Shown one piece after another: positions 1 to 58,514 of a DNA stretch of 58,514 nt. The notes beneath the pieces are model-generated. The model had not been told where the DNA came from, ran no database searches, and saw only the letters and a list, made by a program, of their open reading frames with translations. The position numbers were made by a program, and so were the translations under genes. The DNA lies in the NCBI GenBank assembly GCA_964537405.1, contig CAZIBS010000001.1, positions 2,035 through 60,548 on the forward strand, given 5' to 3'. Positions within the stretch are counted from its first letter, which is position 1. The number at the start of each line of letters is the position of its first letter. Source of the stretch: an uncultured Thermoanaerobaculia bacterium. GTDB taxonomy: Bacteria; Acidobacteriota; UBA4820; DSQY01.

Positions 1-1
1 T

Positions 2-1099
2 TCCACTCTCCTTCGCTACCTGCCGGGGCACTTCAAAGACGACTCGCAACCCCCATGCGCCTATGATCTCTATGGGGCGGGCGCCATCTTTCTTGAACTG
101 CTTTCGGGGACTCCTCCGCCTACCAATATCAAGGAGGAGGCGATAGATAAGATCGCTGCGAACCTGGAGGTTCCGAAGGACACTCAACGGGTTCTCTCAA
201 GACTGCTGTCCAGCAATCCCGGCAGGAGGTACGCCGGAATCACCGACGCACTTTCCGAACTATCGGCGCAGAAGTTTCCACCCGGTGCGATTATCGCGGG
301 TCGATACAGGATACTGGACGAACTGGGACGCGGTGGAATGGGCCAGGTTTTCCGCGTTAGAGACAGGGAACTGGATGAAGTCGTTGCCCTGAAAACCCTG
401 CGACAGCGGGCCGGCCTGACTGAGGAAGCCAAGACCCGTTTTCTCAGGGAAATAAAGATCAGCCGTAAGATAACCCATCCTAACGTCGTAAGGGTCTTCG
501 ATTTCGGCTCGTGGCAAGACCTGCTCTTTCTGACAATGGAGTTCATTCCCGGAATGACGCTGAGCCAATGGGCCAAGGAGGGGCACAATCGAAGAGCTAC
601 TCTACGAAAAAAGATCGACATCCTCCGAGGCATAGCCGCGGGGTTGGGGGAGGCGCACAAACTCGGCATCATACACAGAGACCTCAAGCCTCAGAACGTC
701 ATACTCACTCCATCCGGGATTCCCAAGCTCCTTGATTTCGGCATTGCTCTGGTTAAGGTCGAAGAAAGTCCCGACCTTACCCAGGAGGGGCACTTCGTCG
801 GTTCTCCGAAGTACGTGTCACCCGAACAGATACAGGGCCTGCCTCTGGGGCCCGCCTCCGATATCTATTCTTTCGGTTTGCTCTCCTACTTCATCCTGAC
901 GGGACGGGACGCCTTCGCGGGGGAAAAGTCCACTCTCATACTTATCAAGCAACTCAAGGAACTTCCTCCGGCACCTTCAACGTTCGCACGGATGCCGCCG
1001 ATTCTTGACAAACTTATAATGCGTTGTCTCAACAAGGAACCGGAAAAGCGGCCTGCCGCCCTCTCCGAAGTCTCCGGCATCCTTAAGGAGATAATATGA
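2..1099 (+). CDS. Hanks-type Ser/Thr protein kinase, 5'-truncated by the window edge; an upstream degenerate kinase-like C-lobe precedes an intact kinase domain
   Basis: The frame of ORF 338..1099 is open back to position 2. Intact kinase motifs: RYRILDELGRGGMGQV, VALK, HRDLKPQN, DFG, SPE, SDIYSFG. Upstream text YDLYGAGAIFLELLSGTPP...LLSSNPGRRY resembles kinase subdomains IX-XI. Confidence 0.9.
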   Translation, partial: STLLRYLPGHFKDDSQPPCAYDLYGAGAIFLELLSGTPPPTNIKEEAIDKIAANLEVPKDTQRVLSRLLSSNPGRRYAGITDALSELSAQKFPPGAIIAGRYRILDELGRGGMGQVFRVRDRELDEVVALKTLRQRAGLTEEAKTRFLREIKISRKITHPNVVRVFDFGSWQDLLFLTMEFIPGMTLSQWAKEGHNRRATLRKKIDILRGIAAGLGEAHKLGIIHRDLKPQNVILTPSGIPKLLDFGIALVKVEESPDLTQEGHFVGSPKYVSPEQIQGLPLGPASDIYSFGLLSYFILTGRDAFAGEKSTLILIKQLKELPPAPSTFARMPPILDKLIMRCLNKEPEKRPAALSEVSGILKEII

Positions 1100-1181
1100 T
1101 TTCCGCCTGCGGGCCCGGCACCAACGTTTTGCTCCACGATCCCCGAAGCATCCACCGCTTCCAGGAAAAAGGAAAAGGGTA

Positions 1182-1736
1182 ATGCGTCGAACCATCCGGC
1201 TTTGCTTCCTGTGTCTCGTAGTCACACTGGCGACCTTGCCCGTCCTGGGCCGCGGTGGGCCATATATCCGGGGTTTCACGTGGCATTTCGCCGGCAGCAT
1301 TCTTGAAACATCCTTCTCGGTTGGAGACGCCATGGACCGGGCGGACATGAAGGAGGCCATACTCTCAACGCGACCCGTGACCATTACCTTCACCGCCCAG
1401 GTTTTAAAACACAGGTTGTTCTGGAAGGACAAGGTGTTGGCCTCCAAGGTTGTTAAGCATACCGTTCAGTACGACACGCTGACCCACCAATTCAGCGTCC
1501 AAACCCTGGTAGGCGATGAACTCAGGGACCACCGCATCCTGGCCACCTGGAAAGATATGGCCGGTTATATGCGGAGCGTTTCCAACGTGGCGGTGGTTTC
1601 CGTAGCCGATATGGAACCATCCAATGGGGCGTACTTCCTTGCGGTCCGGGTTCATCTTCTATCACACTTCGTTTTCTGGATAATCCCCTGGGATATTCAG
1701 ACTCCGTGGGTCAGCAAGAAGTTGGCGACGCCGTGA
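1182..1736 (+). CDS. Exported protein, DUF4390-like
   Basis: N-terminal signal-like segment; FWKDKV...HTVQYDTLTHQF pattern; sits directly upstream of an NtrY-like kinase, the usual context for DUF4390. Confidence 0.65.
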   Translation: MRRTIRLCFLCLVVTLATLPVLGRGGPYIRGFTWHFAGSILETSFSVGDAMDRADMKEAILSTRPVTITFTAQVLKHRLFWKDKVLASKVVKHTVQYDTLTHQFSVQTLVGDELRDHRILATWKDMAGYMRSVSNVAVVSVADMEPSNGAYFLAVRVHLLSHFVFWIIPWDIQTPWVSKKLATP

Positions 1737-3838
1737 AACTTCGCCTGGAATCCCGCCACTTCATGATCGCAGCGGCCTGTTTCGGCCTCCTTATGGTAGG
1801 CGGTTTCATCATCGTCATACGCAGGGAGCAGGATGTATCCACGCTCTCTTCAGCGGGTAGTTTCCTGCTGATGGGTCTTGCATTCCTCAACGTGCTCCTC
1901 ATGGCAACCCTGCTCTTCGTTCTCTTCAGGGAACTCGTAAAGGGATTCCTGGCATGGCGGCGCCAACGCGAAGGCGCGAGATTGAGGACAAGACTTCTTA
2001 CGGCTTTCCTGCTGCTGGGACTGGTTCCATCGCTCCTTCTCTTCATCAGCGCTATCTTTCTCATCGAATCGACGGTGGACAGGTGGTTTCACTCACCGGT
2101 CAACAGCCTGACCAACGCAAGCCAATCCCTGGTCGACGAGGCTGTAAACATGGCGCGGGATCAGAGCTGCCGGAAGGCAAATGCGCTGGCCTGGCAACTG
2201 CGCGAGGTACCGCCGAAACTTCGCGCAGGTTTTTTGAACCACCTTTACAAAGGCGGCGATACGGATGCCTTCTGCCTGATCGATAGAAGTGGTGGAGTGC
2301 TGGCGAAGCAACCTCCTTCTTTCCCTGCCCCGAATAGCTACAAGGTGGGCAAAACCTTTGGCCCCCTTGGTCTTACGGGGTGGCTTGACCTCTCTCCCAC
2401 CCCAACCGTAGTCAGCGGCTCCGCAATCGACGAAACCATGGGAATCATTGTGGGGCGGTACCTGCCGGAGCGGCTCTTTAAAGAAGCGCGTTTTATTTCC
2501 GTACAAAACAAGGAATACCTCCAGATAAAGGGCCGCCAAAAGCTCCTCAAGATTTCCATGATCTCCTCCTTCCTCGCCCTGACCCTGCTCGTAACCTTCA
2601 CCACCGTGTGGATCGGCTCGCACATCCTCGGTGAGATCAGCAATCCCCTTCAACTACTCCTGGAAGGAACGCAGGAGATATCAAGGGGCAACCTCTCCCA
2701 CCAGATCGAATACTCCGCGAAGGATGAATTCGGAATGCTGGTGGGTTCCTTCAATGAGATGACCAGGGAACTTATGGCCAATAAATCTGAATTGGAGCGA
2801 AGAAATAAGGAACTGCGATCAGCAACCGAATTCTCCGAGCAGGGAAGGCGTTACATCGAAACGCTCGTCGAAACGCTTGATATCGGCGTCATATCAATCT
2901 CTACCGACGGCCGGATTCACACGCTAAACTCCAAAGCTCGCTCCATCGTTGGCCTTCAACCGGACGAACCGAAGAGAAATATCCTTTCAAGGCCGGAGTG
3001 GGCACCGATAGCCGCCGTCCTGAACGCTCTTCCCAACCGACCCGTATTCAATAGGGAAACTACCATCGCGAAAAAGGCCGGACACGTAATACTATCGGTC
3101 ACCGTAAGCTCACTGAAAGAGGCCTCCGGTTCTCTCTTCGGTTCCCTCATTATTCTTGACGACATCAGCGACCTTTCCCGCGCCCAACGAATCGCGGCGT
3201 GGCAGGAAGCGGCGAGGCGAATGGCCCACGAAATCAAAAATCCTCTCACCCCGATACGCCTTTCGGCGCAGCGGATCAGGAAGAAGGCCAGGCAGGGTGC
3301 GGAGGACTTGGAATCGGCTATTATGGAGGGTTGCACGACAATTGAGAGAGAGGTTCAAGGCATCTTGAACATGGTCAACGAGTTCTCTCGCTTCGCCAGG
3401 TTGCCCGAACTCCTGCTTAAACCGGTTTCCCTGCCCGACCTGATCAAAGGAACCACCGAGCCCTACCGCTCGGTAGCCGACTTGAAACTGGATTTCCCCG
3501 TTGATTTTCCCCTCGTACGCCTGGACTCGGAACAAATTGGCAGGGTCATTAAGAACCTGGTCGAGAATGGCGTCCAGGCCATGCAAGAACCCGGAACCAT
3601 TGCGATTGAACTCAGCGAGAAAGAGGGCAAGGCCGTCATTGCCATAAGGGATACCGGCCCCGGTATTCCCGAGGAAGACAAGGCCCGCCTCTTTACTCCC
3701 TACTTCTCCACCAAGCGCAAGGGTACGGGGCTCGGCCTGGCAATTGTCTCGAGGATACTGGAGGAACACGGTGGAAGCATACATTTAGATGAAAGTTATG
3801 ACAAGGGTGCGGGGTTTATTTTGACCCTTCCCATGTAG
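1733..3838 (+). CDS. ntrY: NtrY-like membrane sensor histidine kinase (HAMP, PAS, HisKA, HATPase)
   Basis: AWQEAARRMAHEIKNPLTPIRLSAQR H-box typical of NtrY; DTGPGI, GTGLGL. GTG at 1733 overlaps the upstream stop (GTGA). Confidence 0.85.
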   Translation: MKLRLESRHFMIAAACFGLLMVGGFIIVIRREQDVSTLSSAGSFLLMGLAFLNVLLMATLLFVLFRELVKGFLAWRRQREGARLRTRLLTAFLLLGLVPSLLLFISAIFLIESTVDRWFHSPVNSLTNASQSLVDEAVNMARDQSCRKANALAWQLREVPPKLRAGFLNHLYKGGDTDAFCLIDRSGGVLAKQPPSFPAPNSYKVGKTFGPLGLTGWLDLSPTPTVVSGSAIDETMGIIVGRYLPERLFKEARFISVQNKEYLQIKGRQKLLKISMISSFLALTLLVTFTTVWIGSHILGEISNPLQLLLEGTQEISRGNLSHQIEYSAKDEFGMLVGSFNEMTRELMANKSELERRNKELRSATEFSEQGRRYIETLVETLDIGVISISTDGRIHTLNSKARSIVGLQPDEPKRNILSRPEWAPIAAVLNALPNRPVFNRETTIAKKAGHVILSVTVSSLKEASGSLFGSLIILDDISDLSRAQRIAAWQEAARRMAHEIKNPLTPIRLSAQRIRKKARQGAEDLESAIMEGCTTIEREVQGILNMVNEFSRFARLPELLLKPVSLPDLIKGTTEPYRSVADLKLDFPVDFPLVRLDSEQIGRVIKNLVENGVQAMQEPGTIAIELSEKEGKAVIAIRDTGPGIPEEDKARLFTPYFSTKRKGTGLGLAIVSRILEEHGGSIHLDESYDKGAGFILTLPM

Positions 3839-3847
3839 GGCGACGCT

Positions 3848-5224
3848 ATGGCTTTTAATCGAATCCTGATTGTCGACGATGAAGCGGGCATTCGCAACAC
3901 GTTGCGCCATATACTGGAGGATGAGGGTTACCGCGTTGCCGAAGCGGAAAGCGGCGAAGCGGCGTTGCAGATGCTCTCCACCAGCAACTTCGACTTACTC
4001 CTGCTTGACGTCTGGCTGCCGGGTATGGATGGTCTACAAGTTCTGGATCGGATGAAAAGAGAAAAATACGACCACGAGGTAATCGTTATTTCAGGCCATG
4101 GAACCATTGAAACCGCCATAAAGGCCACCCGGCTGGGCGCCTTTGACTTCATCGAGAAGCCCCTTTCCCTGGACCGTGTTCTCCTTACGGTGGCCAATGC
4201 TCTAAAAAAGCGTAAGCTTGAAGAGAAGAATCTCCTCCTGAGAAACCAACTCCAAAACGACGGCGTTCTCATAGGAGAAAGTCCTCCCATGGTCAGACTC
4301 AGGAACCAGATAAACAGGGTTGCGCCAAGTGAAGGACGGGTTCTCATTTTCGGGGAAAACGGCACGGGCAAGGAAATGGTCGCAAGGTTGATCCACGCGC
4401 ACAGCGACCGCTGCAACGAGAACTTCATCGAAGTAAACTGTGCCGCAATACCAACGGAACTCATTGAGAGCGAACTCTTCGGCCACCGGAAGGGCTCTTT
4501 CACCGGCGCCATTGAAAACAAACAGGGCAAGTTTTTTCTTGCGGACGGAGGAACACTCTTATTGGACGAGGTTGGAGACATGAGCCTTGCCGCCCAGGCC
4601 AAGGTTCTCAGGGTTCTCCAGGAGCAGACCTTCGAAATGGTGGGTGGAGGTGAAAGCGTACACGTGGACGTTCGCGTAATTGCAGCGACCAACAAGGATT
4701 TGGTGAAGGCCATCCGTAAAGAACTTTTTCGTGAAGACCTCTTCTATCGCCTGAACGTCATTCCCATCACCGTCCCTCCACTCAGGGAGAGACCGGGTGA
4801 CATTCCCCTTCTGGCCGACCACTTCTTATCCACTTTCGCCATGCGCTATGGCAAAGAACCCAAAGTTTTAAGTCAATCCGCCATCAATGAATTGACCGCT
4901 TATCCCTGGCTTGGAAATGTCAGGGAACTCAGGAACCTGATGGAACGCATAGTAATCATGGTATCTTCTGTGGAGATTCAACTTTCGGACCTCCCGCTTC
5001 AGAAGGAAATGGTCCGGGGGACGATGTACGAGGGTCTCAAATGGGAAGGATCGCTGAATGAGGCCAAGGATTCCTTTGAACGAGAGTACTTGCGCAAGGC
5101 TTTGAAGCGTCATGGAAACAACGTATCCAGGACGGCCGAAGAATTGAACATAGAGCGCCGCCACCTCTACCGAAGGATGGCTAGGGTGGGGCTTCAGAAG
5201 GAGAACGCCAATGGTAATGATTAA
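3848..5224 (+). CDS. ntrX: NtrX-like sigma-54-dependent response regulator
   Basis: Receiver (ILIVDDE, LLLLDVWLPG, FIEKP); AAA+ GENGTGKE, GSFTGA, LLDEVGD; C-terminal Fis-type HTH. Confidence 0.85.
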   Translation: MAFNRILIVDDEAGIRNTLRHILEDEGYRVAEAESGEAALQMLSTSNFDLLLLDVWLPGMDGLQVLDRMKREKYDHEVIVISGHGTIETAIKATRLGAFDFIEKPLSLDRVLLTVANALKKRKLEEKNLLLRNQLQNDGVLIGESPPMVRLRNQINRVAPSEGRVLIFGENGTGKEMVARLIHAHSDRCNENFIEVNCAAIPTELIESELFGHRKGSFTGAIENKQGKFFLADGGTLLLDEVGDMSLAAQAKVLRVLQEQTFEMVGGGESVHVDVRVIAATNKDLVKAIRKELFREDLFYRLNVIPITVPPLRERPGDIPLLADHFLSTFAMRYGKEPKVLSQSAINELTAYPWLGNVRELRNLMERIVIMVSSVEIQLSDLPLQKEMVRGTMYEGLKWEGSLNEAKDSFEREYLRKALKRHGNNVSRTAEELNIERRHLYRRMARVGLQKENANGND

Positions 5225-6506
5225 CCGGGCAACGAAAGAAATTACGCTGAAGATCGTTTACTACGGGCCGGGTCTATGCGGCAAGACTACGAACCTGGAG
5301 CACATTTATGCTACGGCAAACCCGGAGCGAAGGGGAAAACTGCTTACCGTGTCAACTGAAACCGACCGGACGCTCTTTTTCGACTTTCTGCCCATGAAAC
5401 TGGGCTCTATCCGAGGCATGATGGTGCGGGTTCAACTCTACACCGTGCCGGGGCAGGTTTTTTACGACGCAACCAGGAGGATTGTGCTGCGTGGTAGCGA
5501 CGGCGTCGTTTTCGTTGCCGATTCCCAGCAAATAATGATGGAAGCCAACGTCGAAAGCGTCGAAAACCTCAAGACAAACCTGAAGTTGAACTCTCTCGAC
5601 CCAGATACTATTCCACTCGTTTACCAGTACAACAAACAAGATCTTCCCGACCTTTCAAGTACCGCCGAGTTGGAGGACAAGCTCAACTGGCGGCGAGTTC
5701 CGCACTTCTTGTCGGTAGCCACAATGGGCAAAGGCGTCCATCATACCCTCCGCAGGAGCATCGAATTAGTGATACGAAACCTGCAGACGAAGGATGCCGT
5801 CCTCAAGAACAGTCCGCTCAGCCGCAGAAAAGTTGCCGATAAACGGGAAGGGCCCGAAGCGGAACCGGCCGTCGCGACACCGGCGGCGGCGGTAAAAAAA
5901 ACCGAGACGTCTCCGGGCGAGCTTCAGGAGACGGGGATGGAAATCGGCGAGACGGCGACGGGCAAGCCGCCGGAGACAAAAACTGGGGATGCAAAGCCGC
6001 TACCGGTTGAAGCCGGGATTGGCGAGCAACCGGTTGGAGAGAGTTCGCGGATGGAAGAGGGCTCTTTAGGGCAAGCCCCGGTGGAAGCGGAACCACCGAA
6101 GGAAGAGGGCGCCCGGGTGAACCACTCCTCTTCGAGCCAAGAATTCGTAACCGTCGTCGCCGATTCGGAAAATGAAGAAAACGAGGAAGAGGTGGAAGTG
6201 CTGGACCTCGATTCAGTCGATGAATACGTTGACCTGGATGATGGAGAAGCTTCCTCGAACCAAACCTTCTCCGGCGTGGCCCTCGACATTGAGGAAGAAA
6301 CCGCCCCGGAAGCGGCGCCGGAACCCACCAACGATCTTGTGGGAAGCGGCATTACCAAGGCCTTGAAGGATGAACTCTCCGCCGTGGCCGGTGCCGTTGA
6401 GGCGCTGGACCTTAAGCTGGCCGGCCTTACAAGGGAGACCGCGGAACTGAAGAGGCGTCTCAGCGCACTCGAAGAGGGAGTGGACGGAGAGCCCAACCCC
6501 CAATAG
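5211..6506 (+). CDS. mglA: MglA-family small GTPase with a long acidic, low-complexity C-terminal extension
   Basis: KIVYYGPGLCGKTTN, TETDRTLFFDFLP, LYTVPGQVFY, NKQD match the MglA family; about 235 further residues follow. Confidence 0.85.
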   Translation: MVMINRATKEITLKIVYYGPGLCGKTTNLEHIYATANPERRGKLLTVSTETDRTLFFDFLPMKLGSIRGMMVRVQLYTVPGQVFYDATRRIVLRGSDGVVFVADSQQIMMEANVESVENLKTNLKLNSLDPDTIPLVYQYNKQDLPDLSSTAELEDKLNWRRVPHFLSVATMGKGVHHTLRRSIELVIRNLQTKDAVLKNSPLSRRKVADKREGPEAEPAVATPAAAVKKTETSPGELQETGMEIGETATGKPPETKTGDAKPLPVEAGIGEQPVGESSRMEEGSLGQAPVEAEPPKEEGARVNHSSSSQEFVTVVADSENEENEEEVEVLDLDSVDEYVDLDDGEASSNQTFSGVALDIEEETAPEAAPEPTNDLVGSGITKALKDELSAVAGAVEALDLKLAGLTRETAELKRRLSALEEGVDGEPNPQ

Positions 6507-6612
6507 AAACCGGACCGCCCTTGCCTGTACGTGCCCCACCTGTCTACATTTTGTTGCACGGCGCGGGCAGGCGAATCCCGGTTTAGGTGGTAGATTCAGT
6601 GCCATTGCTACA

Positions 6613-6641
6613 TTGTCGGCGTTGGCCGTGCGTGGTATCAT
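6613..6641 (+). promoter_or_regulatory. Putative sigma-70 promoter for the uppS operon
   Basis: TTGTCG-17 nt-TATCAT with a TG extended -10, about 20 nt before the uppS ORF. Confidence 0.45.
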
Positions 6642-6662
6642 AGAAACTTCTGAGAGACTGCC

Positions 6663-7466
6663 ATGAATGAACAACCAATCAAACGAAGTAAAGAACCCCA
6701 TCCAATGCTTCGCCTGATCGACCCTCGCAACGTTCCCAACCATATCGCCATAATCATGGACGGTAACGGCCGGTGGGCCACTTCCAGGGGGCTTCCCCGC
6801 ATGGAGGGACACAAGGCGGGAATCGAAGCCGTTCGCCGCGTCGTTTCCGCGGCCTCCGAACTCGGGGTGCATTACCTGACCCTCTACGCCTTCTCCATCG
6901 AAAACTGGAAGAGGTCCAGGATTGAAGTGGAGGCCCTCTTCCTGCTCATGCAGCGCTTTCTCAAAGCCGAATCGGAGAACATCATCAAGAATCGGATCCG
7001 CTTCCGAACCATCGGCCGCATTGCAGACCTTCCGGAGAAAAGCAGGAAGCTCATCAGGGATCTGGAGGCGCGGTCCAAGGACGGTGACTGGACCCTTACA
7101 CTTGCCCTCTCCTACGGTGGCAGGACCGAGATCGTGGACGCCTGCGAAAGCATTGTACGCGAAGCCGTTGAAAAGGGCCGGAAGGGCAAAATAACCGAAG
7201 AGGAGTTATCCAGCCACCTCTACGCTCCGGATTTGCCGGATCCCGACCTGCTCATACGTACAAGCGGCGAGCACAGGCTCAGCAATTTCCTGCTGTGGCA
7301 GATCGCCTATACCGAGATGGTCATCCTTGATACGCTATGGCCCGATTTTACGGATCAGCACCTCTATGAAGCCGTTCTCGACTATCAGCGGCGCGAGCGC
7401 CGTTATGGAGGCCTTCCCCACGAGGGAGGTCTCGGGGACAAAGGCCACAACGGGAGTGCTCGTTGA
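6663..7466 (+). CDS. uppS: Undecaprenyl diphosphate synthase
   Basis: HIAIIMDGNGRWA, YAFSIENWKR, PDLLIRTSGEHRLSNFLLWQ. The start may be at 6705. Confidence 0.97.
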   Translation: MNEQPIKRSKEPHPMLRLIDPRNVPNHIAIIMDGNGRWATSRGLPRMEGHKAGIEAVRRVVSAASELGVHYLTLYAFSIENWKRSRIEVEALFLLMQRFLKAESENIIKNRIRFRTIGRIADLPEKSRKLIRDLEARSKDGDWTLTLALSYGGRTEIVDACESIVREAVEKGRKGKITEEELSSHLYAPDLPDPDLLIRTSGEHRLSNFLLWQIAYTEMVILDTLWPDFTDQHLYEAVLDYQRRERRYGGLPHEGGLGDKGHNGSAR

Positions 7467-8263
7467 AACGCGTGCTCACGGCTGCCGTACTCCTGCCGAT
7501 TTTCGTAATCCTTGTAGTGGTTCCAAACGGCTGGTTCTTTGACACGCTGGTGGCGCTGGCAGCGGTAATCTGTGTACTTGAGTTCGAAGGCATCGCCAAG
7601 AACACAGGCGCATCCACCCTGAAGGTGTTCGCGAGCGTACTTACCCTCGCCATCCTGGCCGAGGCCATCCGGCCGACGCTCCTGAACTATGACGAGATAA
7701 TCCTCCTTGCTCTCTTCGGTCTCATGTTTTGCGGCCTTTTCGCCGGGGTAGACACCAAGAAGGGCCTTGCTACTATTACGGCCGCCCTCTTCGGCGCTCT
7801 CTACATCGGTGGCCTGAGCCGCTACTTCATCCTCCTTCACCACCAGGGAAACGGTCTTGGCTCCAAGCTCATCTTTCTGCTGTGCGGGGCCGTATGGGTA
7901 GGAGATTCCGCCGCATACTACGTCGGCAAACACCTTGGAAGGCATCCCCTCGCCAAGCGGCTCTCACCCAATAAGACTTTAGAGGGCGCCCTCGCCAACC
8001 TGGTGGGGACAACGGCCGTGGTTGCCGTGGCCGGTGCGACCTTTCTTCCGAGGCTGCGCTTGGTTGACGTTGTAGTGCTCGGCATACTCTTCACGGTCTT
8101 CGGAATCCTCGGCGACCTCTTCGAGTCCTTCTTCAAGCGCAGCGCCGGGATCAAAGACGCCTCTACGCTCCTCCCGGGCCACGGAGGGATGCTTGACCGC
8201 CTTGACAGCCTCTTCTTTAACGCCCCGCTCCTCTACTACTACATCAAGGTGTTTTTATCATGA
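7463..8263 (+). CDS. cdsA: Phosphatidate cytidylyltransferase
   Basis: SPNKTLEG, GDLFESFFKR, KD...PGHGGMLDRLDS; lies between uppS and dxr. Confidence 0.95.
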   Translation: MKRVLTAAVLLPIFVILVVVPNGWFFDTLVALAAVICVLEFEGIAKNTGASTLKVFASVLTLAILAEAIRPTLLNYDEIILLALFGLMFCGLFAGVDTKKGLATITAALFGALYIGGLSRYFILLHHQGNGLGSKLIFLLCGAVWVGDSAAYYVGKHLGRHPLAKRLSPNKTLEGALANLVGTTAVVAVAGATFLPRLRLVDVVVLGILFTVFGILGDLFESFFKRSAGIKDASTLLPGHGGMLDRLDSLFFNAPLLYYYIKVFLS

Positions 8264-9423
8264 GTACCGGCGTCGCCATACTCGGTTCCACCGGCTCCAT
8301 AGGCAAAACCACGTTGGCGGTTATAAGAAACATGCCTGGAATCTTTCACGTCGTAGGTCTAGCCGCGGGCCATCGCGTCGGGGAGCTTGAAGAACAAATC
8401 CGTGAATTCTCCCCGGAAATCGTATCCGTAGCGGCTGAGGCCGACGCCATAGGGCTCAGGGAGACTTTTCCACGATTGGAAGTTTTACACGGCATGCACG
8501 GCGCCGTGATGGTTGCGGATACGCCCGGGGCCGACACGGTGGTGGCCGCCATCGTGGGCTCCGATGGTTTGGCGCCCACCTACAGGGCCGTGGAAAGAGG
8601 CAAGCGCGTGGCTCTCGCCAACAAGGAATCGCTGGTCATGGCCGGCAGGCTTGTTATGGAGACAGCCCGCCGCACCGGCGCCGAACTGCTTCCCGTGGAC
8701 AGCGAACACTGCGCGATCTTCCAGTGCATGAGGGGGGAGAATCCCGGCCACGTCCGCAGGATCATTCTAACGGCCTCCGGCGGCGCGCTGAGGGACCAGC
8801 CGATCGATGGGCTGGAAGAAGCTTCCATCGAGAAGGTTCTCGCACATCCTACCTGGTCCATGGGAAGAAAGATCACCGTGGATTCGGCCACCATGGTAAA
8901 CAAAGGATTCGAGATCATCGAAGCCCACTATCTCTTCGACGTACCCCTTGACCGCATCTCCGTTCTCGTCCACCGGGAAGGGATCGTCCACTCGATGGTG
9001 GAATTCGTAGACGGCTCACTTCTTGCCCAAATGGCCGAAACGAACATGATACTGCCGGTCCAGTATGCGCTTACCTATCCCGCCCGCATGAACGGCCCAA
9101 TGCCGCGCCTCGACCTTGCCCACCTCGCCGTCCTTTCATTCAGCAAACCGGACGAGAGACGCTATCCTTGCCTCTCGCTCTCCCGGCAGGCCGCCGAGAC
9201 CTCGGAGGCGCACATGATAGCCCTTAACGCGGCCAACGAAGAGGCCGTGGCGGCCTTTCTTGAAAGGCGCGTTTCCTTCAGCGCCATCTTCAAGGTTATC
9301 GGTACAACGCTGGAGGCCGAGTTGCCGTCATCCCCTTCCACCATGGGAGAAGTTCTGGCTATTCACCAAGACGCCCGTAGACGCGCGCGTAAACATATTG
9401 AAGAGATAGGGAGAGGCTCGTGA
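8260..9423 (+). CDS. dxr: 1-deoxy-D-xylulose-5-phosphate reductoisomerase
   Basis: ILGSTGSIG, LANKESLV, PVDSEH, HPTWSMGRKITVDSATMVNKG. Confidence 0.97.
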   Translation: MSTGVAILGSTGSIGKTTLAVIRNMPGIFHVVGLAAGHRVGELEEQIREFSPEIVSVAAEADAIGLRETFPRLEVLHGMHGAVMVADTPGADTVVAAIVGSDGLAPTYRAVERGKRVALANKESLVMAGRLVMETARRTGAELLPVDSEHCAIFQCMRGENPGHVRRIILTASGGALRDQPIDGLEEASIEKVLAHPTWSMGRKITVDSATMVNKGFEIIEAHYLFDVPLDRISVLVHREGIVHSMVEFVDGSLLAQMAETNMILPVQYALTYPARMNGPMPRLDLAHLAVLSFSKPDERRYPCLSLSRQAAETSEAHMIALNAANEEAVAAFLERRVSFSAIFKVIGTTLEAELPSSPSTMGEVLAIHQDARRRARKHIEEIGRGS

Positions 9424-10754
9424 ACACACTGCTCAATGTGATTTTCTCCATAGTTTCCTTTCTGGTTGTACTGGGCATCCTGGTTCTCATCCACGAACTC
9501 GGCCACTACGTAGCGGGGCGTCTCCAGGGGTTTGCCGTAGAGGCCTTCTCCATAGGCTTCGGCCCCAAGCTGTGGGAGCATCGCGGGAAGTACAACCTCC
9601 TGCAGGTACGATGGTTGCTCCTCGGCGGGTACGTAAAGTTCGTTGATGAGAGCGGCGAAACGGCTCAGGATGGCGCCGTCTGGAACGGCCCGGGCGCCCC
9701 CTTCATGACCAAGAAACGATGGAAGCGCTTTCTTGTAATGCTGATGGGCGCGGCATTCAACGTACTGCTCGCCTACGGCCTCTTCGCCGGCCTTGCCATG
9801 AAAGGCTGGGACGAATCGGTATTCCGGAACCAGAAAGCGGTGATCGGCTGGGTAGCGCCGGAGTTGCCCGCGGCAAAAGCAGGTGTAAGAGCAGGAGATT
9901 TAATAGACTCCATCGACGGGCGCCACATCTCAAACTGGGAAGAGGCCAGGAACGCCATCTACCTTAACCAGCAACCCTACACGCTGATTGTAAAAAGGAA
10001 CGGTGCAAAGATCTCCATGCCAATTACACCGAAGGTGGAAACCGTATACCACCAGCCCGTTGGAGAGATCGGCGTCTTTCCGGCCTTTCTCCCCGTCATA
10101 GGGTCGTTGTTAAAGGGGTCGCCGGCCTTCCGGGCGGGCCTCAAACCGGGCGACCGCATCATCTCGGTAGATGGAGAGACTTTCAAGTACTGGGGCCAAC
10201 TCCGGCGGGCGCTCGTAAAGGGAGGTGGACGCATCCGCCGCTTCGTTGTTGAACGGAAGGGAGCGAAACTTTCCTTCTCCATCAAGCCGGAGTGGAACAA
10301 GCGGGTGAAGCGCTTCATGGTCGGCATCGGTCCCGCCCTGACGGTATGGATCCGCTATCCCTTTCCCTCCAACCTTGCGAAGGCCTGGAGGGTAGTTATG
10401 GAACAGTCCACCCTGGCATTTCGCACCATCCAGCGCCTGATCGAGCGCAAGCTCTCGCTCAAAGCACTCTCAGGGCCGGTCAGTATCGCCTACATCACGG
10501 GCCGGGTGGCGCGCACGGGATTGTACAACTTCCTGATGTTGCTGGGAATAATTTCCCTTCAGCTAGGGATATTCAACCTCCTGCCCATTCCAGGGCTCGA
10601 CGGAGGCCAGATCCTTGTCCTGCTCATAGAGGGCACGGCCAGACGCGACCTGCCGGCAGGTATAAAGGACAAGATAATCATGACGGGCTTCGTGCTGGTT
10701 ATCCTGCTTATTTCCGTCATCACTTTACTCGACGTGACTAAGTTCATCCACTAG
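9420..10754 (+). CDS. rseP: RIP metalloprotease RseP with two PDZ domains
   Basis: HELGH, FSIGFGP, GGYVKF, NLLPIPGLDGG; follows dxr. Confidence 0.95.
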   Translation: MNTLLNVIFSIVSFLVVLGILVLIHELGHYVAGRLQGFAVEAFSIGFGPKLWEHRGKYNLLQVRWLLLGGYVKFVDESGETAQDGAVWNGPGAPFMTKKRWKRFLVMLMGAAFNVLLAYGLFAGLAMKGWDESVFRNQKAVIGWVAPELPAAKAGVRAGDLIDSIDGRHISNWEEARNAIYLNQQPYTLIVKRNGAKISMPITPKVETVYHQPVGEIGVFPAFLPVIGSLLKGSPAFRAGLKPGDRIISVDGETFKYWGQLRRALVKGGGRIRRFVVERKGAKLSFSIKPEWNKRVKRFMVGIGPALTVWIRYPFPSNLAKAWRVVMEQSTLAFRTIQRLIERKLSLKALSGPVSIAYITGRVARTGLYNFLMLLGIISLQLGIFNLLPIPGLDGGQILVLLIEGTARRDLPAGIKDKIIMTGFVLVILLISVITLLDVTKFIH

Positions 10755-10779
10755 AGGCCTTCCTCTCGGAATAACGACG

Positions 10780-11472
10780 ATGACCAACAAAGATATTCAT
10801 GAATCCTCCGGAGCGATTCTCGTTAAACTGGATAGAAAAAATTGGTCGCGGGAACTCGGCAAAGGCCTGGACTCCTCCGACAGGCCTATCGTCCTCTCCC
10901 TGAGCGGGCGGGTGGATTCCGCCGAAGCCGTTGGAGGTGTCGTCCAACGCCTCCTGCGCTACCCATTGCCCGTAACCGGCGTCCTTTGGACCAAAGCGCC
11001 GGCCTGGACGGCGTCCCTCTTTCTGGCGTGCGACTTGATCTACTGGAGCCGGGGTGCGTCACTTTGCCTTACGCCCTCCGGCCGCGGCGAAGTAAACCTG
11101 CTTTCCCTTAGACTGGGCCGGGCGGCTGCCGCCAGGACATGGTTCTCCGGTGGAACACTCGCGCACGCGGAGGCCATCGCCTCCGGCTGGGCAAGGAGTA
11201 GCCCGGCCGGTCTTGACGACGCCATCCGGGAGGCGTGTTCCACCTACAACGCAATTCCGACACCCGTCCTCTCATCCTTGAAAGAATTGCTGTATCATGG
11301 AGCTGGAATGGCGCCCTCCCACTGCGAGGTTCTCGAAAGGGCCGCCTTCGCGCTTGCCTTCGCCTCGCGCGACTCCTCGGAGGGCATCGCCGCTTTTCTC
11401 GGAAAGAGAGGTTCGCGGCTTAAGAGTTTGAACGGGAAGGATAACAAAAAGGGGAATATGAATGGATTTTAA
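10780..11472 (+). CDS. Degenerate enoyl-CoA hydratase/isomerase (crotonase)-fold protein
   Basis: C-terminal SRDSSEGIAAFLGKR and LACDL resemble crotonases; oxyanion and catalytic motifs were not recognised; overlaps the acyl-CoA dehydrogenase start. Confidence 0.55.
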   Translation: MTNKDIHESSGAILVKLDRKNWSRELGKGLDSSDRPIVLSLSGRVDSAEAVGGVVQRLLRYPLPVTGVLWTKAPAWTASLFLACDLIYWSRGASLCLTPSGRGEVNLLSLRLGRAAAARTWFSGGTLAHAEAIASGWARSSPAGLDDAIREACSTYNAIPTPVLSSLKELLYHGAGMAPSHCEVLERAAFALAFASRDSSEGIAAFLGKRGSRLKSLNGKDNKKGNMNGF

Positions 11473-12604
11473 ACTCACCGAATACCAGACAATAATGCGT
11501 GAAATGGTGCGCTCTTTCGCGGAAGAAAAAATACGCCCCGGAACCGCCCTGCGGGATAGAGAGGAACGCTTCATATATGACCTGCTCCCCGGTCTTGCCG
11601 AACTTGGCCTTCTCGGAATGACAACTCCCGATCGCTACGGAGGAACCGGACTGGACGCTCTCTCCTCCGCCATAGCCGTTGAGGAACTTGCCCGCGTCTG
11701 CCCATCCACCGCCGTCACCGTAGCGGTCACGAACTCCGCCTGCCAGGCGCCTATCCTGCTTTACGGCAATGAAGCTCAGAAGGCCCTGTTCCTTCCACCC
11801 CTGGCAAGGGGTGAGGTAATAGGCGGATTCGGCCTCACCGAGCCGGGCGCTGGTTCCGACGTTTCTTCTCTCAAGACCCGCGCCGTCAAAGACGGCGACC
11901 ACTACGTACTCAACGGCGCCAAAGCCTGGATTACCAACACGCACGTCGGCAAGGTCTTCGTCGTAATGGCCAGGACCGATCCCACGGCCGGTTCGCACGG
12001 AATCTCCAGCTTTATCGTTACCCCCGACCTTCCAGGTTTCACTTTCCTGCCTCCCGAAAAGAAGATGGGGCTCAGGGCTTCCATCACTTCCGGCATCGCT
12101 TTCGACGACTGCCGCGTCCCGGTAGAAAACCTGCTTGGCGAAGAGGGCATGGGCCTGAAGATAGCCTTTACCACCCTGGCCGGATCCCGCGTCGGCATAG
12201 CCGCTCAGTCGGTCGGCATCGCCCAGGGCGCATTCGAAGAGGCCGTCCGCTACTCGACCGAGCGCGAGAGCTTCGGCAAACCCATCTCCAGCCACGGTGC
12301 AATCCAGGCTATGATCTCCGAGGCGGCCACGGGAATCGAGGCGTCAAGACTCCTCACCTATCGCGCCGCCTGCATTAGCAACAACGATACTCACGGCCTG
12401 GACCAGGCTTCCAGCATGGCCAAGCTCTTCGCCTCCGAAACCGCCAACGCCGTATGCGCCACGGCCTTACAGATCCACGGCGCCTACGGCGTCAGCCGCG
12501 AGTACCCCGTCGAGCGCTTCTATCGCGACGCCCGCATCACCACTATCTACGAAGGAACCAGCGAGATACAACGTCTTCTCATCGCCCGTTCTCTGCTCGC
12601 CTGA
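11462..12604 (+). CDS. Acyl-CoA dehydrogenase (short/branched-chain type)
   Basis: FGLTEPGAGSD, NGAKAWITN, KMGLRAS, QIHGAYG, IYEGTSEIQR. Confidence 0.95.
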   Translation: MDFKLTEYQTIMREMVRSFAEEKIRPGTALRDREERFIYDLLPGLAELGLLGMTTPDRYGGTGLDALSSAIAVEELARVCPSTAVTVAVTNSACQAPILLYGNEAQKALFLPPLARGEVIGGFGLTEPGAGSDVSSLKTRAVKDGDHYVLNGAKAWITNTHVGKVFVVMARTDPTAGSHGISSFIVTPDLPGFTFLPPEKKMGLRASITSGIAFDDCRVPVENLLGEEGMGLKIAFTTLAGSRVGIAAQSVGIAQGAFEEAVRYSTERESFGKPISSHGAIQAMISEAATGIEASRLLTYRAACISNNDTHGLDQASSMAKLFASETANAVCATALQIHGAYGVSREYPVERFYRDARITTIYEGTSEIQRLLIARSLLA

Positions 12605-12781
12605 CCCGCGATTGATTTAAAAATTCGCCGCCGGGCGACGCTCCCACGAACAACGGTAATGTATTAACGCGACGTTACTTCGGCGCGATGGCCGGGAGGG
12701 CGCGGTGAGCCCCCATAACGGGGATAACACAACGCCGTGCAGGAACGCGATTCGGCCGCTACACGTGGATGACGGTCGTCG

Positions 12782-14113
12782 CTATCGTATGTCGTACTTC
12801 TTCATGCGGTAGAGCAGGACGTGGCGTGGAATCTTGAGGGCGCGAGCGGCGGCTGACTTGTTCCGGCCTTTTGCCTCCAGCGCATCCAGAATCGCCTTGC
12901 GCTCTATCTCCCACAAGCCGACCGGGCTACTCCCGCTCGCCGTACCACTTTTGCGAAATTCGGCCGGTAGAAGGTCCGTTGTTATCGTCCCGTCGGGATG
13001 AAGTACGGCCATCCGTTGGCAGAGGTTCTGCAATTCCCTCACGTTGCCGGGCCACCGGTAGTTCCTCATGCGCTCCTCCGCATCCGCGGTGAGTTCCGGT
13101 TCACCGCCTCCGAAGCGCCGGTAGAAGTGGGCGAAGAGCAGAGAGACGTCTTCGGGTCGCTCCCTCAAGGGAGGCATCTCTATGGGAATCACGTTCAGGC
13201 GCCAGAAGAGATCCTCTCTGAACGCACCCCCCCGAACGGCCTCACTCAGGTCTCGGTTCGTTGCGGCAACCACTCTTACGTCGACGGGACGCGAGGCGGT
13301 TGCGCCCACCGGATCTACGATCCTCTCCTGGAGCACCCGCAGTATCTTGGCCTGGAGTGAAGGCGCCATGTCTCCCACTTCGTCCAGGAAAATGGTTCCC
13401 CCGCCGGCCTGTTCGAACTTGCCCCTGTGGGAGCGGTGCGCGCCGGTGAAGGCGCCCCTTTCGTGGCCGAAGAGTTCGGTTTCCAACAGGTCCTTGGGAA
13501 CCGCCGCGCAATTCACCGCCACGAAGGGACCCCTGGCCCTGTGCGAGAGGGCGTGCAACGCGCGGGCGGCCAACTCTTTTCCCGTCCCGCTCTCGCCGGT
13601 GATCAACACGGTGGCTTCGCTGGGCGCAACGTGTTTTATGGCTACCATTGTCTCTCGGATGGCCCGGCTCGACCCCAGGAGGGAATCCTGGGGGCGCTTC
13701 TCCTCCAGCCGCTTCTTCAAACGCCTGTTCTCCAGGGCCAGGTTGTGAAGGTGAATAGCCTTCTTCACCGCCAGCAGCAGCGTCTCCCGCTTCACCGGCT
13801 TGGTCAGGTAATCCGAGGCGCCCAGGCGCATCGCCTCTACGGCGTCGCCTATGGAGCCGTAGGCGGTCATAACCACCACCGGCACCTGGAGCCCCTGCTC
13901 CATCACGGCCTTGAGGAGTTCCATGCCGTCCATCACCGGCATCCGGATGTCGGTGAGAATGAGGACGAAGGAACCGGAGACCAATGCCTTCAGGGCCGTT
14001 TTACCATCCGGTGCCGAGTCCACGCCGTAACCCTCTTTTTCAAGGTGGTAGGTTACGACACGGCGGAGGTTCCGGTCGTCCTCCACGAGGAGTATGCGAG
14101 CCGGTCGTTTCAT
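12782..14113 (-). CDS. Sigma-54-dependent response regulator (NtrC/ZraR-like)
   Basis: ILLVEDD, LILTDIRMP, GESGTGKE, intact GAFTGA, FLDEVGD, HTH. ATG at 14113 overlaps the kinase stop (ATGA). Confidence 0.92.
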   Translation of the reverse strand: MKRPARILLVEDDRNLRRVVTYHLEKEGYGVDSAPDGKTALKALVSGSFVLILTDIRMPVMDGMELLKAVMEQGLQVPVVVMTAYGSIGDAVEAMRLGASDYLTKPVKRETLLLAVKKAIHLHNLALENRRLKKRLEEKRPQDSLLGSSRAIRETMVAIKHVAPSEATVLITGESGTGKELAARALHALSHRARGPFVAVNCAAVPKDLLETELFGHERGAFTGAHRSHRGKFEQAGGGTIFLDEVGDMAPSLQAKILRVLQERIVDPVGATASRPVDVRVVAATNRDLSEAVRGGAFREDLFWRLNVIPIEMPPLRERPEDVSLLFAHFYRRFGGGEPELTADAEERMRNYRWPGNVRELQNLCQRMAVLHPDGTITTDLLPAEFRKSGTASGSSPVGLWEIERKAILDALEAKGRNKSAAARALKIPRHVLLYRMKKYDIR

Positions 14114-15189
14114 AGGGAACTCCCCTTTGCGTCCGCCCCGTTTCCCTGGACGGAGATATCCCCTTCGGGCGACCCCGGAAGCCACAAGGTGAAGCGGGAA
14201 CCTCCAGTGGGAAGCGATTCACCCCTAACCCAACCCCCGTGCGCTTCCGCCACCTGTTCAACCAGAGCCAGACCCAAACCGGTTCCATCCTTCCGCCGCG
14301 TGAAGAAGGGTTCGAAGAGTTTCTCCTCCTCGCCCTTCGGCAAACCGGGACCATGGTCCGTCACACCGATGAGGCATCCACCATCCGATCCACGTAGTTC
14401 CACCTCTACGCCGCCACCCTTCGGAGACGCTTGCACGGCGTTGCGCACCAGGTTCGTAAGTGCCTGATGGAGCCTGGCCAAATCCGCATAGAGGAGAGGA
14501 CATTCCTTCACCCCTGCGAGCACCAGTTCAACCCCCCTCTTGTGCGCAAATGGCTCAAGCGAGCGGAAACACTGAGCCACCACGTCGGTCGGGGAGAGAG
14601 GGGCGCATTCCACGGCGATGGGACGACCCAGGTCGAGAAAATCCCGCACTACTCCCTTCAATCGTTCGATCTCGTTGATGAGGATCTCGAAGAAGGGACG
14701 CCGCTTGTGGCCGGGAGGATAATCCTCCGCGAGAATCTCGGCCGCGCCCTGGATCGATCCGAGGGGAGTTCGCACCTCGTGGGCGATTCCCGCGGCCATC
14801 CTGCCGAGCGCCGCCAGTCTTTCGCTCTGCCTGAGCCTTTCCCGGAGCGCTTCCCCCTTTCTGTGCTCCGCGTCCTTTCTGTCCACCAGTATTCCCGCCA
14901 TGGCTCCTATTCCCAGGTAAAAGATGATCTCTATCATGTCCTTGTCCCCCCAAAACGGCCCGGTGTACAGCAACGCCAGGGGCAGGGTCGCCAGGGAAAT
15001 TACGCCCGATACGATAAGTCCTCCCCTGAGTCCGAACCAGAGAGCGCCGAGAATAATGGGGACGTAACATATGCGCCGATGGATCAAGTCCACCCAGGGT
15101 GGGTATGGCAGGAACATGTAGTGCAGGGACAGCGTGAAGGTCACTACTACCGTAAGAAATAGAAATCGCCACGAGTCTCTGCCCCGCAT
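14110..15189 (-). CDS. Membrane sensor histidine kinase (about 4 TM helices, no large periplasmic domain)
   Basis: ERLAALGRMAAGIAHEVRTPL, NLVRNA, DHGPG, GTGLGL; hydrophobic N-terminal ~100 aa. Confidence 0.92.
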   Translation of the reverse strand: MRGRDSWRFLFLTVVVTFTLSLHYMFLPYPPWVDLIHRRICYVPIILGALWFGLRGGLIVSGVISLATLPLALLYTGPFWGDKDMIEIIFYLGIGAMAGILVDRKDAEHRKGEALRERLRQSERLAALGRMAAGIAHEVRTPLGSIQGAAEILAEDYPPGHKRRPFFEILINEIERLKGVVRDFLDLGRPIAVECAPLSPTDVVAQCFRSLEPFAHKRGVELVLAGVKECPLLYADLARLHQALTNLVRNAVQASPKGGGVEVELRGSDGGCLIGVTDHGPGLPKGEEEKLFEPFFTRRKDGTGLGLALVEQVAEAHGGWVRGESLPTGGSRFTLWLPGSPEGDISVQGNGADAKGSSL

Positions 15190-15314
15190 CCTTCACCTCT
15201 TGAAGGGGTTCTCTTTGCAACTACCGCGCCAACCAATCCCTATCCACAGTATGCGTCCGCCACCCACTAAGCGCGCCTTCCGTGCCATACCCTTCAGGTT
15301 CGACCTTCTCCTAA

Positions 15315-15351
15315 GAGCAAAATGAAGAATATTGCACAACTCATTGTACAC
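15315..15351. promoter_or_regulatory. Candidate upstream activator site for the sigma-54 regulator
   Basis: Imperfect inverted repeat GAGCAAAATGA...TCATTGTACAC about 100-130 bp upstream of the -24 element. Confidence 0.3.
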
Positions 15352-15445
15352 TATCCTCCACTATTTCTCCAGCAGCAGAAAAAGAGGAGACCCTCCCGAA
15401 GCGAAGGCGGTTCCTTATTGCTTGCCAGAGCACCCTCTCGCGACA

Positions 15446-15462
15446 TTGGCACCCCTTATGCA
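15446..15462 (+). promoter_or_regulatory. Sigma-54 (-24/-12) promoter for the cusC-like operon
   Basis: TTGGCACCCCTTATGCA: GG at 15448-49 and GC at 15460-61 give the exact GG-N10-GC spacing; divergent from a sigma-54 activator gene. Confidence 0.75.
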
Positions 15463-15514
15463 ACGCCCCTCCCTCTATGCGCCACGGCGCACCATGGAGG
15501 ACCATCGGAGGACA

Positions 15515-16903
15515 ATGATGAAGAAACCATTTTCCACGTTGCTCGGCTTCTCTCTCGTCGTGATCGGTTTTTGCTGCAGCCTGGCCGTGCTTGGTCAAGA
15601 GCCGGTCTCACCGCTGCCGCCCATAGAGATACTCGTGCGGCGCGCGATGAAGCACAACCCGGGCTTGGAGGCCCAAAGGCGCAAAATCCTCGCGGCGCTG
15701 GAAGTGCCATCCCAGGCCGGAGCGTTACCCGACCCCGCCGCCGACCTCCAGTTCATGATGCTGCCCATGGATGGGGGCCTCAACGCCGACGATGCGCTCA
15801 CGAAAGGCGTATCTCTCGGAATCACCCAGCGTCTGCCCTACCCCGGAAAGCTGAAGCTGAGAAAACGGAAAGCCGAACGCCGGATCGACGTGGCCAGGAC
15901 CCAACTGAAGGCCATGGAAAGCAACCTGCGGGGCGAGGTAACCGGCGTTTCCTACCACTACGCTCTCTACCGGCGCCTTCTGGAGATCAACCGGAAAACG
16001 CAGGATGCCCTGGAAGCGGCGGCCAAGGGCGCGGCGGGTGTTTATGCCTCGGGCAATGGCAGCCAGACCGATGTGCTTCTCGCTCAGGCCGCGTTTACAA
16101 AAAACAAGGCCGACAGGAAAACCTTGAACAGGCAGCTTGAGGTTGCTCGCGCCCGCCTTGATGATCTGCTTGGCGGTCCTACCGATCCCGCCCTGCTCGA
16201 TCGGATCGCCATTCCCGAACCGGGCGACCCGCCAAGGCTGAACAGCCTTGTTAAAGACCTTCAGGATACCGCGCCCATGGTCCTGAAGGCGCAAGCCGAG
16301 GTGGCCGTCAGGGCGGAACAGGTCGCCATCGCGAAGAAGGATTTCAAGCCCGACTTCCTAGTGGGTGGACGGTACCGTCATAAGGATATGACCATGGGCG
16401 GTCGCGACTACCTCACGGCCATGGTCGGCATCACCCTTCCCTTCTTCCATCGGAAGAGCCGTTACCAGCCCGCGCTCCGTGAGGCCACGTACATGAGAGA
16501 GAGCGCCAGGGAGCAGGCCGGCGATGTTCTCAACGAGGCGCGGTACATGGTGACGGACGCCTACCAGACCGGCGTCCAGGACCGGGACGTCTACGCGCTC
16601 TACAAAAACGGTTTGTTGATCCAGGCAAAAAAAGCCTACGAGTCTTCGTTGGCTTCCTACACCGTCGGCGAAGTCGACTTTACGACCATGCTGAGGGCGC
16701 TCACCAATTATTACGCTTACGAATCCAGGGCCTTCATGGCCCGGGCGGACTACCAGGTATCCCTGGCCCGGATTGAAGCGGTACTCGGCCATACTTTCCG
16801 GATGAAGAAGAAGAGCGATCCGAGTGTAAGATCGATCAAGGATTTCCCGAAACCAGTGCCCCACACGGTACAGAAGCACCCTTTCCCAAAGGAGGAAAAA
16901 TGA
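15515..16903 (+). CDS. TolC-family outer membrane efflux protein (CusC-like)
   Basis: Signal peptide MMKKPFSTLLGFSLVV..., AGALPDP, ITQRLPYPGKLKLR, helical OMF repeats; GGAGG RBS before ATG 15515; first gene of the RND operon. Confidence 0.85.
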   Translation: MMKKPFSTLLGFSLVVIGFCCSLAVLGQEPVSPLPPIEILVRRAMKHNPGLEAQRRKILAALEVPSQAGALPDPAADLQFMMLPMDGGLNADDALTKGVSLGITQRLPYPGKLKLRKRKAERRIDVARTQLKAMESNLRGEVTGVSYHYALYRRLLEINRKTQDALEAAAKGAAGVYASGNGSQTDVLLAQAAFTKNKADRKTLNRQLEVARARLDDLLGGPTDPALLDRIAIPEPGDPPRLNSLVKDLQDTAPMVLKAQAEVAVRAEQVAIAKKDFKPDFLVGGRYRHKDMTMGGRDYLTAMVGITLPFFHRKSRYQPALREATYMRESAREQAGDVLNEARYMVTDAYQTGVQDRDVYALYKNGLLIQAKKAYESSLASYTVGEVDFTTMLRALTNYYAYESRAFMARADYQVSLARIEAVLGHTFRMKKKSDPSVRSIKDFPKPVPHTVQKHPFPKEEK

Positions 16904-17250
16904 CCATAACCGTTACCTGTCCCATGCACCCGGACGTAATAGCCGACAAGCCCGGTAAGTGCCCGAAATGCGGAATGTTTCTGGAGGCCAAAGCCATGAA
17001 AAAGACCTGCTACACCTGTTCCATGCACTCAGACGTGAAGTTGGATAAACCGGGCAATTGCCCAAAGTGCGGTATGCCCCTTGAAAAGAGCACCGAAGAG
17101 GTCGCCTTTCTCTACTCGTGCCCTATGCACCAGGACGTAATAGCCAACAAGCCCGGTAAGTGCCCGAAATGCGGAATGTTCCTGGAGGCGCATCCTACCG
17201 GCGCACCGCACCCGAAGGCCCATGACCACCCGATGGGTCATTGCTGCTGA
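16900..17250 (+). CDS. Small protein with three heavy-metal-binding (HMBD) repeats and a His/Cys-rich tail
   Basis: Three copies of C[PS]MHxDV..KPG.CPKCGM.LE; ends HPKAHDHPMGHCC; AAGGAGG RBS; no signal peptide. Confidence 0.85.
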   Translation: MTITVTCPMHPDVIADKPGKCPKCGMFLEAKAMKKTCYTCSMHSDVKLDKPGNCPKCGMPLEKSTEEVAFLYSCPMHQDVIANKPGKCPKCGMFLEAHPTGAPHPKAHDHPMGHCC

Positions 17251-17280
17251 TTACTACTTCGAGGGTTGGTGAAGAAGCAT

Positions 17281-17308
17281 GGGGGACGTCCGAAACGAGA
17301 CGTCCCCC
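17281..17308. repeat. Perfect 10-bp inverted repeat (stem-loop) between the HMBD gene and cusB
   Basis: GGGGGACGTC-CGAAACGA-GACGTCCCCC. Confidence 0.8.
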
Positions 17309-17333
17309 GACCCTTAACGAAGGAGGCACCCCT

Positions 17334-18770
17334 GTGAAGAGACTTCTTCTGATAGTGATTCCCGTCGTCCTGCTGGCATTCATACTCGGTCGGTTCACGG
17401 TGAAAAGATCGAATCCGGACGGCTCATCCCGTTCGGGCAAGGTCGCCGCCGCGGGAAACAATGCCCCTGAAAAGAAGGGGCGTAAGATCCTCTACTGGCG
17501 CGCGCCCATGAATCCGACCTACATCTCGAAGAAACCCGGCAAGTCACCCATGGGCATGGACCTGGTGCCCGTTTACGCGGAAGCGGTTTCCCCGAAACCC
17601 CGTCCCGCGCGGAAAGGCCAACGCAAAGTTCTTTACTGGCGGGCGCCCATGAATCCCTCCTACATTTCGAAGAAACCCGGCAAATCCCCCATGGGGATGG
17701 ACCTCGTTCCCGTTTACGCCGACCAGATATCTTCCGGTGATATCAAGATCAGCCCGACGGTCGTGCAGAACATCGGCGTTACGACCACCGAGGTAATAAA
17801 GAAACCCTTCTTCAGGACGATCAGAACCTATGGCACGGTCACCTGGAACGAGACCACCCTCGCGGCTATGAACACCAAGATCGGGGGCTGGATCGAAAAA
17901 CTGAACGTGAACGAGACGGGACAGATCGTGCGCAAAGGCCAACCCCTCATCTCGATCTATTCGCCCAAGCTCGTAGCGACGCAGGAGGAGTTCCTCGCAG
18001 CCATGGATGCGGCCCGGGCCCTCCAGAAGAGTTCGGACCCTACCGTGGCTGAGGGCGGTTCCCAGCTACTTGAGTCCGCAAGGCGGCGCTTGAAGCTGTG
18101 GGACATCAACAATGCCCAGATCAGGGAACTGGAACAAACGCGGAAGGTGCGTAAGACAATGATCCTTTATGCACCCATAAGCGGAATCGTTACGCACAGG
18201 GCCGTGGTCGTGGGTGATCACGTCCAGCCCGGCATGAATCTGGTCCGGATCGCGGCGCTCAATCCCATCTGGGTCATGGGGTCCATCTACGAACAGGACA
18301 TCCCGCTCGTCAAAAAGGGCATGAAGGCGGCGGTAACCTTTGACAACCTACCGGGGGAGACCTTTGAAGGCACCGTAGATTATGTCTACCCGTACGTGGA
18401 AGGCAAGTCGCGCACGGCGCAGGTCCGGATCAAGCTGCCCAACAAGAAAGGCGAAATTCTTCCCCGGATGTATGCCACCGTGCAACTTCGCGTGCCGGTG
18501 GCACCCGATGCCGTTGTGATTCCCAATAACGCTGTCATCCAAGCTTCTTCAACGGACAACGTGGTCTTTATCGCCGAAGGAAACGGCCGTTTCAGGGGCC
18601 GAAAGGTAGTCCTGGGCCCGGAGGGCGACAACAACATGGTGATGGTCAAGGCAGGACTCGAACCCGGTGAGCGCGTGGTCACCTCCGCCCAATTCATGCT
18701 GGACTCGGAGAGTCAGCTCAACGCCGCCATCCAAGAGATGCTGTCGCAAAAGAAAGCCGGGGATTCCTGA
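17334..18770 (+). CDS. cusB: CusB-like RND periplasmic adaptor with a duplicated metal-binding motif
   Basis: Two YWRAPMNP.YISKKPGKSPMGMDLVPVYA repeats; GWIEKL, YSPKLVATQEE, FMLDSES. GTG start after AAGGAGG. Confidence 0.88.
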   Translation: MKRLLLIVIPVVLLAFILGRFTVKRSNPDGSSRSGKVAAAGNNAPEKKGRKILYWRAPMNPTYISKKPGKSPMGMDLVPVYAEAVSPKPRPARKGQRKVLYWRAPMNPSYISKKPGKSPMGMDLVPVYADQISSGDIKISPTVVQNIGVTTTEVIKKPFFRTIRTYGTVTWNETTLAAMNTKIGGWIEKLNVNETGQIVRKGQPLISIYSPKLVATQEEFLAAMDAARALQKSSDPTVAEGGSQLLESARRRLKLWDINNAQIRELEQTRKVRKTMILYAPISGIVTHRAVVVGDHVQPGMNLVRIAALNPIWVMGSIYEQDIPLVKKGMKAAVTFDNLPGETFEGTVDYVYPYVEGKSRTAQVRIKLPNKKGEILPRMYATVQLRVPVAPDAVVIPNNAVIQASSTDNVVFIAEGNGRFRGRKVVLGPEGDNNMVMVKAGLEPGERVVTSAQFMLDSESQLNAAIQEMLSQKKAGDS

Positions 18771-21700
18771 TGCTTTCGCGCCTCATAGACTGGTCGCTTA
18801 AGAATCGCTACATGGTCCTTCTCCTCACGGCATTTTTCATCATCGCGGGCATCTGGGTGATCTACCACACGCCCGTGGACGCGATCCCCGACCTCTCGGA
18901 CACGGAGGTCATCATCTATACCAAGTACCCGGGTCAGAGTCCCCAGGTTGTCGAGGACCAGGTCACTTACCCGCTCACCACCGCCATGCTTTCCGTACCC
19001 AAGGCCACGGTTGTGCGGGGCTACTCCTTCTTTAACTTCTCGCTCGTTTACGTAATCTTCAAGGACGGGACCAACCTTTACTGGGCGCGTACGAGGGTTC
19101 TCGAATACCTCAACTACGTGACGCCGCAGTTGCCCAGGGGGATTGCGCCCCAACTCGGACCCGACGCCACCGGTGTGGGGTGGATCTACGAGTATGCGCT
19201 GGTGGACAAGACGGGGAAACACAACCTCTACCAGTTGCGATCGCTGCAGGACTGGTACCTTAGGTACCAGCTCCAGACCGTACCCGGCGTATCCGAGGTG
19301 GCGAGCATCGGCGGATACGTCAAGCAGTACCAGGTGGAACTCGATCCGAATAAGCTCGCCGATTACCACATCAGCCTCGAGCACGTGAAACACGCGATCA
19401 TGCAATCCAACAACGACGTGGGTGGCCGCGTCGTGGAGATGGCCGAAACCGAGTACATGGTACGAGGAATTGGATACATTAAAAGCCTTGATGATCTCAG
19501 GAAGATTCCAATCGGCCTGGACCCGGGCGGACGCCCCGTCCTTCTCAGCCAGGTGGCGAACATCCACCTAGGCCCCGAGCTGAGGCGCGGCCTGGCCGAT
19601 TTGAACGGGCAGGGCGGCGTGGCCGGAGGCATCATTGTCATGCGGGTCGGCGAAAACGCGCTCAAGACAATCGAAGCCGTGAAGGCCAAACTCGCGGCAC
19701 TCAAGAAGGGCCTGCCCAAGGGCGTCGAGATCGTCCCGGTTTACGACCGCTCCGGGCTCATCGAACGGAGCATCAAGTTTCTCAAGGATAAGCTCGTCGA
19801 GGAAATCATCGTCATTTCCCTCGTCTGCATCCTCTTTCTTTTCCACTTCCGCAGCGCGCTCGTGGCCATCATCATGTTGCCACTCGGGGTCATGGCGTCG
19901 CTGATCATCATGTATTTCCAGGGGCTCAACAGCAACATCATGAGTCTCGGGGGTATCGCCATCGCCATGGGCGCCATGGTTGACTCCGCCATCATCATGA
20001 TCGAGAACGCCCACAAAAAAATGGAGTACGGCTACGACAAGAAATACCACTGGGAGATCATCGGCGTTGCCGCCAAGGAGGTGGGTCCGACCCTCTTCTG
20101 GTCCCTGCTCGTGCTGACGTGCTCTCTCCTTCCCATCTTTACGCTGAACCAGCAGTCCGGCAGGCTCTTCAAACCGCTCGCCTTCACGATGACCTATACC
20201 ATCGGCTCCGCCGCCTTCCTGGCCGTCGTGCTGGCGCCCATACTTATGGGCTTTTTCATCCGTGGCCGGATCCGCCCCGACGTGGAAAATCCGATCACGC
20301 GATTTCTTATCTGGATATACCACCCTGTCGTGGACTGGGTTCTCAAGCATAGAAAACTCGTTCTTTTCATGGCAGTGTTGGTCATGGCCAGCGCCGTTTT
20401 TCCGTTCAAGCAGTTGGGTTCTGAGTTCATGCCTCCGCTGAACGAAGGAGACCTCGTCTACATGCCTACGACGCTGCCGGGAATTTCAATCGGAAAGGCC
20501 AAGCAGATACTCGAACAGACCGACCGCATCATCAAGACCTTCCCCGAGGTCAAGTCCGTCTTCGGCAAGGTGGGAAGGGCCAATACGGCCACCGATCCCG
20601 CGCCCCTCACGATGACCGAAACCACCATTCAGCTCCGGCAGGACAAGAGCTACTGGCGCAAGATCCACGTGGAAAGGTGGTACTCCTCCTGGGCACCGGA
20701 TTGGCTGAAGAAGCCGCTGCACCTGTTGTGGCCCGAAGAGCGGACGATCACCCAGAAGGAACTCATCAACAAGCTCAACCATGCTATCCATTTCCCGGGA
20801 CTCGTCAACGCATGGACCATGCCCATCAAAACCCGAATCGACATGCTGTCCACCGGTATTAAAACACCGGTCGGCATTAAGCTGCTCGGTCCGGACCTCA
20901 ATGAATTGGCCAAGCTCGCCAAGGAAGTGGAAGCCGCCGTCCGCAACATTCCCGGCACACGCTCGGTCATCGCGGAGCGGGTCATGGGCGGCTACTACAT
21001 GGACTACGACATCGACCGCACGGCCGCCGCCCGCTACGGGCTCTCGGTTCAGGCAATCGAGGACGTTATCGAATCGGCGCTCGGCGGGATGAACGTTACC
21101 CAGACCGTGGAAGGTCTCGAGCGCTACCCGGTCAACCTGCGCTACATGCGCGGCTACCGGGATAACGTGCAGGCGTTGAAGCGCGTGCTCATCCAGACGC
21201 CCACCGGCGCACAGATCCCGATCTCCGAAGTGACTAAATTCGTTATCCACCAAGGCCCGCCGGCTATAAAAACCGAAAACTCCAGGAAAACGGCCTGGCT
21301 CTACGTGGACCTGAATACGTCCGACATCGGCGGCTACGTGGCGCGAGCGCAGAAGATCGTGAACGCCAAGGTGAAACTCCCGGAACAATACAACATCGTC
21401 TGGAGCGGCCAGTATCGATATATGGAGGAAGCCCGCTCGCGGTTGGCCATCGCTATCCCGGTTACGCTCGTGATCATCCTGTTGCTGCTCTACTTCAACA
21501 CCAAGTCTTTCACCAAGGTAGCCATCGTCATCCTGTCCGTACCCTTCTCGCTTGTCGGTTCATTCTGGCTGCTCTACCTGCTGCATTACAACCTGTCCGT
21601 TGCCGTTTGGGTCGGGGTTATCGCCTTGGCCGGGCTCGACGCGGAGACCGGCGTAGTTATGCTGCTCTACCTCGAACTGGCCCACGCACTCTACAGCAAG

Positions 21701-22003
21701 CTGGGACGCATGAAAACCATCGGAGACCTCAGGCAGGCTATTTTTCACGGCGCGGTGACACGCATTAGGCCGAAGATGATGACCACGGGCGCCATCCTGG
21801 CGGGCTTGATACCCATTATGCACGGAACCGGGACCGGCTCCTCCGTCCTGAAGCGCATTGCGGCGCCCATGGTTGGCGGCGTCATTACGTCCCTGCTGCT
21901 AAATCTGGCGATCTATCCGGTGCTATATTACTACTTGAAGCGCCGACACCTGGATCCGTCGATGGAACCCACGTCCAACGAGGAAGTTCACGAAAGCAAT
22001 TAG
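18770..22003 (+). CDS. cusA: Cu(I)/Ag(I) RND efflux permease (CusA/SilA)
   Basis: DAIPDLSD, LGPDATGVGWIYEY; the three Met-containing motifs of the CusA Cu site are present (EGDLVYMP, PLTMTET, RIDMLSTG). Confidence 0.95.
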   Translation: MLSRLIDWSLKNRYMVLLLTAFFIIAGIWVIYHTPVDAIPDLSDTEVIIYTKYPGQSPQVVEDQVTYPLTTAMLSVPKATVVRGYSFFNFSLVYVIFKDGTNLYWARTRVLEYLNYVTPQLPRGIAPQLGPDATGVGWIYEYALVDKTGKHNLYQLRSLQDWYLRYQLQTVPGVSEVASIGGYVKQYQVELDPNKLADYHISLEHVKHAIMQSNNDVGGRVVEMAETEYMVRGIGYIKSLDDLRKIPIGLDPGGRPVLLSQVANIHLGPELRRGLADLNGQGGVAGGIIVMRVGENALKTIEAVKAKLAALKKGLPKGVEIVPVYDRSGLIERSIKFLKDKLVEEIIVISLVCILFLFHFRSALVAIIMLPLGVMASLIIMYFQGLNSNIMSLGGIAIAMGAMVDSAIIMIENAHKKMEYGYDKKYHWEIIGVAAKEVGPTLFWSLLVLTCSLLPIFTLNQQSGRLFKPLAFTMTYTIGSAAFLAVVLAPILMGFFIRGRIRPDVENPITRFLIWIYHPVVDWVLKHRKLVLFMAVLVMASAVFPFKQLGSEFMPPLNEGDLVYMPTTLPGISIGKAKQILEQTDRIIKTFPEVKSVFGKVGRANTATDPAPLTMTETTIQLRQDKSYWRKIHVERWYSSWAPDWLKKPLHLLWPEERTITQKELINKLNHAIHFPGLVNAWTMPIKTRIDMLSTGIKTPVGIKLLGPDLNELAKLAKEVEAAVRNIPGTRSVIAERVMGGYYMDYDIDRTAAARYGLSVQAIEDVIESALGGMNVTQTVEGLERYPVNLRYMRGYRDNVQALKRVLIQTPTGAQIPISEVTKFVIHQGPPAIKTENSRKTAWLYVDLNTSDIGGYVARAQKIVNAKVKLPEQYNIVWSGQYRYMEEARSRLAIAIPVTLVIILLLLYFNTKSFTKVAIVILSVPFSLVGSFWLLYLLHYNLSVAVWVGVIALAGLDAETGVVMLLYLELAHALYSKLGRMKTIGDLRQAIFHGAVTRIRPKMMTTGAILAGLIPIMHGTGTGSSVLKRIAAPMVGGVITSLLLNLAIYPVLYYYLKRRHLDPSMEPTSNEEVHESN

Positions 22004-22014
22004 TTGCCCGCCTC

Positions 22015-22057
22015 GGTTTCCCGGGGGCCGGAGTTCACTCCACGTCCCCGGGAAACC
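22015..22057. terminator. Long stem-loop immediately after cusA
   Basis: GGTTTCCCGGGG...CCCCGGGAAACC enclosing GGAG-TTCA-CTCC; no clear U-tract. Confidence 0.45.
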
Positions 22058-22099
22058 TTAAAGACGTGGTAACATGAAACCTTAAAGACGTGGTAACAT
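22052..22099. repeat. Exact tandem duplication of a 24-bp unit
   Basis: GAAACCTTAAAGACGTGGTAACAT twice (22052-22075, 22076-22099), just upstream of the P-II RBS. Confidence 0.9.
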
Positions 22100-22120
22100 G
22101 AGACCGAAAGGAGTGATACA

Positions 22121-22426
22121 ATGAAAAAGATCACCGCGATCATCCGCACGGACTGCCTGGAACCGGTTGAACGTGCCTTGCGGACTCTTGGAGTCGAAGG
22201 CATCAGCGTCAGCCGGGTCAATGGCTACGGCGAACACGCTCACTTTGCCAACAATGACTGGTTATGCACCCACGCCCGCATTGAGACCTGCACGGAGGAA
22301 GCCTTCACACAGGACATCGTAGATACCATCATGGATGCCGCTCATACGGGGAGGGCCGGCGACGGCATCGTGGCCGTTCTTCCGGTTGAGCGATTCTTCA
22401 AAGTGCGTGAGCAGCGTGACGGCTAA
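22121..22426 (+). CDS. P-II family protein, metal-efflux-associated type, copy 1
   Basis: MKKITAIIR, GYG, HTGRAGDG; short T-loop lacking the uridylylated Tyr. Confidence 0.88.
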   Translation: MKKITAIIRTDCLEPVERALRTLGVEGISVSRVNGYGEHAHFANNDWLCTHARIETCTEEAFTQDIVDTIMDAAHTGRAGDGIVAVLPVERFFKVREQRDG

Positions 22427-22439
22427 AAGCGCAAGGTTA

Positions 22440-22517
22440 TTCGATTACCCTTGCCCGATGCACCCGGAGATTCAACAGGGTTACCCCGCGTCGATCGGGC
22501 CGGGAGGCGCAGCATGA
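22440..22517 (+). pseudogene. Relic half of an HMBD motif
   Basis: Reads FDYPCPMHPEIQQGYP... with no second CxxC; its stop overlaps the next ATG (ATGA). Confidence 0.5.
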
Positions 22518-23662
22518 GCCCGCGCGATGAGCTTCACATCGTCGGCGCCGGACCGGCCGGGCTCGCCGCGTCCATTACCGCGGCACGGGCCGGAGTCGCC
22601 GTCGTCGTCCACGAGAAGGGACACGACGTAGGACGCAGGTTCCACGGAGATTTCCAGGGGCTGGAGAACTGGACATCCTCCATGGACATCATCACCGAGA
22701 TCAAGTCTATGGGGATCGAGCCCAACTTCGACCACATCCCTCATTACAATCTGGTCTGCTTCGATCCTTCGGGGCGCAAACTGGCCGCGGGTTCTTCCCG
22801 GCCGTTGTACTACCTCGTTCGACGCGGTACCGAGCCGGGAACTCTCGACCGGGGGCTCCTTCAACAAGCGCTTGATCTCGGTGTCGAGGTCCGATTCAAG
22901 GACCGTGTCGATGGTATCCCCGGAGGGGGAATCGTGGCAACGGGACCGCGCGCCGTGGATATCATCGCAGTGGGCTACCTTTTTGAGACCAACGCTGAAA
23001 ACGGCTCCTACGTGGCTATCGACCGCAATCTGGCTCCGGGAGGGTATGCTTACCTGCTCATCCATGAGGGGCGGGGTACCGTTGCCACTTGCATGTTCGG
23101 GGACTTCCACCAGGAAGCGGTATACTTGGAACGAACCATCTCTTTCTTCACCTCGTCTCTTGATCTGCGACTCCACAACCCGCGCCGTTTCAGCGGCTAC
23201 GGCAACTGTGAGATTCCTCAAACCGCGGTTCAAGGCAAGATGACCCAGGTTGGAGAAGCCGCCGGTTTCCAGGATATGTTGTGGGGTTTTGGGCTCCGGT
23301 ACGCTCTCACTTCCGGTCATATGGCAGCCCAAGCGGTTCTCACCGGTTCGCAAGCAACCTACGACAAGCTGTGGCGACTTCGGTTCGCGGGCCAGATGCG
23401 GGCCGCCACAGTCAACCGCTTCCTCTTTAGGTTGGCGGGACATCAAAGCCTATCGTGGTTCCTTGGCCGGGTCGCAGCCAAGGGGGATCCACGTGTGAGC
23501 TTGCATCGACTCTACGCTTCTTCGGCGTGGAAGACGGCATTGTACCCGGTGGTTGGCAGGTACGTAAAAAGCCGTCGCCGCCACCACGAATGCCTCGAGC
23601 CCGGCTGCAATTGCACGTGGTGCCGGTGTCAGCACCACAGTGAGTTCATGGAGGAGGTGTGA
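22514..23662 (+). CDS. NAD(P)/FAD-dependent oxidoreductase (geranylgeranyl-reductase-like) with a Cys/His-rich C-terminus
   Basis: IVGAGPAG, APGGYAY, VGEAAGFQD; tail HHECLEPGCNCTWCRCQHH; GGGAGG RBS before ATG 22514. Confidence 0.8.
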   Translation: MSPRDELHIVGAGPAGLAASITAARAGVAVVVHEKGHDVGRRFHGDFQGLENWTSSMDIITEIKSMGIEPNFDHIPHYNLVCFDPSGRKLAAGSSRPLYYLVRRGTEPGTLDRGLLQQALDLGVEVRFKDRVDGIPGGGIVATGPRAVDIIAVGYLFETNAENGSYVAIDRNLAPGGYAYLLIHEGRGTVATCMFGDFHQEAVYLERTISFFTSSLDLRLHNPRRFSGYGNCEIPQTAVQGKMTQVGEAAGFQDMLWGFGLRYALTSGHMAAQAVLTGSQATYDKLWRLRFAGQMRAATVNRFLFRLAGHQSLSWFLGRVAAKGDPRVSLHRLYASSAWKTALYPVVGRYVKSRRRHHECLEPGCNCTWCRCQHHSEFMEEV

Positions 23663-23666
23663 AGCC

Positions 23667-23888
23667 GTGAGCATCCTCTTGGATAATTGGCTCTTTCTTC
23701 TCATCATTGCTCTCTGCATCGGGATGCACTTCTTCCACGGCCATGGTCATGGGGACGGAAACGGCACAATGAACGGTGCGGGGGATGAAATCCGGTCGCG
23801 GAGGCAACCTTACACCAACCGTCGGACGGGCCGGAGAAGCCGAACTCGGTTCCGAGCCGAATGGTCAAGAAGGCGCCAGGGGCTGTGA
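23667..23888 (+). CDS. DUF2933-like small His-rich membrane protein
   Basis: WLFLLIIALCIGMHFFHGHGHG; GTG start after GGAGGAGG; the C-terminus may be degenerate. Confidence 0.6.
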   Translation: MSILLDNWLFLLIIALCIGMHFFHGHGHGDGNGTMNGAGDEIRSRRQPYTNRRTGRRSRTRFRAEWSRRRQGL

Positions 23889-23919
23889 GGGGCTCCGGCG
23901 GGCTTTGCCCGTGCGTCTT

Positions 23920-23988
23920 GGCGCCATTTTGTCCGGCTTGGAACCGGTAGGCGCCGGTTCCTCCATCCTGAAGCACATTGCGGCGCCA
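23920..23988 (+). pseudogene. Degenerate copy of a 3' segment of cusA
   Basis: GAILSGL...GSSILKHIAAP versus CusA GAILAGL...GSSVLKRIAAP; the DNA aligns by eye to about 21788-21867. Confidence 0.7.
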
Positions 23989-24058
23989 CGTATGATATAA
24001 TTCATAGTGAACCCGGTGGATCGGCGTCAGCCGCCACCCATTGAAAAGGAGGTAAATC

Positions 24059-24739
24059 ATGAAGAGAAGCAAGGCCTGTTACATCGCCGGAGTGCTGACT
24101 CTGGGGCTTTTACTGGGAAGCACCGCCGTATTTTCCAGCTCGGCCGTAAACACGTCACGGAAAACCACCGTACGTAAGATGACGCATCGGGAAGGGGCTC
24201 AAAATCTGCAACAGAAAAAGGCGCCGCGAGGGTGCGAGGCAATGATGGGGAAGTGCAAGCTGATGAACTCCCGCATCGACGAATTGGCGGCCAAGATGAA
24301 GGCGGCCACCGGACTGAAAAAGATAGATGCAATGGCGGACCTTCTGGATGAACTCGTCGCGCAGCGCAAGTCGATGCACAAGATGATGATGAACATGCGT
24401 GGCGGCATGTCCGGCGGTTCGATGCGGAAGTCCAAGATGATGGGCGGTATGTCCGGCGCTTCGATGCGGAAGTGTAAGCTGATGAACTCCCGCATCGACG
24501 AATTGGCGGCCAAGATGAAGGCGGCCACCGGTCGGGAAAAGATAGATGCAATGGCGGACCTTCTGGGTGAACTCGTCGCGCAGCGCAAGTCGATGCACAA
24601 GACGATGATGAATATGCGTGGCGGCATGTCCGGCGGTTCGATGCGGAAGTGTAAGATGATGAAAAAAATGATGATGCGGAAGAAAATGCAACAGCGGGAG
24701 GCTGCACCGGCGGCCGGGAAGAAGACGTCCGTAAAGTGA
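24059..24739 (+). CDS. Exported Met-rich helical repeat protein
   Basis: Signal-like N-terminus; 33 Met in 226 aa by hand count; internal duplication with a 219-nt offset; AAGGAGG RBS. Confidence 0.75.
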   Translation: MKRSKACYIAGVLTLGLLLGSTAVFSSSAVNTSRKTTVRKMTHREGAQNLQQKKAPRGCEAMMGKCKLMNSRIDELAAKMKAATGLKKIDAMADLLDELVAQRKSMHKMMMNMRGGMSGGSMRKSKMMGGMSGASMRKCKLMNSRIDELAAKMKAATGREKIDAMADLLGELVAQRKSMHKTMMNMRGGMSGGSMRKCKMMKKMMMRKKMQQREAAPAAGKKTSVK

Positions 24740-24889
24740 AGCGCCGGTTCCATGCCAATGCCGGCTGGGCGAAACACAGGTTTTTCCAACCGGCCGGTTC
24801 GGGGCATAAGCGATGATGAGTTGTGGTTCCGAAATGGGTTGGATGTGGATATGGCCGGTGGCGGAGGGCCTTCAGCCTGGCTCGTCACG

Positions 24890-25048
24890 GACCCCGTTTG
24901 CGGGATGAAGATCGACCCGACCCTCGCAGGCGCCAAAGTCGAGTGCATTTGCGCCGTGTGTCTGGAGATTGTCCGTGACGAGCCGGGGAACCGTCCCATC
25001 TGCGGCATGGCTTTGGAACCCCGTACCATTTCGATTGAGGAGGAGTGA
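24890..25048 (+). pseudogene. Internally deleted, degenerate copy of the copA 5' region
   Basis: [10 protein letters not shown] joined to [39 protein letters not shown]; matches copA at about 25456-25485 and 25787-25906. Confidence 0.75.
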
Positions 25049-25053
25049 ATAAA

Positions 25054-25359
25054 ATGAAAAAGATCACCGCGATCATTCGCACGGACTGTCTGGAACCGGC
25101 TGAACGCGCCTTGCGGACTCTTGGGGTTGAAGGCATAACGGTAACCAGGGTTAAGGGATTCGGTGAACACGCAAATTTTTTCAGCAGTGACTGGTGCTGT
25201 ACCCACGCCCGCATCGAAATCTACACGGAGGACTCTCTTGTACAGGACATCGTAGACACTATCATGGATGCCGCTCATACGGGGAGGACCGGCGACGGCA
25301 TCGTGACCGTTCTTCCGGTTGAGAGATTTTTTAAAGTGCGTGAGAAGCGTGAGGGTTAA
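25054..25359 (+). CDS. P-II family protein, metal-efflux-associated type, copy 2
   Basis: Same length (306 nt) as copy 1 and highly similar; loop reads GFGEHANFFSSDWCCTH. Confidence 0.88.
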   Translation: MKKITAIIRTDCLEPAERALRTLGVEGITVTRVKGFGEHANFFSSDWCCTHARIEIYTEDSLVQDIVDTIMDAAHTGRTGDGIVTVLPVERFFKVREKREG

Positions 25360-25428
25360 AAGCGCAAGAACTTTCGATTAAGGCTGACCCTTGCCGTTCG
25401 GAGTTCTGAAACGCTACGGAGGTTCAAA

Positions 25429-27909
25429 GTGAGCACAAATTCAATGCGCGGGATAGACCCCGTTTGCGGGATGAAGATCGACCCTGACGCCACCGAATAC
25501 AAGCTCGAACACGGCGGAGCCGTGGTTCACTTCTGTTCGACACACTGCCTCGAGAAGTTCCGGGCGGACCCCGGGAAGTACGCGGTGGAGAGTTCCACGG
25601 CCGAAAGTTCCGGAGCCGAAGCGGTGAAGCCGGAGGACGACGATAAAAAGAATGCGAGTTGCCTGGTCTGCGAGGTGCCGCCGCTGGTGGAGTACACCTG
25701 CCCGATGCACCCCGACATACGTTCCGACAAGCCAGGCGCCTGCCCCAAGTGCGGCATGGCACTGGAACCGGTCGCCGCGGCTCCCGGAGGCACCAAGGTG
25801 GAGTACACCTGTCCCATGCACCCGGAGATCGTCCGTGACGAGCCGGGGAGCTGTCCCATCTGCGGCATGGCTTTGGAGCCTCGCACCATTTCGGTTGAAG
25901 AGGAGAATCCCGAACTCAAGGATATGCGTCGCAGGTTCTGGGTGAGCCTGGCCCTGTCGGTGCCGGTGTTCCTGATCACCATGGCTGATCTGGTACCGGG
26001 TTTGAGGGGTGTCAACTGGCTTACGGCGCATGCGCGGATCCTCATTCAGCTCGGGCTCGCCACCCCTGTTGTCCTCTGGGGAGGCTGGCCGTTCTTCGTC
26101 CGTGGCTGGCAATCCATCGTCAACCGTTCGCTCAACATGTTCACGTTAGTCGGCCTTGGAACGGGTGTGGCCTATATCTACAGCCTGATCGCCGCCCTCT
26201 TCCCGGGGATCTTTCCGCCGTCCTTCCGTGGCGCGGAGGGTACCGTGGCCGTCTACTTTGAAGCCGCGGCGGTGATCGTGACCCTTGTCCTGCTAGGCCA
26301 GGTTCTCGAACTCAAGGCCAGGAGCCGGACCGGCGCGGCCATCAAGGCTCTTTTGGGCCTGGCTCCCAAAACGGCCCGCAGGATCGAGGAGGACGGCACC
26401 GAGGCGGACGTTCCGCTCGACCAGGTCCAGGTAGGCGATCGGCTTCGGGTGCGTCCCGGCGAGAAAATACCGGCGGACGGTATCGTTCTCGAAGGCATGA
26501 GTTCGGTGGACGAGGCTATGATTACGGGCGAACCCCTGGCGGTCACGAAGAAGTCCGGTGACCACGTCATCGGAGCCACCATTAACCGTACGGGCTCCAT
26601 GGTAATCAGCGCCGAAAAGGTGGGTGCGGACAGCCTCTTGTCCCGGATTGTCCAGATGGTGGCCGAGGCCCAGCGAAGCAGGGCGCCGATCCAAAAACTG
26701 GCGGATTCGGTGGCCGGGTACTTCGTGCCGGCCGTGATTGGCGCCGGCGTCATCACCTTCATCATCTGGGGGTTGTGGGGCCCGGACCCGCGGATGGCCC
26801 ACGCCCTGATCAACGCCGTTGCCGTTCTGATCATCGCGTGCCCCTGCGCCTTGGGTCTGGCGACTCCCATGTCCATCATGGTGGCCACGGGCAAGGGCGC
26901 AACCGCCGGGGTTCTGTTCAAGAACGCCGAGGCGATCGAGGTGATGCGCAAGGTGGATACCCTGGTAGTGGACAAGACGGGCACCCTCACCGAGGGAGCC
27001 CCACAACTCCAAACCGTGCTTTCCCAGGGCAAGCTTGCCGAGAACGATTTCCTGGCCCTGGTGGCCGGGCTTGAGCGCGGGAGCGAGCACCCCCTCGCCG
27101 AAGCCATCGTGAAGGGTGCAACGGACCGGGGTGTCGTGTTGGAGAAGGCCTCCGATTTCGACTCTATCACCGGCAAGGGTGTCACGGGCACCGTGGCAGG
27201 CCGTGCCGTCGCCGTGGGGAACCGGGCCTTGCTGGAGCAGATCGGTGCTGATGCAAAACCCCTGGCGGGGACCGCGGAGCAATTGCGGCGCGAAGGTCAG
27301 ACCGTGATGTTTGTGGCCGTAGACGGAGAGGTGGCCGGTCTCGTCAGCGTGGCCGATCCCGTCAAGGAAAGTTCGCCGGAAGCCATAGAAGCCTTACACA
27401 AGGAGGGCCTGAGAGTTGTGATGCTTACCGGCGACAGCAAAACAACCGCCGAGGCGGTGGCGCGGAAGCTCGGAATAGACGAGGTTATCGCCGAGGTCCT
27501 GCCCGATCAGAAGGCCGAAGTTGTCAAACGTCTGCAGGGCGAGGAGCGGATCGTGGCCATGGCCGGAGACGGGATCAACGACGCCCCTGCCCTGGCCCAG
27601 GCTCAAGTGGGTATCGCCATGGGCACCGGTACCGACGTTGCCATGGAAAGCGCCGGGGTGACCCTCGTCAAGGGAGACCTCCGCGGGATTATTCGCGCTC
27701 GCCGCCTGTCGCGGGCCACCATGCGCAACATCAAGGAGAATCTCTTCTGGGCTTTCGCCTACAACAGTATTGGCATCCCCATCGCGGCCGGCGTTTTGTA
27801 TCCCTTCTTCGGCCTGCTGCTGTCGCCGATCATCGCCGCCGCCGCAATGAGTTTCAGCTCCGTTTCGGTTGTTGGTAACGCCCTACGGTTGAGAAGAGTC
27901 CATATCTGA
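25429..27909 (+). CDS. copA: Cu(I)-translocating P1B-type ATPase with YHS and two HMBD domains
   Basis: DPVCGM...FCS..C (YHS), YTCPMHP twice, [22 protein letters not shown]...MSFSS. Confidence 0.95.
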
Positions 27910-28020
27910 ACAGGGATATCCCGGTTGCAGGCCGGCCTCGTATTCAGCGACAACGGGGTGGTACGGGTCATCCCGGTAAAAATAACGCCGGGTCCGGGAA
28001 TCTTATTAAGGAGCGGCGTC

Positions 28021-28698
28021 ATGGGTCAACGACAAAAGAAAAAAGGGTCGGCCCACTCTTCCGCAGACAACGACAGTGTCGACCGCAACGAATGGGGACG
28101 GCTCACGGGATGGCTCGTGGTGCTCGCTGTTGTTATAGTGGCCGTCGGAACGATGGTCCTGATCGTTCGGAGCCGTCCATCGAAAGTTATCAACAAGCCT
28201 CGGGTGGCGGTCCGGAACGATGTTTTAGCGGCCGAAACGACCGATCCGAGGATGGAAGAGGTGGAACGAACGCTCTTCTGCCCTTGTGGGAACTGCAACC
28301 TCAAGCTGAGCAAGTGCACGTGCGACAACGCCAACGGTGCGCTTGAGGTGAAGAAAACCATCGTTGCCCTGCTCGAGAGCGGCCTCGATGTAAAGGCCGT
28401 GGCGGCAACGTTGTCCAGCCGGTTTCCCGGTTCGTTGCGGAATACGAAAACGACCCCGGAGGTTGTTGAGCAGCCGATGGAGACCGCTTCCGGGGACTCG
28501 TTCGCCGCCGTCGTGGCTAAGCTCCACTGTTTGTGCGGCAACTGCCGGAAGCTCCTGGCAGAGTGCGAATGCGCTCACCGGAACGGGGCCATCGAGGTTA
28601 AGACGTTCATCAAGAAGCGACTGGCGGAGGGTTTCAGCGGTTCCGACGTGCTGTCGGCGGTGAAGCGAGTGTACGGGAGCCGTTTGTTTCATCCGTAA
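28021..28698 (+). CDS. Membrane-anchored protein with two Cys-rich CcmH/NrfF-like domains
   Basis: One TM helix, then LFCPCGNC.....KCTC and LHCLCGNC.....ECEC, each followed by helices ending L.[SE]G...[RV][FY].G; AAGGAG RBS before ATG 28021. Confidence 0.6.
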   Translation: MGQRQKKKGSAHSSADNDSVDRNEWGRLTGWLVVLAVVIVAVGTMVLIVRSRPSKVINKPRVAVRNDVLAAETTDPRMEEVERTLFCPCGNCNLKLSKCTCDNANGALEVKKTIVALLESGLDVKAVAATLSSRFPGSLRNTKTTPEVVEQPMETASGDSFAAVVAKLHCLCGNCRKLLAECECAHRNGAIEVKTFIKKRLAEGFSGSDVLSAVKRVYGSRLFHP

Positions 28699-28723
28699 AA
28701 CCGAAAACGAAAGGAGATATGCC

Positions 28724-29125
28724 ATGGATGTCAAGTACGCAATTGTCAGGGAGTTACATGACCTGGGATACGCCGAGGCTGTGGAACGAACCGTCGAGCT
28801 TCTCAAGAACGAAGGCTTCGGGGTCTTGACCGAGATCGACGTCAAGGCCACGCTGAAGTCCAAGCTCAACCTGGACTTCAAACGCTACGTAATTCTCGGC
28901 GCCTGCAACCCAACCTTCGCCCACCGGGCTCTGGCCGAAGAGCCGCTCATCGGTGTTTTCCTGCCGTGCAACGTTATCGTGATGGAACGCGACGGTGGAG
29001 GAAGCGTCGTAGCCGCCTTCAAGCCAACGGTCGGTTTCGCGCTGGTGAATAACCCCAATGTTGCTCCCATCGCCGAGGAAGTCGAGGAGCATCTCAAGAG
29101 GGCGCTGGACGGGCTGGGGGGGTAA
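28724..29125 (+). CDS. DUF302 domain protein
   Basis: GFGVLTEIDVKATLKSKL, YVILGACNP, IGVFLPCNVIV. Confidence 0.88.
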   Translation: MDVKYAIVRELHDLGYAEAVERTVELLKNEGFGVLTEIDVKATLKSKLNLDFKRYVILGACNPTFAHRALAEEPLIGVFLPCNVIVMERDGGGSVVAAFKPTVGFALVNNPNVAPIAEEVEEHLKRALDGLGG

Positions 29126-29217
29126 TAGCAACGGTGATTAGGCGATTTGCACCGCAAATTCCCACGTAACGGTTGATCGCCAATCGGCCACTCAATGGTT
29201 CTGCACGGCGGTGCTGA

Positions 29218-29246
29218 CCCGCGTAGGAGCGGCCTTCCTGTGCGGG
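29218..29246. terminator. GC-rich hairpin between convergent genes, overlapping the right island repeat
   Basis: CCCGCGTAGGA pairs with TCCTGTGCGGG (two G-U pairs). Confidence 0.45.
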
Positions 29247-29288
29247 CGGTCATCTCGTCACCGGACAAGCCATAGGATCAGGTCCAAA

Positions 29289-30227
29289 CTACGGTTGACC
29301 TTCTATTCGTCCAGATGGAGAAAGGATGGCGGAGTGTAGACGGTCTCCCTCCTTAAGGGTGCTTCCAACAAGCAAAACCGCCCTCCCGAGACGGGTTCCG
29401 GCTTCCACCTTGCAGTCCCGGCCTACGACGGCCGGTCCCGTGAAGAAGGCGTCCCGGGAAATTCGGGCCGATTCGTGACGGAGCACGCGATGGCCGCAGC
29501 GCTCTTCAAAGTCGCACCCGGGCGGCAGGGGAAAAGCGGGCCACTTCGAAGGCGCCGCGATGGAGGCGAGGGAACCATCCAGGTAGGAGGCGGGAGAACC
29601 CAGGTCAAGCCATTCTCCATCGAGTGAAAGGCCCCTTACCACGCCGGAGGGAAGCAACGGAGCGATGAGATCCGAAACGAACTCGGAGGGGGCCTTACCG
29701 TGGAGATATGAGAGAAGCTCCCTTCGTGCGGCGTAGGTGCCGAGAAAGATTTTGTCTCCGTACCCGAATGTTGTTACCGAGCCGGAGGGGGATAGCTCAA
29801 CCGGGGTATAGCCGGGACGCCGTGGACCAAGAGCCAGGGAGACCAAGGCTTCAGGATGGCCGTCAAGGTCATTCTCAAGTTTTCCCATGGAAAGTGTGTG
29901 AATGATGTCGGAATTGGTCGCCAGGAAGGTCTTCCCCTCTATCCTGCTCCTGATCGGGACGAAGAGGCCCGCGGTCCCGAGGATTTTGGATTCGTAGGAG
30001 AAGGAGATATCCAGCGCGCCGGAATAGCTTTCGGCGCAGCTCTTAACCTGTCCCGACAGGTGGTGAAGGTTGATGAAAACGCGGTCTATCCCCGCCCTCT
30101 CCAGTGTTTCGAGAGTCCAGTGCAGGAGGGGCTTGGTAAGGAAGGGAATGGACGGTTTGGGAATGCCCTTTGTAATGGGAAGCATCCGGGTTCCGAGTCC
30201 CGCCGCGAGGACAACAGCTTCACGAAT
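29289..30227 (-). CDS. Sugar-phosphate nucleotidyltransferase (mannose-1-P guanylyltransferase/MurU-like); start codon anomalous
   Basis: The frame extends upstream of the called ATG to IREAVVLAAGLGTRMLP; PKP, INLHHL, LGTAG, WLDLGSP; short beta-helix-like C-terminus. Confidence 0.85.
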   Translation of the reverse strand: MREAVVLAAGLGTRMLPITKGIPKPSIPFLTKPLLHWTLETLERAGIDRVFINLHHLSGQVKSCAESYSGALDISFSYESKILGTAGLFVPIRSRIEGKTFLATNSDIIHTLSMGKLENDLDGHPEALVSLALGPRRPGYTPVELSPSGSVTTFGYGDKIFLGTYAARRELLSYLHGKAPSEFVSDLIAPLLPSGVVRGLSLDGEWLDLGSPASYLDGSLASIAAPSKWPAFPLPPGCDFEERCGHRVLRHESARISRDAFFTGPAVVGRDCKVEAGTRLGRAVLLVGSTLKEGDRLHSAILSPSGRIEGQP

Positions 30228-30780
30228 TTTTGTCTTCCTTTTCGAACAAAATGTTGCCGAATGGTTTTCCCAACTTCCGGCAGTGTTCGCCGTAGAGATC
30301 GGCGTATGAGCGCCTCAAAAAAGAGGAGCTATCCAATTCCAGGGCCGCCGCGAGGGCCTCGATGCTCTCGGGGCTGCCCTCGAGTTCGAGAAAATTGCCG
30401 AAGGGCATTTCGTCGAGACAGAGAATCGCTCCGGGCGCCTGGTACTCCCGGCGGTACTTTTCGTACTTAAAAAAGGTTCTTAAACCGATATTCTCCAGGA
30501 TGGCGCGTAACTTCTCTCCATTGTCGCAGCGGGTCTCCTCCTCCGGCCTGATCTTATACCTGTCGTGGCTGACCACCTTGCCCTTGAAGGTGAAGAGCGC
30601 CCCTTCAACGGTTTCCCTTACGCGCAACATGCACCCGCTTATGGAGAGGGGACGCTCCGGGAAGTCGTAGAGGAAGTTGCCTTCGAAGAGCCTGGGCTGC
30701 AGGACTTCATAGCCAAGTTCTTCTGCTTTCCCGACGTAGGTCTTCAGGTCTTCCACGCGGACTTTTACTTCGATTTCCAT
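30220..30780 (-). CDS. CYTH domain protein (class IV adenylate cyclase-like)
   Basis: EIEVK, LRVR, FTFKG, YEKYR, FLELEG. Confidence 0.88.
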   Translation of the reverse strand: MEIEVKVRVEDLKTYVGKAEELGYEVLQPRLFEGNFLYDFPERPLSISGCMLRVRETVEGALFTFKGKVVSHDRYKIRPEEETRCDNGEKLRAILENIGLRTFFKYEKYRREYQAPGAILCLDEMPFGNFLELEGSPESIEALAAALELDSSSFLRRSYADLYGEHCRKLGKPFGNILFEKEDKNS

Positions 30781-31397
30781 GAAACGGCTCCTTTCCAGGA
30801 TTCCTTCAGGGCTGCAAGGGATGAAACGAAGCGTGCTTCGTTGCGCTTCGGAACACGGGCGATCAGGGTAAGGGATTCACCGTAGCCGGCGTCTTCCACC
30901 GTTACGTTGATGGCCTCCAGTTTGTGGCGGAGGACGCCCTGGGCTTCGTAGGGAAGCGTAATGGACCATTCGGCCCCGGGTATGCTGGTCTTCAACCGCG
31001 CCTCTTCCAGCGTTAGGGTCGCCGTAGCGCGGTAGGCGCGCGCAAGGCCGCCCGTCCCGAGCTTCACGCCTCCGAAGTAGCGGACCACAACGAGGCACGC
31101 GTCTGAAACACCTCGCTTTTTCAGGCTCGCCAGGATCGGCGGCCCGGCGGTGCGGCCCGGCTCTCCGTCGTCGCCGCAACGAACCGTCAATTCCTCTCTC
31201 CATCCGGTCCTGTAGGCCCAGCAGTGGTGGGTGGCATCGTGGCGCTTTTTCCTGAGCCCCGCCAGAAAGTCCATCGCTTCCTCCGGCGTCTTCGCGGGAG
31301 CGAGGAAACCGAGGAATAGCGAACCCTTCTCTTTATATTTGGATGAACTCCCACCCGTCGGGGAAAGGTAGGACCACAGGTCAGGAGCGGAGTGCAT
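30765..31397 (-). CDS. yigZ: YigZ/IMPACT family protein
   Basis: DATHHCWAY, DDGEPGRTAG, VVRYFGGVKLGTGGLARAY. Confidence 0.92.
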   Translation of the reverse strand: MHSAPDLWSYLSPTGGSSSKYKEKGSLFLGFLAPAKTPEEAMDFLAGLRKKRHDATHHCWAYRTGWREELTVRCGDDGEPGRTAGPPILASLKKRGVSDACLVVVRYFGGVKLGTGGLARAYRATATLTLEEARLKTSIPGAEWSITLPYEAQGVLRHKLEAINVTVEDAGYGESLTLIARVPKRNEARFVSSLAALKESWKGAVSWKSK

Positions 31398-31728
31398 CGA
31401 CGGCCTCCTCCACCGTATCCCGTATGGCGAAAAGGGCGGGAAGCCCGAGAAGATCGAAGACCTTGAATATCTTTGGGGCCATGGTGCTCAGGACCATGTC
31501 TCCACCGTTGTCCCTGAGCGTCTGGATGTAAGAGAGAACTACTTCGATCCCCGATGAGCCGATGTATCGAAGCTTGGAAAAATCGACAACCAACTTGTAG
31601 TGGCCCTTCCCGACGTGGTTCACGACGGCCTCCCGGAAGAGTCCGTGGTTGTTGGCGTCAAGAAAACCTTCGAGGTGGATGATCCAGACGCCGTCTCTTG
31701 ATTCTGAAGAAACCTGCAAATTATTCAT
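31381..31728 (-). CDS. STAS domain anti-sigma-factor antagonist
   Basis: GFLDA, VVDFSKLRYIGSSG, VFDLLG; ATG at 31728 overlaps the upstream stop. Confidence 0.88.
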   Translation of the reverse strand: MNNLQVSSESRDGVWIIHLEGFLDANNHGLFREAVVNHVGKGHYKLVVDFSKLRYIGSSGIEVVLSYIQTLRDNGGDMVLSTMAPKIFKVFDLLGLPALFAIRDTVEEAVDALRS

Positions 31729-32612
31729 GGCCTCTCCCGCCAATACTCGAAGAAATTATACCACTGATCGGGATAGCGTTCCAGAATCGCACCAAAGAAG
31801 TCCGCTGTTCGCTGCATAACGGCCCCGGGATCGCCGGGGTCTCCGGGCGGTATGAGTTCGCCGGCGAAGGCCGAGTACAACCCATTCCCTTCCGCCATTA
31901 CGGCCGTGGGAAGAATAGAAACGCCGCTAAGCGCCGAAAGAAGGGCGGGACTCTTGACGAAGCAGGTGGAACGCCCATTGAGCCTAACCTCGACGTTATC
32001 TTTACCGATGGCTCTGTCCACGAGGATGACCACATTCCCGCCCCGATCCAAAATTCGCCTGATGGCGATGGGGGTGGTTGGTCCAAGGCCGGTGTTGAGA
32101 CTGACGTTGCCGGAGGCCTGCCTCTTAGCCCGGCGAAGCGTTTCCACGCGCCGGTTTCTTTCCGGAAAGCCGATGATGTAGTGGCGTCCCACCACCTTGC
32201 CTATGTAGATGCCTCCGACTTCCCAGTTGCCAAGGTGGGCCGCTACGAGGATCCTGCCTTTGGTGCCGGGGACGGAAAATGTTCCGCTGGCGTCATGGAC
32301 CGGAACCACCCTTGGGGGATCGAAGTCCGCGCGAAGGTAATCAATAACGCCGCGTCCGTAGGAGGCGAAGGTGTTCCTTGCCAGTTCTTTCGCCCTGTTG
32401 GCGTTAAGGTTGGGGAAGGCGCCGGAGATGTTGTGGTAGACCGCCGCCGCGGTTTCCGGTTTGAACCCCTGGTACCACTCCATAAGAGAATCGGAGGCGG
32501 TGTAAATGGCGTGTCTGGTCAAGAGTCTGGAGGCCAACCCCGAGAGATGGAAGACCCAACCCGTGTTAAAGACGCTGGAATTCCAGTTCCGGTAGACCTC
32601 ATCCGCGGGCAT
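31725..32612 (-). CDS. LpxL/PatA-family lipid acyltransferase
   Basis: AHLGNWE, ILVDR, YPDQWY. Confidence 0.82.
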   Translation of the reverse strand: MPADEVYRNWNSSVFNTGWVFHLSGLASRLLTRHAIYTASDSLMEWYQGFKPETAAAVYHNISGAFPNLNANRAKELARNTFASYGRGVIDYLRADFDPPRVVPVHDASGTFSVPGTKGRILVAAHLGNWEVGGIYIGKVVGRHYIIGFPERNRRVETLRRAKRQASGNVSLNTGLGPTTPIAIRRILDRGGNVVILVDRAIGKDNVEVRLNGRSTCFVKSPALLSALSGVSILPTAVMAEGNGLYSAFAGELIPPGDPGDPGAVMQRTADFFGAILERYPDQWYNFFEYWRERP

Positions 32613-33345
32613 ATCTAAGCGCCGCCATGGAAATCTCGTAGGTGTCCGCTACGGGCCTGAAGTGGCTGCCCTGACCGGCATAAACCGCGCTCACCGGTAC
32701 CGTTTTCCAGCGCGCGCCGAGATGAAGGGCCTTCAGCAGCATTTCGGTATCGATCTCAAAACCGGAGGATTCCAGCTTCATCTTTGCAAGAAGGCTTCCC
32801 CTGAAGGCGCGGTAGCCGCACTGGGTGTCGGGAATGCAAGCGCCGGAGATCCACCGCAGTATTTTGCTGCCTACCCTGTTTGTAATAAAACGGTAGGCGG
32901 GAAAGTTGCCCGCCTCCTCAAGGCGGTTGCCGATTAACATATCCACGGATTCGTCCATCGCACCAAGAAAGCGCGGTGCTTCGCGTGCGAGGTGCTGTCC
33001 ATCTCCGTCAAGGAAAAGGAGCCAATCGGGGAGGAATGAAACTTTGAGTTTACGGATGCCCCAACTGATAGCCGATCCCTTGCCCAGTGGGCCTTCAAGC
33101 CGGACTACGGTTGCACCGGCCTCGGAAGCGAGAGAAGCCGTGTCGTCGATGGAGCCATCGTCCACCACCAGCACTTTTAAGTCCAATTCGAGGAGTTCCT
33201 CCACGATCTTCCCGATCTGTGTGGCACAGTTGTATGCTGGAATAAGAGCGGTAACGCGGCATACCGGCGCGGTCCGGGCTTCTACGCTGCGATCTCGTAG
33301 GGAAGCTTTCTCCTTCTCCGGAGGTGACGAAGCAGGGCGGCTCAT
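32599..33345 (-). CDS. Family 2 glycosyltransferase (DPM1-like)
   Basis: [29 protein letters not shown]; ATG at 33345 overlaps the pta stop. Confidence 0.88.
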
Positions 33346-34379
33346 GGGTCCCCGTGCGGCTCCACACCAGCGGCGGCCATGGCCTGGGCCTGGATGGCCG
33401 TAATGGCGGCAACGTCGGCGATGTCCTCCGCCGTACATCCTCGGCTGAGGTCGTTGGCCGGTGCGGAGAGCCCCTGAAGAACCGGTCCCAGCGAAATCGC
33501 GCCCGCAAGCCGCTCGGTCAGCTTGTAGGCGATGTTGCCGGCGTCCAGGTTCGGAAAGATGAGGACATTGGCCTGGCCGGCCACCGGGCTTAAGGGCGCC
33601 TTAGACGCGCCTATAGCCGGGACCAGGGCGGCATCGCCCTGTAATTCGCCGTCCGCGGCAACGTTTGGAGCACGCGCCTTGAAGGTTTCAAAGGCGGCGC
33701 GAACCATCTCTACGTTCGGATGCTCGGCGGAACCCTTGGTGGAGAAGGAGAGAAAGGCTACTTTGGGCTCGGCCTTAACGAGGAATCTGAAGGAGTCGGC
33801 GGCGCAGAGGGCGATCTCCGCGAGTTGGGTCGAATCCGGGTATGGAACGATTGCGCAGTCGGAATATACGAAAACGCCCTTCTCCCCGTACTCGGTCTTC
33901 GGCGTCACCATCAGGAAGCAGGAGGAGACGGTGTGAATTCCGGGCGCGGGACCGAAGCAACGCAGGTAGGCCCTGACCGAATGGGCGGTCGTATGGGTGG
34001 CGCCCGACACGAGGCCGTCCGCCCCGCCGAGGGCGACGTACATGCAGCCGGAGTATAGTGCCCCGGAAAGAAGGTTGAGCGCCTCTTCCTCTGTTATGCC
34101 CCGCCTGGCGTTGCGTTCGAGGTATACGCGCACGGCGTCCCTTAGGAAGGTCGGCTTCGATGGATCGTGGATCTCAACCCCTTCGAGAGAGATACCCAAC
34201 GAGCGTGCCTTTGACCTAACGGAGACCGGTTCTCCCACAAGAACGGGTTCAACCGTACCGGTCTTTAGCAACAGGGCAGCGGCCCTGAGGGTCCTGTCGT
34301 CCGCCGATTCCGGCAGCACGATCCGCTTCCTGTCAGCGGCGGCGCGAGTACGAATTTCATCCAGCAATTTCATTCTCAT
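33342..34379 (-). CDS. pta: Phosphate acetyltransferase (short form)
   Basis: [42 protein letters not shown]. Confidence 0.93.
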
Positions 34380-34520
34380 CCCTCCTTAATTCAGTATATC
34401 AGTAAAGCGGGTATAGCGCCAAACTCTACGGGTTGCCTCAATCCCGCGATTGCTTGATGCGGATAGTTATGAAAGGCCCTGCGGTTCGTGTTTTTGCGCC
34501 TACGCTGTTCCACTCATCAA

Positions 34521-34608
34521 GGGATTGGAGGCCTTCGGGCCGAAGGCCGGGGAGCAACCCCGGCTGGCTTTGCCCACCTGCCGGCAGGCGAACCCTTCCA
34601 CGAATCCC
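34521..34608. other. Highly structured intergenic segment (candidate ncRNA or REP-like element)
   Basis: Outer stem GGGATT..GGAGG / CCTTCC..AATCCC enclosing the palindromes GGCCTTCGG-G-CCGAAGGCC, GCCGGGG-AGCAA-CCCCGGC and CCTGCCGGCAGG. Confidence 0.35.
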
Positions 34609-34661
34609 GGTGCGGGTGGTGAATCCTGAAATCTGATGTATAATCGACGGCGGAGGTATTT

Positions 34662-35759
34662 ATGGCCGTTTCGTGCGGAATCGTTGGATTGCCGAGAGCG
34701 GGGAAAACCACTATCTTCAATGCGCTGACGGCTGGGGGGGCGAAGGTTGGCAGCTTCACCGGCGGCTCTTCGGACCCGAACATCGGTCGGGCACTGGTGC
34801 CGGACTCCAGGCTCAACGACCTGGGTGCGGTCTTCGGGTCCGGAAAAATCACCCCGACGACCTTGAAGTTCGTTGACGTTGCGGGACTTGTCAGGGGTTC
34901 ATCGAGGGGCGACGGGTTGGGGAACCGGTTCCTGGCGCACATTCGCGAGGTGGACTGTGTTGTCCACGTAGTGCGTTGTTTCGAGAATGCACAGGTGCCG
35001 CACGAAGATGGAACAATTGATCCCGTGCGGGACGCGGAAACGGTCCACCTCGAGTTGGCCCTGGCCGACCTCTCTACGGTGGAGCGAGTGGAGGAGCGGG
35101 CGGCAAAGCTCGCTCGTTCCGGAGACAAGGAGGCAAAGCGCCTGATTGCGGTAATAGAAAAGCTGAAGGCGCCCTTGGAAGAGGGCAGGGCGGCCAGGGA
35201 CGCCGGGCTCAAGAGGGATGAACTGGTCCTCGTTCGCGACCTCAACCTCCTCACGTTGAAACCGGTCCTCTACGTGGCTAACGTGGACGAGACCGGGCTC
35301 GTGTCCGAACATGGTTACCCCGCCGCGTTGGAATCGCTTGCGGAAGTGGAGGGAAGCCAGTGCGTACGTATCTCGGGCCGGATCGAGGCCGAGATGACGT
35401 CGCTGCCGGAGGAAGAGCGCCTGGAGTTCATGGAAGCTTACGGTCTTAAGCGCTCCGGTCTCGACAAGCTTATCCACGCGGCCTTTTCCACCCTTGACCT
35501 GATGACTTTCCTGACGGCCGGCAAGGACGAGACGCGGGCGTGGACCATCAGGAAAGGAACTCTGGCGCCACAGGCGGCCGGCAAAATCCATAGCGATCTC
35601 GAACGTGGATTCATTCGTCTTGAAGTTTACAATTACGAAGACTGGGCAGCCTGCGGAAGGGACGAGAAGAAGGTCAGGGAGAAGGGGCTGTGGCGCTCCG
35701 AGGGAAAGGACTACGTTATGCGGGAGGGCGACGTTTGCCTCGTCCGCTTCAATGTTTGA
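34662..35759 (+). CDS. ychF: Redox-regulated ATPase YchF
   Basis: GIVGLPRAGKTT, DVAGLVRG, GLGNRFL, APQAAGKIHSDLERGFI, RFNV; GGAGG RBS and TATAAT at 34639-34644. Confidence 0.95.
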   Translation: MAVSCGIVGLPRAGKTTIFNALTAGGAKVGSFTGGSSDPNIGRALVPDSRLNDLGAVFGSGKITPTTLKFVDVAGLVRGSSRGDGLGNRFLAHIREVDCVVHVVRCFENAQVPHEDGTIDPVRDAETVHLELALADLSTVERVEERAAKLARSGDKEAKRLIAVIEKLKAPLEEGRAARDAGLKRDELVLVRDLNLLTLKPVLYVANVDETGLVSEHGYPAALESLAEVEGSQCVRISGRIEAEMTSLPEEERLEFMEAYGLKRSGLDKLIHAAFSTLDLMTFLTAGKDETRAWTIRKGTLAPQAAGKIHSDLERGFIRLEVYNYEDWAACGRDEKKVREKGLWRSEGKDYVMREGDVCLVRFNV

Positions 35760-35881
35760 ACGGTGCATTTCTCGTAATTGAAGGGATGTAGCGGCGCCGA
35801 ATGTCCTTTGAAAAAGGCCGCTTCCTTGAGCGGCCCCGCTAAAATAGGGTAATATTGTAGAGGAAGGAGAATTGTTCGAAG

Positions 35882-37312
35882 ATGGCAGCAGACAGACGCG
35901 TGAATCTGGACTGGATCACCATAAAATACAAAGACCTTTATACGCTAATCGGCATCGTTGTCTTGGTGCTGGGTGTCCTCGGCGGCGGATTTCTTCTATG
36001 GCGCTGGCACGCAAACCCCCAAACCCGGGCCGACAGGGCACTTAACCATGCCCAACGGGTACTGGACAGCTTGGACATTCCTTCCGTCGGCTCCAACGTC
36101 GGCGCGACACTGGCCCAGGCCAGGGTTGTTCTCTCTCGGGGACGCGAGGAGTACAGGTCCGGTAAATACAAAAAGGCTTTTTCCATTGCCAAGGACGTTC
36201 TGACCACGTTGAACGACGTCAGGAGCGATAGAAACAAAACGCAAAAGTACGCGGTTCTCGTGGACATTGAGGGATCGGTGGAAGTAAAGAAAACGGGGCA
36301 GCACCTCTTTTCCAATGCCAAGGATCAGATGGTCCTTGAAGATGGTGATGTCGTGCATACCGATCTGAGCAGTTACGCGCGCATTAAGTACCACAACGGC
36401 ATGGTACAGATCGTTATGCCCGACTCCCTCCTTATGATCCAGACGATGACGGCGTCGCGAAGCGGAATCAACAAGATCAAGGTAGCGTCGATCCAGGGGG
36501 GCGTCGAAACACGGACGCCCGACACGATGACCAGCAGGGACGAGATGGTTATCAACACGAAGACTACAACCATCCGGCCGGCCCCCGCTTCAAGGGTGGC
36601 CGTTGCACAAACCAAAACGGGAGAGACAAAAATCGCCGCGCTTTCGGGCTCGGCGGAGGTCGAAGCGGACGGCCAGACAGAGCGCATCAAAGCCGGGCCT
36701 TCGGGCGCCTCCATCGTTAGTTCGGCAACCGGACTGGGGCCGATCAAGGCTCTCCTTCCGCCCCCCAAGGTTCTGTATCCCGAAGACCAACAGATAATCC
36801 GGGTGAACGACCCGATCCACTATACCCTGGCCTTCAAATGGCAGCCTTCCGCCGGGAAGAAAACTAAGTTCGAGATCTCGGCGAGAGCACTCTTCTCAAA
36901 GCTCCTTGCTCCCGACCGGATTATACAGGGCAATTCCATAACGGTGGACGGGCTTCCGGCCGGCAGCTACTACTGGAGGCTAAGAGCCGCCGGCAGCGAG
37001 ACGGAGACCTACTGGTCGCCGATTCACCGCTTCCGCTTGCTCCAGGTTTATCAGCGGCCGCGGATAAAGAGGAATCTTAAACTCACGGTCGTAGCTACAC
37101 CGATCGGGGACGGAGTGATACTTCAGGGAAAGACCGATCCTGGAGTTTCCGTATCGGTCAACGACATTGGAATACCGGTGAACACCGATGGCTCCTTCAG
37201 CAAGATATTTCTTTTCTCCGATGTTGGAATCCAAACCGTTCAGGTCAGGGCTTTCGACGAGGAAGGAAACCAGAAGGTCTGGAAAAGACAGTTTCAATCC
37301 GTCTCTTACTGA
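35882..37312 (+). CDS. Membrane-anchored FecR-domain protein with C-terminal Ig/FN3-like domains
   Basis: N-terminal TM helix; GSVEVKK...LEDGDVVHT...ARIKY..G (FecR-like); GSYYWRLRA; GKTDPGVSVSVN. Confidence 0.6.
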   Translation: MAADRRVNLDWITIKYKDLYTLIGIVVLVLGVLGGGFLLWRWHANPQTRADRALNHAQRVLDSLDIPSVGSNVGATLAQARVVLSRGREEYRSGKYKKAFSIAKDVLTTLNDVRSDRNKTQKYAVLVDIEGSVEVKKTGQHLFSNAKDQMVLEDGDVVHTDLSSYARIKYHNGMVQIVMPDSLLMIQTMTASRSGINKIKVASIQGGVETRTPDTMTSRDEMVINTKTTTIRPAPASRVAVAQTKTGETKIAALSGSAEVEADGQTERIKAGPSGASIVSSATGLGPIKALLPPPKVLYPEDQQIIRVNDPIHYTLAFKWQPSAGKKTKFEISARALFSKLLAPDRIIQGNSITVDGLPAGSYYWRLRAAGSETETYWSPIHRFRLLQVYQRPRIKRNLKLTVVATPIGDGVILQGKTDPGVSVSVNDIGIPVNTDGSFSKIFLFSDVGIQTVQVRAFDEEGNQKVWKRQFQSVSY

Positions 37313-37322
37313 GCCGGGACAG

Positions 37323-38390
37323 ATGACCGATAAGAGTTCCTATAGGAAGAAATACGAGAGCCTTGCAAAGGCGTTCCGGTTGAAGTCCCAACGCCTCCGC
37401 TTTCTCTCCGAGGTCGTGCGGACCGCGAACTCTTTGCTCGAACCGGAGGCGGTTATCTCCTACATCATGGAGCGGATCCAGCTACTGGTATACTCCGAGG
37501 CGTGGAGCCTGCTGCTTCTGGATGAAAACGGGAAGTTCCTCGTTTTTACAAAGGCCCTGGGGGTAAACGCCGATGCCCTAAAGGGCAAGAAGCTCGGGCT
37601 TGGAGAAGGCATAGCCGGCCGCGTGGGCGCCACCGGACGCCCCATGATGGTCAACAACGTCAGGGCAAGCTCCTACTTCAACCAGGAGTTTGACAATATC
37701 TCCGGCTTCGTAACCCGATCAATCCTTTGCGTTCCTCTTCGGAGCCGTGGAAAGACGCTGGGCGTTATTGAAGTGATCAACAAATCGGATAAAGGAGATT
37801 TTTCGGAAGAGGACCTCGACACGGTGACCCTCTTCGCGGAACCGGTGGCGGTGGCTCTCGAAAACGCTTACCTCTTTCAACGCGTCCGCCGGATGACGCT
37901 GGTAGACGATCTCACCAAGCTCTACAACTCTCGCTATCTACACCAGGCCCTGGAGATAGAAATTACAAGGGGGCGAAGGTATAACTACCCCGTCGCCGTT
38001 ATCTTCATGGACCTGGATAGCTTCAAACAGGTCAATGACCGCTTCGGCCACCTGGTAGGCAGCGAGACCTTAAAGGTCGTAGGCAGCCTGCTCAAAGACG
38101 TGGTTCGCAACGTGGATATTATAGCCCGCTACGGTGGAGACGAGTTTACCCTCATCCTGCCGAATACGGATTCCTCCGGGGCTCTTCTCGTAGCTGGGCG
38201 GCTACTTCGGGAAATAGTCGACCACGACTACGGTGAATCTCCCGGCTATCCATTCAGCCTCTCCGCAAGCTTCGGCATTGCCTCCTTTCCGGACCACGGC
38301 GACAACCCCGAAGCATTGATCCAAAAGGCGGACCAGGCCATGTACCGGGTCAAGGAATCCACTAAAAACGATTGCGCCATCTTCGCTTAG
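37323..38390 (+). CDS. GAF-GGDEF diguanylate cyclase
   Basis: GAF (GEGIAG, SILCVPL, GVIEVIN); DLDSFKQVNDRFGH; RNVD I-site; RYGGDEF. Confidence 0.92.
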   Translation: MTDKSSYRKKYESLAKAFRLKSQRLRFLSEVVRTANSLLEPEAVISYIMERIQLLVYSEAWSLLLLDENGKFLVFTKALGVNADALKGKKLGLGEGIAGRVGATGRPMMVNNVRASSYFNQEFDNISGFVTRSILCVPLRSRGKTLGVIEVINKSDKGDFSEEDLDTVTLFAEPVAVALENAYLFQRVRRMTLVDDLTKLYNSRYLHQALEIEITRGRRYNYPVAVIFMDLDSFKQVNDRFGHLVGSETLKVVGSLLKDVVRNVDIIARYGGDEFTLILPNTDSSGALLVAGRLLREIVDHDYGESPGYPFSLSASFGIASFPDHGDNPEALIQKADQAMYRVKESTKNDCAIFA

Positions 38391-38399
38391 GAGTTCTGT

Positions 38400-39431
38400 A
38401 TGTCTTTCAGCTTCCGCTCTCCCTTTTCTTTTCTCTCCAACGATCTTGCAATAGACCTGGGAACCGCCTATACGCTGGTTTTTATCAAAGGCAAGGGCAT
38501 CGTCCTGCGAGAGCCTTCCATCGTGGCGCTCAACCAAAAGACCGGCAAGATAGAGGCTGTTGGAAACGAGGCCAAGGAGATGCTTGGTAGGACTCCAGGG
38601 AATATTAAGGCCATCCGGCCGATGAAAGACGGTGTTATAGCCGACTTCGAACAGACCGAACGCATGCTGGACTACTTCATCAAGAAGGCCCACAATCGGA
38701 AGTGGGTGGTCAGGCCCAGGATCGTGATCTGCATTCCCAGCCAGATAACCCAGGTTGAAAAGAGAGCCGTCAGGGATTCGGCTTACAGGGCAAAGGCTTC
38801 CTACGTAGCGATGATTGAAGAACCGATGGCGGCGGCAGTAGGAGCAGGCATGCCTATCACGGAGCCCACGGGAAACATTATCGTGGATATCGGCGGAGGA
38901 ACTACGGATGTCGCCGTTATTTCAATGGCCGGTATTGTATACTCGCGCACCGTCAGGATCGCTGGAAACGAGATGGACGAAGCCATCATTCAGTTCATCA
39001 AGAAGAAGTACAGCCTTTTGATCGGGGAAAGGTTCGCTGAAGAGGTCAAGATACGGCTGGGTTCCGCCTATCCGATGAAGGAAGAAGAAACGATGGATGT
39101 CAAAGGACGCGACCTGATCGACGGAATCCCCAAGACCCTCGCCATTTCCTCCGAAGAGATCCGCGAGGCTCTCTCCGAGACGGTCTCTGTAATCATTGAC
39201 GCGGTCAAACAGGCCCTAGAACAGACTCCACCTGAACTTGCCGCCGATATCGTGGACCGCGGTATCGTCATGACGGGAGGTGGTTCACTGCTGAAGAACC
39301 TTGACAAGCGGCTCCGGGAGGAAACAGGCCTTCCGGTACTTATCGCGGACGATCCCCTTTCTTCGGTAGTTCTCGGAGCGGGGGCAATGCTCGATGACTT
39401 TGCACTTCTGAAGAGGGTTGCCGTGGAGTAG
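38400..39431 (+). CDS. mreB: Rod shape-determining protein MreB
   Basis: AIDLGTA, RPMKDGVIADF, DIGGGTTD, TGGGSLL. Confidence 0.97.
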   Translation: MSFSFRSPFSFLSNDLAIDLGTAYTLVFIKGKGIVLREPSIVALNQKTGKIEAVGNEAKEMLGRTPGNIKAIRPMKDGVIADFEQTERMLDYFIKKAHNRKWVVRPRIVICIPSQITQVEKRAVRDSAYRAKASYVAMIEEPMAAAVGAGMPITEPTGNIIVDIGGGTTDVAVISMAGIVYSRTVRIAGNEMDEAIIQFIKKKYSLLIGERFAEEVKIRLGSAYPMKEEETMDVKGRDLIDGIPKTLAISSEEIREALSETVSVIIDAVKQALEQTPPELAADIVDRGIVMTGGGSLLKNLDKRLREETGLPVLIADDPLSSVVLGAGAMLDDFALLKRVAVE

Positions 39432-40246
39432 TGATGACTCCAAGAACTCTTATCCAACGTCCCGGGATTCTGCTTCTCTTCCTGGTATCCGCCTACCTTG
39501 TGGGACTTACCATCCAGGTTCACCGGGGAGGAAGAACCGTTCTCGGTAACGTGACAATGACGGTTTTCAGCCCCCTTCTTGAAACCTTCAACGGCGCCTC
39601 AAGATTCACGAGAGAAGGACTGGACGCCTATTTTTGGCAGAGAGACGCGGCGGAAAGGGCGGAAAAGCTGGAGGTTGACAACCTGATTCTCAAAACCCGG
39701 CTCCAGAGGCGTTTGTTCCTGGAAGGAGAAAACAACCGGCTGAGAAGACTCCTCCACGCGCCGAGGCCGGAATCCATGGCAGCCATTCCCGGCCGCGCCT
39801 TCACGCGCTTCGGATCCTCGTTTGCCAAGTATCTTATCGTATCGGTGAACTCCTCCAGCCCCATTCCGCTGAAGAGCCCGGTTATCACCGACGCCGGTGT
39901 TGTCGGGCGGGTGGTTGGCCACGTGGGAAGCTCCTACAAAGTCCTCCTTCTTACCAATCCAACCAGTGCAATAGGGGTTGTTTCCCGTCGTACCGGAGTT
40001 CGCGGAGTTGCCGTGGGAGACGGAGACCACATGGTAATCAAGTGGGTTTCGACGCGGGCGGACGTGAAGGTGGGCGACCTCTTTGAAACATCCGGAGAGG
40101 ACGGCGTCTTTCCCGCGGGAATCGCCGTGTGCTCGGCAACATCGGTTTCCAACGGAGGCAAGTATTTCAAGGTAATCACCGCAAATCCGCGGTGCCGCGT
40201 GGACAAACTGGGATGGGTTCTTTTCCTGGTGAAGCACGATGGCTAG
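39431..40246 (+). CDS. mreC: Rod shape-determining protein MreC
   Basis: TM helix, ENNRLRRLL, GVVGRV, TSGEDGVFPAG; position after mreB. Confidence 0.9.
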   Translation: MMTPRTLIQRPGILLLFLVSAYLVGLTIQVHRGGRTVLGNVTMTVFSPLLETFNGASRFTREGLDAYFWQRDAAERAEKLEVDNLILKTRLQRRLFLEGENNRLRRLLHAPRPESMAAIPGRAFTRFGSSFAKYLIVSVNSSSPIPLKSPVITDAGVVGRVVGHVGSSYKVLLLTNPTSAIGVVSRRTGVRGVAVGDGDHMVIKWVSTRADVKVGDLFETSGEDGVFPAGIAVCSATSVSNGGKYFKVITANPRCRVDKLGWVLFLVKHDG

Positions 40247-40721
40247 GAAGGTTATTGCGATTCTGGTTCTGTTCCTCACCGCTACGGTGATCCAGGTGCT
40301 ACTCCCCATTCTCCCCGGGGGACTGTCGTTCGCAAATCCTTTTCTCGCACTCCTCGTCGTGCTGGCTCTCAGGCAGGGAACGTTGGCGGGAGTCTTATGG
40401 GGTGCCTCTCTTGGCGCCGTCAGCGATACTTTCGCGATGCCCTACCTGGGTTTTCACGGATTGGCCTTCTCCATAGCGGGTTACTTGCTGGGCTGGGCCG
40501 GAAGCCGGTTCCTGTTGGAGGGTTTTCTCCCCCCGCTTATCTTCTCTTGTGCCGCTTTCTTTCTGGATACCTTGGTGGTCGGTGTCCTCTACGCGATGTT
40601 GAAGCTTGAGCTTCCGTCGCCATTTCTTTACCCGCTACTGGCCGGAGGGGTGCTTACGGTCGTAACGGCGCTTGGTCTCGAAGCGCTCTACCAGAGGATC
40701 TACCCAAAGGACCTCAGATGA
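40239..40721 (+). CDS. mreD: Rod shape-determining protein MreD
   Basis: Hydrophobic 160-aa protein between mreC and mrdA. Confidence 0.8.
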   Translation: MARKVIAILVLFLTATVIQVLLPILPGGLSFANPFLALLVVLALRQGTLAGVLWGASLGAVSDTFAMPYLGFHGLAFSIAGYLLGWAGSRFLLEGFLPPLIFSCAAFFLDTLVVGVLYAMLKLELPSPFLYPLLAGGVLTVVTALGLEALYQRIYPKDLR

Positions 40722-42583
40722 GTTCCACGCCGTCCACGGAGTTCGAACGCAAGCTAAAGTTCTTGTCATTTATTCTATGGGCCATCTTTCTCGTTTTCAG
40801 TGTCAGGCTCTTTTACCTTCAAGTGATTCAAGGTCGGTACTACGAGCTTTTGAGCGAGAACAACTACTCAAGGTCCGTAGTCATCAGGAGTCCGCGCGGA
40901 GACCTGTTGGACGACAGGGGTAGGGTCCTGGCCAGGAATCGCGTATCCTTCGCGCTGGTTCTCAACACGGCCGGAGGGAAGCTCACCGGTAAACTGGCGG
41001 CAATAAAACGGGTTCTCAACATGGATTTCTCTCCGCGCGGGATCCAGGTGGCATCAAAGCGCAACGCGGTTCCGAATCTCACCGTAATCGCGCGAGACGT
41101 GCCGGTACAGACGCTGGAGAAGGTCGAGGCGAACCAGGAGGAACTTCCTTTTCTTCGCATAGAGATGGAACTCCGGAGGGAGTATCCCTTCGGCGAGCTG
41201 GCCAGCCACGTCCTTGGTTACGTAGGGTTGATCTCCCGCCGCGAGGCTCAAAAGATTCCGGCGGAGGAGAGAGATCCCTTTACCGAAGTCGGCAAGTCCG
41301 GTGTGGAGAAGATGGCCAACGCCATACTCTCCGGAAGGAATGGCTTGCGAACGATACAGGTGGACAGCCACGGCAGGGAGGTAAGCGACCCGAGATTGGT
41401 GCTGCCCGGGGTAAGAAAGCTCCGCAAGCCGGTTCCGGGAAAGGATATTTCACTTACCTTGGATGCGGGTCTTCAAGCCGTTTTGGAGAAAGCCTTCGGG
41501 GAAGAAGCGGGCTCGGCGGTCTTTATGAACCCGCAGACCGGCGCCATTCTCGCGTGGGTCTCCCTTCCGAACTTCGACCCGAATCTCTTTTCATCCGGCC
41601 TCAAACCTGCCCAGTGGAAGTCCATAATGGACGATCCGAAACACCCGCTTCTGAATCGTCCCATCCAGGGAATCTATCCGCCCGGTTCCGCCTTCAAGCC
41701 CTTGGTGGCTCTGGCGGGACTTGAGGAAGGACTTCTCAGCGCCGGCACCACCTTCTTCTGTCCGGGTTACTGGATTTTCGGCGGACGCGTCTGGCACTGC
41801 TGGACCGTGCATGGAAAGGTAAATCTCATTGTAGCGCTCCAGAACTCCTGCAACGTTTTCTTCTACCACGCTGCCAACCTTGTCGGCATAGAGAACCTGG
41901 ACAAGTGGGGCGCCCTCATGGGATTCGGAGAAAAAACGGGGGTAGGGCTGCCTGGAGAGCGAAGCGGTACCCTTCCAAGCCCGGCGTGGAAACGAGCAAG
42001 GAAACTCGGGAATTGGGTGCCGGGCGACACGCTTCCCGTCGGAATAGGACAGGGCTACCTTACGGTTACTCCCCTACAGTTGCTCGATTTCTATGCCGCG
42101 CTCGCCTCCGGCGGAAAACGCTATCGACCCAGCTTCGTCAAGCAAAAACCGGAACTCATTGCCTCCGTGAAGCTGTCTCCCGAGGCCCTTGCCGTCGTGA
42201 AAGAAGGGCTCTGGCGCGTTGTAAACGCCGGCGGGACCGGTGTAGCGTGTGCCATTCCCGGGCTCGGAGTCTGCGCAAAGACCGGTACGGCGCAGGTTGT
42301 AAAGGCGAGCGCGGGCCGAAACACCATGTCGCTCCCAAAGAAGGAAAGGGATCACGCGTGGTTCGCCGGTTTTGCTCCGCGGGACAACGCCGCCGTGGCC
42401 TTTGTCGTCATGGTTGAACACGGTGGACACGGAGGAGGATTAGCCGCCAGGATTGCGCGCAAGGGCCTGGAGTATCTCTATTTCGGCCGCGCGCCCGGAG
42501 GCCTCCCAAAGGGACTGTCGCTGCCCGGTAAGGATTCAGGGATGCTAAGTTTTCCCCCGGCCGGGAAGGCGCCGCGAAGATGA
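40718..42583 (+). CDS. mrdA: Penicillin-binding protein 2
   Basis: PGSAFK (SxxK), SCN, KTGT, DHAWF. Confidence 0.95.
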   Translation: MSSTPSTEFERKLKFLSFILWAIFLVFSVRLFYLQVIQGRYYELLSENNYSRSVVIRSPRGDLLDDRGRVLARNRVSFALVLNTAGGKLTGKLAAIKRVLNMDFSPRGIQVASKRNAVPNLTVIARDVPVQTLEKVEANQEELPFLRIEMELRREYPFGELASHVLGYVGLISRREAQKIPAEERDPFTEVGKSGVEKMANAILSGRNGLRTIQVDSHGREVSDPRLVLPGVRKLRKPVPGKDISLTLDAGLQAVLEKAFGEEAGSAVFMNPQTGAILAWVSLPNFDPNLFSSGLKPAQWKSIMDDPKHPLLNRPIQGIYPPGSAFKPLVALAGLEEGLLSAGTTFFCPGYWIFGGRVWHCWTVHGKVNLIVALQNSCNVFFYHAANLVGIENLDKWGALMGFGEKTGVGLPGERSGTLPSPAWKRARKLGNWVPGDTLPVGIGQGYLTVTPLQLLDFYAALASGGKRYRPSFVKQKPELIASVKLSPEALAVVKEGLWRVVNAGGTGVACAIPGLGVCAKTGTAQVVKASAGRNTMSLPKKERDHAWFAGFAPRDNAAVAFVVMVEHGGHGGGLAARIARKGLEYLYFGRAPGGLPKGLSLPGKDSGMLSFPPAGKAPRR

Positions 42584-42604
42584 CCAGGAAACGGATGGGA
42601 AGCG

Positions 42605-43714
42605 ATGAAAGATGAACTGAAGAACCTGTGGAGTGCGACAGACCGCGTAGCCACCCTGTTGGTATTCCTGCTTGTGGGCGCCGGGCTGGTGATGATCCGG
42701 TCGGCGACAATTGGAACGCGCTTCGCTCCTCTTGCTACGAAACAGGTTGTGTGGGCGGGGGTCGGCGCGGTCGCCTTCGTCGCGGCTTTCGTTGTTCCCT
42801 ACGAGACGTGGATCGAATACGCTTACATTATATACGGATGCTCCATAGCTTCCCTCGTCGCCGTTTTCCTCATAGGCCACTCGGTTGCGGGTTCGCGTTC
42901 CTGGATTACCATGGGTTCTATTGGCTTCCAACCCTCCGAATTCGCCAAGGTGGCTTGTATACTTGCGGGCGCGGCTTATCTCAAGGGGCTCTCCGGCAAA
43001 CGCGCCGGAGCGAAGGAGGCTTTCATAGTGTCCATGTTGGTGGGCCTGCCAGCCGCGTTGACGTTTCTGCAACCCGACTTCGGAACCGCAACAACCTTTC
43101 TTCCCATCGCCATCGCCGGTTTTTACCTCAGCGATCTGCCCCTCTCCAGGCTGCTGAAGTGGAGCGCTATTGCTTTTATTGTCGTGGTTGTGCTGTTCAT
43201 TATCGGCTGGTTCACATTCTTCAAAGTGTACCAGAAGGAGCGCCTTATAACCTTCGTCAATCCCTCAAGCGATGCACGCGGCGCAGGATACCAGGTAAAG
43301 CAGGCGGAAATAGCGGTGGGGTCGGGAAAGCTCACCGGCAAGGGTTTGTACTCGGGAAGCCAGAACAGGCTCAACTTCCTTCCGGCTCCCCATACTGATT
43401 TCATATTCGGGGTTCTCGCGGAGGAGACCGGGTTTGTCGGGAGCATCGCTGTTCTGGGGGCATTCCTATTCCTCCTATCGCGCTTTCTGGCCGCCTCCAG
43501 GGTAGCGCGTGATCTTGAGGGGCGTTTCATTGCCATAGCACTCTTCTCCCTTGTTCTATACCACGTTATTGTCAATATCGGCATGGTCATCGGGCTTCTT
43601 CCGACCACCGGGATACCCTTGCCCTTCCTCTCCTACGGCGGCTCTTTTCTCGTCTCGATGTGCCTGTTGGCGGGCCTGGCGGGCAACGTATACGCGAGGA
43701 GGTTTGTACAATGA
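42605..43714 (+). CDS. rodA: SEDS glycosyltransferase RodA
   Basis: FQPSEFAK, QPDFGT, HTDFIF, GIPLPFLSYGGS. Confidence 0.95.
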   Translation: MKDELKNLWSATDRVATLLVFLLVGAGLVMIRSATIGTRFAPLATKQVVWAGVGAVAFVAAFVVPYETWIEYAYIIYGCSIASLVAVFLIGHSVAGSRSWITMGSIGFQPSEFAKVACILAGAAYLKGLSGKRAGAKEAFIVSMLVGLPAALTFLQPDFGTATTFLPIAIAGFYLSDLPLSRLLKWSAIAFIVVVVLFIIGWFTFFKVYQKERLITFVNPSSDARGAGYQVKQAEIAVGSGKLTGKGLYSGSQNRLNFLPAPHTDFIFGVLAEETGFVGSIAVLGAFLFLLSRFLAASRVARDLEGRFIAIALFSLVLYHVIVNIGMVIGLLPTTGIPLPFLSYGGSFLVSMCLLAGLAGNVYARRFVQ

Positions 43715-44727
43715 ACGCACGGTACTCCAGGCAGGCTCTCCTGCCATGGATAGGGGAAGATGGCCAGAAGCGCATCGAAGCCTCCGGTGTGGCGATTGTC
43801 GGTCTCGGTGCACTTGGTTCCATCTGCGCCGAGTTCCTGGCCAGGGCCGGCACCGCTCGAATGGCGATCGTGGACAGGGATTTGGTCGAAGAGAGCAACC
43901 TTCAGCGGCAACTTCTCTATACCGAGGAGGACCGGCGCGCCCGTCTTCCAAAGGCCGTGGCGGCCGAACGCAGGCTTCTGAAGGTAAGACCTGACCTGAA
44001 AATCGAAGTGCTTAACGAGGACCTTAGCGCCGAATCGGTTCTCCACCTGGTGGAGAGTTACGACGTGGTGCTGGACGGAACGGACAACTTCGAAACGCGT
44101 TACCTTATCAATGACGCCGCCGTCTCCAGGAAAAAACCGTGGGTATACGCCGGGGCCGTTTCAAGCTACGGAAGCGTCATGGTGATCAGGCCGGGGGACA
44201 GCCCCTGCCTGCGGTGTGTTTTTCCAACGCCGCCCGAAGCCGGCTCGACTCCAACCTGTGCAACCGCCGGGATCCTCGGCCCGGCCGCGGGCGCCATAGC
44301 CTCCATTGAGGCGGGAGAAGCCATTAAGTTGCTTGCCGGAAGGGAAGACCTCTGCCTACCCGGGCTCTTCACCCTCGACCTTGGAGCCATGACACTGGCC
44401 AGGGTTAGAATTCCGCGTGATCCCAATTGTTCCTGTTGCACGGATCATGACTTTGAGTTCCTTGATGAAAGAAAGGGCACCAGGATGCAGCGTCTCTGCG
44501 GTAGCGACGCCATCCTCCTCCTTGCGCCGAGGGGAACCACGCTGGACCTTCCATTCGTAGCGAAGCGCCTTGAGGCTTACGCAGCGGTGTACGTGAACTC
44601 CCACCTTATCCAGACGCAATGGGATGGGCACCCCGTAACCCTCTACAAAGACGGACGCGCATTGATCCGCGGAATCTCAGCTCCGGCCCACGCCCACGCC
44701 TTGTACGCCCGCTATCTCGGCACCTAA
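43711..44727 (+). CDS. ThiF/MoeB-family adenylyltransferase
   Basis: RYSRQ, GLGALG, DRDLVEESNLQRQ, DNFETR, PCLRC; ATG at 43711 overlaps the rodA stop. Confidence 0.92.
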   Translation: MNARYSRQALLPWIGEDGQKRIEASGVAIVGLGALGSICAEFLARAGTARMAIVDRDLVEESNLQRQLLYTEEDRRARLPKAVAAERRLLKVRPDLKIEVLNEDLSAESVLHLVESYDVVLDGTDNFETRYLINDAAVSRKKPWVYAGAVSSYGSVMVIRPGDSPCLRCVFPTPPEAGSTPTCATAGILGPAAGAIASIEAGEAIKLLAGREDLCLPGLFTLDLGAMTLARVRIPRDPNCSCCTDHDFEFLDERKGTRMQRLCGSDAILLLAPRGTTLDLPFVAKRLEAYAAVYVNSHLIQTQWDGHPVTLYKDGRALIRGISAPAHAHALYARYLGT

Positions 44728-44857
44728 ATCTCTGTGTCGAGCCTCGGGCTTGCTTGTGCGACGTACAAATGCACGCCTCCGCGCAACCCCTTGCTCTCCT
44801 TGATCTTGCGAAAAATTCCTCGTTTCCGAACCGGAACCTCCACTTTTCGGAAATCAT

Positions 44858-46246
44858 CTAAGCCCTCTCCGCCACCCCCGGTCCCCGGTTGGATGGCGGG
44901 TCCCGGACTATCTCCTCCTTGATCCCTCCCACGGCCTTGACCATGTGGGGGAAGAGAAAGGAGGTGGAGCATAGCCTGCCGGCCATGAAGGCGTAGGCGG
45001 CAGCCGTTACGCCCACCATGTGGAAGAGCCAGATTCCGGAAGAGAGCATCACGGCGACCCCGGCTACTTCGAGACCCGTCCCCCATGTGATGGGAGCAGT
45101 CTTGCGAGCGCTCACGAGCATGGCCTGTTCGAAGGAAAACAGGACGGAGAGCGCCGGCATGAGGGTGAGAATGCGCACCGGAACCAAGGCTAAATGGGTA
45201 AGCGCAGGCGAAAGTCCCGATATCCCTTCGAACCAAAAAACCGCGAGCGGACTCCAGCCGATAATCGCCAGACCGGCCGCCGCACAGACTCCCAGTATTG
45301 CAGCGAAACGTTTTAAAGCAGGGTAACCGCGTCCTCCTTCGCCAAGAAGGGCTATGCCAACCTCCTGGTAGGCGAGTCCCATGCTCCTGAAAATAAACAC
45401 CAGGGAGTTGACAACCGGAAGTACGGCGAGCGACTCAATTGGCAGGCGACTCTGGCCCAGACAAAAGGTGACGAGCGGATTGATGGCCAGGATGAGCATG
45501 GAGGTAAGCGCCAGCGGATAGTAGAAGGTGGAAATGTAGCGGTACGTTAATTCGGTGTCGGCGGCGTTTTTTAAGCTCTCCGAAGATTGCGTCTCTCCCA
45601 CAATATCCCGGATGCTGCGACCAGCCATGACGCGGCTGGCCAGCGCCTCCATCGTCACTCCCACGGAAAGGGCAGCGGCGCCCACAACCGCTCCAGGCAT
45701 GCCCCCCTTTAAGAATAAAATCAGGCCGGTCGAAGCCATGAATAGCAGCCTGACTACCGTTCCCAGTGCGACAAGGCGGGTCTTCCCCTTTCGAATCAAA
45801 ATGCCGTGGTTGAATCTCCGGTAACCGATTGCCGCCGGCCATGGTAAGAGTAGAAGGGAGGCTAAATGGGTGAGCTGCGCCACGTTGGAGGGCAGTTTCA
45901 TGAACCCTTCGACGATGGGAAAGAAGACGCGAGGCGCCAGAAAAATTATCCACAGCAAGGTTATTGCGGCATTCAGCAGGAAGGTGAAGTTGCGCAGCTT
46001 GAAGTAGGCGACCCGGTTTTTTACGAGGGCTGTCGAGGCGCTCATTATCATGATTATGGGAGACTCAAGAATCAGTGCGAAGGCGAAGGCGACGCCGAAG
46101 GCCGCCAGGTTTATGATCGGATGGTCGAGCCTGGCTATTATGGCCGCGATGTAAGGACCTTCCGCCGCCATCATAAACCACGTGGCCGCCAGCGGCGACC
46201 AAAAATGGAATATCCTTTTAACCGTTAAATCTTTCTTATACGCCAC
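44858..46246 (-). CDS. MATE/MOP-superfamily-like polytopic membrane protein
   Basis: About 12 hydrophobic segments in two similar halves (FWSPLAATW / FYYPLALTS). Confidence 0.6.
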   Translation of the reverse strand: MAYKKDLTVKRIFHFWSPLAATWFMMAAEGPYIAAIIARLDHPIINLAAFGVAFAFALILESPIIMIMSASTALVKNRVAYFKLRNFTFLLNAAITLLWIIFLAPRVFFPIVEGFMKLPSNVAQLTHLASLLLLPWPAAIGYRRFNHGILIRKGKTRLVALGTVVRLLFMASTGLILFLKGGMPGAVVGAAALSVGVTMEALASRVMAGRSIRDIVGETQSSESLKNAADTELTYRYISTFYYPLALTSMLILAINPLVTFCLGQSRLPIESLAVLPVVNSLVFIFRSMGLAYQEVGIALLGEGGRGYPALKRFAAILGVCAAAGLAIIGWSPLAVFWFEGISGLSPALTHLALVPVRILTLMPALSVLFSFEQAMLVSARKTAPITWGTGLEVAGVAVMLSSGIWLFHMVGVTAAAYAFMAGRLCSTSFLFPHMVKAVGGIKEEIVRDPPSNRGPGVAERA

Positions 46247-46352
46247 TTCTTCAACACCTTTTCAAATCATCCGCGGGGCGATCCCCGCGCTGCTCCATCC
46301 GATGGTATCATTGTTGGGTTGGTTTGCCCGCGCAGGCAAAGGGAGGCAAAAC

Positions 46353-47987
46353 ATGGAGAAAACCATCACCGTCCTCTTTATAGATAACATACTGACCGGC
46401 TATGAAGGAAAGTTGGAAGGGTACTTCGCTCAAACACAACCCCATTGGAAGCTGAAGTTCGCCGGTACAATGAAAGAGGCTTCATCGGCCCTTTCCGGTG
46501 AGGCGCCCGACGCGGTGGTCCTGGATGTTGCGTTGACGCCGGGAGGCGGCGAGGGGCTGAAACTCCTCACTCAGCTACGGCGCCACATGAGCAACACCCC
46601 GGTTATCATGCTCGCCGAGAGCCATGACGACGAAGCGGTGCGGGATGCCTTTACTTCCGAGACCATGACGGACGAAATGACGGTCAGGGAACTCGAGCCC
46701 GACGGGTTTATCTTCGCAGACGAGATAATCTCCAGTGGACGCCTGGAATTGCTGGAGTGGAAGCTGGTGCATGGTCTCTACACCTACGGCCGTGTTGTCA
46801 ACAAAACCGGCATCTTGATAACCCATGGTACGGATACGATGGCTTGGTGTCTTTGCTACCTCCGCTACGCCCTGAAAAATCTCCGGGCCAACGTGGCCGT
46901 GACGGGCTCGCAGGTGCCGCTGGAGAGCTACTTCTCCTCCTCAGACGCCCTAGGCAACCTCAGGACCGCCGTCCACCTCCTTAACCGCCTGCGGCCGGCC
47001 CATCTTTTCGCCGTCTTCAACAATGGAAAGAGGGTTTTCTCGGGAAGGCTGACGAAGTACCGTAAGTGGGACATGGACGCCTTTGAAGGCCGGGTGGCTG
47101 CGAGCGCCGGCGCCGAAGGCTTGCTCTCCCTCAGAAAGGACTGGGTTTTCATACCGTATCCCGATCAGCGTCTCAATGACCTTCACCTGATAAGAACCGG
47201 GGGAACCATAGAATCCCAGCGGGATACTGAGGGCGGCGCCCTCAAACCCACCGGCGACTTCGTATGGCGGTACGTTAACGGCCCTCTCTCCTCCTTCTTC
47301 TTCAATTCCCACCGTCACGACCTTTTTGCCCTCGACTCCTCAAATATGTCCTTCGAGCAGTGGGAAATCATCGCGCGCGAGGTGGAAAATATAGGTGTCG
47401 CCAAAGCCGATACCAACTTTGATCTATCCGTGAAGCCTGTCTACGCCAACCCCGCATTCACGACCGACGACTACAGGAGGCAGTTCAGGGCCTGCGGCAA
47501 TGGCGCGGTGTTCGCGGCCTTCGGCGGAGGAAACGCAAACATCCTGGAAAACTCGAACCGCACCGTGCTGCCCGCCCTCACTGAGGCTGTAGAGCAGGGC
47601 GCCTTCGTCGCGGTAACCTCCCAGGTCCCTCTGGAGTCCTACGACGCCGAGTACGATACGGGGCTAAGCCTGCTCAAGGCCGGGGGAGTTCCCTGCGGCG
47701 ATCTCCCCCTGCCCGACGCTCAAGTCAAGCTAAGTTACCTCCTTGGCCACGAAGAGGAAATCAACCGTGCGAGCGCTGAAAGCGGTTTGGATCGCATGGT
47801 CCTGCTTACCGCTTCCTTCCTGGCCGGTGTTTCCATGCGCAAGGCCGTCAGCCTCGGAAACTTCGAACGCCTCATGGCCGAACGCTCCCAACCCATCAAA
47901 ATCCTGCCCGACGATGTTTTCGTCGCCAAGCCTTTTACCGCCGGTCTCAAAGTCATCGTAGAGGTTTGCTCTACCTGCATGTTGTAG
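46353..47987 (+). CDS. Atypical receiver domain fused to an internally permuted L-asparaginase (type I/GatD-like fold)
   Basis: REC-like N-terminus (VLFIDN, PDAVVLDV, TPVIML), then THGTDTM and TGSQ, then IRTGGTI and DSSNM, then FGGGN, TSQ, VKLSYLLG; GGGAGG RBS before ATG 46353. Confidence 0.8.
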   Translation: MEKTITVLFIDNILTGYEGKLEGYFAQTQPHWKLKFAGTMKEASSALSGEAPDAVVLDVALTPGGGEGLKLLTQLRRHMSNTPVIMLAESHDDEAVRDAFTSETMTDEMTVRELEPDGFIFADEIISSGRLELLEWKLVHGLYTYGRVVNKTGILITHGTDTMAWCLCYLRYALKNLRANVAVTGSQVPLESYFSSSDALGNLRTAVHLLNRLRPAHLFAVFNNGKRVFSGRLTKYRKWDMDAFEGRVAASAGAEGLLSLRKDWVFIPYPDQRLNDLHLIRTGGTIESQRDTEGGALKPTGDFVWRYVNGPLSSFFFNSHRHDLFALDSSNMSFEQWEIIAREVENIGVAKADTNFDLSVKPVYANPAFTTDDYRRQFRACGNGAVFAAFGGGNANILENSNRTVLPALTEAVEQGAFVAVTSQVPLESYDAEYDTGLSLLKAGGVPCGDLPLPDAQVKLSYLLGHEEEINRASAESGLDRMVLLTASFLAGVSMRKAVSLGNFERLMAERSQPIKILPDDVFVAKPFTAGLKVIVEVCSTCML

Positions 47988-48007
47988 AACCCGTTGCGTG
48001 ACCCGAT

Positions 48008-48036
48008 TTGTGCAACGGGCTCCAGAGGGTTAAAAT
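48008..48036 (+). promoter_or_regulatory. Putative sigma-70 promoter
   Basis: TTGTGC-17 nt-TAAAAT. Confidence 0.35.
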
Positions 48037-48067
48037 AACAGAGTGCTTTGGATTGGAGGGAAAGGAC

Positions 48068-48339
48068 ATGGTAAAAGTGCTTCGCAACAACTCTTCGATT
48101 TCAAGGCTGCTGTTGGTCATGGTATGGGTGCGTGGTCGGGTTCGGCGGCCCGGATTAACGTGACAAAGGACGTGAACGGCTACCTTTGTTACGCCCACGC
48201 GAGCTGGGGTGGGAAGTGGTATGAGTTCTGCGGAAAGGGCGTTTTAACCGACATTGCCTCGGAGAGTATTCCGATAACCGATTCGAGCGGGGCTGCGTGT
48301 GTTTACGAGAAGAACGGCCGTTTCACGAAGACGGCGTAA
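48068..48339 (+). pseudogene. Possible frameshifted small exported protein
   Basis: RBS plus ATG 48068 gives MVKVLRNNSSISRLLLVMV (signal-like), which stops early; another frame continues GAWSGSAARINVTKD... to 48339. Confidence 0.3.
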
Positions 48340-49310
48340 TGACGGAAAAAAGAAGGAATCCGCGTATGAACCCGTGGAAGATTTTCTCACGCGGGTGGAA
48401 ACTGGCCCTCTCCAACCCGCAACTGGCGGCCGTACTTTTCGCCTGCTACCTACTCATATTCCTGCTGGCGGCCCTTCCGTCGTACTTCATTGCCGTGGGG
48501 CTGATCGAGCGTGTCCGGGAAGCAGCCCCGCTTGCTTCGGGACCCTTTGAATACGTTGTTGCACTCGTGGCGGTCGTCGGCGGCAATTGGTTGTTTGCGC
48601 TCGCCGTCTACGTAGCTTTAATGGGTTGGTTTACCCTCTTGTCGATCTTCTACTTTTTTATCGACTCGGGCGTCGTATCGCAATTATTGGACGGGGTAAA
48701 GGCTATGGGAGACGAGGAAGAGGCCGGCGTCGGGTGGTGGGGTTCGGCGCCCGGCACCGGGGTTTTTAGTTGGTCCCGCCTTGCCGGGGCCGGCAGAGAG
48801 CGGGTATGGCGCGTTACCGTTCTGGCCGGTAAGTACGCCTTGGTCGTTGCGGTAATGGTGCTGTTGCTTTTCCTCACCGTGTGGTTTCTCGCCTTTCTGG
48901 GTTCTTTTTTCAGGTGGACGCTTCCCTTCAGCGCGGTTGCCGTGATGGCCTTCATTATTTTCCTGGCCGCCGTCAGCTATGTGCTGGCCTTGCACTACAA
49001 GTGCGCCCTCATCTTCACGGTGCGGGAAGGGTGCAAGACGAGAAGCGCGGTGAGCTTGGCAAGCGGCGCAATCGCGTCACATCCCTTTTCCTTCCCGGCG
49101 CTCATCCTGCTCAACTATGCATCATCGGTCGCGGTGGCGGGTGTTTTTGGAACCCCTGCTGCGTTGATCCTTTTAATGATATCCATCAAAGGCCTTTCAC
49201 CCTTTCTAACGACGCTTTTATGCTTCCTCCTGCTGGCCCAGGCGGCGGTAACGACGCTGGCTCAAGTCGCGGCCCTTGGCACCTACGCCTGGTTCTGCGT
49301 GGAAGCTTAA
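48339..49310 (+). CDS. Polytopic membrane protein of unknown function
   Basis: Long ORF with about 6 hydrophobic segments; the start could also be 48366. Confidence 0.7.
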   Translation: MTEKRRNPRMNPWKIFSRGWKLALSNPQLAAVLFACYLLIFLLAALPSYFIAVGLIERVREAAPLASGPFEYVVALVAVVGGNWLFALAVYVALMGWFTLLSIFYFFIDSGVVSQLLDGVKAMGDEEEAGVGWWGSAPGTGVFSWSRLAGAGRERVWRVTVLAGKYALVVAVMVLLLFLTVWFLAFLGSFFRWTLPFSAVAVMAFIIFLAAVSYVLALHYKCALIFTVREGCKTRSAVSLASGAIASHPFSFPALILLNYASSVAVAGVFGTPAALILLMISIKGLSPFLTTLLCFLLLAQAAVTTLAQVAALGTYAWFCVEA

Positions 49311-49348
49311 ACCCCATCGGCTATTTTGGAGCGGCGCCGGGAAAAGAC

Positions 49349-49377
49349 TTGCGGCTTCCCAACCCATGGCATATACT
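49349..49377 (+). promoter_or_regulatory. Putative sigma-70 promoter
   Basis: TTGCGG-17 nt-TATACT about 60 nt upstream of ATG 49438. Confidence 0.4.
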
Positions 49378-49437
49378 GCAAAGTACCCTTCGTTAGGCAG
49401 CCGACGGGGCTGTTCGGGGATGCAGGGAGGTAAGCCC

Positions 49438-49860
49438 ATGACGATCACTTTATCCTATAACGACCTGCTGTTAACGGTCTTGGTGATCCTGGCGGCGGCA
49501 GCCATTGTGTACCTCATCATCGTTCTCAACCGCATCTCCGGTCTACTGTCAGCCTGGAAGGAATTGGGTGATTCCATCAAGCCGATGGTGCCCCGAATAC
49601 GGCGGATTGTGGAAAATACCGACGAGACGCTCGCCGGAACGAGGAGAACACTCAAAAACGTGGAATTACTGAGCGACGAGGCGGTTGCCATCGCTTCGTC
49701 CGCGCGCAGGGCTGTAAAACGGACCGCCGCCGTAATAACGCCTCTGAGGATTGTGTTGCCCTTGGTGGTAAAGCTCCAACAATGGTTGGCGGGAGTTGTT
49801 AAAAGACGGAAACTGGTGGCTAAAGAGAACCAATCAAAGGAGGAAAACCATGGATCGTAA
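49438..49860 (+). CDS. DUF948/YoxC-like membrane-anchored coiled-coil protein
   Basis: N-terminal TM helix followed by a helical region; GGAGG RBS; adjacent to a YtxH-like gene, the usual pairing. Confidence 0.6.
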   Translation: MTITLSYNDLLLTVLVILAAAAIVYLIIVLNRISGLLSAWKELGDSIKPMVPRIRRIVENTDETLAGTRRTLKNVELLSDEAVAIASSARRAVKRTAAVITPLRIVLPLVVKLQQWLAGVVKRRKLVAKENQSKEENHGS

Positions 49861-50116
49861 TGACACGGCAAACGTACTGGTTGCTTTTCTACTCGGAGCG
49901 GTAACGGGCGGCGTGGCCGCTTTGTTGTTGGCGCCCTCGTCCGGAGAGGAAACGCGCAAAAAACTCGCCGAAGGTCTCGGAAAGGCGAAGGATAGCGCTG
50001 GTAAGGGCCTTGGCAAGGCCAAGGAGTTCGCGGGTTCGCAGAAAGATGCCCTTAAGGAAGCCTACGAGGAAGGCAAAAAAGCCTACCGAAAGAATACCAA
50101 GAAGAAGGATGAGTAG
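49850..50116 (+). CDS. YtxH domain protein
   Basis: FLLGAVTGGVAALLLAPSSGEETRKKL; AAGGAGG RBS. Confidence 0.85.
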   Translation: MDRNDTANVLVAFLLGAVTGGVAALLLAPSSGEETRKKLAEGLGKAKDSAGKGLGKAKEFAGSQKDALKEAYEEGKKAYRKNTKKKDE

Positions 50117-50243
50117 AAGCGATATCGAAGCTCCGGACATCCGTCGCAATATGAGTGAGTGGAATCAAGCGGGCGCCTTGGGTGTAAGGGCAGGATTGCG
50201 GCCACTTCGGACCTCCCTACGCATTACAGGCTAAGAGGGGAGC

Positions 50244-50885
50244 GTGGGCAAGGAAGTCCCTCCGGAAAAGTACCAAGTGAAGTGCATTCACTGCGGACGC
50301 TTATTCGACGCCTGCCAAAGCCCGTGGTGCGAGTGCATCACCGAAAATCCCACCCTTGTTTGTCCACACTGTTCCAACTGCTTTTGCAACGCTGGAGAGG
50401 AGGCAATCAATGCCTTCTGGGAAAAAGCTCCACCGGGGCTCTGGCGTAGGCGGGTAAGGAAGCACTCCAAAGCGATGCGCGTCGCCCCGCCGATGGAGGA
50501 GGGCAATCCCTTGAGGCGCCCGTTGGTTCTCGTGGCCGAAGACAACGACGATACGCGGCTCGTAGCCTTCAGGGTTCTTGAACAACTGGGCTACGGGGTG
50601 CTGCTGGCCCGGGACGGAATGGAGGCCTTTCTCCTGACGGAGCTGCACAATCCGGACCTGATTCTCACCGACCAGGTCATGCCCCACATGGACGGGCGTA
50701 CTTTGAGCAAACTCGTCAAGGGGAACCCAAGGCTGGCCAAGATTCCCGTAATTATCATGACCGGAGTTTACAAGAGGGAACGGGAGCGCATTGAACTCCT
50801 CAGAGAGAGCGGAGCGGACGACTACCTCTTAAAGCCCATCAGCTACGATAAACTGGGCGATGTGATCGCCGGATGGCTTGGATGA
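50244..50885 (+). CDS. Response regulator: Cys-rich N-terminal domain plus a C-terminal receiver
   Basis: CIHC...C...WCEC...CPHCSNCFC, then VLVAEDN, PDLILTDQVMP, IMTG, LLKP. Confidence 0.8.
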   Translation: MGKEVPPEKYQVKCIHCGRLFDACQSPWCECITENPTLVCPHCSNCFCNAGEEAINAFWEKAPPGLWRRRVRKHSKAMRVAPPMEEGNPLRRPLVLVAEDNDDTRLVAFRVLEQLGYGVLLARDGMEAFLLTELHNPDLILTDQVMPHMDGRTLSKLVKGNPRLAKIPVIIMTGVYKRERERIELLRESGADDYLLKPISYDKLGDVIAGWLG

Positions 50886-50929
50886 CCGGCACTGAATCGA
50901 AGGTTTCCGAATGAAGCATCGTTGCCGGC

Positions 50930-51769
50930 GTGGCTAAGACGATTGTCTCCGGTTCACGGGGAACGGCCGGGGCCAAGAAATCCCTCGGGCAGCACTATCT
51001 GGTATCCTCCTCCATAGTCAACAAGATAAGGGAAACGTGCCTCGAATGCGCTCGGGAAGTACGGGGCATCCTCGAAATCGGGCCGGGTAGGGGAGCACTG
51101 ACGGCCGGTCTCATGGAAAGCGGCAAACCGCTTTGGGTTCTCGAACTCGACGATAGGCTGGCGCGCCGGCTCGGGGAACGTTTCGCCTCGCTGCACGTAC
51201 TCCACGGAGACGCACGCGGCCTTGACCTCAAGGAACTCTCCCAAGAAACCGGGTTGACCCCATGGCTCGTTGTCGGGAACCTGCCCTACAACGCGGGCAC
51301 CGAGATTCTTAAACGCGTTCTTCGCTTTCCGACGCACGCCGTTTCGGTGGTCGTAATGCTCCAGCGCGAGGTCGTGAACAAGTTCCGCGGAGGTGGCAAG
51401 AAAGGACGCTCATCGGGGCCATTGAGCGCATGGACCGGCGCATGGTGGAAAGCGGAACTCCTCTTTACGGTTCCGCCGGGAGCCTTCCAACCGCCTCCCA
51501 AGGTGATTTCCGCCGTATGTCTCCTGCGTCCCCTCCGCGAACCGCTCCTCCCTCAAGGCGATATGGACGCCTTCCAGGTTTTTCTGGCGAGGGCTTTCTC
51601 ACAACCACGCAGGGCCCTGGCGACAAACCTGTCGAAAGACACCGATGAGAGAGAACGCTGGAGGGAGAAGATAAGAGAGCTGGGTGCAGGAGTGCTCGCA
51701 CGAGCCGGTGAACTCCCGACGCAGTTTCTGGCGAGGCTCTTTCAAGAGCGCGGCGTCGTTGGAGGATAA
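50930..51769 (+). CDS. rsmA: 16S rRNA (A1518/A1519) dimethyltransferase
   Basis: KKSLGQHYL, EIGPGRGALT, GNLPYN, MLQREV, AFQPPPKV. Confidence 0.93.
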   Translation: MAKTIVSGSRGTAGAKKSLGQHYLVSSSIVNKIRETCLECAREVRGILEIGPGRGALTAGLMESGKPLWVLELDDRLARRLGERFASLHVLHGDARGLDLKELSQETGLTPWLVVGNLPYNAGTEILKRVLRFPTHAVSVVVMLQREVVNKFRGGGKKGRSSGPLSAWTGAWWKAELLFTVPPGAFQPPPKVISAVCLLRPLREPLLPQGDMDAFQVFLARAFSQPRRALATNLSKDTDERERWREKIRELGAGVLARAGELPTQFLARLFQERGVVGG

Positions 51770-52317
51770 TCTTTCCCGCGCAACCGCGACAGGACGGCGG
51801 TAGCTCCGGCCTGGGCTTTTCTTGCCGATTTCCGTGCTTCGAGGAAACGGCCGGCGCTCATCTCACGCCGGGCCTTCTCAACGTCTTCGGAAGCCTCCCG
51901 CAACAGATTGGCCGTCGAAGCAGCACCGTGAGAATTGCCTTCAAGACGTCGAGCCTCAAAGACGGATGTGTCCGCAGCCGCGATAACCGCTTCGGTGCTC
52001 ACCCGCACCTGTTTTCTGGCCTCTTCAGCCTCTTTGCGCGCGATGTGTGCAAGCTTGAGCAGCTTGTATGCTTCAACTTTGAGGCTTTCGGGGTGGTTGA
52101 AGAAGTTCTTGCCTTGGATGAAGATATCCTTGTCGAGTTTCGAGGCCTGTTTTTCAGCCACGGCCATTGCCTTGGGTGCGTAGAGTTTTGCGCCCGCCTC
52201 TCTTGCCTGATCGAGAGCCCGCTTAGCCGCATCGATCTCTTCCTTTGGGGGCGAACCGCAAGCCGCGGCGAATATCAGGACAAGCACGATCCAGCAAGCA
52301 CTACGCATGGTTTTCAT
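51742..52317 (-). CDS. Helical lipoprotein (DUF4398-like)
   Basis: Lipobox FAAAC, then PPKEEIDAAKRALDQAREAGAKLYAP; GGAGG RBS before ATG 52317. Confidence 0.7.
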   Translation of the reverse strand: MKTMRSACWIVLVLIFAAACGSPPKEEIDAAKRALDQAREAGAKLYAPKAMAVAEKQASKLDKDIFIQGKNFFNHPESLKVEAYKLLKLAHIARKEAEEARKQVRVSTEAVIAAADTSVFEARRLEGNSHGAASTANLLREASEDVEKARREMSAGRFLEARKSARKAQAGATAVLSRLRGKDYPPTTPRS

Positions 52318-52427
52318 ACTACCTCCGTTTCTAACGGATCTTCCAGGTAAAAATAGATTGTGCATGGTTCGTGATGCCTTGAGGATTAAGGAGTTACCTT
52401 GTCATTGGCCAGGTTTCTTCCTGGTGG

Positions 52428-52539
52428 ATACCACGATTCGATAGGGGAGGGCGCTCCTGCCCTCCCGTCCATCTTTCCGGCACAATCCCGGGCGGCCACG
52501 GTGGACCGCTTCTACGAAAACCAATCATACCACGATTCG
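52428..52539. repeat. 13-bp direct repeat in a divergent intergenic region
   Basis: ATACCACGATTCG at 52428-52440 and 52527-52539. Confidence 0.7.
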
Positions 52540-52781
52540 TAGACAATATGATGTGGCCGATCCTCATTGAAGCCGCGTGCCAGAAACGCGGAGCTTCCCC
52601 CAAGAATTAATGATGATATTGCTAATTTGTAAGCACCGTGGGGTATTGGACCGCTGAGCAAGCGGAAATGGATGAACTTTTAGCAGAAGTACGAACCTCA
52701 GCGATAGCTATCGACGACCGAAGGGGAGAGGAGAACCGCGTCCCGACGTTGGCGGGCCTCGGCGTCCGGGACCGGGGTTGA

Positions 52782-53813
52782 ATGTGGTATGCTTCCAACT
52801 CTATGGAGCGCGAGAAGAGTTCTATCGCCAAAGCCGACCTTCACGTACACACGATTCACTCGGGGTGGCGCCACATGCACCTCATCCATCCCAGGGATTC
52901 CTATTCATCACCGTTGGAAGTGTACAACGAGGCCCTGCGGAGGGGCATGGACTTCGTAGCGATTACCGACCACGACTCCATAGCCGGGGCGATGGAACTC
53001 CTCTCCTCTCCAACCGTAGACGAGAACAAGGTTATCGTGGGCGAAGAGTTGGAAACGGCCTTCCCGGAAACGGGCCAGTGGATTCACATCAACGTCCTGA
53101 ATCTCAACGAAAGCGACCACGACGAACTCCACAGGCTCAGCGCGGACGTAAGGGATGTTTGCGGTTACTGTCGGCAAAAGGAACTGCTATGCATCCTGAA
53201 CCACCCCTTTCAGTCTTACAGGGGACAGAAGCCGCTTCGGGCCTACGCCGAGGACGTTGTCGGCCTCTTCAGCCACGTTGAAGGGCTCAACGGCGCGGTT
53301 CCCAAACTGCAAAACCGGGCCGTATCGGTCTTATGCCAAGCCGCGGAACGCGGCGGAACGCAACTCGTGCAGGTAGGCGGTTCCGACGCACACACGATGA
53401 GGCGCGTGGGAAGCACCTTCACCGTGGCCAAGGGAGGTAGCGCCCGGGCCTTTCTCGACGAAATTAAGGCTGGGCGATGCGGCATGGGGGGCGGGGTTAT
53501 CTCCACCTTTGGTCTGGCGAGAGAGGTTTACGGCATCGTGGGCCGTTACTATTCGAGGCTCTACTTCGGTAAGGGAGAATCGCAGCCACTGCTTTCCTAC
53601 CTGGTTGGCGCTGGAGTCGCCACTGCCTGCCTGCCGGCGGTTTTTGCACAGTTGCCGCTCGCGATTGTGGCGGTAAACGAGGCAAGGCAGAAGAGGGTAT
53701 CCAGGAAGTTCATTTCCGACTTGAAGGACGCTCGGCTTAACCTGAATCCACCACCTGACCAAGGACCGAGGGCGGCCTGCCCGGCGGCAGACAGGCGGAG
53801 AGGGCTTAGATGA
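52782..53813 (+). CDS. PHP-family metal-dependent phosphoesterase
   Basis: DLHVHT, ITDHD, NHPF, GGSDAH; hydrophobic C-terminal segment; the start may be at 52803. Confidence 0.85.
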   Translation: MWYASNSMEREKSSIAKADLHVHTIHSGWRHMHLIHPRDSYSSPLEVYNEALRRGMDFVAITDHDSIAGAMELLSSPTVDENKVIVGEELETAFPETGQWIHINVLNLNESDHDELHRLSADVRDVCGYCRQKELLCILNHPFQSYRGQKPLRAYAEDVVGLFSHVEGLNGAVPKLQNRAVSVLCQAAERGGTQLVQVGGSDAHTMRRVGSTFTVAKGGSARAFLDEIKAGRCGMGGGVISTFGLAREVYGIVGRYYSRLYFGKGESQPLLSYLVGAGVATACLPAVFAQLPLAIVAVNEARQKRVSRKFISDLKDARLNLNPPPDQGPRAACPAADRRRGLR

Positions 53814-54150
53814 TAAAACCTATCCCGGAATAAGGAATGGCCCTCCCCGTTCCAGGGAATGCTGCTTTCCCAAGGGGAAGCACTAAGGGCTTGCCATGGA
53901 ATAACTGTCATATTCTGCCCGCCTATCCATCCCGCTTGGCTGTAGTGAAGTAGCGTTGCTACGACAGCGTCGTCGGGTCTGGCCAAGCGGGCGCCTCGAC
54001 GGTCATTTCCGCGACACCTGTTTCGTGGCAGACCCTGGCGATTCGAAGGCGCGGGCGTTTCAATCGCGGAATCCGGGTCCAACCCCGCTTCCGCGCGTGT
54101 GTAGGAGAGGGCGAAGCCCGGCGCGGCAATCCCGGTGGGACAGGGAACCG

Positions 54151-54168
54151 CATTGTGCATGCACAATG
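54151..54168. promoter_or_regulatory. Perfect 18-bp palindrome, candidate operator
   Basis: CATTGTGCATGCACAATG, about 125 bp upstream of nrnA. Confidence 0.45.
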
Positions 54169-54291
54169 ACGCGAACGGGGTTTCTTGTGCCGTCAAAGCG
54201 AGATCGGAATCGGACGGTCGGATTTGGATTGAAGCCGGTTTGAATGTGCTGTCTTCTTTGAGCTAATATCAAAAGTTGCCTGGAGGCGCCA

Positions 54292-55284
54292 ATGGAAGAG
54301 CGTCTAAGATGCCTGGAATTGATCCGCTCGCGTAGAAAATTCGTCTTGACTACGCACATCTCCTCCGACGGAGATGGCGTTGGAAGCCAGCTTGCCTTCG
54401 CACGCGGCCTTCTCTCTCTGGGAGCCCAGGTGGCTATAATCAATCCCACTCCACTTCCAAATAATTTGAAATTCTTGCTTAAGTATTCGGGAGAAATCCA
54501 CACTCCAGCCGAGCTAAAGTATCCGGATGAGTCTTTCATGGGTGCCCTTACTATTGTCCTCGATATGGGGGCCTTCGAGCGCCTTGGCACCATACTGCCC
54601 TACGCCGGGCGCAGCGAAGGAATCCTCGTTATAGATCACCACAGGATGGAAAGAAGGGGGGGTGTTTACTACCTCCTGGACACCGAGGCTTGCGCTACCG
54701 CCGAGATAACGGCGGGTTTGCTCGGCGATCTCGGTGTGGAACTGACTCCGGAGATAGCGGAGCCGCTCTACGTCGGTCTTCACACCGACACCGGGGGCTT
54801 TCGGTATCCCGGGACGACGGCTGAAACCCACCGGCTCGTGGCCAGGTTACTTGATACCGGGGGAGTGGATCCCCAGAAACTGTACACGGAAGTCTACGAA
54901 AAGGTGAGCATAGCTCGCCTGAAGCTCACCGGCGGAGTGCTCTCCACAATAGAGGTTTCTCCGGCGGGCAAAGTCGCTTGGATCCAAATGCGAAGCTCCA
55001 TGCTCGAAAGGGCGGGCGCTTCCATCTCGGACGCCGACGACCTCGTAGGCTACACGTTGAAGCTTGACGGAGTGGTTGCGGGCTTTTACTTTAAGGAACT
55101 TAATACGGGAATGACGAAGGTTTCCTGTCGCTCAAGGGGAGACTTTGCAATAGATCGCTTCGTTAAAAAATGGGGCGGCGGCGGTCACCCCCACGCGGCC
55201 GGCGTACGGATGGGGGAATCCATTGATGAGGCCATGGGGATCGTGATTCAAAGGGCGATTCGAGAATTGGAAGGCGCAGAGTGA
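54292..55284 (+). CDS. nrnA: DHH/DHHA1 oligoribonuclease / pAp phosphatase
   Basis: H...DGDG, IDHH, TDTGGF, GGGGHPHAAG. Confidence 0.9.
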   Translation: MEERLRCLELIRSRRKFVLTTHISSDGDGVGSQLAFARGLLSLGAQVAIINPTPLPNNLKFLLKYSGEIHTPAELKYPDESFMGALTIVLDMGAFERLGTILPYAGRSEGILVIDHHRMERRGGVYYLLDTEACATAEITAGLLGDLGVELTPEIAEPLYVGLHTDTGGFRYPGTTAETHRLVARLLDTGGVDPQKLYTEVYEKVSIARLKLTGGVLSTIEVSPAGKVAWIQMRSSMLERAGASISDADDLVGYTLKLDGVVAGFYFKELNTGMTKVSCRSRGDFAIDRFVKKWGGGGHPHAAGVRMGESIDEAMGIVIQRAIRELEGAE

Positions 55285-55925
55285 GCGGGAAGAGGAGGAT
55301 TGGTCTTCTCCTTAGTGGTTGTGGCGCCCTGGATGGCAGCGATCCACACGAAGCGATCTTCACCATGCTCGCCATCCAGCGTAAGGGCCATGATTGCCTT
55401 CCGATAACCATTGACGAAAAGCAGTTTCACTGCGTTGACCACGCCTCCGGAATTGAGTTGGCGGGAGAAGAGCGTTCGCAGTTGGTCGAATCGGCGCGCC
55501 TGGTGCGCGGAAAACTCTATACAGTGCCTGAAATAGCCCCAAAGCTTCTCAACGGCCTGGTTATTCCCGGCGGCCAGGGCGTGGTTAAGAACCTCCTTAC
55601 AAATTTCGGCGTCGTCAAAACGCCGGAAGTTGCTCCGGTTATTAAAGAGTTTCTCCTTGCCCTGCACGAAGCCGGAGCGGTGATAGCCTCACTCTCATTG
55701 GGGGAGTTCTTGCTCTCCGGTGCATTCGGTCCATGGGATGAAGACAAGGGCTGCCTCAATATGGCCCCCGGCGAGGTTCTTGTGGACGCCGGGCGGGGCC
55801 TCCTGATGGCGTCCGGCAGCCTGAACGCCGGTTCCCTCGCAGAGCTAAGCGAGTGCGTCAATAATCTCTGCGACGAACTTCTTCGCGTTATCGAAGGCAG
55901 GGATACGATAAGAAATCCTGATTGA
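55281..55925 (+). CDS. elbB: ElbB-like DJ-1/PfpI family protein
   Basis: LLSGCGALDGSDPHEA, LVESARLVRG, PGGQG; the nucleophile-elbow Cys appears to be replaced by Ser. Confidence 0.75.
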   Translation: MSGKRRIGLLLSGCGALDGSDPHEAIFTMLAIQRKGHDCLPITIDEKQFHCVDHASGIELAGEERSQLVESARLVRGKLYTVPEIAPKLLNGLVIPGGQGVVKNLLTNFGVVKTPEVAPVIKEFLLALHEAGAVIASLSLGEFLLSGAFGPWDEDKGCLNMAPGEVLVDAGRGLLMASGSLNAGSLAELSECVNNLCDELLRVIEGRDTIRNPD

Positions 55926-55951
55926 CTTGGCGCTGACATCAGCTCGCGACT

Positions 55952-56572
55952 TTACCGGGGAGAACTCTTCTTCGGGTTGCGTCCACCCGCATTGTTGCCC
56001 GGTTCTTTCCAGACGCTTGGCGGCGCGGGCGACCCCTTGCTAAACTCGGCGTGGAGTTGTTTTACCCCCAACCACCGGTATTTTCCCGTATTGAGGATCT
56101 TGACCTCGTATGCCGTCATTAGCCTGCCGTTTGAAAAGTCGTGTTGGCCCTCGTAGGTCACGAGTACCGCTGAGACTTCGCCGGTTGCGTTACTCACGAG
56201 GTAAACGCCGTCCGGCCAATGGACGAGGTTGTCCCAGTCATAGTAGAGGAGGACCCCGGCAATGAATCCTGCGACGAGCACGACAAGCACGATTACGGAA
56301 ACCGTGGAGGTGTGCTTGCCCCTGGCTTGTTTCTTTTGGGGTTGCGTCGTATCACCTTGAACGGGGTTTTCTACCGCCAGCTTTCTATCATACCGCGCTC
56401 GCTCGGTTGGGTTCAGAAGCACAGCTTTTGCCTGGCGGAGGCGGTCGGTGTTGTCTCCCTCGGTTATCCGCCCGATTTGTTGCAAATGGAGCCGCGTGTT
56501 CTCTATCCGTTTGGAAATTACTTCCGGCGCGGCGTCGGGTGCCGCGCCGATAAACTCATAGAGCGTCTTCAT
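55952..56572 (-). CDS. Membrane protein with an N-terminal J-like domain lacking HPD
   Basis: TLYEFIG...AKAVLLNPTERARYD, then one TM helix and a small beta domain. Confidence 0.6.
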   Translation of the reverse strand: MKTLYEFIGAAPDAAPEVISKRIENTRLHLQQIGRITEGDNTDRLRQAKAVLLNPTERARYDRKLAVENPVQGDTTQPQKKQARGKHTSTVSVIVLVVLVAGFIAGVLLYYDWDNLVHWPDGVYLVSNATGEVSAVLVTYEGQHDFSNGRLMTAYEVKILNTGKYRWLGVKQLHAEFSKGSPAPPSVWKEPGNNAGGRNPKKSSPR

Positions 56573-56605
56573 GGCTTCCTCCTCCGCTCTCGCCCTGTTT
56601 CAACT

Positions 56606-57886
56606 TCAAAGGCTCTTCGGTTTCTCGTCGCTCCAGAGATTTGCCAGGTACAGTCCCGTTTCGACCGACTTTGCCATCCAGTTAAGGGAGGCCCACTCCT
56701 TCACTCCATGGTAGTTCATACCGCCGGTGAAGATGTTCGGCGCCGGCAGTCCCTTAAAGCAGAGGGCGGAACCGTCCGTGCCGCCCCGGATGTAGGCTAA
56801 CGTCGGTTCGGTGCCGGTCTTTCGGACGGCCTCCATGGCCAATTCCACTATTTTAGGATATTTGTCCAGTACGACCTTCATGTTGCGGTAGGATTCTGAA
56901 ATGTCCACGTCTACCTTGGCTCCGGGGAAGGCGCTTTCGGCCTCTTTCGCAACCTTGATAAGGTCTTGCTCGCGCGCATGGAGGTCTTCGACGGTGAAGC
57001 CGCGCACGATGAGTTGCAGCGTCGCTTCTCCCACTTCTCCCGACATTGCAATAGGGTGGAGGTAGGATTCGCGTCCCTCGGTCGTCTCCGGAAGGTAGGA
57101 GGCCGGAAGATGATTGATGATGTCGGCCAGGACGCGAAGGGCGTTGATCATCTTGTCCTTTGCCAGGCCGGGGTGGATGTCGTAGCCGGTTACCTTGACG
57201 GAAGCAGAATCGCCGCAAAAGGTTTCGTCTTCTATCTCACCGAGGGCCGAACCGTCGAAGGTATAAGCGGCGTACGCGCCGAAGCGTTTTACGTCAAAGA
57301 AACGCGTGCCGTTTCCGGTTTCTTCGTCCGGGGTAAAGCCTATGCGGAGTTTTCCGTGCGGAACTTCAGGGTGATGGATGAACCAATCCGCGGTCGTCAT
57401 GATGGAGGCGACGCCGGCCTTGTCGTCGGCGCCAAGCAGGGTTGTGCCGTCGGTGGTAATAAGCGTGTGGCCGATGCAACGCTCAAGGAGGGGGTTTTCT
57501 TCAACCTTCAAGAGGGCTCCGGGCTTGCCGGGAAGGGAAATGTCGCCGCCGCCATAAGATTGTATGACCCGTGTTTTTACATCCTTTCCGCTCGTTCCGC
57601 CGTAGGTGTCAATGTGGGCAAGGTAGCCTATAACCGGGGCTTCTTTGCCGTCCGGAAGATTTGAGGGAAGGCTTCCGAACAGGTAGCCCTTTTCGTCGAG
57701 CGAAACCTCTTCGAGGCCGAGTTCCTTCATTTCCTTTTCCAGCAACCTTAGGAGGTCCCACTGCCTGGCGGTTGAGGGAAAGCTCCCGGAGTTTTCGTCC
57801 GATCCGGTGTCAATGGCCACGTACCGGATAAAACGTTGCAGCAACTGCAATTTGTCTTTTTCATTGAGGTTGATCTTGAGGTCCAT
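56606..57886 (-). CDS. pepT: Peptidase T (tripeptidase)
   Basis: AHIDT, TDGTTLLGADDKAG, FTPDEE, IRGGTDG, PNIFTGG; GAGGAG RBS favours ATG 57886. Confidence 0.93.
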   Translation of the reverse strand: MDLKINLNEKDKLQLLQRFIRYVAIDTGSDENSGSFPSTARQWDLLRLLEKEMKELGLEEVSLDEKGYLFGSLPSNLPDGKEAPVIGYLAHIDTYGGTSGKDVKTRVIQSYGGGDISLPGKPGALLKVEENPLLERCIGHTLITTDGTTLLGADDKAGVASIMTTADWFIHHPEVPHGKLRIGFTPDEETGNGTRFFDVKRFGAYAAYTFDGSALGEIEDETFCGDSASVKVTGYDIHPGLAKDKMINALRVLADIINHLPASYLPETTEGRESYLHPIAMSGEVGEATLQLIVRGFTVEDLHAREQDLIKVAKEAESAFPGAKVDVDISESYRNMKVVLDKYPKIVELAMEAVRKTGTEPTLAYIRGGTDGSALCFKGLPAPNIFTGGMNYHGVKEWASLNWMAKSVETGLYLANLWSDEKPKSL

Positions 57887-57906
57887 GCTGTTCTCCTCTC
57901 GGGCCA

Positions 57907-58514
57907 TTAGTCGGCATTAAAGTTCATAGCGGCGAGCTGCTCATAGAGGCGCCACCGCTTGCGGTTGTTTTCGTCGCCCTCCTTCATAAACAGTTTTGCG
58001 GAATCCGGATGGGTTTTTGTCAGCATCTTGAAGCGCGCCTCGGTCATGGCGTAGTCTTCGTAGCGGATCTTCGGGGCCTTTGAATCCAGCTTCATCGGGT
58101 TTTTGCCTTCCTTTTCAAGGTCGGGATTGAAGCGGAATAGAGGCCAGGCCGCGCTCTCCACTGCCAGTTTTTGGTGGTCCAGTCCATCCACCATGTCGTA
58201 TCCGTGGGCTATACAGTGGGAGTAGGCAACTATCAATGAAGGTCCGTCGTAGGCTTCTGCTGCGAGAAAAGCCCGGACCGTCTGGTTGTCGTTTGCGCCC
58301 ATCGCAACCCTGGCTACGTAAATGTTGCCATAGGTCACTGCTATCATGCAGAGATCCTTCTTCGGCAGTGGTTTGCCCCCGGCGGCAAACTTGGCTACCG
58401 CGCCCATGGGCGTCGCCTTGGAACATTGTCCGCCCGTGTTGGAGTACACCTCGGTATCCAGGACCAGAACGTTTACGTTCTTACCGGACGCCAGAACGTG
58501 GTCAAGGCCGCCGT
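57907..58514 (-). CDS. nifJ: Pyruvate:ferredoxin/flavodoxin oxidoreductase, C-terminal part (runs off the window)
   Basis: LDTEVYSNTGGQCSKATP, AKFAAGGK, AYSHCIAHG. Confidence 0.93.
   Translation of the reverse strand, partial: GGLDHVLASGKNVNVLVLDTEVYSNTGGQCSKATPMGAVAKFAAGGKPLPKKDLCMIAVTYGNIYVARVAMGANDNQTVRAFLAAEAYDGPSLIVAYSHCIAHGYDMVDGLDHQKLAVESAAWPLFRFNPDLEKEGKNPMKLDSKAPKIRYEDYAMTEARFKMLTKTHPDSAKLFMKEGDENNRKRWRLYEQLAAMNFNAD

Follow-up and report, generated by a model that had tools for sequence, protein, structure and literature searches.

Gene content of the locus

The locus occupies positions 12782–29125 of the 58,514-nucleotide stretch of DNA that we analysed (the window), which comes from an uncultured Thermoanaerobaculia bacterium (Acidobacteriota; assembly GCA_964537405.1, contig CAZIBS010000001.1). 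Genes were identified by profile scans with Pfam and NCBIfam, and the features are collected in Table 1. Every gene named in the original prediction for this DNA was found, and one gene-like open reading frame (ORF) of 98 amino acids was absent from that list.

Table 1. Genes, regulatory motifs and repeat or remnant features of the locus (window positions).
Feature	Positions	Strand	Evidence
NtrC-type enhancer-binding response regulator	12782–14113	-	REC + sigma-54 AAA+ with GAFTGA + HTH_8
Sensor histidine kinase	14110–15189	-	HisKA + HATPase_c
-24/-12 sigma-54 promoter motif TGGCGCGGTAGTTGCA, 5′ of kinase gene	15216–15231	-	Motif search + conservation
Palindrome 1 TGAAGAATATTGCACA	15323–15338		Candidate activator binding site
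Palindrome 2 TGTACACTATCCTCCA	15346–15361		23 bp after palindrome 1
-24/-12 sigma-54 promoter motif TGGCACCCCTTATGCA, 5′ of cusC	15447–15462	+	Motif search + conservation
cusC-like outer-membrane factor (OEP), signal peptide	15518–16903	+	PF02321, 132 bits
116-aa triple-HMBD protein	16900–17250	+	PF19335, 125 bits, 3 stretches
cusB-like adaptor	17241–18770	+	PF16576, 258 bits; PF19335 twice
cusA, HME-RND pump	18770–22003	+	TIGR00914, 1147.8 bits (cut-off 701)
Perfect 24-nt tandem repeat, 2 copies, cusA/P-II spacer	22052–22099	+	Repeat family D16
PII-like protein 1 (PII-NG type)	22121–22426	+	PF00543, 62.8 bits
HMBD-domain scrap (DYPCPMHPEI...), outside any gene	22443–22493	+	D7; 59% to CopA residues 125–141
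Geranylgeranyl-reductase-like FAD protein	22514–23662	+	FAD/NAD Rossmann matches
DUF2933 small membrane protein	23640–23888	+	PF11666, 25.8 bits (cut-off 21)
cusA 3′-end remnant	23920–23988	+	63% over 27 aa to CusA residues 1007–1033; DNA repeat D10
Met-rich, Lys-rich protein	24059–24739	+	Composition: 33 Met in 226 aa
98-aa ORF, probable decayed copA N-terminus chimera	24752–25048	+	65% to CopA residues 106–159
PII-like protein 2	25045–25359	+	PF00543, 65.4 bits
copA, P1B-1 ATPase	25429–27909	+	TIGR01511, 616.6 bits (cut-off 397); PF04945, PF19335
Tandem CcmH-like, membrane-anchored protein	28021–28698	+	Weak CcmH match, 19.9 bits (cut-off 25)
DUF302 protein	28724–29125	+	PF03625, 84.3 bits

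The two pumps are, by their sequences, of the Cu(I)/Ag(I) type, because CusA has the methionine triad and CopA carries the CPC, YN, and MSxSS motifs (MSFSS in its translation). CusA matches the E. coli CusA structures (3K07, 3T51, 3NE5) at 1173 bits and keeps all three binding methionines. As in E. coli CusCFBA, the outer-membrane factor belongs to the OEP family and the membrane-anchored adaptor, whose start codon is uncertain, is of the CusB type with a Met-rich N-terminal metal motif. Unlike in E. coli, this motif occurs twice, copA lies within the operon, there is no CusF, and the triple-HMBD protein is encoded between cusC and cusB. The latter has a His-rich tail and no evident signal peptide, and a counterpart ORF holds the same position in eight related loci. 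CopA begins with a YHS domain and two HMBDs instead of an HMA domain.

The response regulator matches PF00072, PF00158 (234 bits), PF25601, and PF02954, and its translation contains GAFTGA. Its ORF is open from 14185, with a probable start at ATG 14113; the resulting N-terminus, MKRPARILL, is where relatives begin aligning. The kinase stop codon overlaps the activator start (ATGA). Hydropathy predicts four membrane helices in the kinase, and the Pfam scan and hydropathy revealed neither a periplasmic domain nor a HAMP domain; no recognised metal-binding domain was found in the Pfam scan. Its best NCBIfam matches, ZraS (198 bits, cut-off 479) and AtoS, were both far below their cut-offs and neither was accepted as an equivalog; the activator likewise scored 371 bits against the ZraR cut-off of 760. 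An alignment of 23 homologues shows no variation at kinase residues T19, H23, Y24, H37, R39, C41, Y42, and P44, and almost none at His34. We propose H23, H34, H37, and C41 as a candidate metal site at the periplasmic face, a position taken from the hydropathy plot alone.

Predicted divergent sigma-54 promoters

A promoter had been predicted upstream of cusC at 15446–15462. The motif TGGCACCCCTTATGCA is there and is conserved in relatives, though its exact span is one position shorter; its GG lies at 15448–15449, its GC at 15460–15461, and transcription is predicted to start near 15473. The kinase-side motif (15231–15216) is additional to that promoter and has a predicted start near 15205. No further -24/-12 match falls outside genes, in keeping with a single transcription unit. 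Since the -24/-12 pattern is not enriched in the window alone (12 matches against 22 expected, at two or fewer mismatches), the significance of the cusC-side motif comes from its conservation.

We examined this in 18 intergenic regions, namely that of the window and those of 17 of the 18 related loci described below (L041, which has no cus genes, was excluded), allowing up to two mismatches and taking the expectation from shuffles. The cusC-side motif was found at the matching place and strand in 15 of the 18 regions (0.21 expected) and the kinase-side motif in 11 (0.22 expected), although, given the kinship among the related loci, they are less independent than the shuffles imply. At this threshold, three and seven regions, respectively, lacked the motif, and wrong-strand matches occurred in four and two of the 18. 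When 13 intergenic regions were aligned, strong conservation outside the promoters was confined to one block, made up of two TG-N5-TAT-N4-CA palindromes with a 23-bp spacing. Judging from this conservation, the two 16-bp palindromes between the promoters are likely activator sites.

A chance match, with the operon read from an ordinary sigma-70 promoter, would agree with the lack of enrichment in the window, and a sigma-70-like hexamer pair is present at 15371–15343 on the minus strand. We nevertheless consider this highly improbable: the position and strand of the motif are kept in 15 regions while its flanks are otherwise unconserved, a GAFTGA activator gene adjoins it, and the genome encodes rpoN (contig C75). 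The genome also has 12 strong matches to sigma-54 activators. The conserved promoter pair, the palindromes upstream, the activator, and rpoN all support the prediction that a Cu/Ag export cluster is under sigma-54 control.

A conserved core and its probable signal

The related set comprises 18 places in related genomes with full-length kinase orthologues. The kinase–activator pair is divergent from cusC at 16 of these; of the other two, one is ended by the end of its contig, and L041 belongs to another family and has no cus genes. Nine loci had sequence available beyond cusA, and copA followed in seven of them. The core (regulators, cusCBA, and copA) is common to the family.

We searched the genome (97.7 per cent complete) with the island proteins using tblastn. 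No second copA was found, nor a second CusA-type pump (others were at most 24 per cent identical). The original prediction stated that CusRS, CueR, and CsoR are lacking, and within the island none is present. CsoR was also not found in the genome; for CueR, the statement holds for the island and is unsettled genome-wide, since a MerR-family gene on another contig scores 102.5 bits against the CueR cut-off of 147.4. This gene could act on copA too.

The two-component system might answer a signal other than Cu/Ag (Au, Zn, Cd, or envelope or redox stress), with the pumps merely its outputs. The kinase's lack of a known metal-sensing domain and its distant matches to ZraS and AtoS would fit this, as would the homologues that have only the generic membrane domain DUF4118. 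Furthermore, ZraSR, the best-known sigma-54 metal system, is described as responsive to zinc and heavy metals (PMC12316311). On the other hand, the conserved output genes are all Cu(I)/Ag(I)-type, kinase and activator stay paired with cusCBA-copA across the family, and the invariant His/His/Cys are soft-metal ligands. We judge a different signal to be quite unlikely.

Accessory genes and their relatives elsewhere

Six accessory families (the PII-like, Cys-tailed flavoprotein, DUF2933, Met-rich, tandem CcmH-like, and DUF302 genes) are found in none of the 18 related loci, which bears out the earlier description of the accessory set as unusually large. The original prediction implied that these genes keep company with copper exporters in other genomes, and our neighbourhood survey found such co-occurrence: accessory families lie beside cus or copA in other lineages (L074–L076, L055, L069, and L071).

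The two PII-like proteins, which we class as PII-NG candidates, are 80 per cent identical (84 per cent in DNA, repeat D1), and tblastn found no other PII-like gene in the genome. The second probably starts at ATG 25054. Both have T-loop Cys residues that are missing from six homologues at other loci. PII-like homologues adjoin cusA in other lineages.

The flavoprotein has a conserved C-terminal tail, C-x4-C-x-C-TW-C-R-C, and its AF2 model (pLDDT 85.5) is closest to 3oz2 in the PDB. Cys-tailed versions occur within 10 kb of copA in all four loci of other phyla. Of 20 loci from one proteobacterial class, ten have the flavoprotein within about 9 kb of copA, cusA, PII, or HMBD genes. The other ten had no copper gene among the families queried, so the accessory link is not universal. 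Distant homologues without the Cys tail in the same phylum were never near copA (0/11).

The DUF2933 protein includes an HGHGHG run, and its C-terminal half is an odd Arg-rich tail. The N-terminus of the Met-rich protein resembles a signal peptide, and its gene contains a 219-nt internal tandem duplication (D3, 95 per cent); a single-repeat homologue (42 per cent) lies between P-II and copA in L074, where the gene order is cusB-cusA-PII-MetRich-copA-CcmH-like. DUF302 adjoins copA in three of the four loci of other phyla.

Both domains of the CcmH-like protein carry C-x-C-x2-C-x6-C-x-C, and 17 of the 23 members of its family match Pfam CcmH. The top PDB matches of its AF2 model (pLDDT 81) are the CcmH structures 2kw0 and 2hl7, with each repeat of this predicted model giving a Foldseek probability of 0.99 and a TM of 0.59–0.64 on the target. 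The CxxC of CcmH is retained, which suggests a probable role in thiol redox or Cu(I) binding. In contrast to CcmH, there are two tandem domains with five Cys each, and the gene sits in Cu/Ag clusters and not in a ccm operon. Its three best relatives are all within cusA/PII(/copA) clusters; ordinary CcmF–CcmH fusions are distant matches only.

Recombination scars

The HMBD scrap and the cusA 3′-end remnant are recombination scars. The 98-aa ORF, which follows the Met-rich gene and precedes the second PII-like gene, joins a YHS start to the end of HMBD 2, with CPMH changed to CAVC; from its sequence, it is probably a remnant of a copA N-terminus. Together with the patterns of identity, these scars show that the accessory genes were grafted into the family-conserved core by recombination. 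The idea of a single island thus held for the core (regulators, cusCBA, and copA) but not for the whole, into which foreign accessory genes have recombined, and one region listed as a component turned out to hold a gene remnant.

Such genes could be hitch-hikers, silent or with promoters of their own and some of them decaying, so that the ‘complete’ system would be an accident of insertion. The scars and the decayed copA fragment lie among them, the related loci lack them, the PII-like pair is a recent duplicate by its DNA identity, and the DUF2933 ORF has its odd Arg-rich half. Moreover, in G776, which has the nearest counterpart of the accessory module, neither an orthologue of the kinase or activator nor a -24/-12 motif (at one or no mismatch) was found upstream of cusC, so the accessory genes do not depend on sigma-54. 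Against this, the accessory genes are all intact, co-oriented, and closely spaced, and the gaps hold no intrinsic-terminator-like site on the plus strand. Conserved motifs are seen in the family alignments (flavoprotein and CcmH-like), and the recurrence of the same families beside cus or copA in other lineages argues for selection. On balance, we regard hitch-hiking as unlikely.

A proposed mechanism

We think it probable that the locus is a dedicated sigma-54 two-component switch over the only system for Cu(I)/Ag(I) export that we recognise in the genome, with accessory genes added later. That is, this Acidobacteriota bacterium would keep its only Cu/Ag export genes under a switch common to its relatives, while its operon alone, against the 18 related loci, holds six poorly understood helper gene families that accompany copper pumps in other phyla.

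The inducer would be Cu(I)/Ag(I), which the membrane-embedded kinase would detect on the periplasmic side through a His/His/Cys cluster made up of H23, H37 (together with H34), and C41. Phosphorylated by this kinase, the activator would bind the two palindromes midway between the divergent promoters and act on sigma-54 RNA polymerase in both directions. The kinase–activator operon would be autoregulated, and the genes from cusC to DUF302 would be co-transcribed as a unit of about 13.7 kb, although gaps of 118, 171, and 70 nt within it leave room for internal promoters. CopA would export cytoplasmic Cu(I), fed via its YHS and HMBD domains and probably also by the free triple-HMBD protein, and CusCBA would expel periplasmic Cu(I)/Ag(I).

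The later additions may supply the buffering and redox functions, and perhaps the completeness, that the original prediction ascribed to this copper system. The two PII-NG proteins are probable modulators of the pumps, the Met-rich protein probably works in the periplasm as a sponge for Cu(I)/Ag(I) or as a carrier replacing CusF, and the tandem CcmH-like protein would act in the periplasm.

Likeness to known systems

Precedents for this arrangement are already known in Myxococcus CorSR and the PII-NG proteins. E. coli CusR, by comparison, is OmpR-type, whereas the window regulator is a sigma-54 activator. Like ZraSR of E. coli and Salmonella (Zn/Pb), the locus has divergent sigma-54 promoters, a kinase with an NtrC-type activator, and, as proposed here, autoregulation. 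ZraS senses through a periplasmic domain. The output of ZraSR is a periplasmic chaperone, whereas those of the window are pumps.

In Geobacter sulfurreducens, the PII-NG gene GSU2134 adjoins the HME-RND pump genes czcABC (Sant'Anna et al. 2009, as cited in PMC7726332). The window similarly encodes a small PF00543 protein beside a heavy-metal RND pump, but it has two copies, the first following cusA and the second preceding copA, and the pump is Cu/Ag rather than Czc.

CorSR of M. xanthus is a copper-linked two-component system whose regulator is a sigma-54 activator, and it resembles the locus in domain architecture (REC, Sigma54_activat, and HTH_8), in a copA with a YHS domain, and in putative -24/-12 promoters (PMC3707914). 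As described there, CorS combines HAMP with a sensor domain in the periplasm, in contrast to the four-helix kinase of the window; curA encodes a multicopper oxidase and no cusCBA; and the regulator genes are internal to the curA operon, while those of the window are divergent and share upstream sites. One relative from the same genus (G001) is like curA, as that operon is described, in having a PF13442 cytochrome c after copA.

Gene content and metal type of the pumps

The gene list of the original prediction was borne out by ORF listing and by Pfam and NCBIfam scans, which also placed in the operon a 98-aa ORF absent from that list. The start codon of the regulator and the stop codon of the kinase overlap as ATGA. 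DUF302 and DUF2933 both reached their Pfam gathering scores (PF03625, 84.3 bits vs 23, and PF11666, 25.8 bits vs 21, respectively). The flanks of the island are an acyl-CoA dehydrogenase and a nucleotidyl transferase. GC content did not differ between the region and its flanks, scanning it for Rfam families and tRNAs gave no matches, and no island border of the tRNA or integrase type was identified around it. A second sigma-54 activator gene (PF00158, 234 bits) is also present in the window, upstream of the island.

Features of the copper/silver island and its surroundings (window coordinates; genes of the plus strand in their order)
Feature	Position	Strand	Remarks
Second sigma-54 activator gene	about 4268-4768		G000:C1:6302-6802 in the window's own genome
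NtrC-type response regulator	12782-14113	minus	REC, sigma-54 AAA+, lid and HTH_8 (Pfam/NCBIfam)
Histidine kinase	14110-15189	minus	ORF and Pfam/NCBIfam
-24/-12 motif TGGCGCGGTAGTTGCA	15231-15216	minus	~27 nt before kinase start
Candidate activator-site palindromes	15323-15338 and 15346-15361		some 105-112 bp away from either -12 element
-24/-12 motif TGGCACCCCTTATGCA	15447-15462	plus	~55 nt before cusC start
cusC	15518-16903	plus	
Triple-HMBD protein		plus	116 aa
cusB		plus	
cusA		plus	
First PII-like gene	22121-22426	plus	
FAD protein	22514-23662	plus	3' of first PII-like gene
DUF2933		plus	
Met-rich protein		plus	
98-aa ORF		plus	scar: decayed join, copA YHS start to end of second HMBD; metal ligands lost
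Second PII-like gene	25054-25359	plus	
copA		plus	
Cys-rich tandem protein	28021-28698	plus	
DUF302		plus	
Direct repeat GAAACCTTAAAGACGTGGTAACAT	22052-22099		two copies
HMBD scrap	22443-22493		scar
Remnant of cusA 3' end	23920-23988		scar

The pumps are of the copper/silver type. CusA passed the CusA/CzcA model TIGR00914 (1147.8 bits vs a cut-off of 701) and aligned to E. coli CusA with 1173 bits. In the E. coli protein the three-methionine metal site consists of M573, M623, and M672; Met is found at all three positions in the window's CusA (alignment to 3t51). The CusB-like adaptor matched PF16576 with 258 bits, scored below the cut-off of NF007303 (227 bits vs 390), and carries a membrane anchor and a Met-containing N-terminal motif in two copies. 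No ORF of the island matched the CusF family in Pfam; CusF is not part of every Cus system. CopA passed the copper-ATPase model TIGR01511 (616.6 bits vs 397) and fell below the E. coli CopA equivalog NF007952 (661 bits vs 1316). Its membrane motifs read CPC, YN, and MSFSS, the set that characterizes P1B-1 Cu(I) ATPases being CPC, YN, and MxxSS. At its N-terminus, a YHS and two HMBD domains replace the HMA domain.

All island proteins were searched by tblastn against the 2.26-Mb, 160-contig assembly of the genome (rated 97.7% complete). This search returned neither another copA nor another pump of the CusA type (other pumps reach at most 24% identity), and PII-like genes turned up nowhere outside the island. 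CsoR was not found in the genome, and a MerR-family gene on contig C16 scored 102.5 bits to CueR, below the cut-off of 147.4. What the window encodes is a true Cus/CopA system whose regulator and accessory load are both unusual.

Probable sigma-54 control and the sensor kinase

The activator carries a sigma-54-interaction AAA+ domain (PF00158, 234 bits) with the GAFTGA loop in its translation. The genome encodes RpoN in a 485-aa open frame on contig C75 (PF04552, 202.9 bits) and has twelve strong matches to sigma-54 activators. Both predicted promoters fit the -24 GG/-12 GC pattern with 10-nt spacing. Within the window alone this pattern is not enriched (12 matches vs 22 expected, at up to two mismatches), so the case for sigma-54 rests on comparison with relatives.

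We counted motifs with up to two mismatches in eighteen intergenic regions, one from the window and seventeen from related loci, and took expectations from shuffles. On the correct strand, motifs occur in 15/18 regions on the cusC side (0.21 expected) and in 11/18 on the kinase side (0.22 expected); the wrong-strand counts are 4/18 (0.22 expected) and 2/18 (0.18 expected), respectively, and since the loci are kin none of these counts are independent trials. Outside the promoters the intergenic spacer is poorly conserved overall. An alignment of thirteen regions shows just one further conserved block, two 16-bp palindromes spaced 23 bp apart that match the loose consensus TG-N5-TAT-N4-CA (near TGTAGAATATTCTACA). 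This predicted layout is the classical one in which a single enhancer-binding activator acts on both promoters of a divergent pair and is autoregulated. Gene spacing and the lack of terminator-like sites in the intergenic gaps suggest that the genes of the operon are co-transcribed.

In loci L036-L039, from one genus of the family, a -24/-12 motif of the minus strand lies face to face with the cusC motif of the plus strand and overlaps it at a 12-nt offset. These loci have no motif close to the kinase, which suggests that the promoter of the kinase operon was rearranged.

The only Pfam domains of the kinase are HisKA and HATPase_c. Hydropathy predicts four helices joined by loops of ~8-11 residues. 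Twenty-three homologues all share T19, H23, Y24, H37, R39, C41, Y42, and P44, and almost all share H34. Named homologues of the kinase come from Acidobacteriota MAGs. Given an N-terminus inside the cell, the conserved residues would sit between helices 1 and 2, on the periplasmic side, and we infer that Cu(I)/Ag(I) may be sensed directly there.

CorSR of Myxococcus xanthus is the closest precedent, described in PMC3707914 as a copper-linked kinase and sigma-54 activator that control copA. CorS has a periplasmic sensor and HAMP, whereas the window kinase has neither, and the operon is also different. The ZraSR equivalog cut-offs in NCBIfam were missed by both partners (ZraS 198.3 bits vs 479, ZraR 370.9 vs 760). 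By analogy, the window system probably works like CorSR and ZraSR; we file it as a member of neither, because the CorS sensor and operon differ and the ZraSR equivalog scores were missed. In the text returned by our literature search, there was no description of a sigma-54-controlled cusCBA-copA operon in Acidobacteriota, and the terms 'Acidobacteri' and 'copper' never occur in a 2025 survey of sigma-54 regulons (PMC12316311).

The window offers a concrete regulatory design for Cu/Ag resistance in this phylum, comprising a predicted sensor of a new type (a membrane-embedded kinase), two candidate activator sites, and two predicted sigma-54 promoters. Acidobacteriota are a major but little-studied soil phylum.

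A conserved core across related loci

Full-length kinase orthologues (tblastn, 50-66% identity) are present in most genomes of the same family, and eighteen loci were fetched for comparison. The kinase-activator pair is divergent from cusC in sixteen of the eighteen, one of which, L040, has a copA in between. Of the other two, L041, which belongs to another family, lacks cus genes, and in L026 the contig breaks off beyond an HMBD ORF. Nine loci had available sequence downstream of cusA, and in seven of these copA lies 3' of it. The PII-like proteins, flavoprotein, DUF2933, Met-rich protein, tandem Cys protein, and DUF302 had no tblastn match (E 1e-8) in any of the eighteen loci. The operon of the same-genus relative G001 consists of cusCBA and a 935-aa copA followed by a c-type cytochrome (PF13442, L025 5060-5866), a pairing also seen in the Myxococcus curA cluster.

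In L042 (genome G022, 9975-13211), the cusA match breaks into four segments that differ in frame and the kinase match into two, which suggests either that the whole system is decaying in this copy or that the assembly contains errors.

Recombination scars and mosaic origin

Three scars lie within the 3.4 kb that separate cusA from copA in the window (see table), and the two PII genes share 84% DNA identity with each other. The proteins on either side of the scars were compared with those of G001 and of G776, a genome from another family of the phylum. By identity the operon falls into two: CusA is 88% identical to that of G001 and 59% to that of G776; for CopA the values are 63% and 77%, and for copA DNA 67% and 75.7%. 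G776 has the same gene order, cusB-cusA-PII-MetRich-copA-tandem-Cys. No orthologous kinase or activator was found in G776 and no -24/-12 motif (up to one mismatch) upstream of its cusC; a Pfam search of ten neighbouring ORFs gave nothing useful on the regulator of this cluster. On these sequence comparisons, the simplest reading is that the regulators and cusCBA are native and that the right-hand part was probably replaced or extended through recombination with foreign copper modules. The operon would then exemplify a conserved core extended via grafted accessory genes that circulate among phyla.

Accessory proteins

Three unnamed families are tied here to Cu/Ag pumps: the Cys-tailed flavoprotein, the five-Cys tandem CcmH-like protein, and the Met-rich periplasmic protein. 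Because of this association their function is experimentally approachable. The Met-rich protein had only sub-threshold matches in the Protein Atlas, to unnamed proteins of ~150 aa. For the flavoprotein and the tandem protein, the literature text that our search returned held no description.

The two PII-like copies matched PF00543 with 62.8 and 65.4 bits (vs 25), and one is directly 3' of cusA. PII genes beside metal RND pumps have already been described as PII-NG, according to PMC7726332, which cites Sant'Anna 2009; the window's PF00543 protein resembles these in being encoded beside a heavy-metal RND pump, and it adds more cases to the question of what role PII-NG has there. A perfect 24-nt direct repeat fills the gap that separates cusA from the first PII gene. 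Both PII proteins have Cys in their T-loop region (DWLCTH/DWCCTH), which six homologues from other loci lack. The copA 3' of PII in the window bears a YHS domain, and small YHS-domain ORFs are found directly 3' of PII genes in copper clusters of other Acidobacteriota families (L075 16525-17199 and L076 9526-9777); one of those in L075 also bears an HMBD.

Each repeat of the tandem Cys protein reads C-x-C-x2-C-x6-C-x-C and follows an N-terminal membrane anchor. Only two relatives of near-equal length were found among 5.8 billion clustered proteins, while a set of 1.84 billion gave 186 representatives at E 1e-3. At 1e-8 there are matches in 48/401 genomes of the phylum (a tally that takes in one unpublished genome) and in 0/24 family members other than the window's genome. 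The structures nearest to its model (pLDDT 81) are those of CcmH, 2kw0 and 2hl7, with weak E-values and a probability of 0.99, and the predicted fold is CcmH-like. Pfam CcmH was matched by seventeen of twenty-three family members. It was not assigned to CcmH proper: the window protein scores 19.9 bits, under the gathering score of 25, and its three best matches are all in cusA/PII(/copA) clusters and not in a ccm context. Eight weaker matches that were fetched lie outside such clusters, including two ordinary CcmF-CcmH fusions.

The Cys-tailed flavoprotein belongs to a large, unnamed family, with at least 2695 matches among the candidates scored, in which a C-terminal Cys cluster of the form C-x4-C-x-C-(T/V)W-C is invariant. 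Its model (pLDDT 85.5) is nearest to the GGR-like fold of Ta0516 (3oz2; E 1.2e-16, TM 0.69); next come Sulfolobus GGR and flavin halogenases, among them the flavin-dependent brominase Bmp2 (5bva). Membership in the geranylgeranyl reductase family itself was rejected, as the TIGR02032 cut-off was missed (45.7 bits vs 158.8).

The flavoprotein was not found in twenty family relatives. Three hundred other genomes of the phylum gave eleven matches, all without the Cys tail and none near copA. A search for related loci identified at least four true relatives, among the eleven loci listed. Among these listed matches, the gene is within 10 kb of copA in 4/4 loci, from four other phyla, with the tail seen in 3/4 and DUF302 present in 3/4. 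It also occurs in 30/401 genomes of a proteobacterial class, where copA, cusA, PII, or small HMBD/YHS genes lie within ~9 kb in ten of the twenty loci fetched; two of the ten are contiguous FAD-cusC-cusB-cusA-PII runs.

One reading, which we consider improbable, is that the Cys-tailed flavoprotein is an unrecognised, widespread enzyme of Cu/Ag defence, a Cu(I)-switched reductase that forms part of a portable accessory kit. Cu(I) binding at the Cys tail would turn on the reductase, which would lessen copper-driven redox cycling and peroxidation by saturating the double bonds in membrane isoprenoids, in quinones, or in unsaturated lipids. Together with the PII-NG, Met-rich, and five-Cys CcmH-like proteins, it would link the efflux of Cu/Ag with membrane and redox protection. 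Hints in this direction are the nearness of its fold to lipid and isoprenoid reductases, the recurrence beside cusCBA, PII, and copA, and two lipid enzymes among ten neighbours scanned in eight of the remaining ten proteobacterial loci, in which no copper gene was seen. These two are a fatty-acid cis/trans isomerase and a cyclopropane-fatty-acid synthase; the same ten neighbours also included a LolA-like protein, PPK2, a sulphur transporter, and a CBS protein.

Follow-up and report, generated by a model that had tools for sequence, protein, structure and literature searches.

Why should a bacterial locus for copper export carry two genes of the P-II family, one of the most widely distributed groups of signalling proteins in bacteria, archaea and plants? 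The window, by which we mean the whole stretch of 58,514 nucleotides analysed here, raises this question: the preliminary description had placed one P-II paralog after cusA and another before copA. Both are indeed present on the + strand as ORFs encoding 101 aa, copy 1 at 22121..22426 (PF00543, 62.8 bits) and copy 2 at 25054..25359 (65.4 bits). Copy 1 begins 118 nt downstream of the cusA stop at 22003, and the copA start at 25429 lies 70 nt past the end of copy 2; the ORF of copy 2 covers 25045/25054-25359, and from the ATG at 25054 its product is colinear with copy 1.

The surrounding genes form a putative efflux operon on the + strand. It comprises a CusC-like outer-membrane efflux protein (15332..16903; Pfam OEP 132 bits), a small protein with three heavy-metal-binding (HMBD) repeats (16900..17250; Pfam HMBD, 3 stretches, 125 bits), a membrane fusion protein of the CusB type that starts with two HMBD repeats (17241..18770; Pfam HlyD_D23 258 bits, HMBD x2) and a CusA-type Cu(I)/Ag(I) RND pump (18770..22003; 1173 bits with E. 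coli CusA vs 482 with ZneA). This CusA has Met at 565, 615 and 692, the positions of the three-Met site (M573/M623/M672 in E. coli numbering). The spacer between cusA and copy 1 holds a 24-nt tandem repeat (22052..22105; 2.2 copies, TRF score 101, 96% matches). Divergent from the operon, on the - strand, a sigma-54-dependent response regulator (12782-14185; Pfam Sigma54_activat, Response_reg, HTH_8) and a histidine kinase (14110-15189; HisKA, HATPase_c) make up a pair (12782..15189) that is a possible regulator of the module, its membership being uncertain.

Between the two P-II copies, again on the + strand, lie a relic of an HMBD start with the string YPCPMHPEI in the spacer 3' of copy 1 (22443..22471, 83% to both copA HMBD starts), an FAD-dependent, geranylgeranyl-reductase-like oxidoreductase with a Cys/His-rich C-terminus (22451..23662, its true start probably being the ATG near 22514), a small membrane protein of the DUF2933 family that has a stretch rich in His and Gly (23640..23888; Pfam DUF2933 25.8 bits, cut-off 21), a relic of the cusA 3' end (23954..23987, 91% to 21834-21867) and a Met-rich secreted repeat protein with two 219-nt repeats about 95% alike and a signal-peptide-like N-terminus read from the translation (24059..24739). 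A relic ORF of copA 5' pieces, namely a YHS start and a second-HMBD end (24752..25048; Pfam HMBD 30 bits), stops directly before copy 2; 29 nt of it are 100% identical to 25456-25484 and 134 nt are 80% identical to 25772-25905. The oxidoreductase was recognized through Pfam/NCBIfam Rossmann/FAD matches that fall below family cut-offs, except NAD_binding_8 and FAD_binding_2. Copy 2 is followed by CopA, a Cu(I) ATPase of the P1B type whose domains include one YHS and two HMBD (25429..27909; Pfam E1-E2_ATPase, Hydrolase, HMBD x2, YHS), a protein with two Cys-rich repeats and a weak CcmH-like match (27925..28698; Pfam CcmH 19 bits, under cut-off) and a DUF302 protein (28724..29125; Pfam DUF302 84 bits). 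Homologs of the oxidoreductase (42-48%) and of the DUF302 protein also occur near P-II relatives, each in five loci.

In read-set contigs from three public DNA runs of one study, which may include the source sample, the segments 21808-23071 (cusA 3' end, copy 1 and next gene) and 24463-25766 (repeat protein, copy 2 and copA 5' end) are bridged with zero differences, and a second study's public data hold a 95-99% variant. RNA runs carrying the locus were sought among public runs and none was listed. A scan of 21800-25600 gave no convincing terminator in the cusA/copy 1 spacer or in that of copy 2 and copA, and its promoter-like signals were weak. We considered a mobile-element origin and rejected it: the window ORFs scanned (29 of 45 ORFs listed outside the module) include no transposase or integrase, and the flanks are housekeeping genes.

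Are the two proteins truly P-II? They cover positions 1-101 of the 102 of the PF00543 profile (gathering cut-off 25 bits) with E-values of 4e-17 for copy 1 and 7e-18 for copy 2, and PF00543 is their sole Pfam match; judged by sequence they are genuine members of the family, far beyond chance. An AF2 model of a P-II copy (pLDDT 91.5) displays the ferredoxin-like beta-alpha-beta-beta-alpha-beta fold (E2-9, H10-23, E29-33, E51-58, H60-74, E82-88). Its top Foldseek matches are all GlnB/GlnK/GlnZ (TM 0.82-0.87), and the ESM Atlas search returned P-II clusters only, below 0.9.

The effector site, on the other hand, is remodelled with respect to canonical P-II. In HMMER alignments to solved GlnK/P-II proteins (7p52, 2j9c, 3lf0), H39, W47, H51 and I83 of the window copies occupy the positions of Gln39, Tyr51, Lys58 and Lys90, E38 that of Arg38 (in the M. 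tuberculosis row), and K94 and R96 align with Arg101/Arg103. From the 2XUL and 3MHY structures we take Arg38, Gln39, Lys58 and Lys90 to be the Mg-ATP/2-oxoglutarate ligands, and all four positions are changed, to Glu38, His39, His51 and Ile83. The T-loop is 7 residues shorter (two gaps, 4+3, in the GlnB/GlnK alignment) and carries neither the full length nor the modifiable Tyr51 (or Ser49) of canonical proteins. The shortened T-loop without Tyr51, His at the Gln39 and Lys58 positions, and the strings GEH, THARIE, WLCTH/WCCTH with their Cys, and GDGI for GDGK had been listed beforehand, and the alignments and translations bear them out. As read from these alignments, the canonical side chains for Mg-ATP/2-oxoglutarate and for T-loop modification are all lost and the adenine-nucleotide scaffold is kept (Gly27-x-Ser/Thr29, Gly35, Gly37, Gly-Asp-Gly, Lys/Arg94-x-Arg96).

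It could be argued that these are the organism's ordinary nitrogen P-II proteins, merely placed in this locus, being the only PF00543 genes found in a 97.7%-complete genome whose sole amtB lies on another contig with no glnK or other P-II found beside it. This we find hardly credible: they score far under the GlnB/GlnK equivalog cut-offs (46.8/58.7 bits vs 202 for NF008111, 42.6/53.5 vs 181 for NF007946), Tyr51 and every 2-oxoglutarate/Mg-ATP ligand residue are replaced, neither gene is linked to glnA or amtB, and such genes are absent altogether from genomes of the same genus.

Among 120 close relatives, E38 is found in 117, W47 in 114, H51 in 110, H75 in 107, I83 in 117, GDG in 120 and R96 in 116, as are the scaffold residues G27 (120), S/T29 (119), G35 (120) and G37 (119), with R/H/K at position 94. 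H39 occurs in 10 and C49 in 32; no Cys or Met is conserved family-wide in this set, and the core has no CxxC or Met motif. Over 150 representatives clustered at 50% identity, the short T-loop is present in 125, E38 in 116 and H51 in 89, and at position 83 Lys lies outside the five commonest residues in every rank bin. The expectation that the His/Cys residues would be conserved in pump-linked homologs holds for one part only: among 58 such homologs, His stands at the Lys58 position in 50 and Ile at the Lys90 position in 55, but His at the Gln39 position occurs in 7, where Tyr is the rule, and Cys49 in 9. Both His39 and the Cys residues mark one small clade, which holds the window copies and loci L001-L003 and includes Acidobacteriota genomes; outside it Tyr and Val are usual. 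Sources of the relatives on the tree include Acidobacteriota, Nitrospinota, Verrucomicrobiota, Myxococcota and Thermodesulfobacteriota. What is strictly conserved, in place of the lost 2-oxoglutarate site, is a cleft lined by His, Glu and Trp.

What would such a cleft read? One candidate answer is adenylate charge: the proteins would bind ADP, ATP or AMP, not 2-oxoglutarate, and tune costly efflux to energy status. The scaffold retained throughout the 120 close relatives speaks for it, GDG and Arg96 fitting plain nucleotide sensing equally, and a precedent is described in SbtB, a P-II-like protein that regulates a transporter through adenine nucleotides (PMC9974498; 10.1101/2021.02.14.431189). 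However, of the five basic residues that bind phosphate three have been lost, one of them to Glu, so that triphosphate binding would be weaker unless a cation bridges, and why the tie should be to Cu(I)-type pumps in particular is left unexplained; we consider this answer unlikely.

This tie was evaluated over the 80 best genome loci of relatives, within a distance of 6 kb. A CusA-like gene is found in 43 loci, a CopA-like gene in 31 and one or the other in 58 (60 when two short CopA ends are counted), which upholds the earlier assignment to a pump-linked P-II subgroup; in metagenome loci either gene is again present in 23/33. The commonest gene upstream of P-II relatives is cusA, on the same strand in 39/80 loci and within 250 nt in 19 of these. 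All 36 CusA-like neighbours that cover the sites keep the three Met, and CPC, YN and M..SS, which we take to be Cu(I) signatures of CopA, are invariant in 18/18 aligned P-II-linked CopAs. By these residues, the CusA and CopA linked to P-II are of the Cu(I) type in particular, and the locus and its relatives narrow the partners to Cu(I)/Ag(I) exporters, not metal pumps generally. At the thresholds used neither pump was found in 22/80 loci, 9 of them with full 6-kb flanks, and in some of these the P-II relative sits among unrelated genes, e.g. B12-radical SAM, SMC or CobQ.

A second candidate answer, the one put forward in the preliminary description, is metal: with a His/Cys site in the cleft, the trimer would sense Cu(I) or Zn directly and dock on CusA as GlnK does on AmtB. 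Besides E38 and D46, H51 and H75 are conserved at positions presumed, from the 2XUL/3MHY literature, to line the ATP/2-oxoglutarate cleft in solved P-II, and the window clade adds H39 and C49, with C49 and H51 lying two positions apart on one strand. CusA is a trimer and its gene is, as seen, the commonest upstream neighbour. Yet H39 and C49 are scarce among relatives, which share no conserved Cys or Met; the T-loop, which plugs AmtB, is here the shortened one and would argue against a deep plug of the GlnK-in-AmtB style; monomeric-type CopA or DUF2231 is tied to P-II as often as CusA; and same-genus CusA orthologues go without P-II. Taken together, we regard this reading as rather doubtful. 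For the other pump, a complex prediction that combined three chains of copy 2 with CopA 155-826, with alignments for both, gave ipSAE of 0.00 and 0.00, a score that counts neither for nor against a contact.

Co-location with copA and HMBD-rich proteins might also suggest a mere cytoplasmic metal buffer or chaperone, on the lines suggested for CutA or CopZ, that takes no part in signalling. One gammaproteobacterial clade, located after copA (11/14 copA-upstream genes), indeed bears a C-terminal C-x(3-5)-C tail. This tail is absent from the window copies and from 61/80 relatives, and the core is devoid of CxxC or Met motifs; moreover the Cys-tail type is to be counted as a single origin because its 22 rows on the tree fall essentially into one clade. 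A buffer role thus seems very unlikely to us. For the same reason we rejected repeated co-evolution of a subtype with its partner, although the His94/Cys-tail type correlates with the copA-upstream position.

Some pump-linked P-II members are physically membrane-anchored. A C-terminal two-helix anchor with an invariant H-x-x-H occurs in 13/150 representatives, and in one of them (L084) P-II and anchor form a single ORF on the DNA. The anchor has no Pfam match, and an hmmsearch that covered the 80 loci and the genome of the window found no stand-alone homolog of it (best E 3.1). A relationship with DUF2231 was discarded (hhalign probability only 0.5%). In 20/113 loci a DUF2231 gene lies 31-149 nt after the P-II gene; one locus (L095), taken for a tethered form from its tblastn span, is actually P-II plus a separate DUF2231 gene.

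How did the locus come to hold two copies? They are sisters on the tree (support 100/87) with a dN/dS of 0.23 between them, which indicates a lineage-specific duplication under purifying selection. Copy 1 evolves faster, with 11 unique changes vs 4 and a branch length of 0.23 vs 0.07; the single P-II of L001-L003 is 67-73% identical to copy 2 and 60-64% to copy 1. In three same-genus genomes a CusA 88-90% identical is encoded with copA directly next and no P-II gene; hence the P-II gene is accessory even inside one genus, not an obligatory pump subunit, and the pump works without it. The window arrangement could be a recent, dispensable acquisition.

On balance, we lean modestly towards the window P-II proteins being cytoplasmic accessories to Cu(I)/Ag(I) export, either signal proteins or adaptors, that act at the inner face of the membrane. 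Assuming from the family a trimer with inter-subunit clefts, the remodelled cleft would read an effector other than 2-oxoglutarate, for which the candidates are a metal ion, a nucleotide on its own and a complex of the two. The signal would be passed by contact with a membrane protein, CusA or CopA here and, in other lineages, DUF2231 or the protein's own fused anchor. The lack of conserved Cys/Met, the usual cytoplasmic Cu(I) ligands, is a point against this explanation. We would give little credence to a bolder version, in which the subgroup transduces metal status close to the membrane on behalf of Cu(I)/Ag(I) export: in the tethered forms a ring of H-x-x-H motifs, where a bundle of six helices ends on the outside, would sense periplasmic metal and move the cytoplasmic P-II domain, free forms would dock on CusA, CopA or DUF2231, the window clade would add its own His39/Cys49/His51 Cu(I) site, and the diverging copies would each be specialised for one pump. 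If true, it would be the first P-II with a metal as effector and an efflux pump as target.

Among known systems, the closest description is that of PII-NG ("PII-New Group", Sant'Anna et al. 2009, J Mol Evol), P-II proteins linked to heavy-metal efflux pump genes (PMC11617674). The window copies, PF00543 proteins outside GlnB/GlnK and NifI with genes linked to efflux pumps, correspond to the definition given there; the subgroup thus fits PII-NG as described in citing papers, an assignment made on these descriptions. In PMC4316997 the effector binding properties of PII-NG are said to be not currently known, and our literature search found no biochemical or genetic study of it; among the classical P-II groups it is the only one for which the papers found name neither ligand nor target. 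The window copies add to this known, poorly understood group. The relatives traced here also come from Acidobacteriota and the other phyla named above, and their pumps are Cu(I)-type CusA and CopA in particular; locus and relatives point to definite residues, constructs and possible partners with which biochemical work on the group could begin. In Geobacter, GSU2134 adjoins the RND gene GSU2135 and is induced together with it, the homolog group and its pump being reported as co-induced by Co(II) (PMC7726332). The present subgroup occurs in 5/41 Geobacteraceae genomes, once as P-II-copA-OEP-MFP-RND, which is compatible with PII-NG identity, not proof of it. Another pump-linked P-II, "type B" (L120, G009), likewise lies directly downstream of an RND pump gene in a relative's genome, but its identity to the window copies is a mere 29-32%, it retains Lys58 and GDGK at their positions, and it goes with a CzcA-like pump only 34% identical to the window CusA; either type may be the one to which the name PII-NG was first given.

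Canonical GlnB/GlnK (7P52, 2XUL, 3LF0, 2NS1) share with the window copies the fold, 26-37% identity, the Gly-rich nucleotide scaffold and a C-terminal basic pair, and differ at Arg38, Gln39, Tyr51, Lys58 and Lys90 and in T-loop length. Their genes are linked to glnA/nadE or amtB and those of NifI to nif genes (PMC11617674), whereas the window neighbours are cusA and copA, and Pfam revealed no nif gene among the window ORFs scanned. CutA1 has a trimeric P-II-like fold and is discussed in relation to copper, yet is described as without sequence homology to P-II, and its role in metal tolerance is disputed (PMC12685090, citing Selim 2021, by its title); the window proteins match PF00543 only. SbtB, a member of a different sequence family, responds to cAMP as well as adenine nucleotides and carries a redox loop at its C-terminus, and the "valve plug" preprint on it mentions neither pumps nor the pump-linked P-II group. 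Nevertheless, as a small P-II-fold protein co-encoded with the membrane transporter under its regulation (SbtA, bicarbonate), SbtB is the functional analogy that we favour for the window P-II proteins.

The two P-II paralogs of the window, copy 1 (22121-22426) and copy 2 (25054-25359), have the P-II fold and retain its nucleotide scaffold. Both score 63-65 bits against the Pfam P-II model (cut-off 25) and reach only 43-59 bits with the NCBIfam GlnB and GlnK equivalogs, whose cut-offs are 202 and 181. They are 80% identical in protein (81/101) and 84% in DNA over 300 nt. The AF2 model, built on an alignment of 120 relatives, has an overall pLDDT of 91.5, falling to about 71 in the shortened T-loop, and its structure matches are GlnB, GlnK and GlnZ only (TM 0.82-0.87, 26-37% identity). 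Since the best PDB sequence match is a canonical GlnK (E 5e-13), no solved structure falls within the subgroup. In their own genome (G000, 97.7% complete), the two copies are the only PF00543 matches, both by Pfam search and by phmmer/hmmsearch of all six-frame ORFs at E<=10; amtB is at G000:C13:20299-21495 on the minus strand, and no P-II gene was found adjoining it. Among 20 relatives, the P-II-like match is weak only (27-37 bits) in 14, reaches 76-83 bits in three and is absent from three.

Structures such as 2XUL and 3MHY, both also among our matches, have established how canonical P-II residues take part in the binding of Mg-ATP and 2-oxoglutarate. The window copies keep none of these residues, nor those of modification, as shown by HMMER alignments to the solved GlnK and P-II chains 7p52, 2j9c and 3lf0. 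In the numbering of the copies, Glu38 stands at canonical Arg38 (M. tuberculosis row), His39 at Gln39, Trp47 at Tyr51, His51 at Lys58, Ile83 at Lys90, and Lys94 and Arg96 at Arg101 and Arg103. The preliminary description had placed His at both the Gln39 and Lys58 positions and Ile at the Lys of GDGK, which these alignments bear out, together with a T-loop about 7 residues shorter and devoid of Tyr51: the loop carries gaps of 4 and 3 residues, and Trp occupies the tyrosine position.

Much of this remodelled site is shared by relatives. A word-indexed search gave 249 of them at E <= 1e-5, and in the 120 listed ones that were aligned, both window copies included, Gly-Asp-Gly is invariant (120/120), followed by Arg53 (118), Glu38, Glu55 and Ile83 (117 each), Arg96 (116), Asp46 and Trp47 (114 each), His51 (110, with Tyr there in 9) and His75 (107). 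Position 39 is Tyr in 107/120 and His in 10/120, and position 49 is Val in 63/120 and Cys in 32/120. Profile searching of a 50%-clustered library gave 6416 matches with E up to 1e-3, of which 1464 reach 1e-10 or better and 41 reach 1e-30 or better. Among the best 150 representatives, many of which are fragments, the 13-residue loop is found in 125, Glu38 in 116, Tyr39 in 102, His39 in 18, His51 in 89, Trp47 in 66 and His75 in 60; at position 83 the residue is hydrophobic, Lys lying outside the five commonest residues in every rank bin.

In most relatives, the gene of this group has Cu(I) exporter genes nearby. From 229 stretches with relatives, one genome per species, the best 80 were analysed; these are the nearest relatives rather than a random sample. 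With thresholds of at least 40% identity for CusA and at least 45% for CopA, each over at least 100 aa, a CusA-like gene is present in 43 loci, a CopA-like gene in 31 and either of them in 58; two further loci (L037 and L045) show 74-aa CopA ends just upstream, below the length threshold. CusA is upstream on the same strand in 39/80 loci, within 250 nt in 19 of those. A metagenome scan added 33 loci, 23 of them with CusA or CopA. Neither pump was detected by these thresholds in 22/80 loci, of which 9 have full 6-kb flanks. In these pump-less loci, 71 of 127 candidate ORFs were scanned, leaving out P-II ORFs, short ORFs and the near-duplicates L051 and L054. Some have metal-related neighbours (MerR with DUF411 and DUF2231; a cupredoxin; DUF302 with another P-type ATPase; another RND pump) and others unrelated ones (B12-radical SAM, SMC, CobQ).

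The pumps linked to the group are of the Cu(I) type. Three Met positions are kept in all 36 CusA-like neighbours covering them, and four second RND pumps (31-36% identity) do not have this set; the CusA of the window scores 1173 bits against E. coli CusA versus 482 against ZneA. CPC, YN and M..SS, motifs that mark Cu(I) ATPases, are invariant in 18 aligned CopAs, namely that of the window and 17 full-length ones chosen from CopA-bearing loci.

The 58 relatives with CusA or CopA nearby provide the test on which the preliminary description had staked its His and Cys residues, and only part of that claim stands. His51 is kept in 50/58, so that His at the Lys58 position is a hallmark of the group. 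His39 (7/58) and Cys49 (9/58) are not conserved in these homologs and are traits of a small clade made of the window copies and the P-II genes of three loci, L001-L003. Trp47 and Glu38 are present in 58/58 of the pump-linked relatives, Ile83 in 55/58 and His75 in 51/58. Apart from this, a gammaproteobacterial type (L009, L016, L022, L034, L037, L040, L045, L046, L055, L057, L059, L061, L063, L065, L067, L071, L074, L078, L079) has His (Gln in L063), not Arg, at position 94 and ends in a C-x(3-5)-C tail; it accounts for 11/14 of the P-II genes just downstream of copA and forms essentially one clade on the tree.

Two independent signs suggest a site of action at the membrane for the group. Firstly, 13 of the 150 representatives are longer (P0132, P0135, P0136, P0138, P0141, P0152, P0155, P0156, P0162, P0165, P0183, P0193, P0206): beyond the P-II domain they have a linker of low complexity, then two predicted transmembrane helices whose turn bears an invariant H-x-x-H, and finally a basic tail. 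All 13 also keep Glu38, His51, GDG and Arg96, and the architecture is found as a single ORF on one contig (L084:679-1239). Pfam gives no match for the added anchor, and neither the genome of the window nor the 80 loci contain a stand-alone homolog of it. Secondly, in 20/113 loci the P-II gene is followed after 31-149 nt by the gene of a DUF2231 membrane protein, which has five invariant His and a tail rich in His (e.g. L095:6325-6954, L021:6339-6929, L011:1113-1724); in L095, a multicopper oxidase comes after it. This protein and the fused anchor are unrelated to each other, and the window has neither.

We lean, modestly, towards a general model in which the P-II trimer would read an effector, not 2-oxoglutarate, in a remodelled cleft, presumably lined by Glu38, Tyr/His39, Asp46, Trp47, His51 and His75, and would pass the signal on via contact with a membrane protein. 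Within this model, the version proposed initially, direct metal sensing with docking on CusA, seems unlikely to us: the T-loop is short for a GlnK-like plug, and no Cys or Met is conserved in the family for Cu(I) thiolate chemistry. Sensing of nucleotides only, another version of the same model, we consider slightly less probable still.

In the window, the copper-export module is encoded on the plus strand, with housekeeping genes on both flanks of the region and a sigma-54 two-component pair upstream in divergent orientation. It comprises an outer-membrane factor (OEP, 15332-16903), a three-repeat HMBD protein (16900-17250), CusB with two HMBD repeats (17241-18770), CusA (18770-22003), copy 1, a flavoprotein (22451-23662), a DUF2933 protein (23640-23888), a Met-rich repeat protein (24059-24739), a relic ORF, copy 2, CopA (25429-27909), a Cys-repeat protein (27925-28698) and a DUF302 protein. 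The flavoprotein ends in a Cys/His-rich tail, and homologs (42-48%) lie a few kb from P-II relatives in L029, L056, L062, L097 and L103. The Met-rich protein is secreted-looking, with Met runs such as MMNMRGGMSGGSM and two 219-nt repeats about 95% alike, a composition compatible with Cu(I) binding in the periplasm. The Cys-repeat protein has one predicted membrane helix, a Cys-rich motif occurring twice (CPCGNC...C.C / CLCGNC...C.C) and a weak CcmH-like match below cut-off. A 24-nt repeat unit present in 2.2 copies (96% matches) at 22052-22105 takes up a large part of the cusA/copy 1 spacer. The assembly across both P-II copies is backed by public contigs. Positions 21000-26500 are present in four DNA runs (X1-X4) labelled hydrothermal vent metagenome, nearly identical in one study and as a 95-99% variant in the other; this variant strain differs just upstream of 22076.

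The window copies come out as sisters (support 100/87) in an 82-sequence tree, and their neighbours there, with support of only 95/36 for the fork, are the P-II genes that L001-L003 each have as a single copy. L001 and L003 are Acidobacteriota records and L002 is unclassified; their gene order is OEP-CusB-CusA-P-II-CopA. Both copies are under purifying selection (dN/dS 0.23 between them, dS 0.47). Unique changes number 11 in copy 1 and 4 in copy 2, all within residues 29-63, and the branch of copy 1 is about three times longer. Relics, namely a copA-type HMBD start right after copy 1 (22443-22471), a cusA 3′ piece between the copies (23954-23987) and the copA 5′ pieces of the relic ORF before copy 2 (24752-25048), point to segmental duplication of a cusA-P-II-copA module, with insertions probably coming later. 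Another locus, L107, has two tandem P-II copies after cusA (5977-6315; about 6500-6850), then a small HMBD protein.

Three same-genus genomes (L117, L118, L119) carry an orthologous OEP-CusB-CusA set, 88-90% identical to that of the window, and a CopA starting within about 125-165 nt of cusA. This CopA is of 928-935 aa with three YHS domains and two HMBD repeats; that of the window is shorter and only 59-63% identical. No P-II gene was found at their cusA-copA locus (tblastn, E <= 1e-3). What lies downstream of cusA thus varies, the P-II genes are accessory, and the existence of same-genus pumps without the protein argues against an obligatory role.

P-II proteins linked to heavy-metal efflux pump genes are described in PMC11617674 as the 'PII-New Group', whose effector binding, according to PMC4316997, 'is currently not known'; PMC7726332 reports that a Geobacter member, GSU2134, adjoins an RND gene and is Co(II)-induced. 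Our literature search found no functional study of the pump-linked group. The window proteins are PII-New Group members by operational definition, and are new ones, whose lineage is not among the phyla named for the group; their His39/Cys49 pair is clade-specific. A second kind, which we call type B, is encoded in a same-family genome (L120, G009:C40, about 2283-2591, minus strand) immediately after the gene of a CzcA-like RND pump that is 34% identical to the window CusA. It is 29-32% identical to the window copies and, unlike them, keeps the Lys58 and GDGK positions; the name PII-New Group may therefore cover more than one clade.

Follow-up and report, generated by a model that had tools for sequence, protein, structure and literature searches.

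A receiver-fused class 1 asparaginase homolog with swapped N-domain halves in an uncultured Thermoanaerobaculia bacterium

The locus and the layout of its product

The window, that is, the whole stretch of 58,514 nucleotides analyzed here (contig CAZIBS010000001.1 of assembly GCA_964537405.1), comes from an uncultured Thermoanaerobaculia bacterium whose metagenome-type assembly comprises 160 contigs. On its forward strand, positions 46353-47987 contain a single uninterrupted open reading frame encoding a protein of 544 amino acids, as had already been stated in the first-pass annotation of this DNA. The ATG at 46353 is regarded as the start codon rather than an upstream GTG at 46182, because the placement of a strong Shine-Dalgarno-like ribosome-binding site, GGGAGG, read in the sequence at 46336-46341 (+ strand, ±2 nt) about 7 nt upstream of the ATG, favors the former. 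The start residue is the same in homologs and in the window protein. One X1 contig covers positions 45900-47452 with no differences to the window, and the same junctions are tiled by runs from three other studies. A misassembly, which had been named beforehand as an outcome that would speak against the unusual gene structure, is excluded, as the contigs of all four studies cross the junctions without any joint or indel. Directly 3' of the stop codon lies a hairpin-forming element of 35 nt (47988-48022, + strand) with a fold of -19 kcal/mol (z -2.25). A second genomic copy with 3 mismatches is found on contig C4, and in four runs the element is flanked by loose contig ends at 47986 and 48022. 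It may mark where a transcript ends or else be a small repeat, with at most a putative tie to the asparaginase gene.

The encoded protein consists of a receiver, a rearranged catalytic unit and a tail, all features being given on the + strand. The CheY-like receiver domain (residues 1-125; 46353-46727) was delimited by Pfam PF00072, by alignments with NtrC and DevR and by family columns. It is followed by a probably helical linker (residues 126-147; 46728-46793), in which identity to close homologs is 32-50%. The catalytic unit begins with the second half of the canonical N-domain (segment B, residues 148-246; 46794-47090; profile positions 73-168), which contains THGTDT with T160 and D161, TGSQ, and K235. 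A new connector of family-conserved length (residues 247-276; 47091-47180) leads from the former end of the N-domain to its former N-terminal strand and is followed by the first half of the canonical N-domain (segment A, residues 277-346; 47181-47390; profile positions 5-72). This segment carries TGGT with the nucleophile T285, the flexible loop, DSSN with S329, and the helix after DSSN. Only about four residues later, the asparaginase/glutaminase C-terminal domain begins (residues 351-472; 47403-47768), as defined by Pfam PF17763, profile positions 197-316 and PDB alignments. The remaining residues 473-544, together with the stop codon (47769-47987), form a family-specific tail that reaches about 50 residues farther than canonical type I enzymes do and in which F489, G492, D521, and F528 are almost invariant. 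Members of the family without a receiver, referred to as stand-alone forms, also extend about 45-65 residues past their C-domain match.

The individual motifs start at 46515 (VVLD), 46821 (THGTDTM), 46902 (TGSQ), and 47190 (IRTGGTI) in the first part of the gene and at 47334 (DSSNM), 47520 (FGGGN), 47616 (TSQ), and 47727 (KLSYLLG) in the second. The positions 46824 and 47196 that had been given earlier are those of the His codon of THGTDTM and of the first Thr codon of IRTGGTI, respectively.

In canonical class 1 enzymes, TGGT, DSS, HGTDT, the interdomain linker and the C-domain follow each other in this linear order, from which the window protein departs. With a profile built from 30 canonical asparaginases of about 330 amino acids, residues 128-246 matched profile positions 55-168 (i-E 2.4e-25), residues 277-346 matched positions 5-72 (i-E 1.6e-12), and residues 351-472 matched positions 197-316 (i-E 1.9e-17). 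The Pfam models gave the same picture: the N-domain PF00710 scored 85.9 bits (gathering cut-off 22.5) in two stretches, with positions 77-171 encoded upstream of positions 2-71, and the C-domain PF17763 scored 49.1 bits (cut-off 34.6) over residues 361-471. An alignment with the GatD structure 1zq1 showed the same out-of-order matching, which is far beyond chance. The split and swapped Asparaginase hits that the first-pass annotation had expected from a Pfam search were thus found, and the internal, circular permutation of the N-domain that it had proposed is borne out by the profile matches as well as by the tree and the family-wide motif order described below.

Extent, phylogeny and genomic context of the permuted family

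The swapped layout is genuine and common to a whole protein family. It was present in 112 of the 120 matches of the first search, in 140 of 256 retrieved proteins when profile criteria were applied, and in all 10 diverse members tested with the canonical profile. When proteins were sorted by motif, 148 of the 218 carrying both motifs showed the permuted order, so that the homologs with the same motif order that had been looked for were obtained in large number, and in 147 of these 148 the spacing between HGTDT and TGGT was 117-129 residues. A profile scan of genome contigs revealed at least six permuted loci. In a tree of 76 permuted and 52 canonical rows, the permuted rows lie on one side of a single branch (SH-aLRT 99); by this sequence phylogeny, the permuted proteins are a monophyletic family. 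In one relative (G022), the match is divided over two frames at residue 342/343. Besides receiver-bearing and stand-alone forms, the family comprises proteins with an additional NAD synthase domain, such as P0115, in which PF02540 at residues 22-211 precedes the permuted core. These NadE fusions form a small derived branch within the stand-alone clade. There are also long forms, in which the permuted core is combined with another hydrolase domain that resembles class-I GATases.

The permutation probably arose once, the simplest route being an internal duplication of the N-domain and a subsequent loss of the outer halves. Duplication intermediates, i.e. proteins with an A-B-A-B-C arrangement or with extra A or B stretches, were found in none of the 256 proteins at relaxed thresholds. 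In the window protein, the first stretch of the profile match reaches back to residue 128 (profile positions 55-72), and residues 128-147 resemble the canonical helix after DSS. An interpretation of these residues as a relic of the duplication was rejected, because the extension is seen only in the close homologs P0001, P0004, and P0008 and in no distant members, and because the stand-alone forms are devoid of this stretch.

Of 29 genomes from the bacterial order to which the window belongs, 25 contain the permuted gene and 2 a canonical PF00710 gene. Outside this order, the canonical gene was found in 8 of 12 genomes and the permuted gene in none of the 12. In the genome of the window itself (97.7% complete), the permuted gene is the sole class 1 asparaginase, and no gene of the Asparaginase_2 or Glutaminase families was detected. 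Its neighboring genes vary between genera. Only two unrelated families recur, at five closely related loci, namely a leucyl-tRNA synthetase and a protein without a Pfam match, while stand-alone forms are accompanied by genes for a histidine phosphatase, an AAA ATPase, a GNAT protein, an Fe-ADH, or TyrRS. Because gene neighborhoods are unconserved, an operon-based assignment of function was dropped. No RNA runs with the gene were listed, which bears neither way on its expression.

Active site, receiver and proposed function

The residues that make up the catalytic set of class 1 enzymes, i.e. the Thr of TGGT (T285), Thr and Asp of HGTDT (T160, D161), the Lys (K235) and the Ser of DSS (S329), are all present in the window protein. 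Their equivalence to residues of canonical enzymes was derived from PDB alignments and from the canonical profile, and we take their roles to be those described for these enzymes. Among 90 family sequences with identities of 29-70%, T157-H-G-T-D-T162, K235, T282-G-G-T285, and D328-S329 are invariant, which upholds the earlier statement that both catalytic Thr motifs have been kept. TGGTI, DSSN, and HGTDT agree letter for letter with the type I consensus. No loop Tyr of the type II kind is evident in TGGTIESQRDTEGGALKPTGDF, and the 30 canonical sequences likewise have no such residue in their consensus. In comparison with close homologs, identity is 74-80% in the core versus 32-54% in the receiver.

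In the N-terminal domain, PF00072 (Response_reg) matched residues 33-101 with a marginal score of 31.3 bits (gathering cut-off 30.2), and many solved receivers match weakly. D58 at the end of β3 lines up with the phospho-acceptor Asp of NtrC and DevR. The other switch positions have largely been altered. The acidic pair after β1 is D11-N12, compared to DD in nine relatives; the Thr/Ser at the end of β4 is replaced by A88, at a position where NtrC and DevR have Thr in the alignments and the relatives have T; and the Lys at the end of β5 is replaced by A122. The assignment of A122 to the Lys column comes from the family alignment only, as the alignments with solved receivers do not reach this part; the column is K in nine of nine relatives, and among the 66 receiver-bearing members 25 have K and 20 have R. 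Overall, the signature is D-N-D-A-A in the window protein versus DD-D-T-K in all nine relatives compared, three of which belong to the same genus. The earlier description of a receiver with a retained acceptor Asp that lacks the usual Thr and Lys agrees with both sets of alignments. Because three of the five switch residues are replaced (N, A, and A at positions 12, 88, and 122) and the nine relatives are intact, the domain is probably a decayed, phosphorylation-independent pseudo-receiver that has been kept as a structural or oligomerization module. As the acceptor Asp has been kept, residual phosphorylation may still occur. The suggestion that the enzyme is signal-gated therefore appears plausible for the family, in view of the relatives with DD-D-T-K, but such gating has probably been lost in the window protein. 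A histidine kinase gene was found neither around the gene in the window nor among 10 neighboring genes scanned at four loci with intact receivers. Orphan response regulators are common, however, and a missing adjacent kinase is weak evidence.

Taken together, these sequence features point to a cytoplasmic, catalytically competent, and naturally permuted class 1 (type-I-like) L-asparaginase/glutaminase, a reading that, together with the following model of fold, dimer and gating, is given a probability of about 0.7. The two halves would refold into the usual α/β N-domain, in which T285 and the T160-D161-K235 triad would face one pocket. The protein would form the intimate dimer, with the C-domain of the partner completing the active site, and would hydrolyze the side-chain amide of L-Asn and/or L-Gln with release of ammonia. 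Since its own genome and most of the order have no other class 1 asparaginase, it probably serves there as the housekeeping asparaginase. In relatives with the DD-D-T-K set, phosphorylation probably gates the activity, and the simplest route would be control of the dimerization that the composite active site needs.

The best surviving alternative, although unlikely, is a GatD-like glutaminase module that feeds ammonia to a partner synthetase, with the receiver controlling the supply. Among the named relatives, GatD is one of the best matches, the fusion to NAD synthase in proteins such as P0115 would fit such a role, and the own genome contains an NAD_synthase match in a frame of 280 amino acids on another contig. 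In contrast, no conserved partner gene adjoins the gene at the loci of 12 relatives and at three stand-alone loci, the NadE fusions are confined to their small derived branch, and the protein scores far short of the cut-offs of the GatD equivalog models (see below). Distinctly unlikely is an active amidohydrolase whose topology and tail have reshaped the pocket for another amide, for which Asn/Gln in peptide-bound or modified form, a lipid, the case of the mammalian 60-kDa lysophospholipase relatives, or a small-signal precursor could be considered. The family-specific tail of about 50 residues, the new connector, the low scores against all curated asparaginase models, and the second hydrolase domain of the long forms would be in line with such a substrate. 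Signal-generating roles have also been proposed for some asparaginase-family enzymes in a 2026 preprint, the available part of which does not concern the permuted family (10.64898/2026.10.19.760177). The literal agreement of the substrate-contacting motifs TGGTI, DSSN, and HGTDT with the type I consensus argues against a changed substrate, as does the fact that a canonical asparaginase is mostly absent where the permuted gene is present, which fits an ordinary job. A pseudoenzyme that would serve as a sensor or scaffold by binding Asn/Gln is very improbable: the unusual topology might fail to rebuild an active site, and the adjoining receiver has decayed in several lineages, but all catalytic residues are invariant in 90 sequences with identities as low as 29%, whereas the receiver drifts, which is the reverse of what a dead enzyme would show. 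An artefact, be it a misassembly, a chimera or a pseudogene, can practically be dismissed in view of the contigs crossing the junctions, the intact frame and the homologs in 25 genomes of the order, which are syntenically independent and all free of internal stops.

Class 1 L-asparaginases are among the most-studied enzymes owing to their use against leukemia, and their classification has repeatedly been reviewed. In the open-access main texts searched, no description of a permuted class 1 asparaginase or of a receiver-asparaginase was found, and a described family with the same order, which had been anticipated as a possible objection, was likewise not encountered. A more far-reaching joint reading is put forward tentatively and is doubtful as a whole. 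According to it, the family would be the first case of the class 1 fold having been circularly permuted in nature and a fourth architectural type beside types I and II and GatD, which would have taken the place of the canonical enzyme throughout one bacterial order and, as a module, also have reached Bacteroidota, Delongbacteria, WOR-3, and Asgard archaea. Its ancestor would have been a response regulator of a new kind, with an amidohydrolase output, activated by receiver phosphorylation via a dimerization that builds the composite active site. If true, two-component signaling would be linked directly to the release of ammonia from Asn/Gln, and an amidohydrolase would join the output domains of response regulators, which suggests direct control of this release.

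A natural permuted topology with intact catalytic residues would amount to a natural experiment on fold assembly and connectivity, and enzyme engineering would gain a scaffold that is distant in sequence. Beside an invariant enzyme, the receiver has decayed repeatedly, a clean case of a signaling module being lost while the output is kept. For annotation, the label 'asparaginase domain-containing protein' conceals a coherent family, and a missing canonical ansA in the order of the window does not mean that the activity is missing.

Comparison with known asparaginases and response regulators

The best sequence matches are type I L-asparaginases of thermophilic archaea (1wls from P. horikoshii, 4q0m from P. 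furiosus, and 5ot0; E 1e-16 to 1e-14). They share with the window protein the motifs TGGTI, DSSN, HGTDT, TGSQ, and the Lys motif as well as PF00710 and PF17763. Type I enzymes are cytoplasmic, and a signal peptide is likewise not expected in the window protein. However, type I enzymes have TGGT, DSS, and HGTDT in this order in one N-domain, which is followed by a linker to the C-domain, whereas the window protein has the HGTDT half first, a 30-residue connector, a link of about four residues in place of the interdomain linker, the tail of about 50 residues and the N-terminal receiver. Scores with the type I models remained far below cut-off (TIGR00519, 97.5 versus 260.5; NF006998, 68.9 versus 376). 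Similarity to GatD of the archaeal GatDE complex (1zq1, 2d6f) is about equal, and all three segments match. GatD uses the same fold as an ammonia donor and also has an extra N-terminal domain, but this is its own non-receiver domain; in addition, GatD has the canonical order, depends on its obligatory partner GatE and is archaeal, whereas the host of the window gene is a bacterium. Scores with the GatD equivalog models NF003217 (91.5 versus 310) and TIGR02153 (85.9 versus 324) were likewise low. Such shortfalls, which extend to all NCBIfam asparaginase and GatD models, weigh against the favored asparaginase/glutaminase reading. AnsA (2p2d) and AnsB (3eca) of E. coli belong to the same superfamily and have the same catalytic residues, but neither is permuted nor carries a receiver, and the match to AnsB is weak (E 0.088).

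According to the available text of a review, the N-domain of class 1 enzymes holds all catalytic elements, and the active site is completed by the C-domain of the partner in an intimate dimer (PMC8256714). The stem 'permut' is absent from the available text of this review and of a large annotation survey (PMC9500103). The same part of the review describes split-domain constructs of the P. furiosus enzyme (4nje, 5b5u, 5b74), in which linkerless N- and C-domains assemble into an active enzyme (PMC8256714), suggesting that the loss of the canonical linker is tolerable. These constructs were engineered and cut between the domains, whereas the window protein has a natural rearrangement inside the N-domain.

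With respect to the receiver, an asparaginase as output domain of a response regulator was not reported in the literature searched. Response regulators with enzymatic outputs are represented by CheB, PleD/WspR, and RpfG, in which the receiver is N-terminal to the enzyme, and the window protein has the same layout. In members with an intact DD-D-T-K set, phosphorylation would plausibly switch the enzyme, whereas in the species of the window three of the five signature residues are replaced.

Segment order of the asparaginase gene

The asparaginase gene is a single open frame of 544 codons (46353-47987, plus strand). A GGGAGG box about 7 nt 5' of the ATG at 46353 and the first residue, which full-length homologues share as their start, identify this ATG as the start codon; the spacing of the box and the starts of the homologues rule out the upstream GTG at 46182. 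The motifs listed in the first-pass annotation were all found in the gene's frame on the plus strand, at most 6 nt from the positions assigned there: VVLD (46515), THGTDTM (46821), TGSQ (46902), IRTGGTI (47190), DSSNM (47334), FGGGN (47520), TSQ (47616) and KLSYLLG (47727).

With Pfam profiles, Response_reg matched residues 33-101 (31.3 bits versus a cut-off of 30.2) and Asparaginase_C residues 361-471. The Asparaginase N-domain was recovered as two stretches, the best of which (residues 151-246) corresponds to profile positions 77-171; a profile search of the genome places these positions of PF00710 upstream of positions 2-71 in one frame. In a search of solved structures, residues 274-345 aligned with residues 91-162 of the GatD chain 1zq1 (TGGT to DSS) and residues 152-211 with residues 170-227 (HGTDT), with the two segments in reversed order. 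A profile built from 30 canonical asparaginases of about 330 amino acids matched residues 128-246 at positions 55-168 (i-E 2.4e-25), residues 277-346 at positions 5-72 (1.6e-12) and residues 351-472 at positions 197-316 (1.9e-17). The split, out-of-order Pfam matches had been predicted by the first-pass annotation, and its proposal of an internal permutation is borne out by all three comparisons. Judging from these alignments, the N-domain is permuted in chain order, with the HGTDT/Lys half (B) ahead of the TGGT/DSS half (A) and the C-domain (C). The breakpoint lies between the helix after DSS and the strand running to HGTDT, and residues 247-276 connect the old end of the N-domain to its old first strand. 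Since the C-domain begins about 4 residues after the DSS helix, the usual interdomain linker is gone. The tail extends about 50 residues past the canonical C-terminus.

Misassembly was addressed by comparing the gene region with contigs from four runs of four studies; the stretch was found in runs labelled hydrothermal vent metagenome. In run X1, one contig spans 45900-47452 with zero differences and takes in the receiver, HGTDT, the connector, TGGT and DSS, and in runs X4 and X5 overlapping contigs tile the same junctions. No joints, insertions or deletions were reported in the gene region in any of the four runs. Because the best-matching run may be the source sample of the window, independent support comes from the other three studies. 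The permuted order is not an artefact, an explanation that retains practically no probability, and the number of homologues weighs more here than the contigs. HGTDT preceded TGGT in 112 of 120 proteins of the first homologue search; the rest comprised seven without one motif, by the motif expression used, and a single protein of normal order, which is fungal. Homologues of the same order, which the first-pass annotation had proposed to look for, therefore exist: both motifs were present in 218 of 256 retrieved proteins, with HGTDT first in 148, and the spacing between the motifs is 117-129 residues in 147 of these. Scored by profile, 140 of these 256 proteins have the order B-A-C, and a screen with relaxed thresholds found duplicated halves in none. 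The three stretches occur in identical order in 10/10 diverse members inspected closely, and an exhaustive search yielded 51 clusters (50% identity) at E <= 1e-30.

Family, architectures and distribution

For a phylogeny, each segment was aligned as a block against the canonical profile, and the rows were filtered with a 75% identity threshold. In a quick IQ-TREE run (LG+G4, 302 columns), the 76 permuted rows lie on one side of a single branch (SH-aLRT 99) versus 52 canonical rows, which are those returned by the searches, in an alignment fitted to the canonical profile. This topology indicates that the permuted proteins are one family of single origin, within which presence or absence of the N-terminal extension requires 7-8 changes. 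Members consist of receiver and core (B-A-C; about 540 aa), of a longer N-terminus, receiver and core (720-810 aa), or of the core alone (about 390 aa, starting 9-15 residues ahead of HGTDT). Others carry a C-terminal class-I GATase-like domain of about 400 aa or an N-terminal NAD synthase. Source names include Acidobacteriota, Thermoanaerobaculaceae, WOR-3, Delongbacteria, Rikenellaceae and Asgard archaea (Heimdall-, Gerd- and others), and a contig scan adds Aminicenantes and Bacteroidaceae among the named loci of the matches listed.

The GATase-like fusions of about 800 aa (P0074-P0094, P0109, P0113, P0116, P0126-P0128 and P0141-P0155; alignment A2), many from Asgard archaea by source name, combine two unlike amidohydrolase-type domains in one chain. 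Their GATase-like domain is divergent, with the consensus CLGHQ and QFHPE; PF00117 matched 7 of 25 fusions at E <= 0.01, and the C-terminal half had no PDB sequence match. P0115 and P0118 carry, ahead of the permuted core, an NAD synthase domain (PF02540, residues 22-211) and may be glutamine-dependent NAD synthetases of a new kind. Proteins of about 200-250 aa (P0134, P0137, P0162, P0168, P0152) match only the C-domain and tail or only B-A, and could be either fragments cut at contig ends or naturally split forms.

The window's own genome (2.26 Mb, 97.7% complete) contains no second PF00710 gene and no Asparaginase_2 or Glutaminase family gene. Across 29 genomes of its order, itself included, 25 have the permuted gene and two (G015 and G022) a canonical contiguous PF00710 gene; the four genomes lacking the permuted gene are 64-94% complete. 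In 12 genomes from other sampled families of the phylum, the permuted gene occurs in none and the canonical one in eight. These counts, which come from a sample of mutually related genomes and amount to a pattern rather than a statistical test, suggest that the permuted enzyme is the house asparaginase of the order. In G022, which has both types, the permuted gene match (P0065; G022:C2:2429-3950) lies in two reading frames split at residue 342/343, the exact junction of the TGGT/DSS half and the C-domain; the break may reflect a frameshift, decay to a pseudogene or a naturally divided gene. Genome G011 encodes two full-length receiver-bearing copies on separate contigs (57% and 50% identity to the window's protein).

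Receiver domain and gene neighbourhood

In alignments with NtrC and DevR, D58 falls on the acceptor Asp and A88 on the conserved Thr. The five signature positions (acidic pair, acceptor Asp, Thr, Lys) of the window's protein are D-N-D-A-A in the family alignment, in agreement with the earlier reading of a receiver that keeps its acceptor and lacks Thr and Lys. Among 66 receiver-bearing members, DDDTK is present in 14 and DDDSK in five; 38 have Asp at the acceptor column, 37 have S or T at the Thr column, and at the Lys column 25 have K and 20 have R. Other lineages lack the acceptor, e.g., eight members with DPASR. All nine relatives' genomes checked, three of the same genus among them, encode DDDTK, which makes a standard phosphorylatable receiver the ancestral state. 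These columns indicate that receiver decay is repeated in the family and that D12, T88 and K122 were lost recently in the window's species. No histidine kinase gene lies beside the asparaginase gene or among the neighbours scanned at four loci with intact receivers.

Upstream, a GAF-GGDEF diguanylate cyclase gene (37188-38390) immediately precedes a complete rod-shape cluster, mreB-mreC-mreD-pbp2-rodA (38400-43714); next comes a ThiF-family gene (43660-44727). A divergent gene (44858-46246, minus strand) encodes a 462-aa multi-pass membrane protein without Pfam match; a 55%-identical homologue lies about 3.4 kb or less from the asparaginase gene in G007 (locus L102), and none is near the gene in the other loci examined. 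Directly 3' of the stop codon is a 35-nt hairpin element (47988-48022, plus strand; 8-bp stem CCCGTTGC/GCAACGGG). Contigs with other flanks in the four runs share only this element, and a second copy with 3 mismatches is present on contig C4 of the same genome. About 2.3 kb downstream of the asparaginase gene, a 213-aa receiver protein is encoded (50244-50885, plus strand; receiver residues 95-207, 72 bits; unassigned N-terminus of about 90 aa), ahead of a KsgA-type rRNA dimethylase.

Catalytic residues, proposed function and known asparaginases

Canonical asparaginases use a nucleophilic Thr, a Thr-Asp-Lys triad and a substrate-binding Ser. In 90 aligned members with 29-70% identity to the window's protein, T157-H-G-T-D-T162, K235, T282-G-G-T285 and D328-S329 are invariant, and by solved structures and the canonical profile they align with the canonical residues in these roles, which are described in part by a 2021 IUCrJ review (PMC8256714). 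Among close homologues, identity is 74-80% in the core and 32-54% in the receiver; this far better conservation of the core argues that selection acts on the enzyme.

Beyond the observed segment order, invariant catalytic residues, constrained connector length, monophyly, distribution and receiver states, we propose that halves A and B refold as a normal N-domain, that the protein makes the intimate dimer required by class 1 enzymes, and that it would hydrolyse Asn and/or Gln. In DDDTK members, phosphorylation would gate hydrolysis, with dimerisation as the simplest route, and the copy in the window would be independent of phosphorylation. Loss of the linker is less worrying because, according to the same review, the P. 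furiosus type I enzyme PfAI is active from separately expressed domains, making the canonical linker dispensable (PMC8256714). The NadE fusions in the family favour a role of the permuted unit as an ammonia-donor module serving a partner, which we nevertheless consider unlikely. Action on another amide substrate is improbable; TGGTI, DSSN and HGTDT are the same as in the canonical type-I-like consensus, and the chemistry of the window's protein is probably ordinary. It also looks catalytically alive from its residues, and a pseudoenzyme is highly improbable.

No description of a permuted asparaginase, or of a receiver-asparaginase, was found in the openly available main texts searched, which yielded unrelated papers or nothing. 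The stem 'permut' is absent from the accessible text of the 2021 review (PMC8256714) and of a 2022 survey of bacterial asparaginases (PMC9500103), and a 2026 preprint mentions asparaginase-family enzymes in conflict systems but, in its accessible part, neither the permuted family nor permutation (10.64898/2026.10.19.760177). No NCBIfam model reaches its cut-off for the window's protein, and databases carry the permuted proteins as 'L-asparaginase/Glu-tRNA(Gln) amidotransferase subunit D', 'asparaginase domain-containing protein' or 'hypothetical'.
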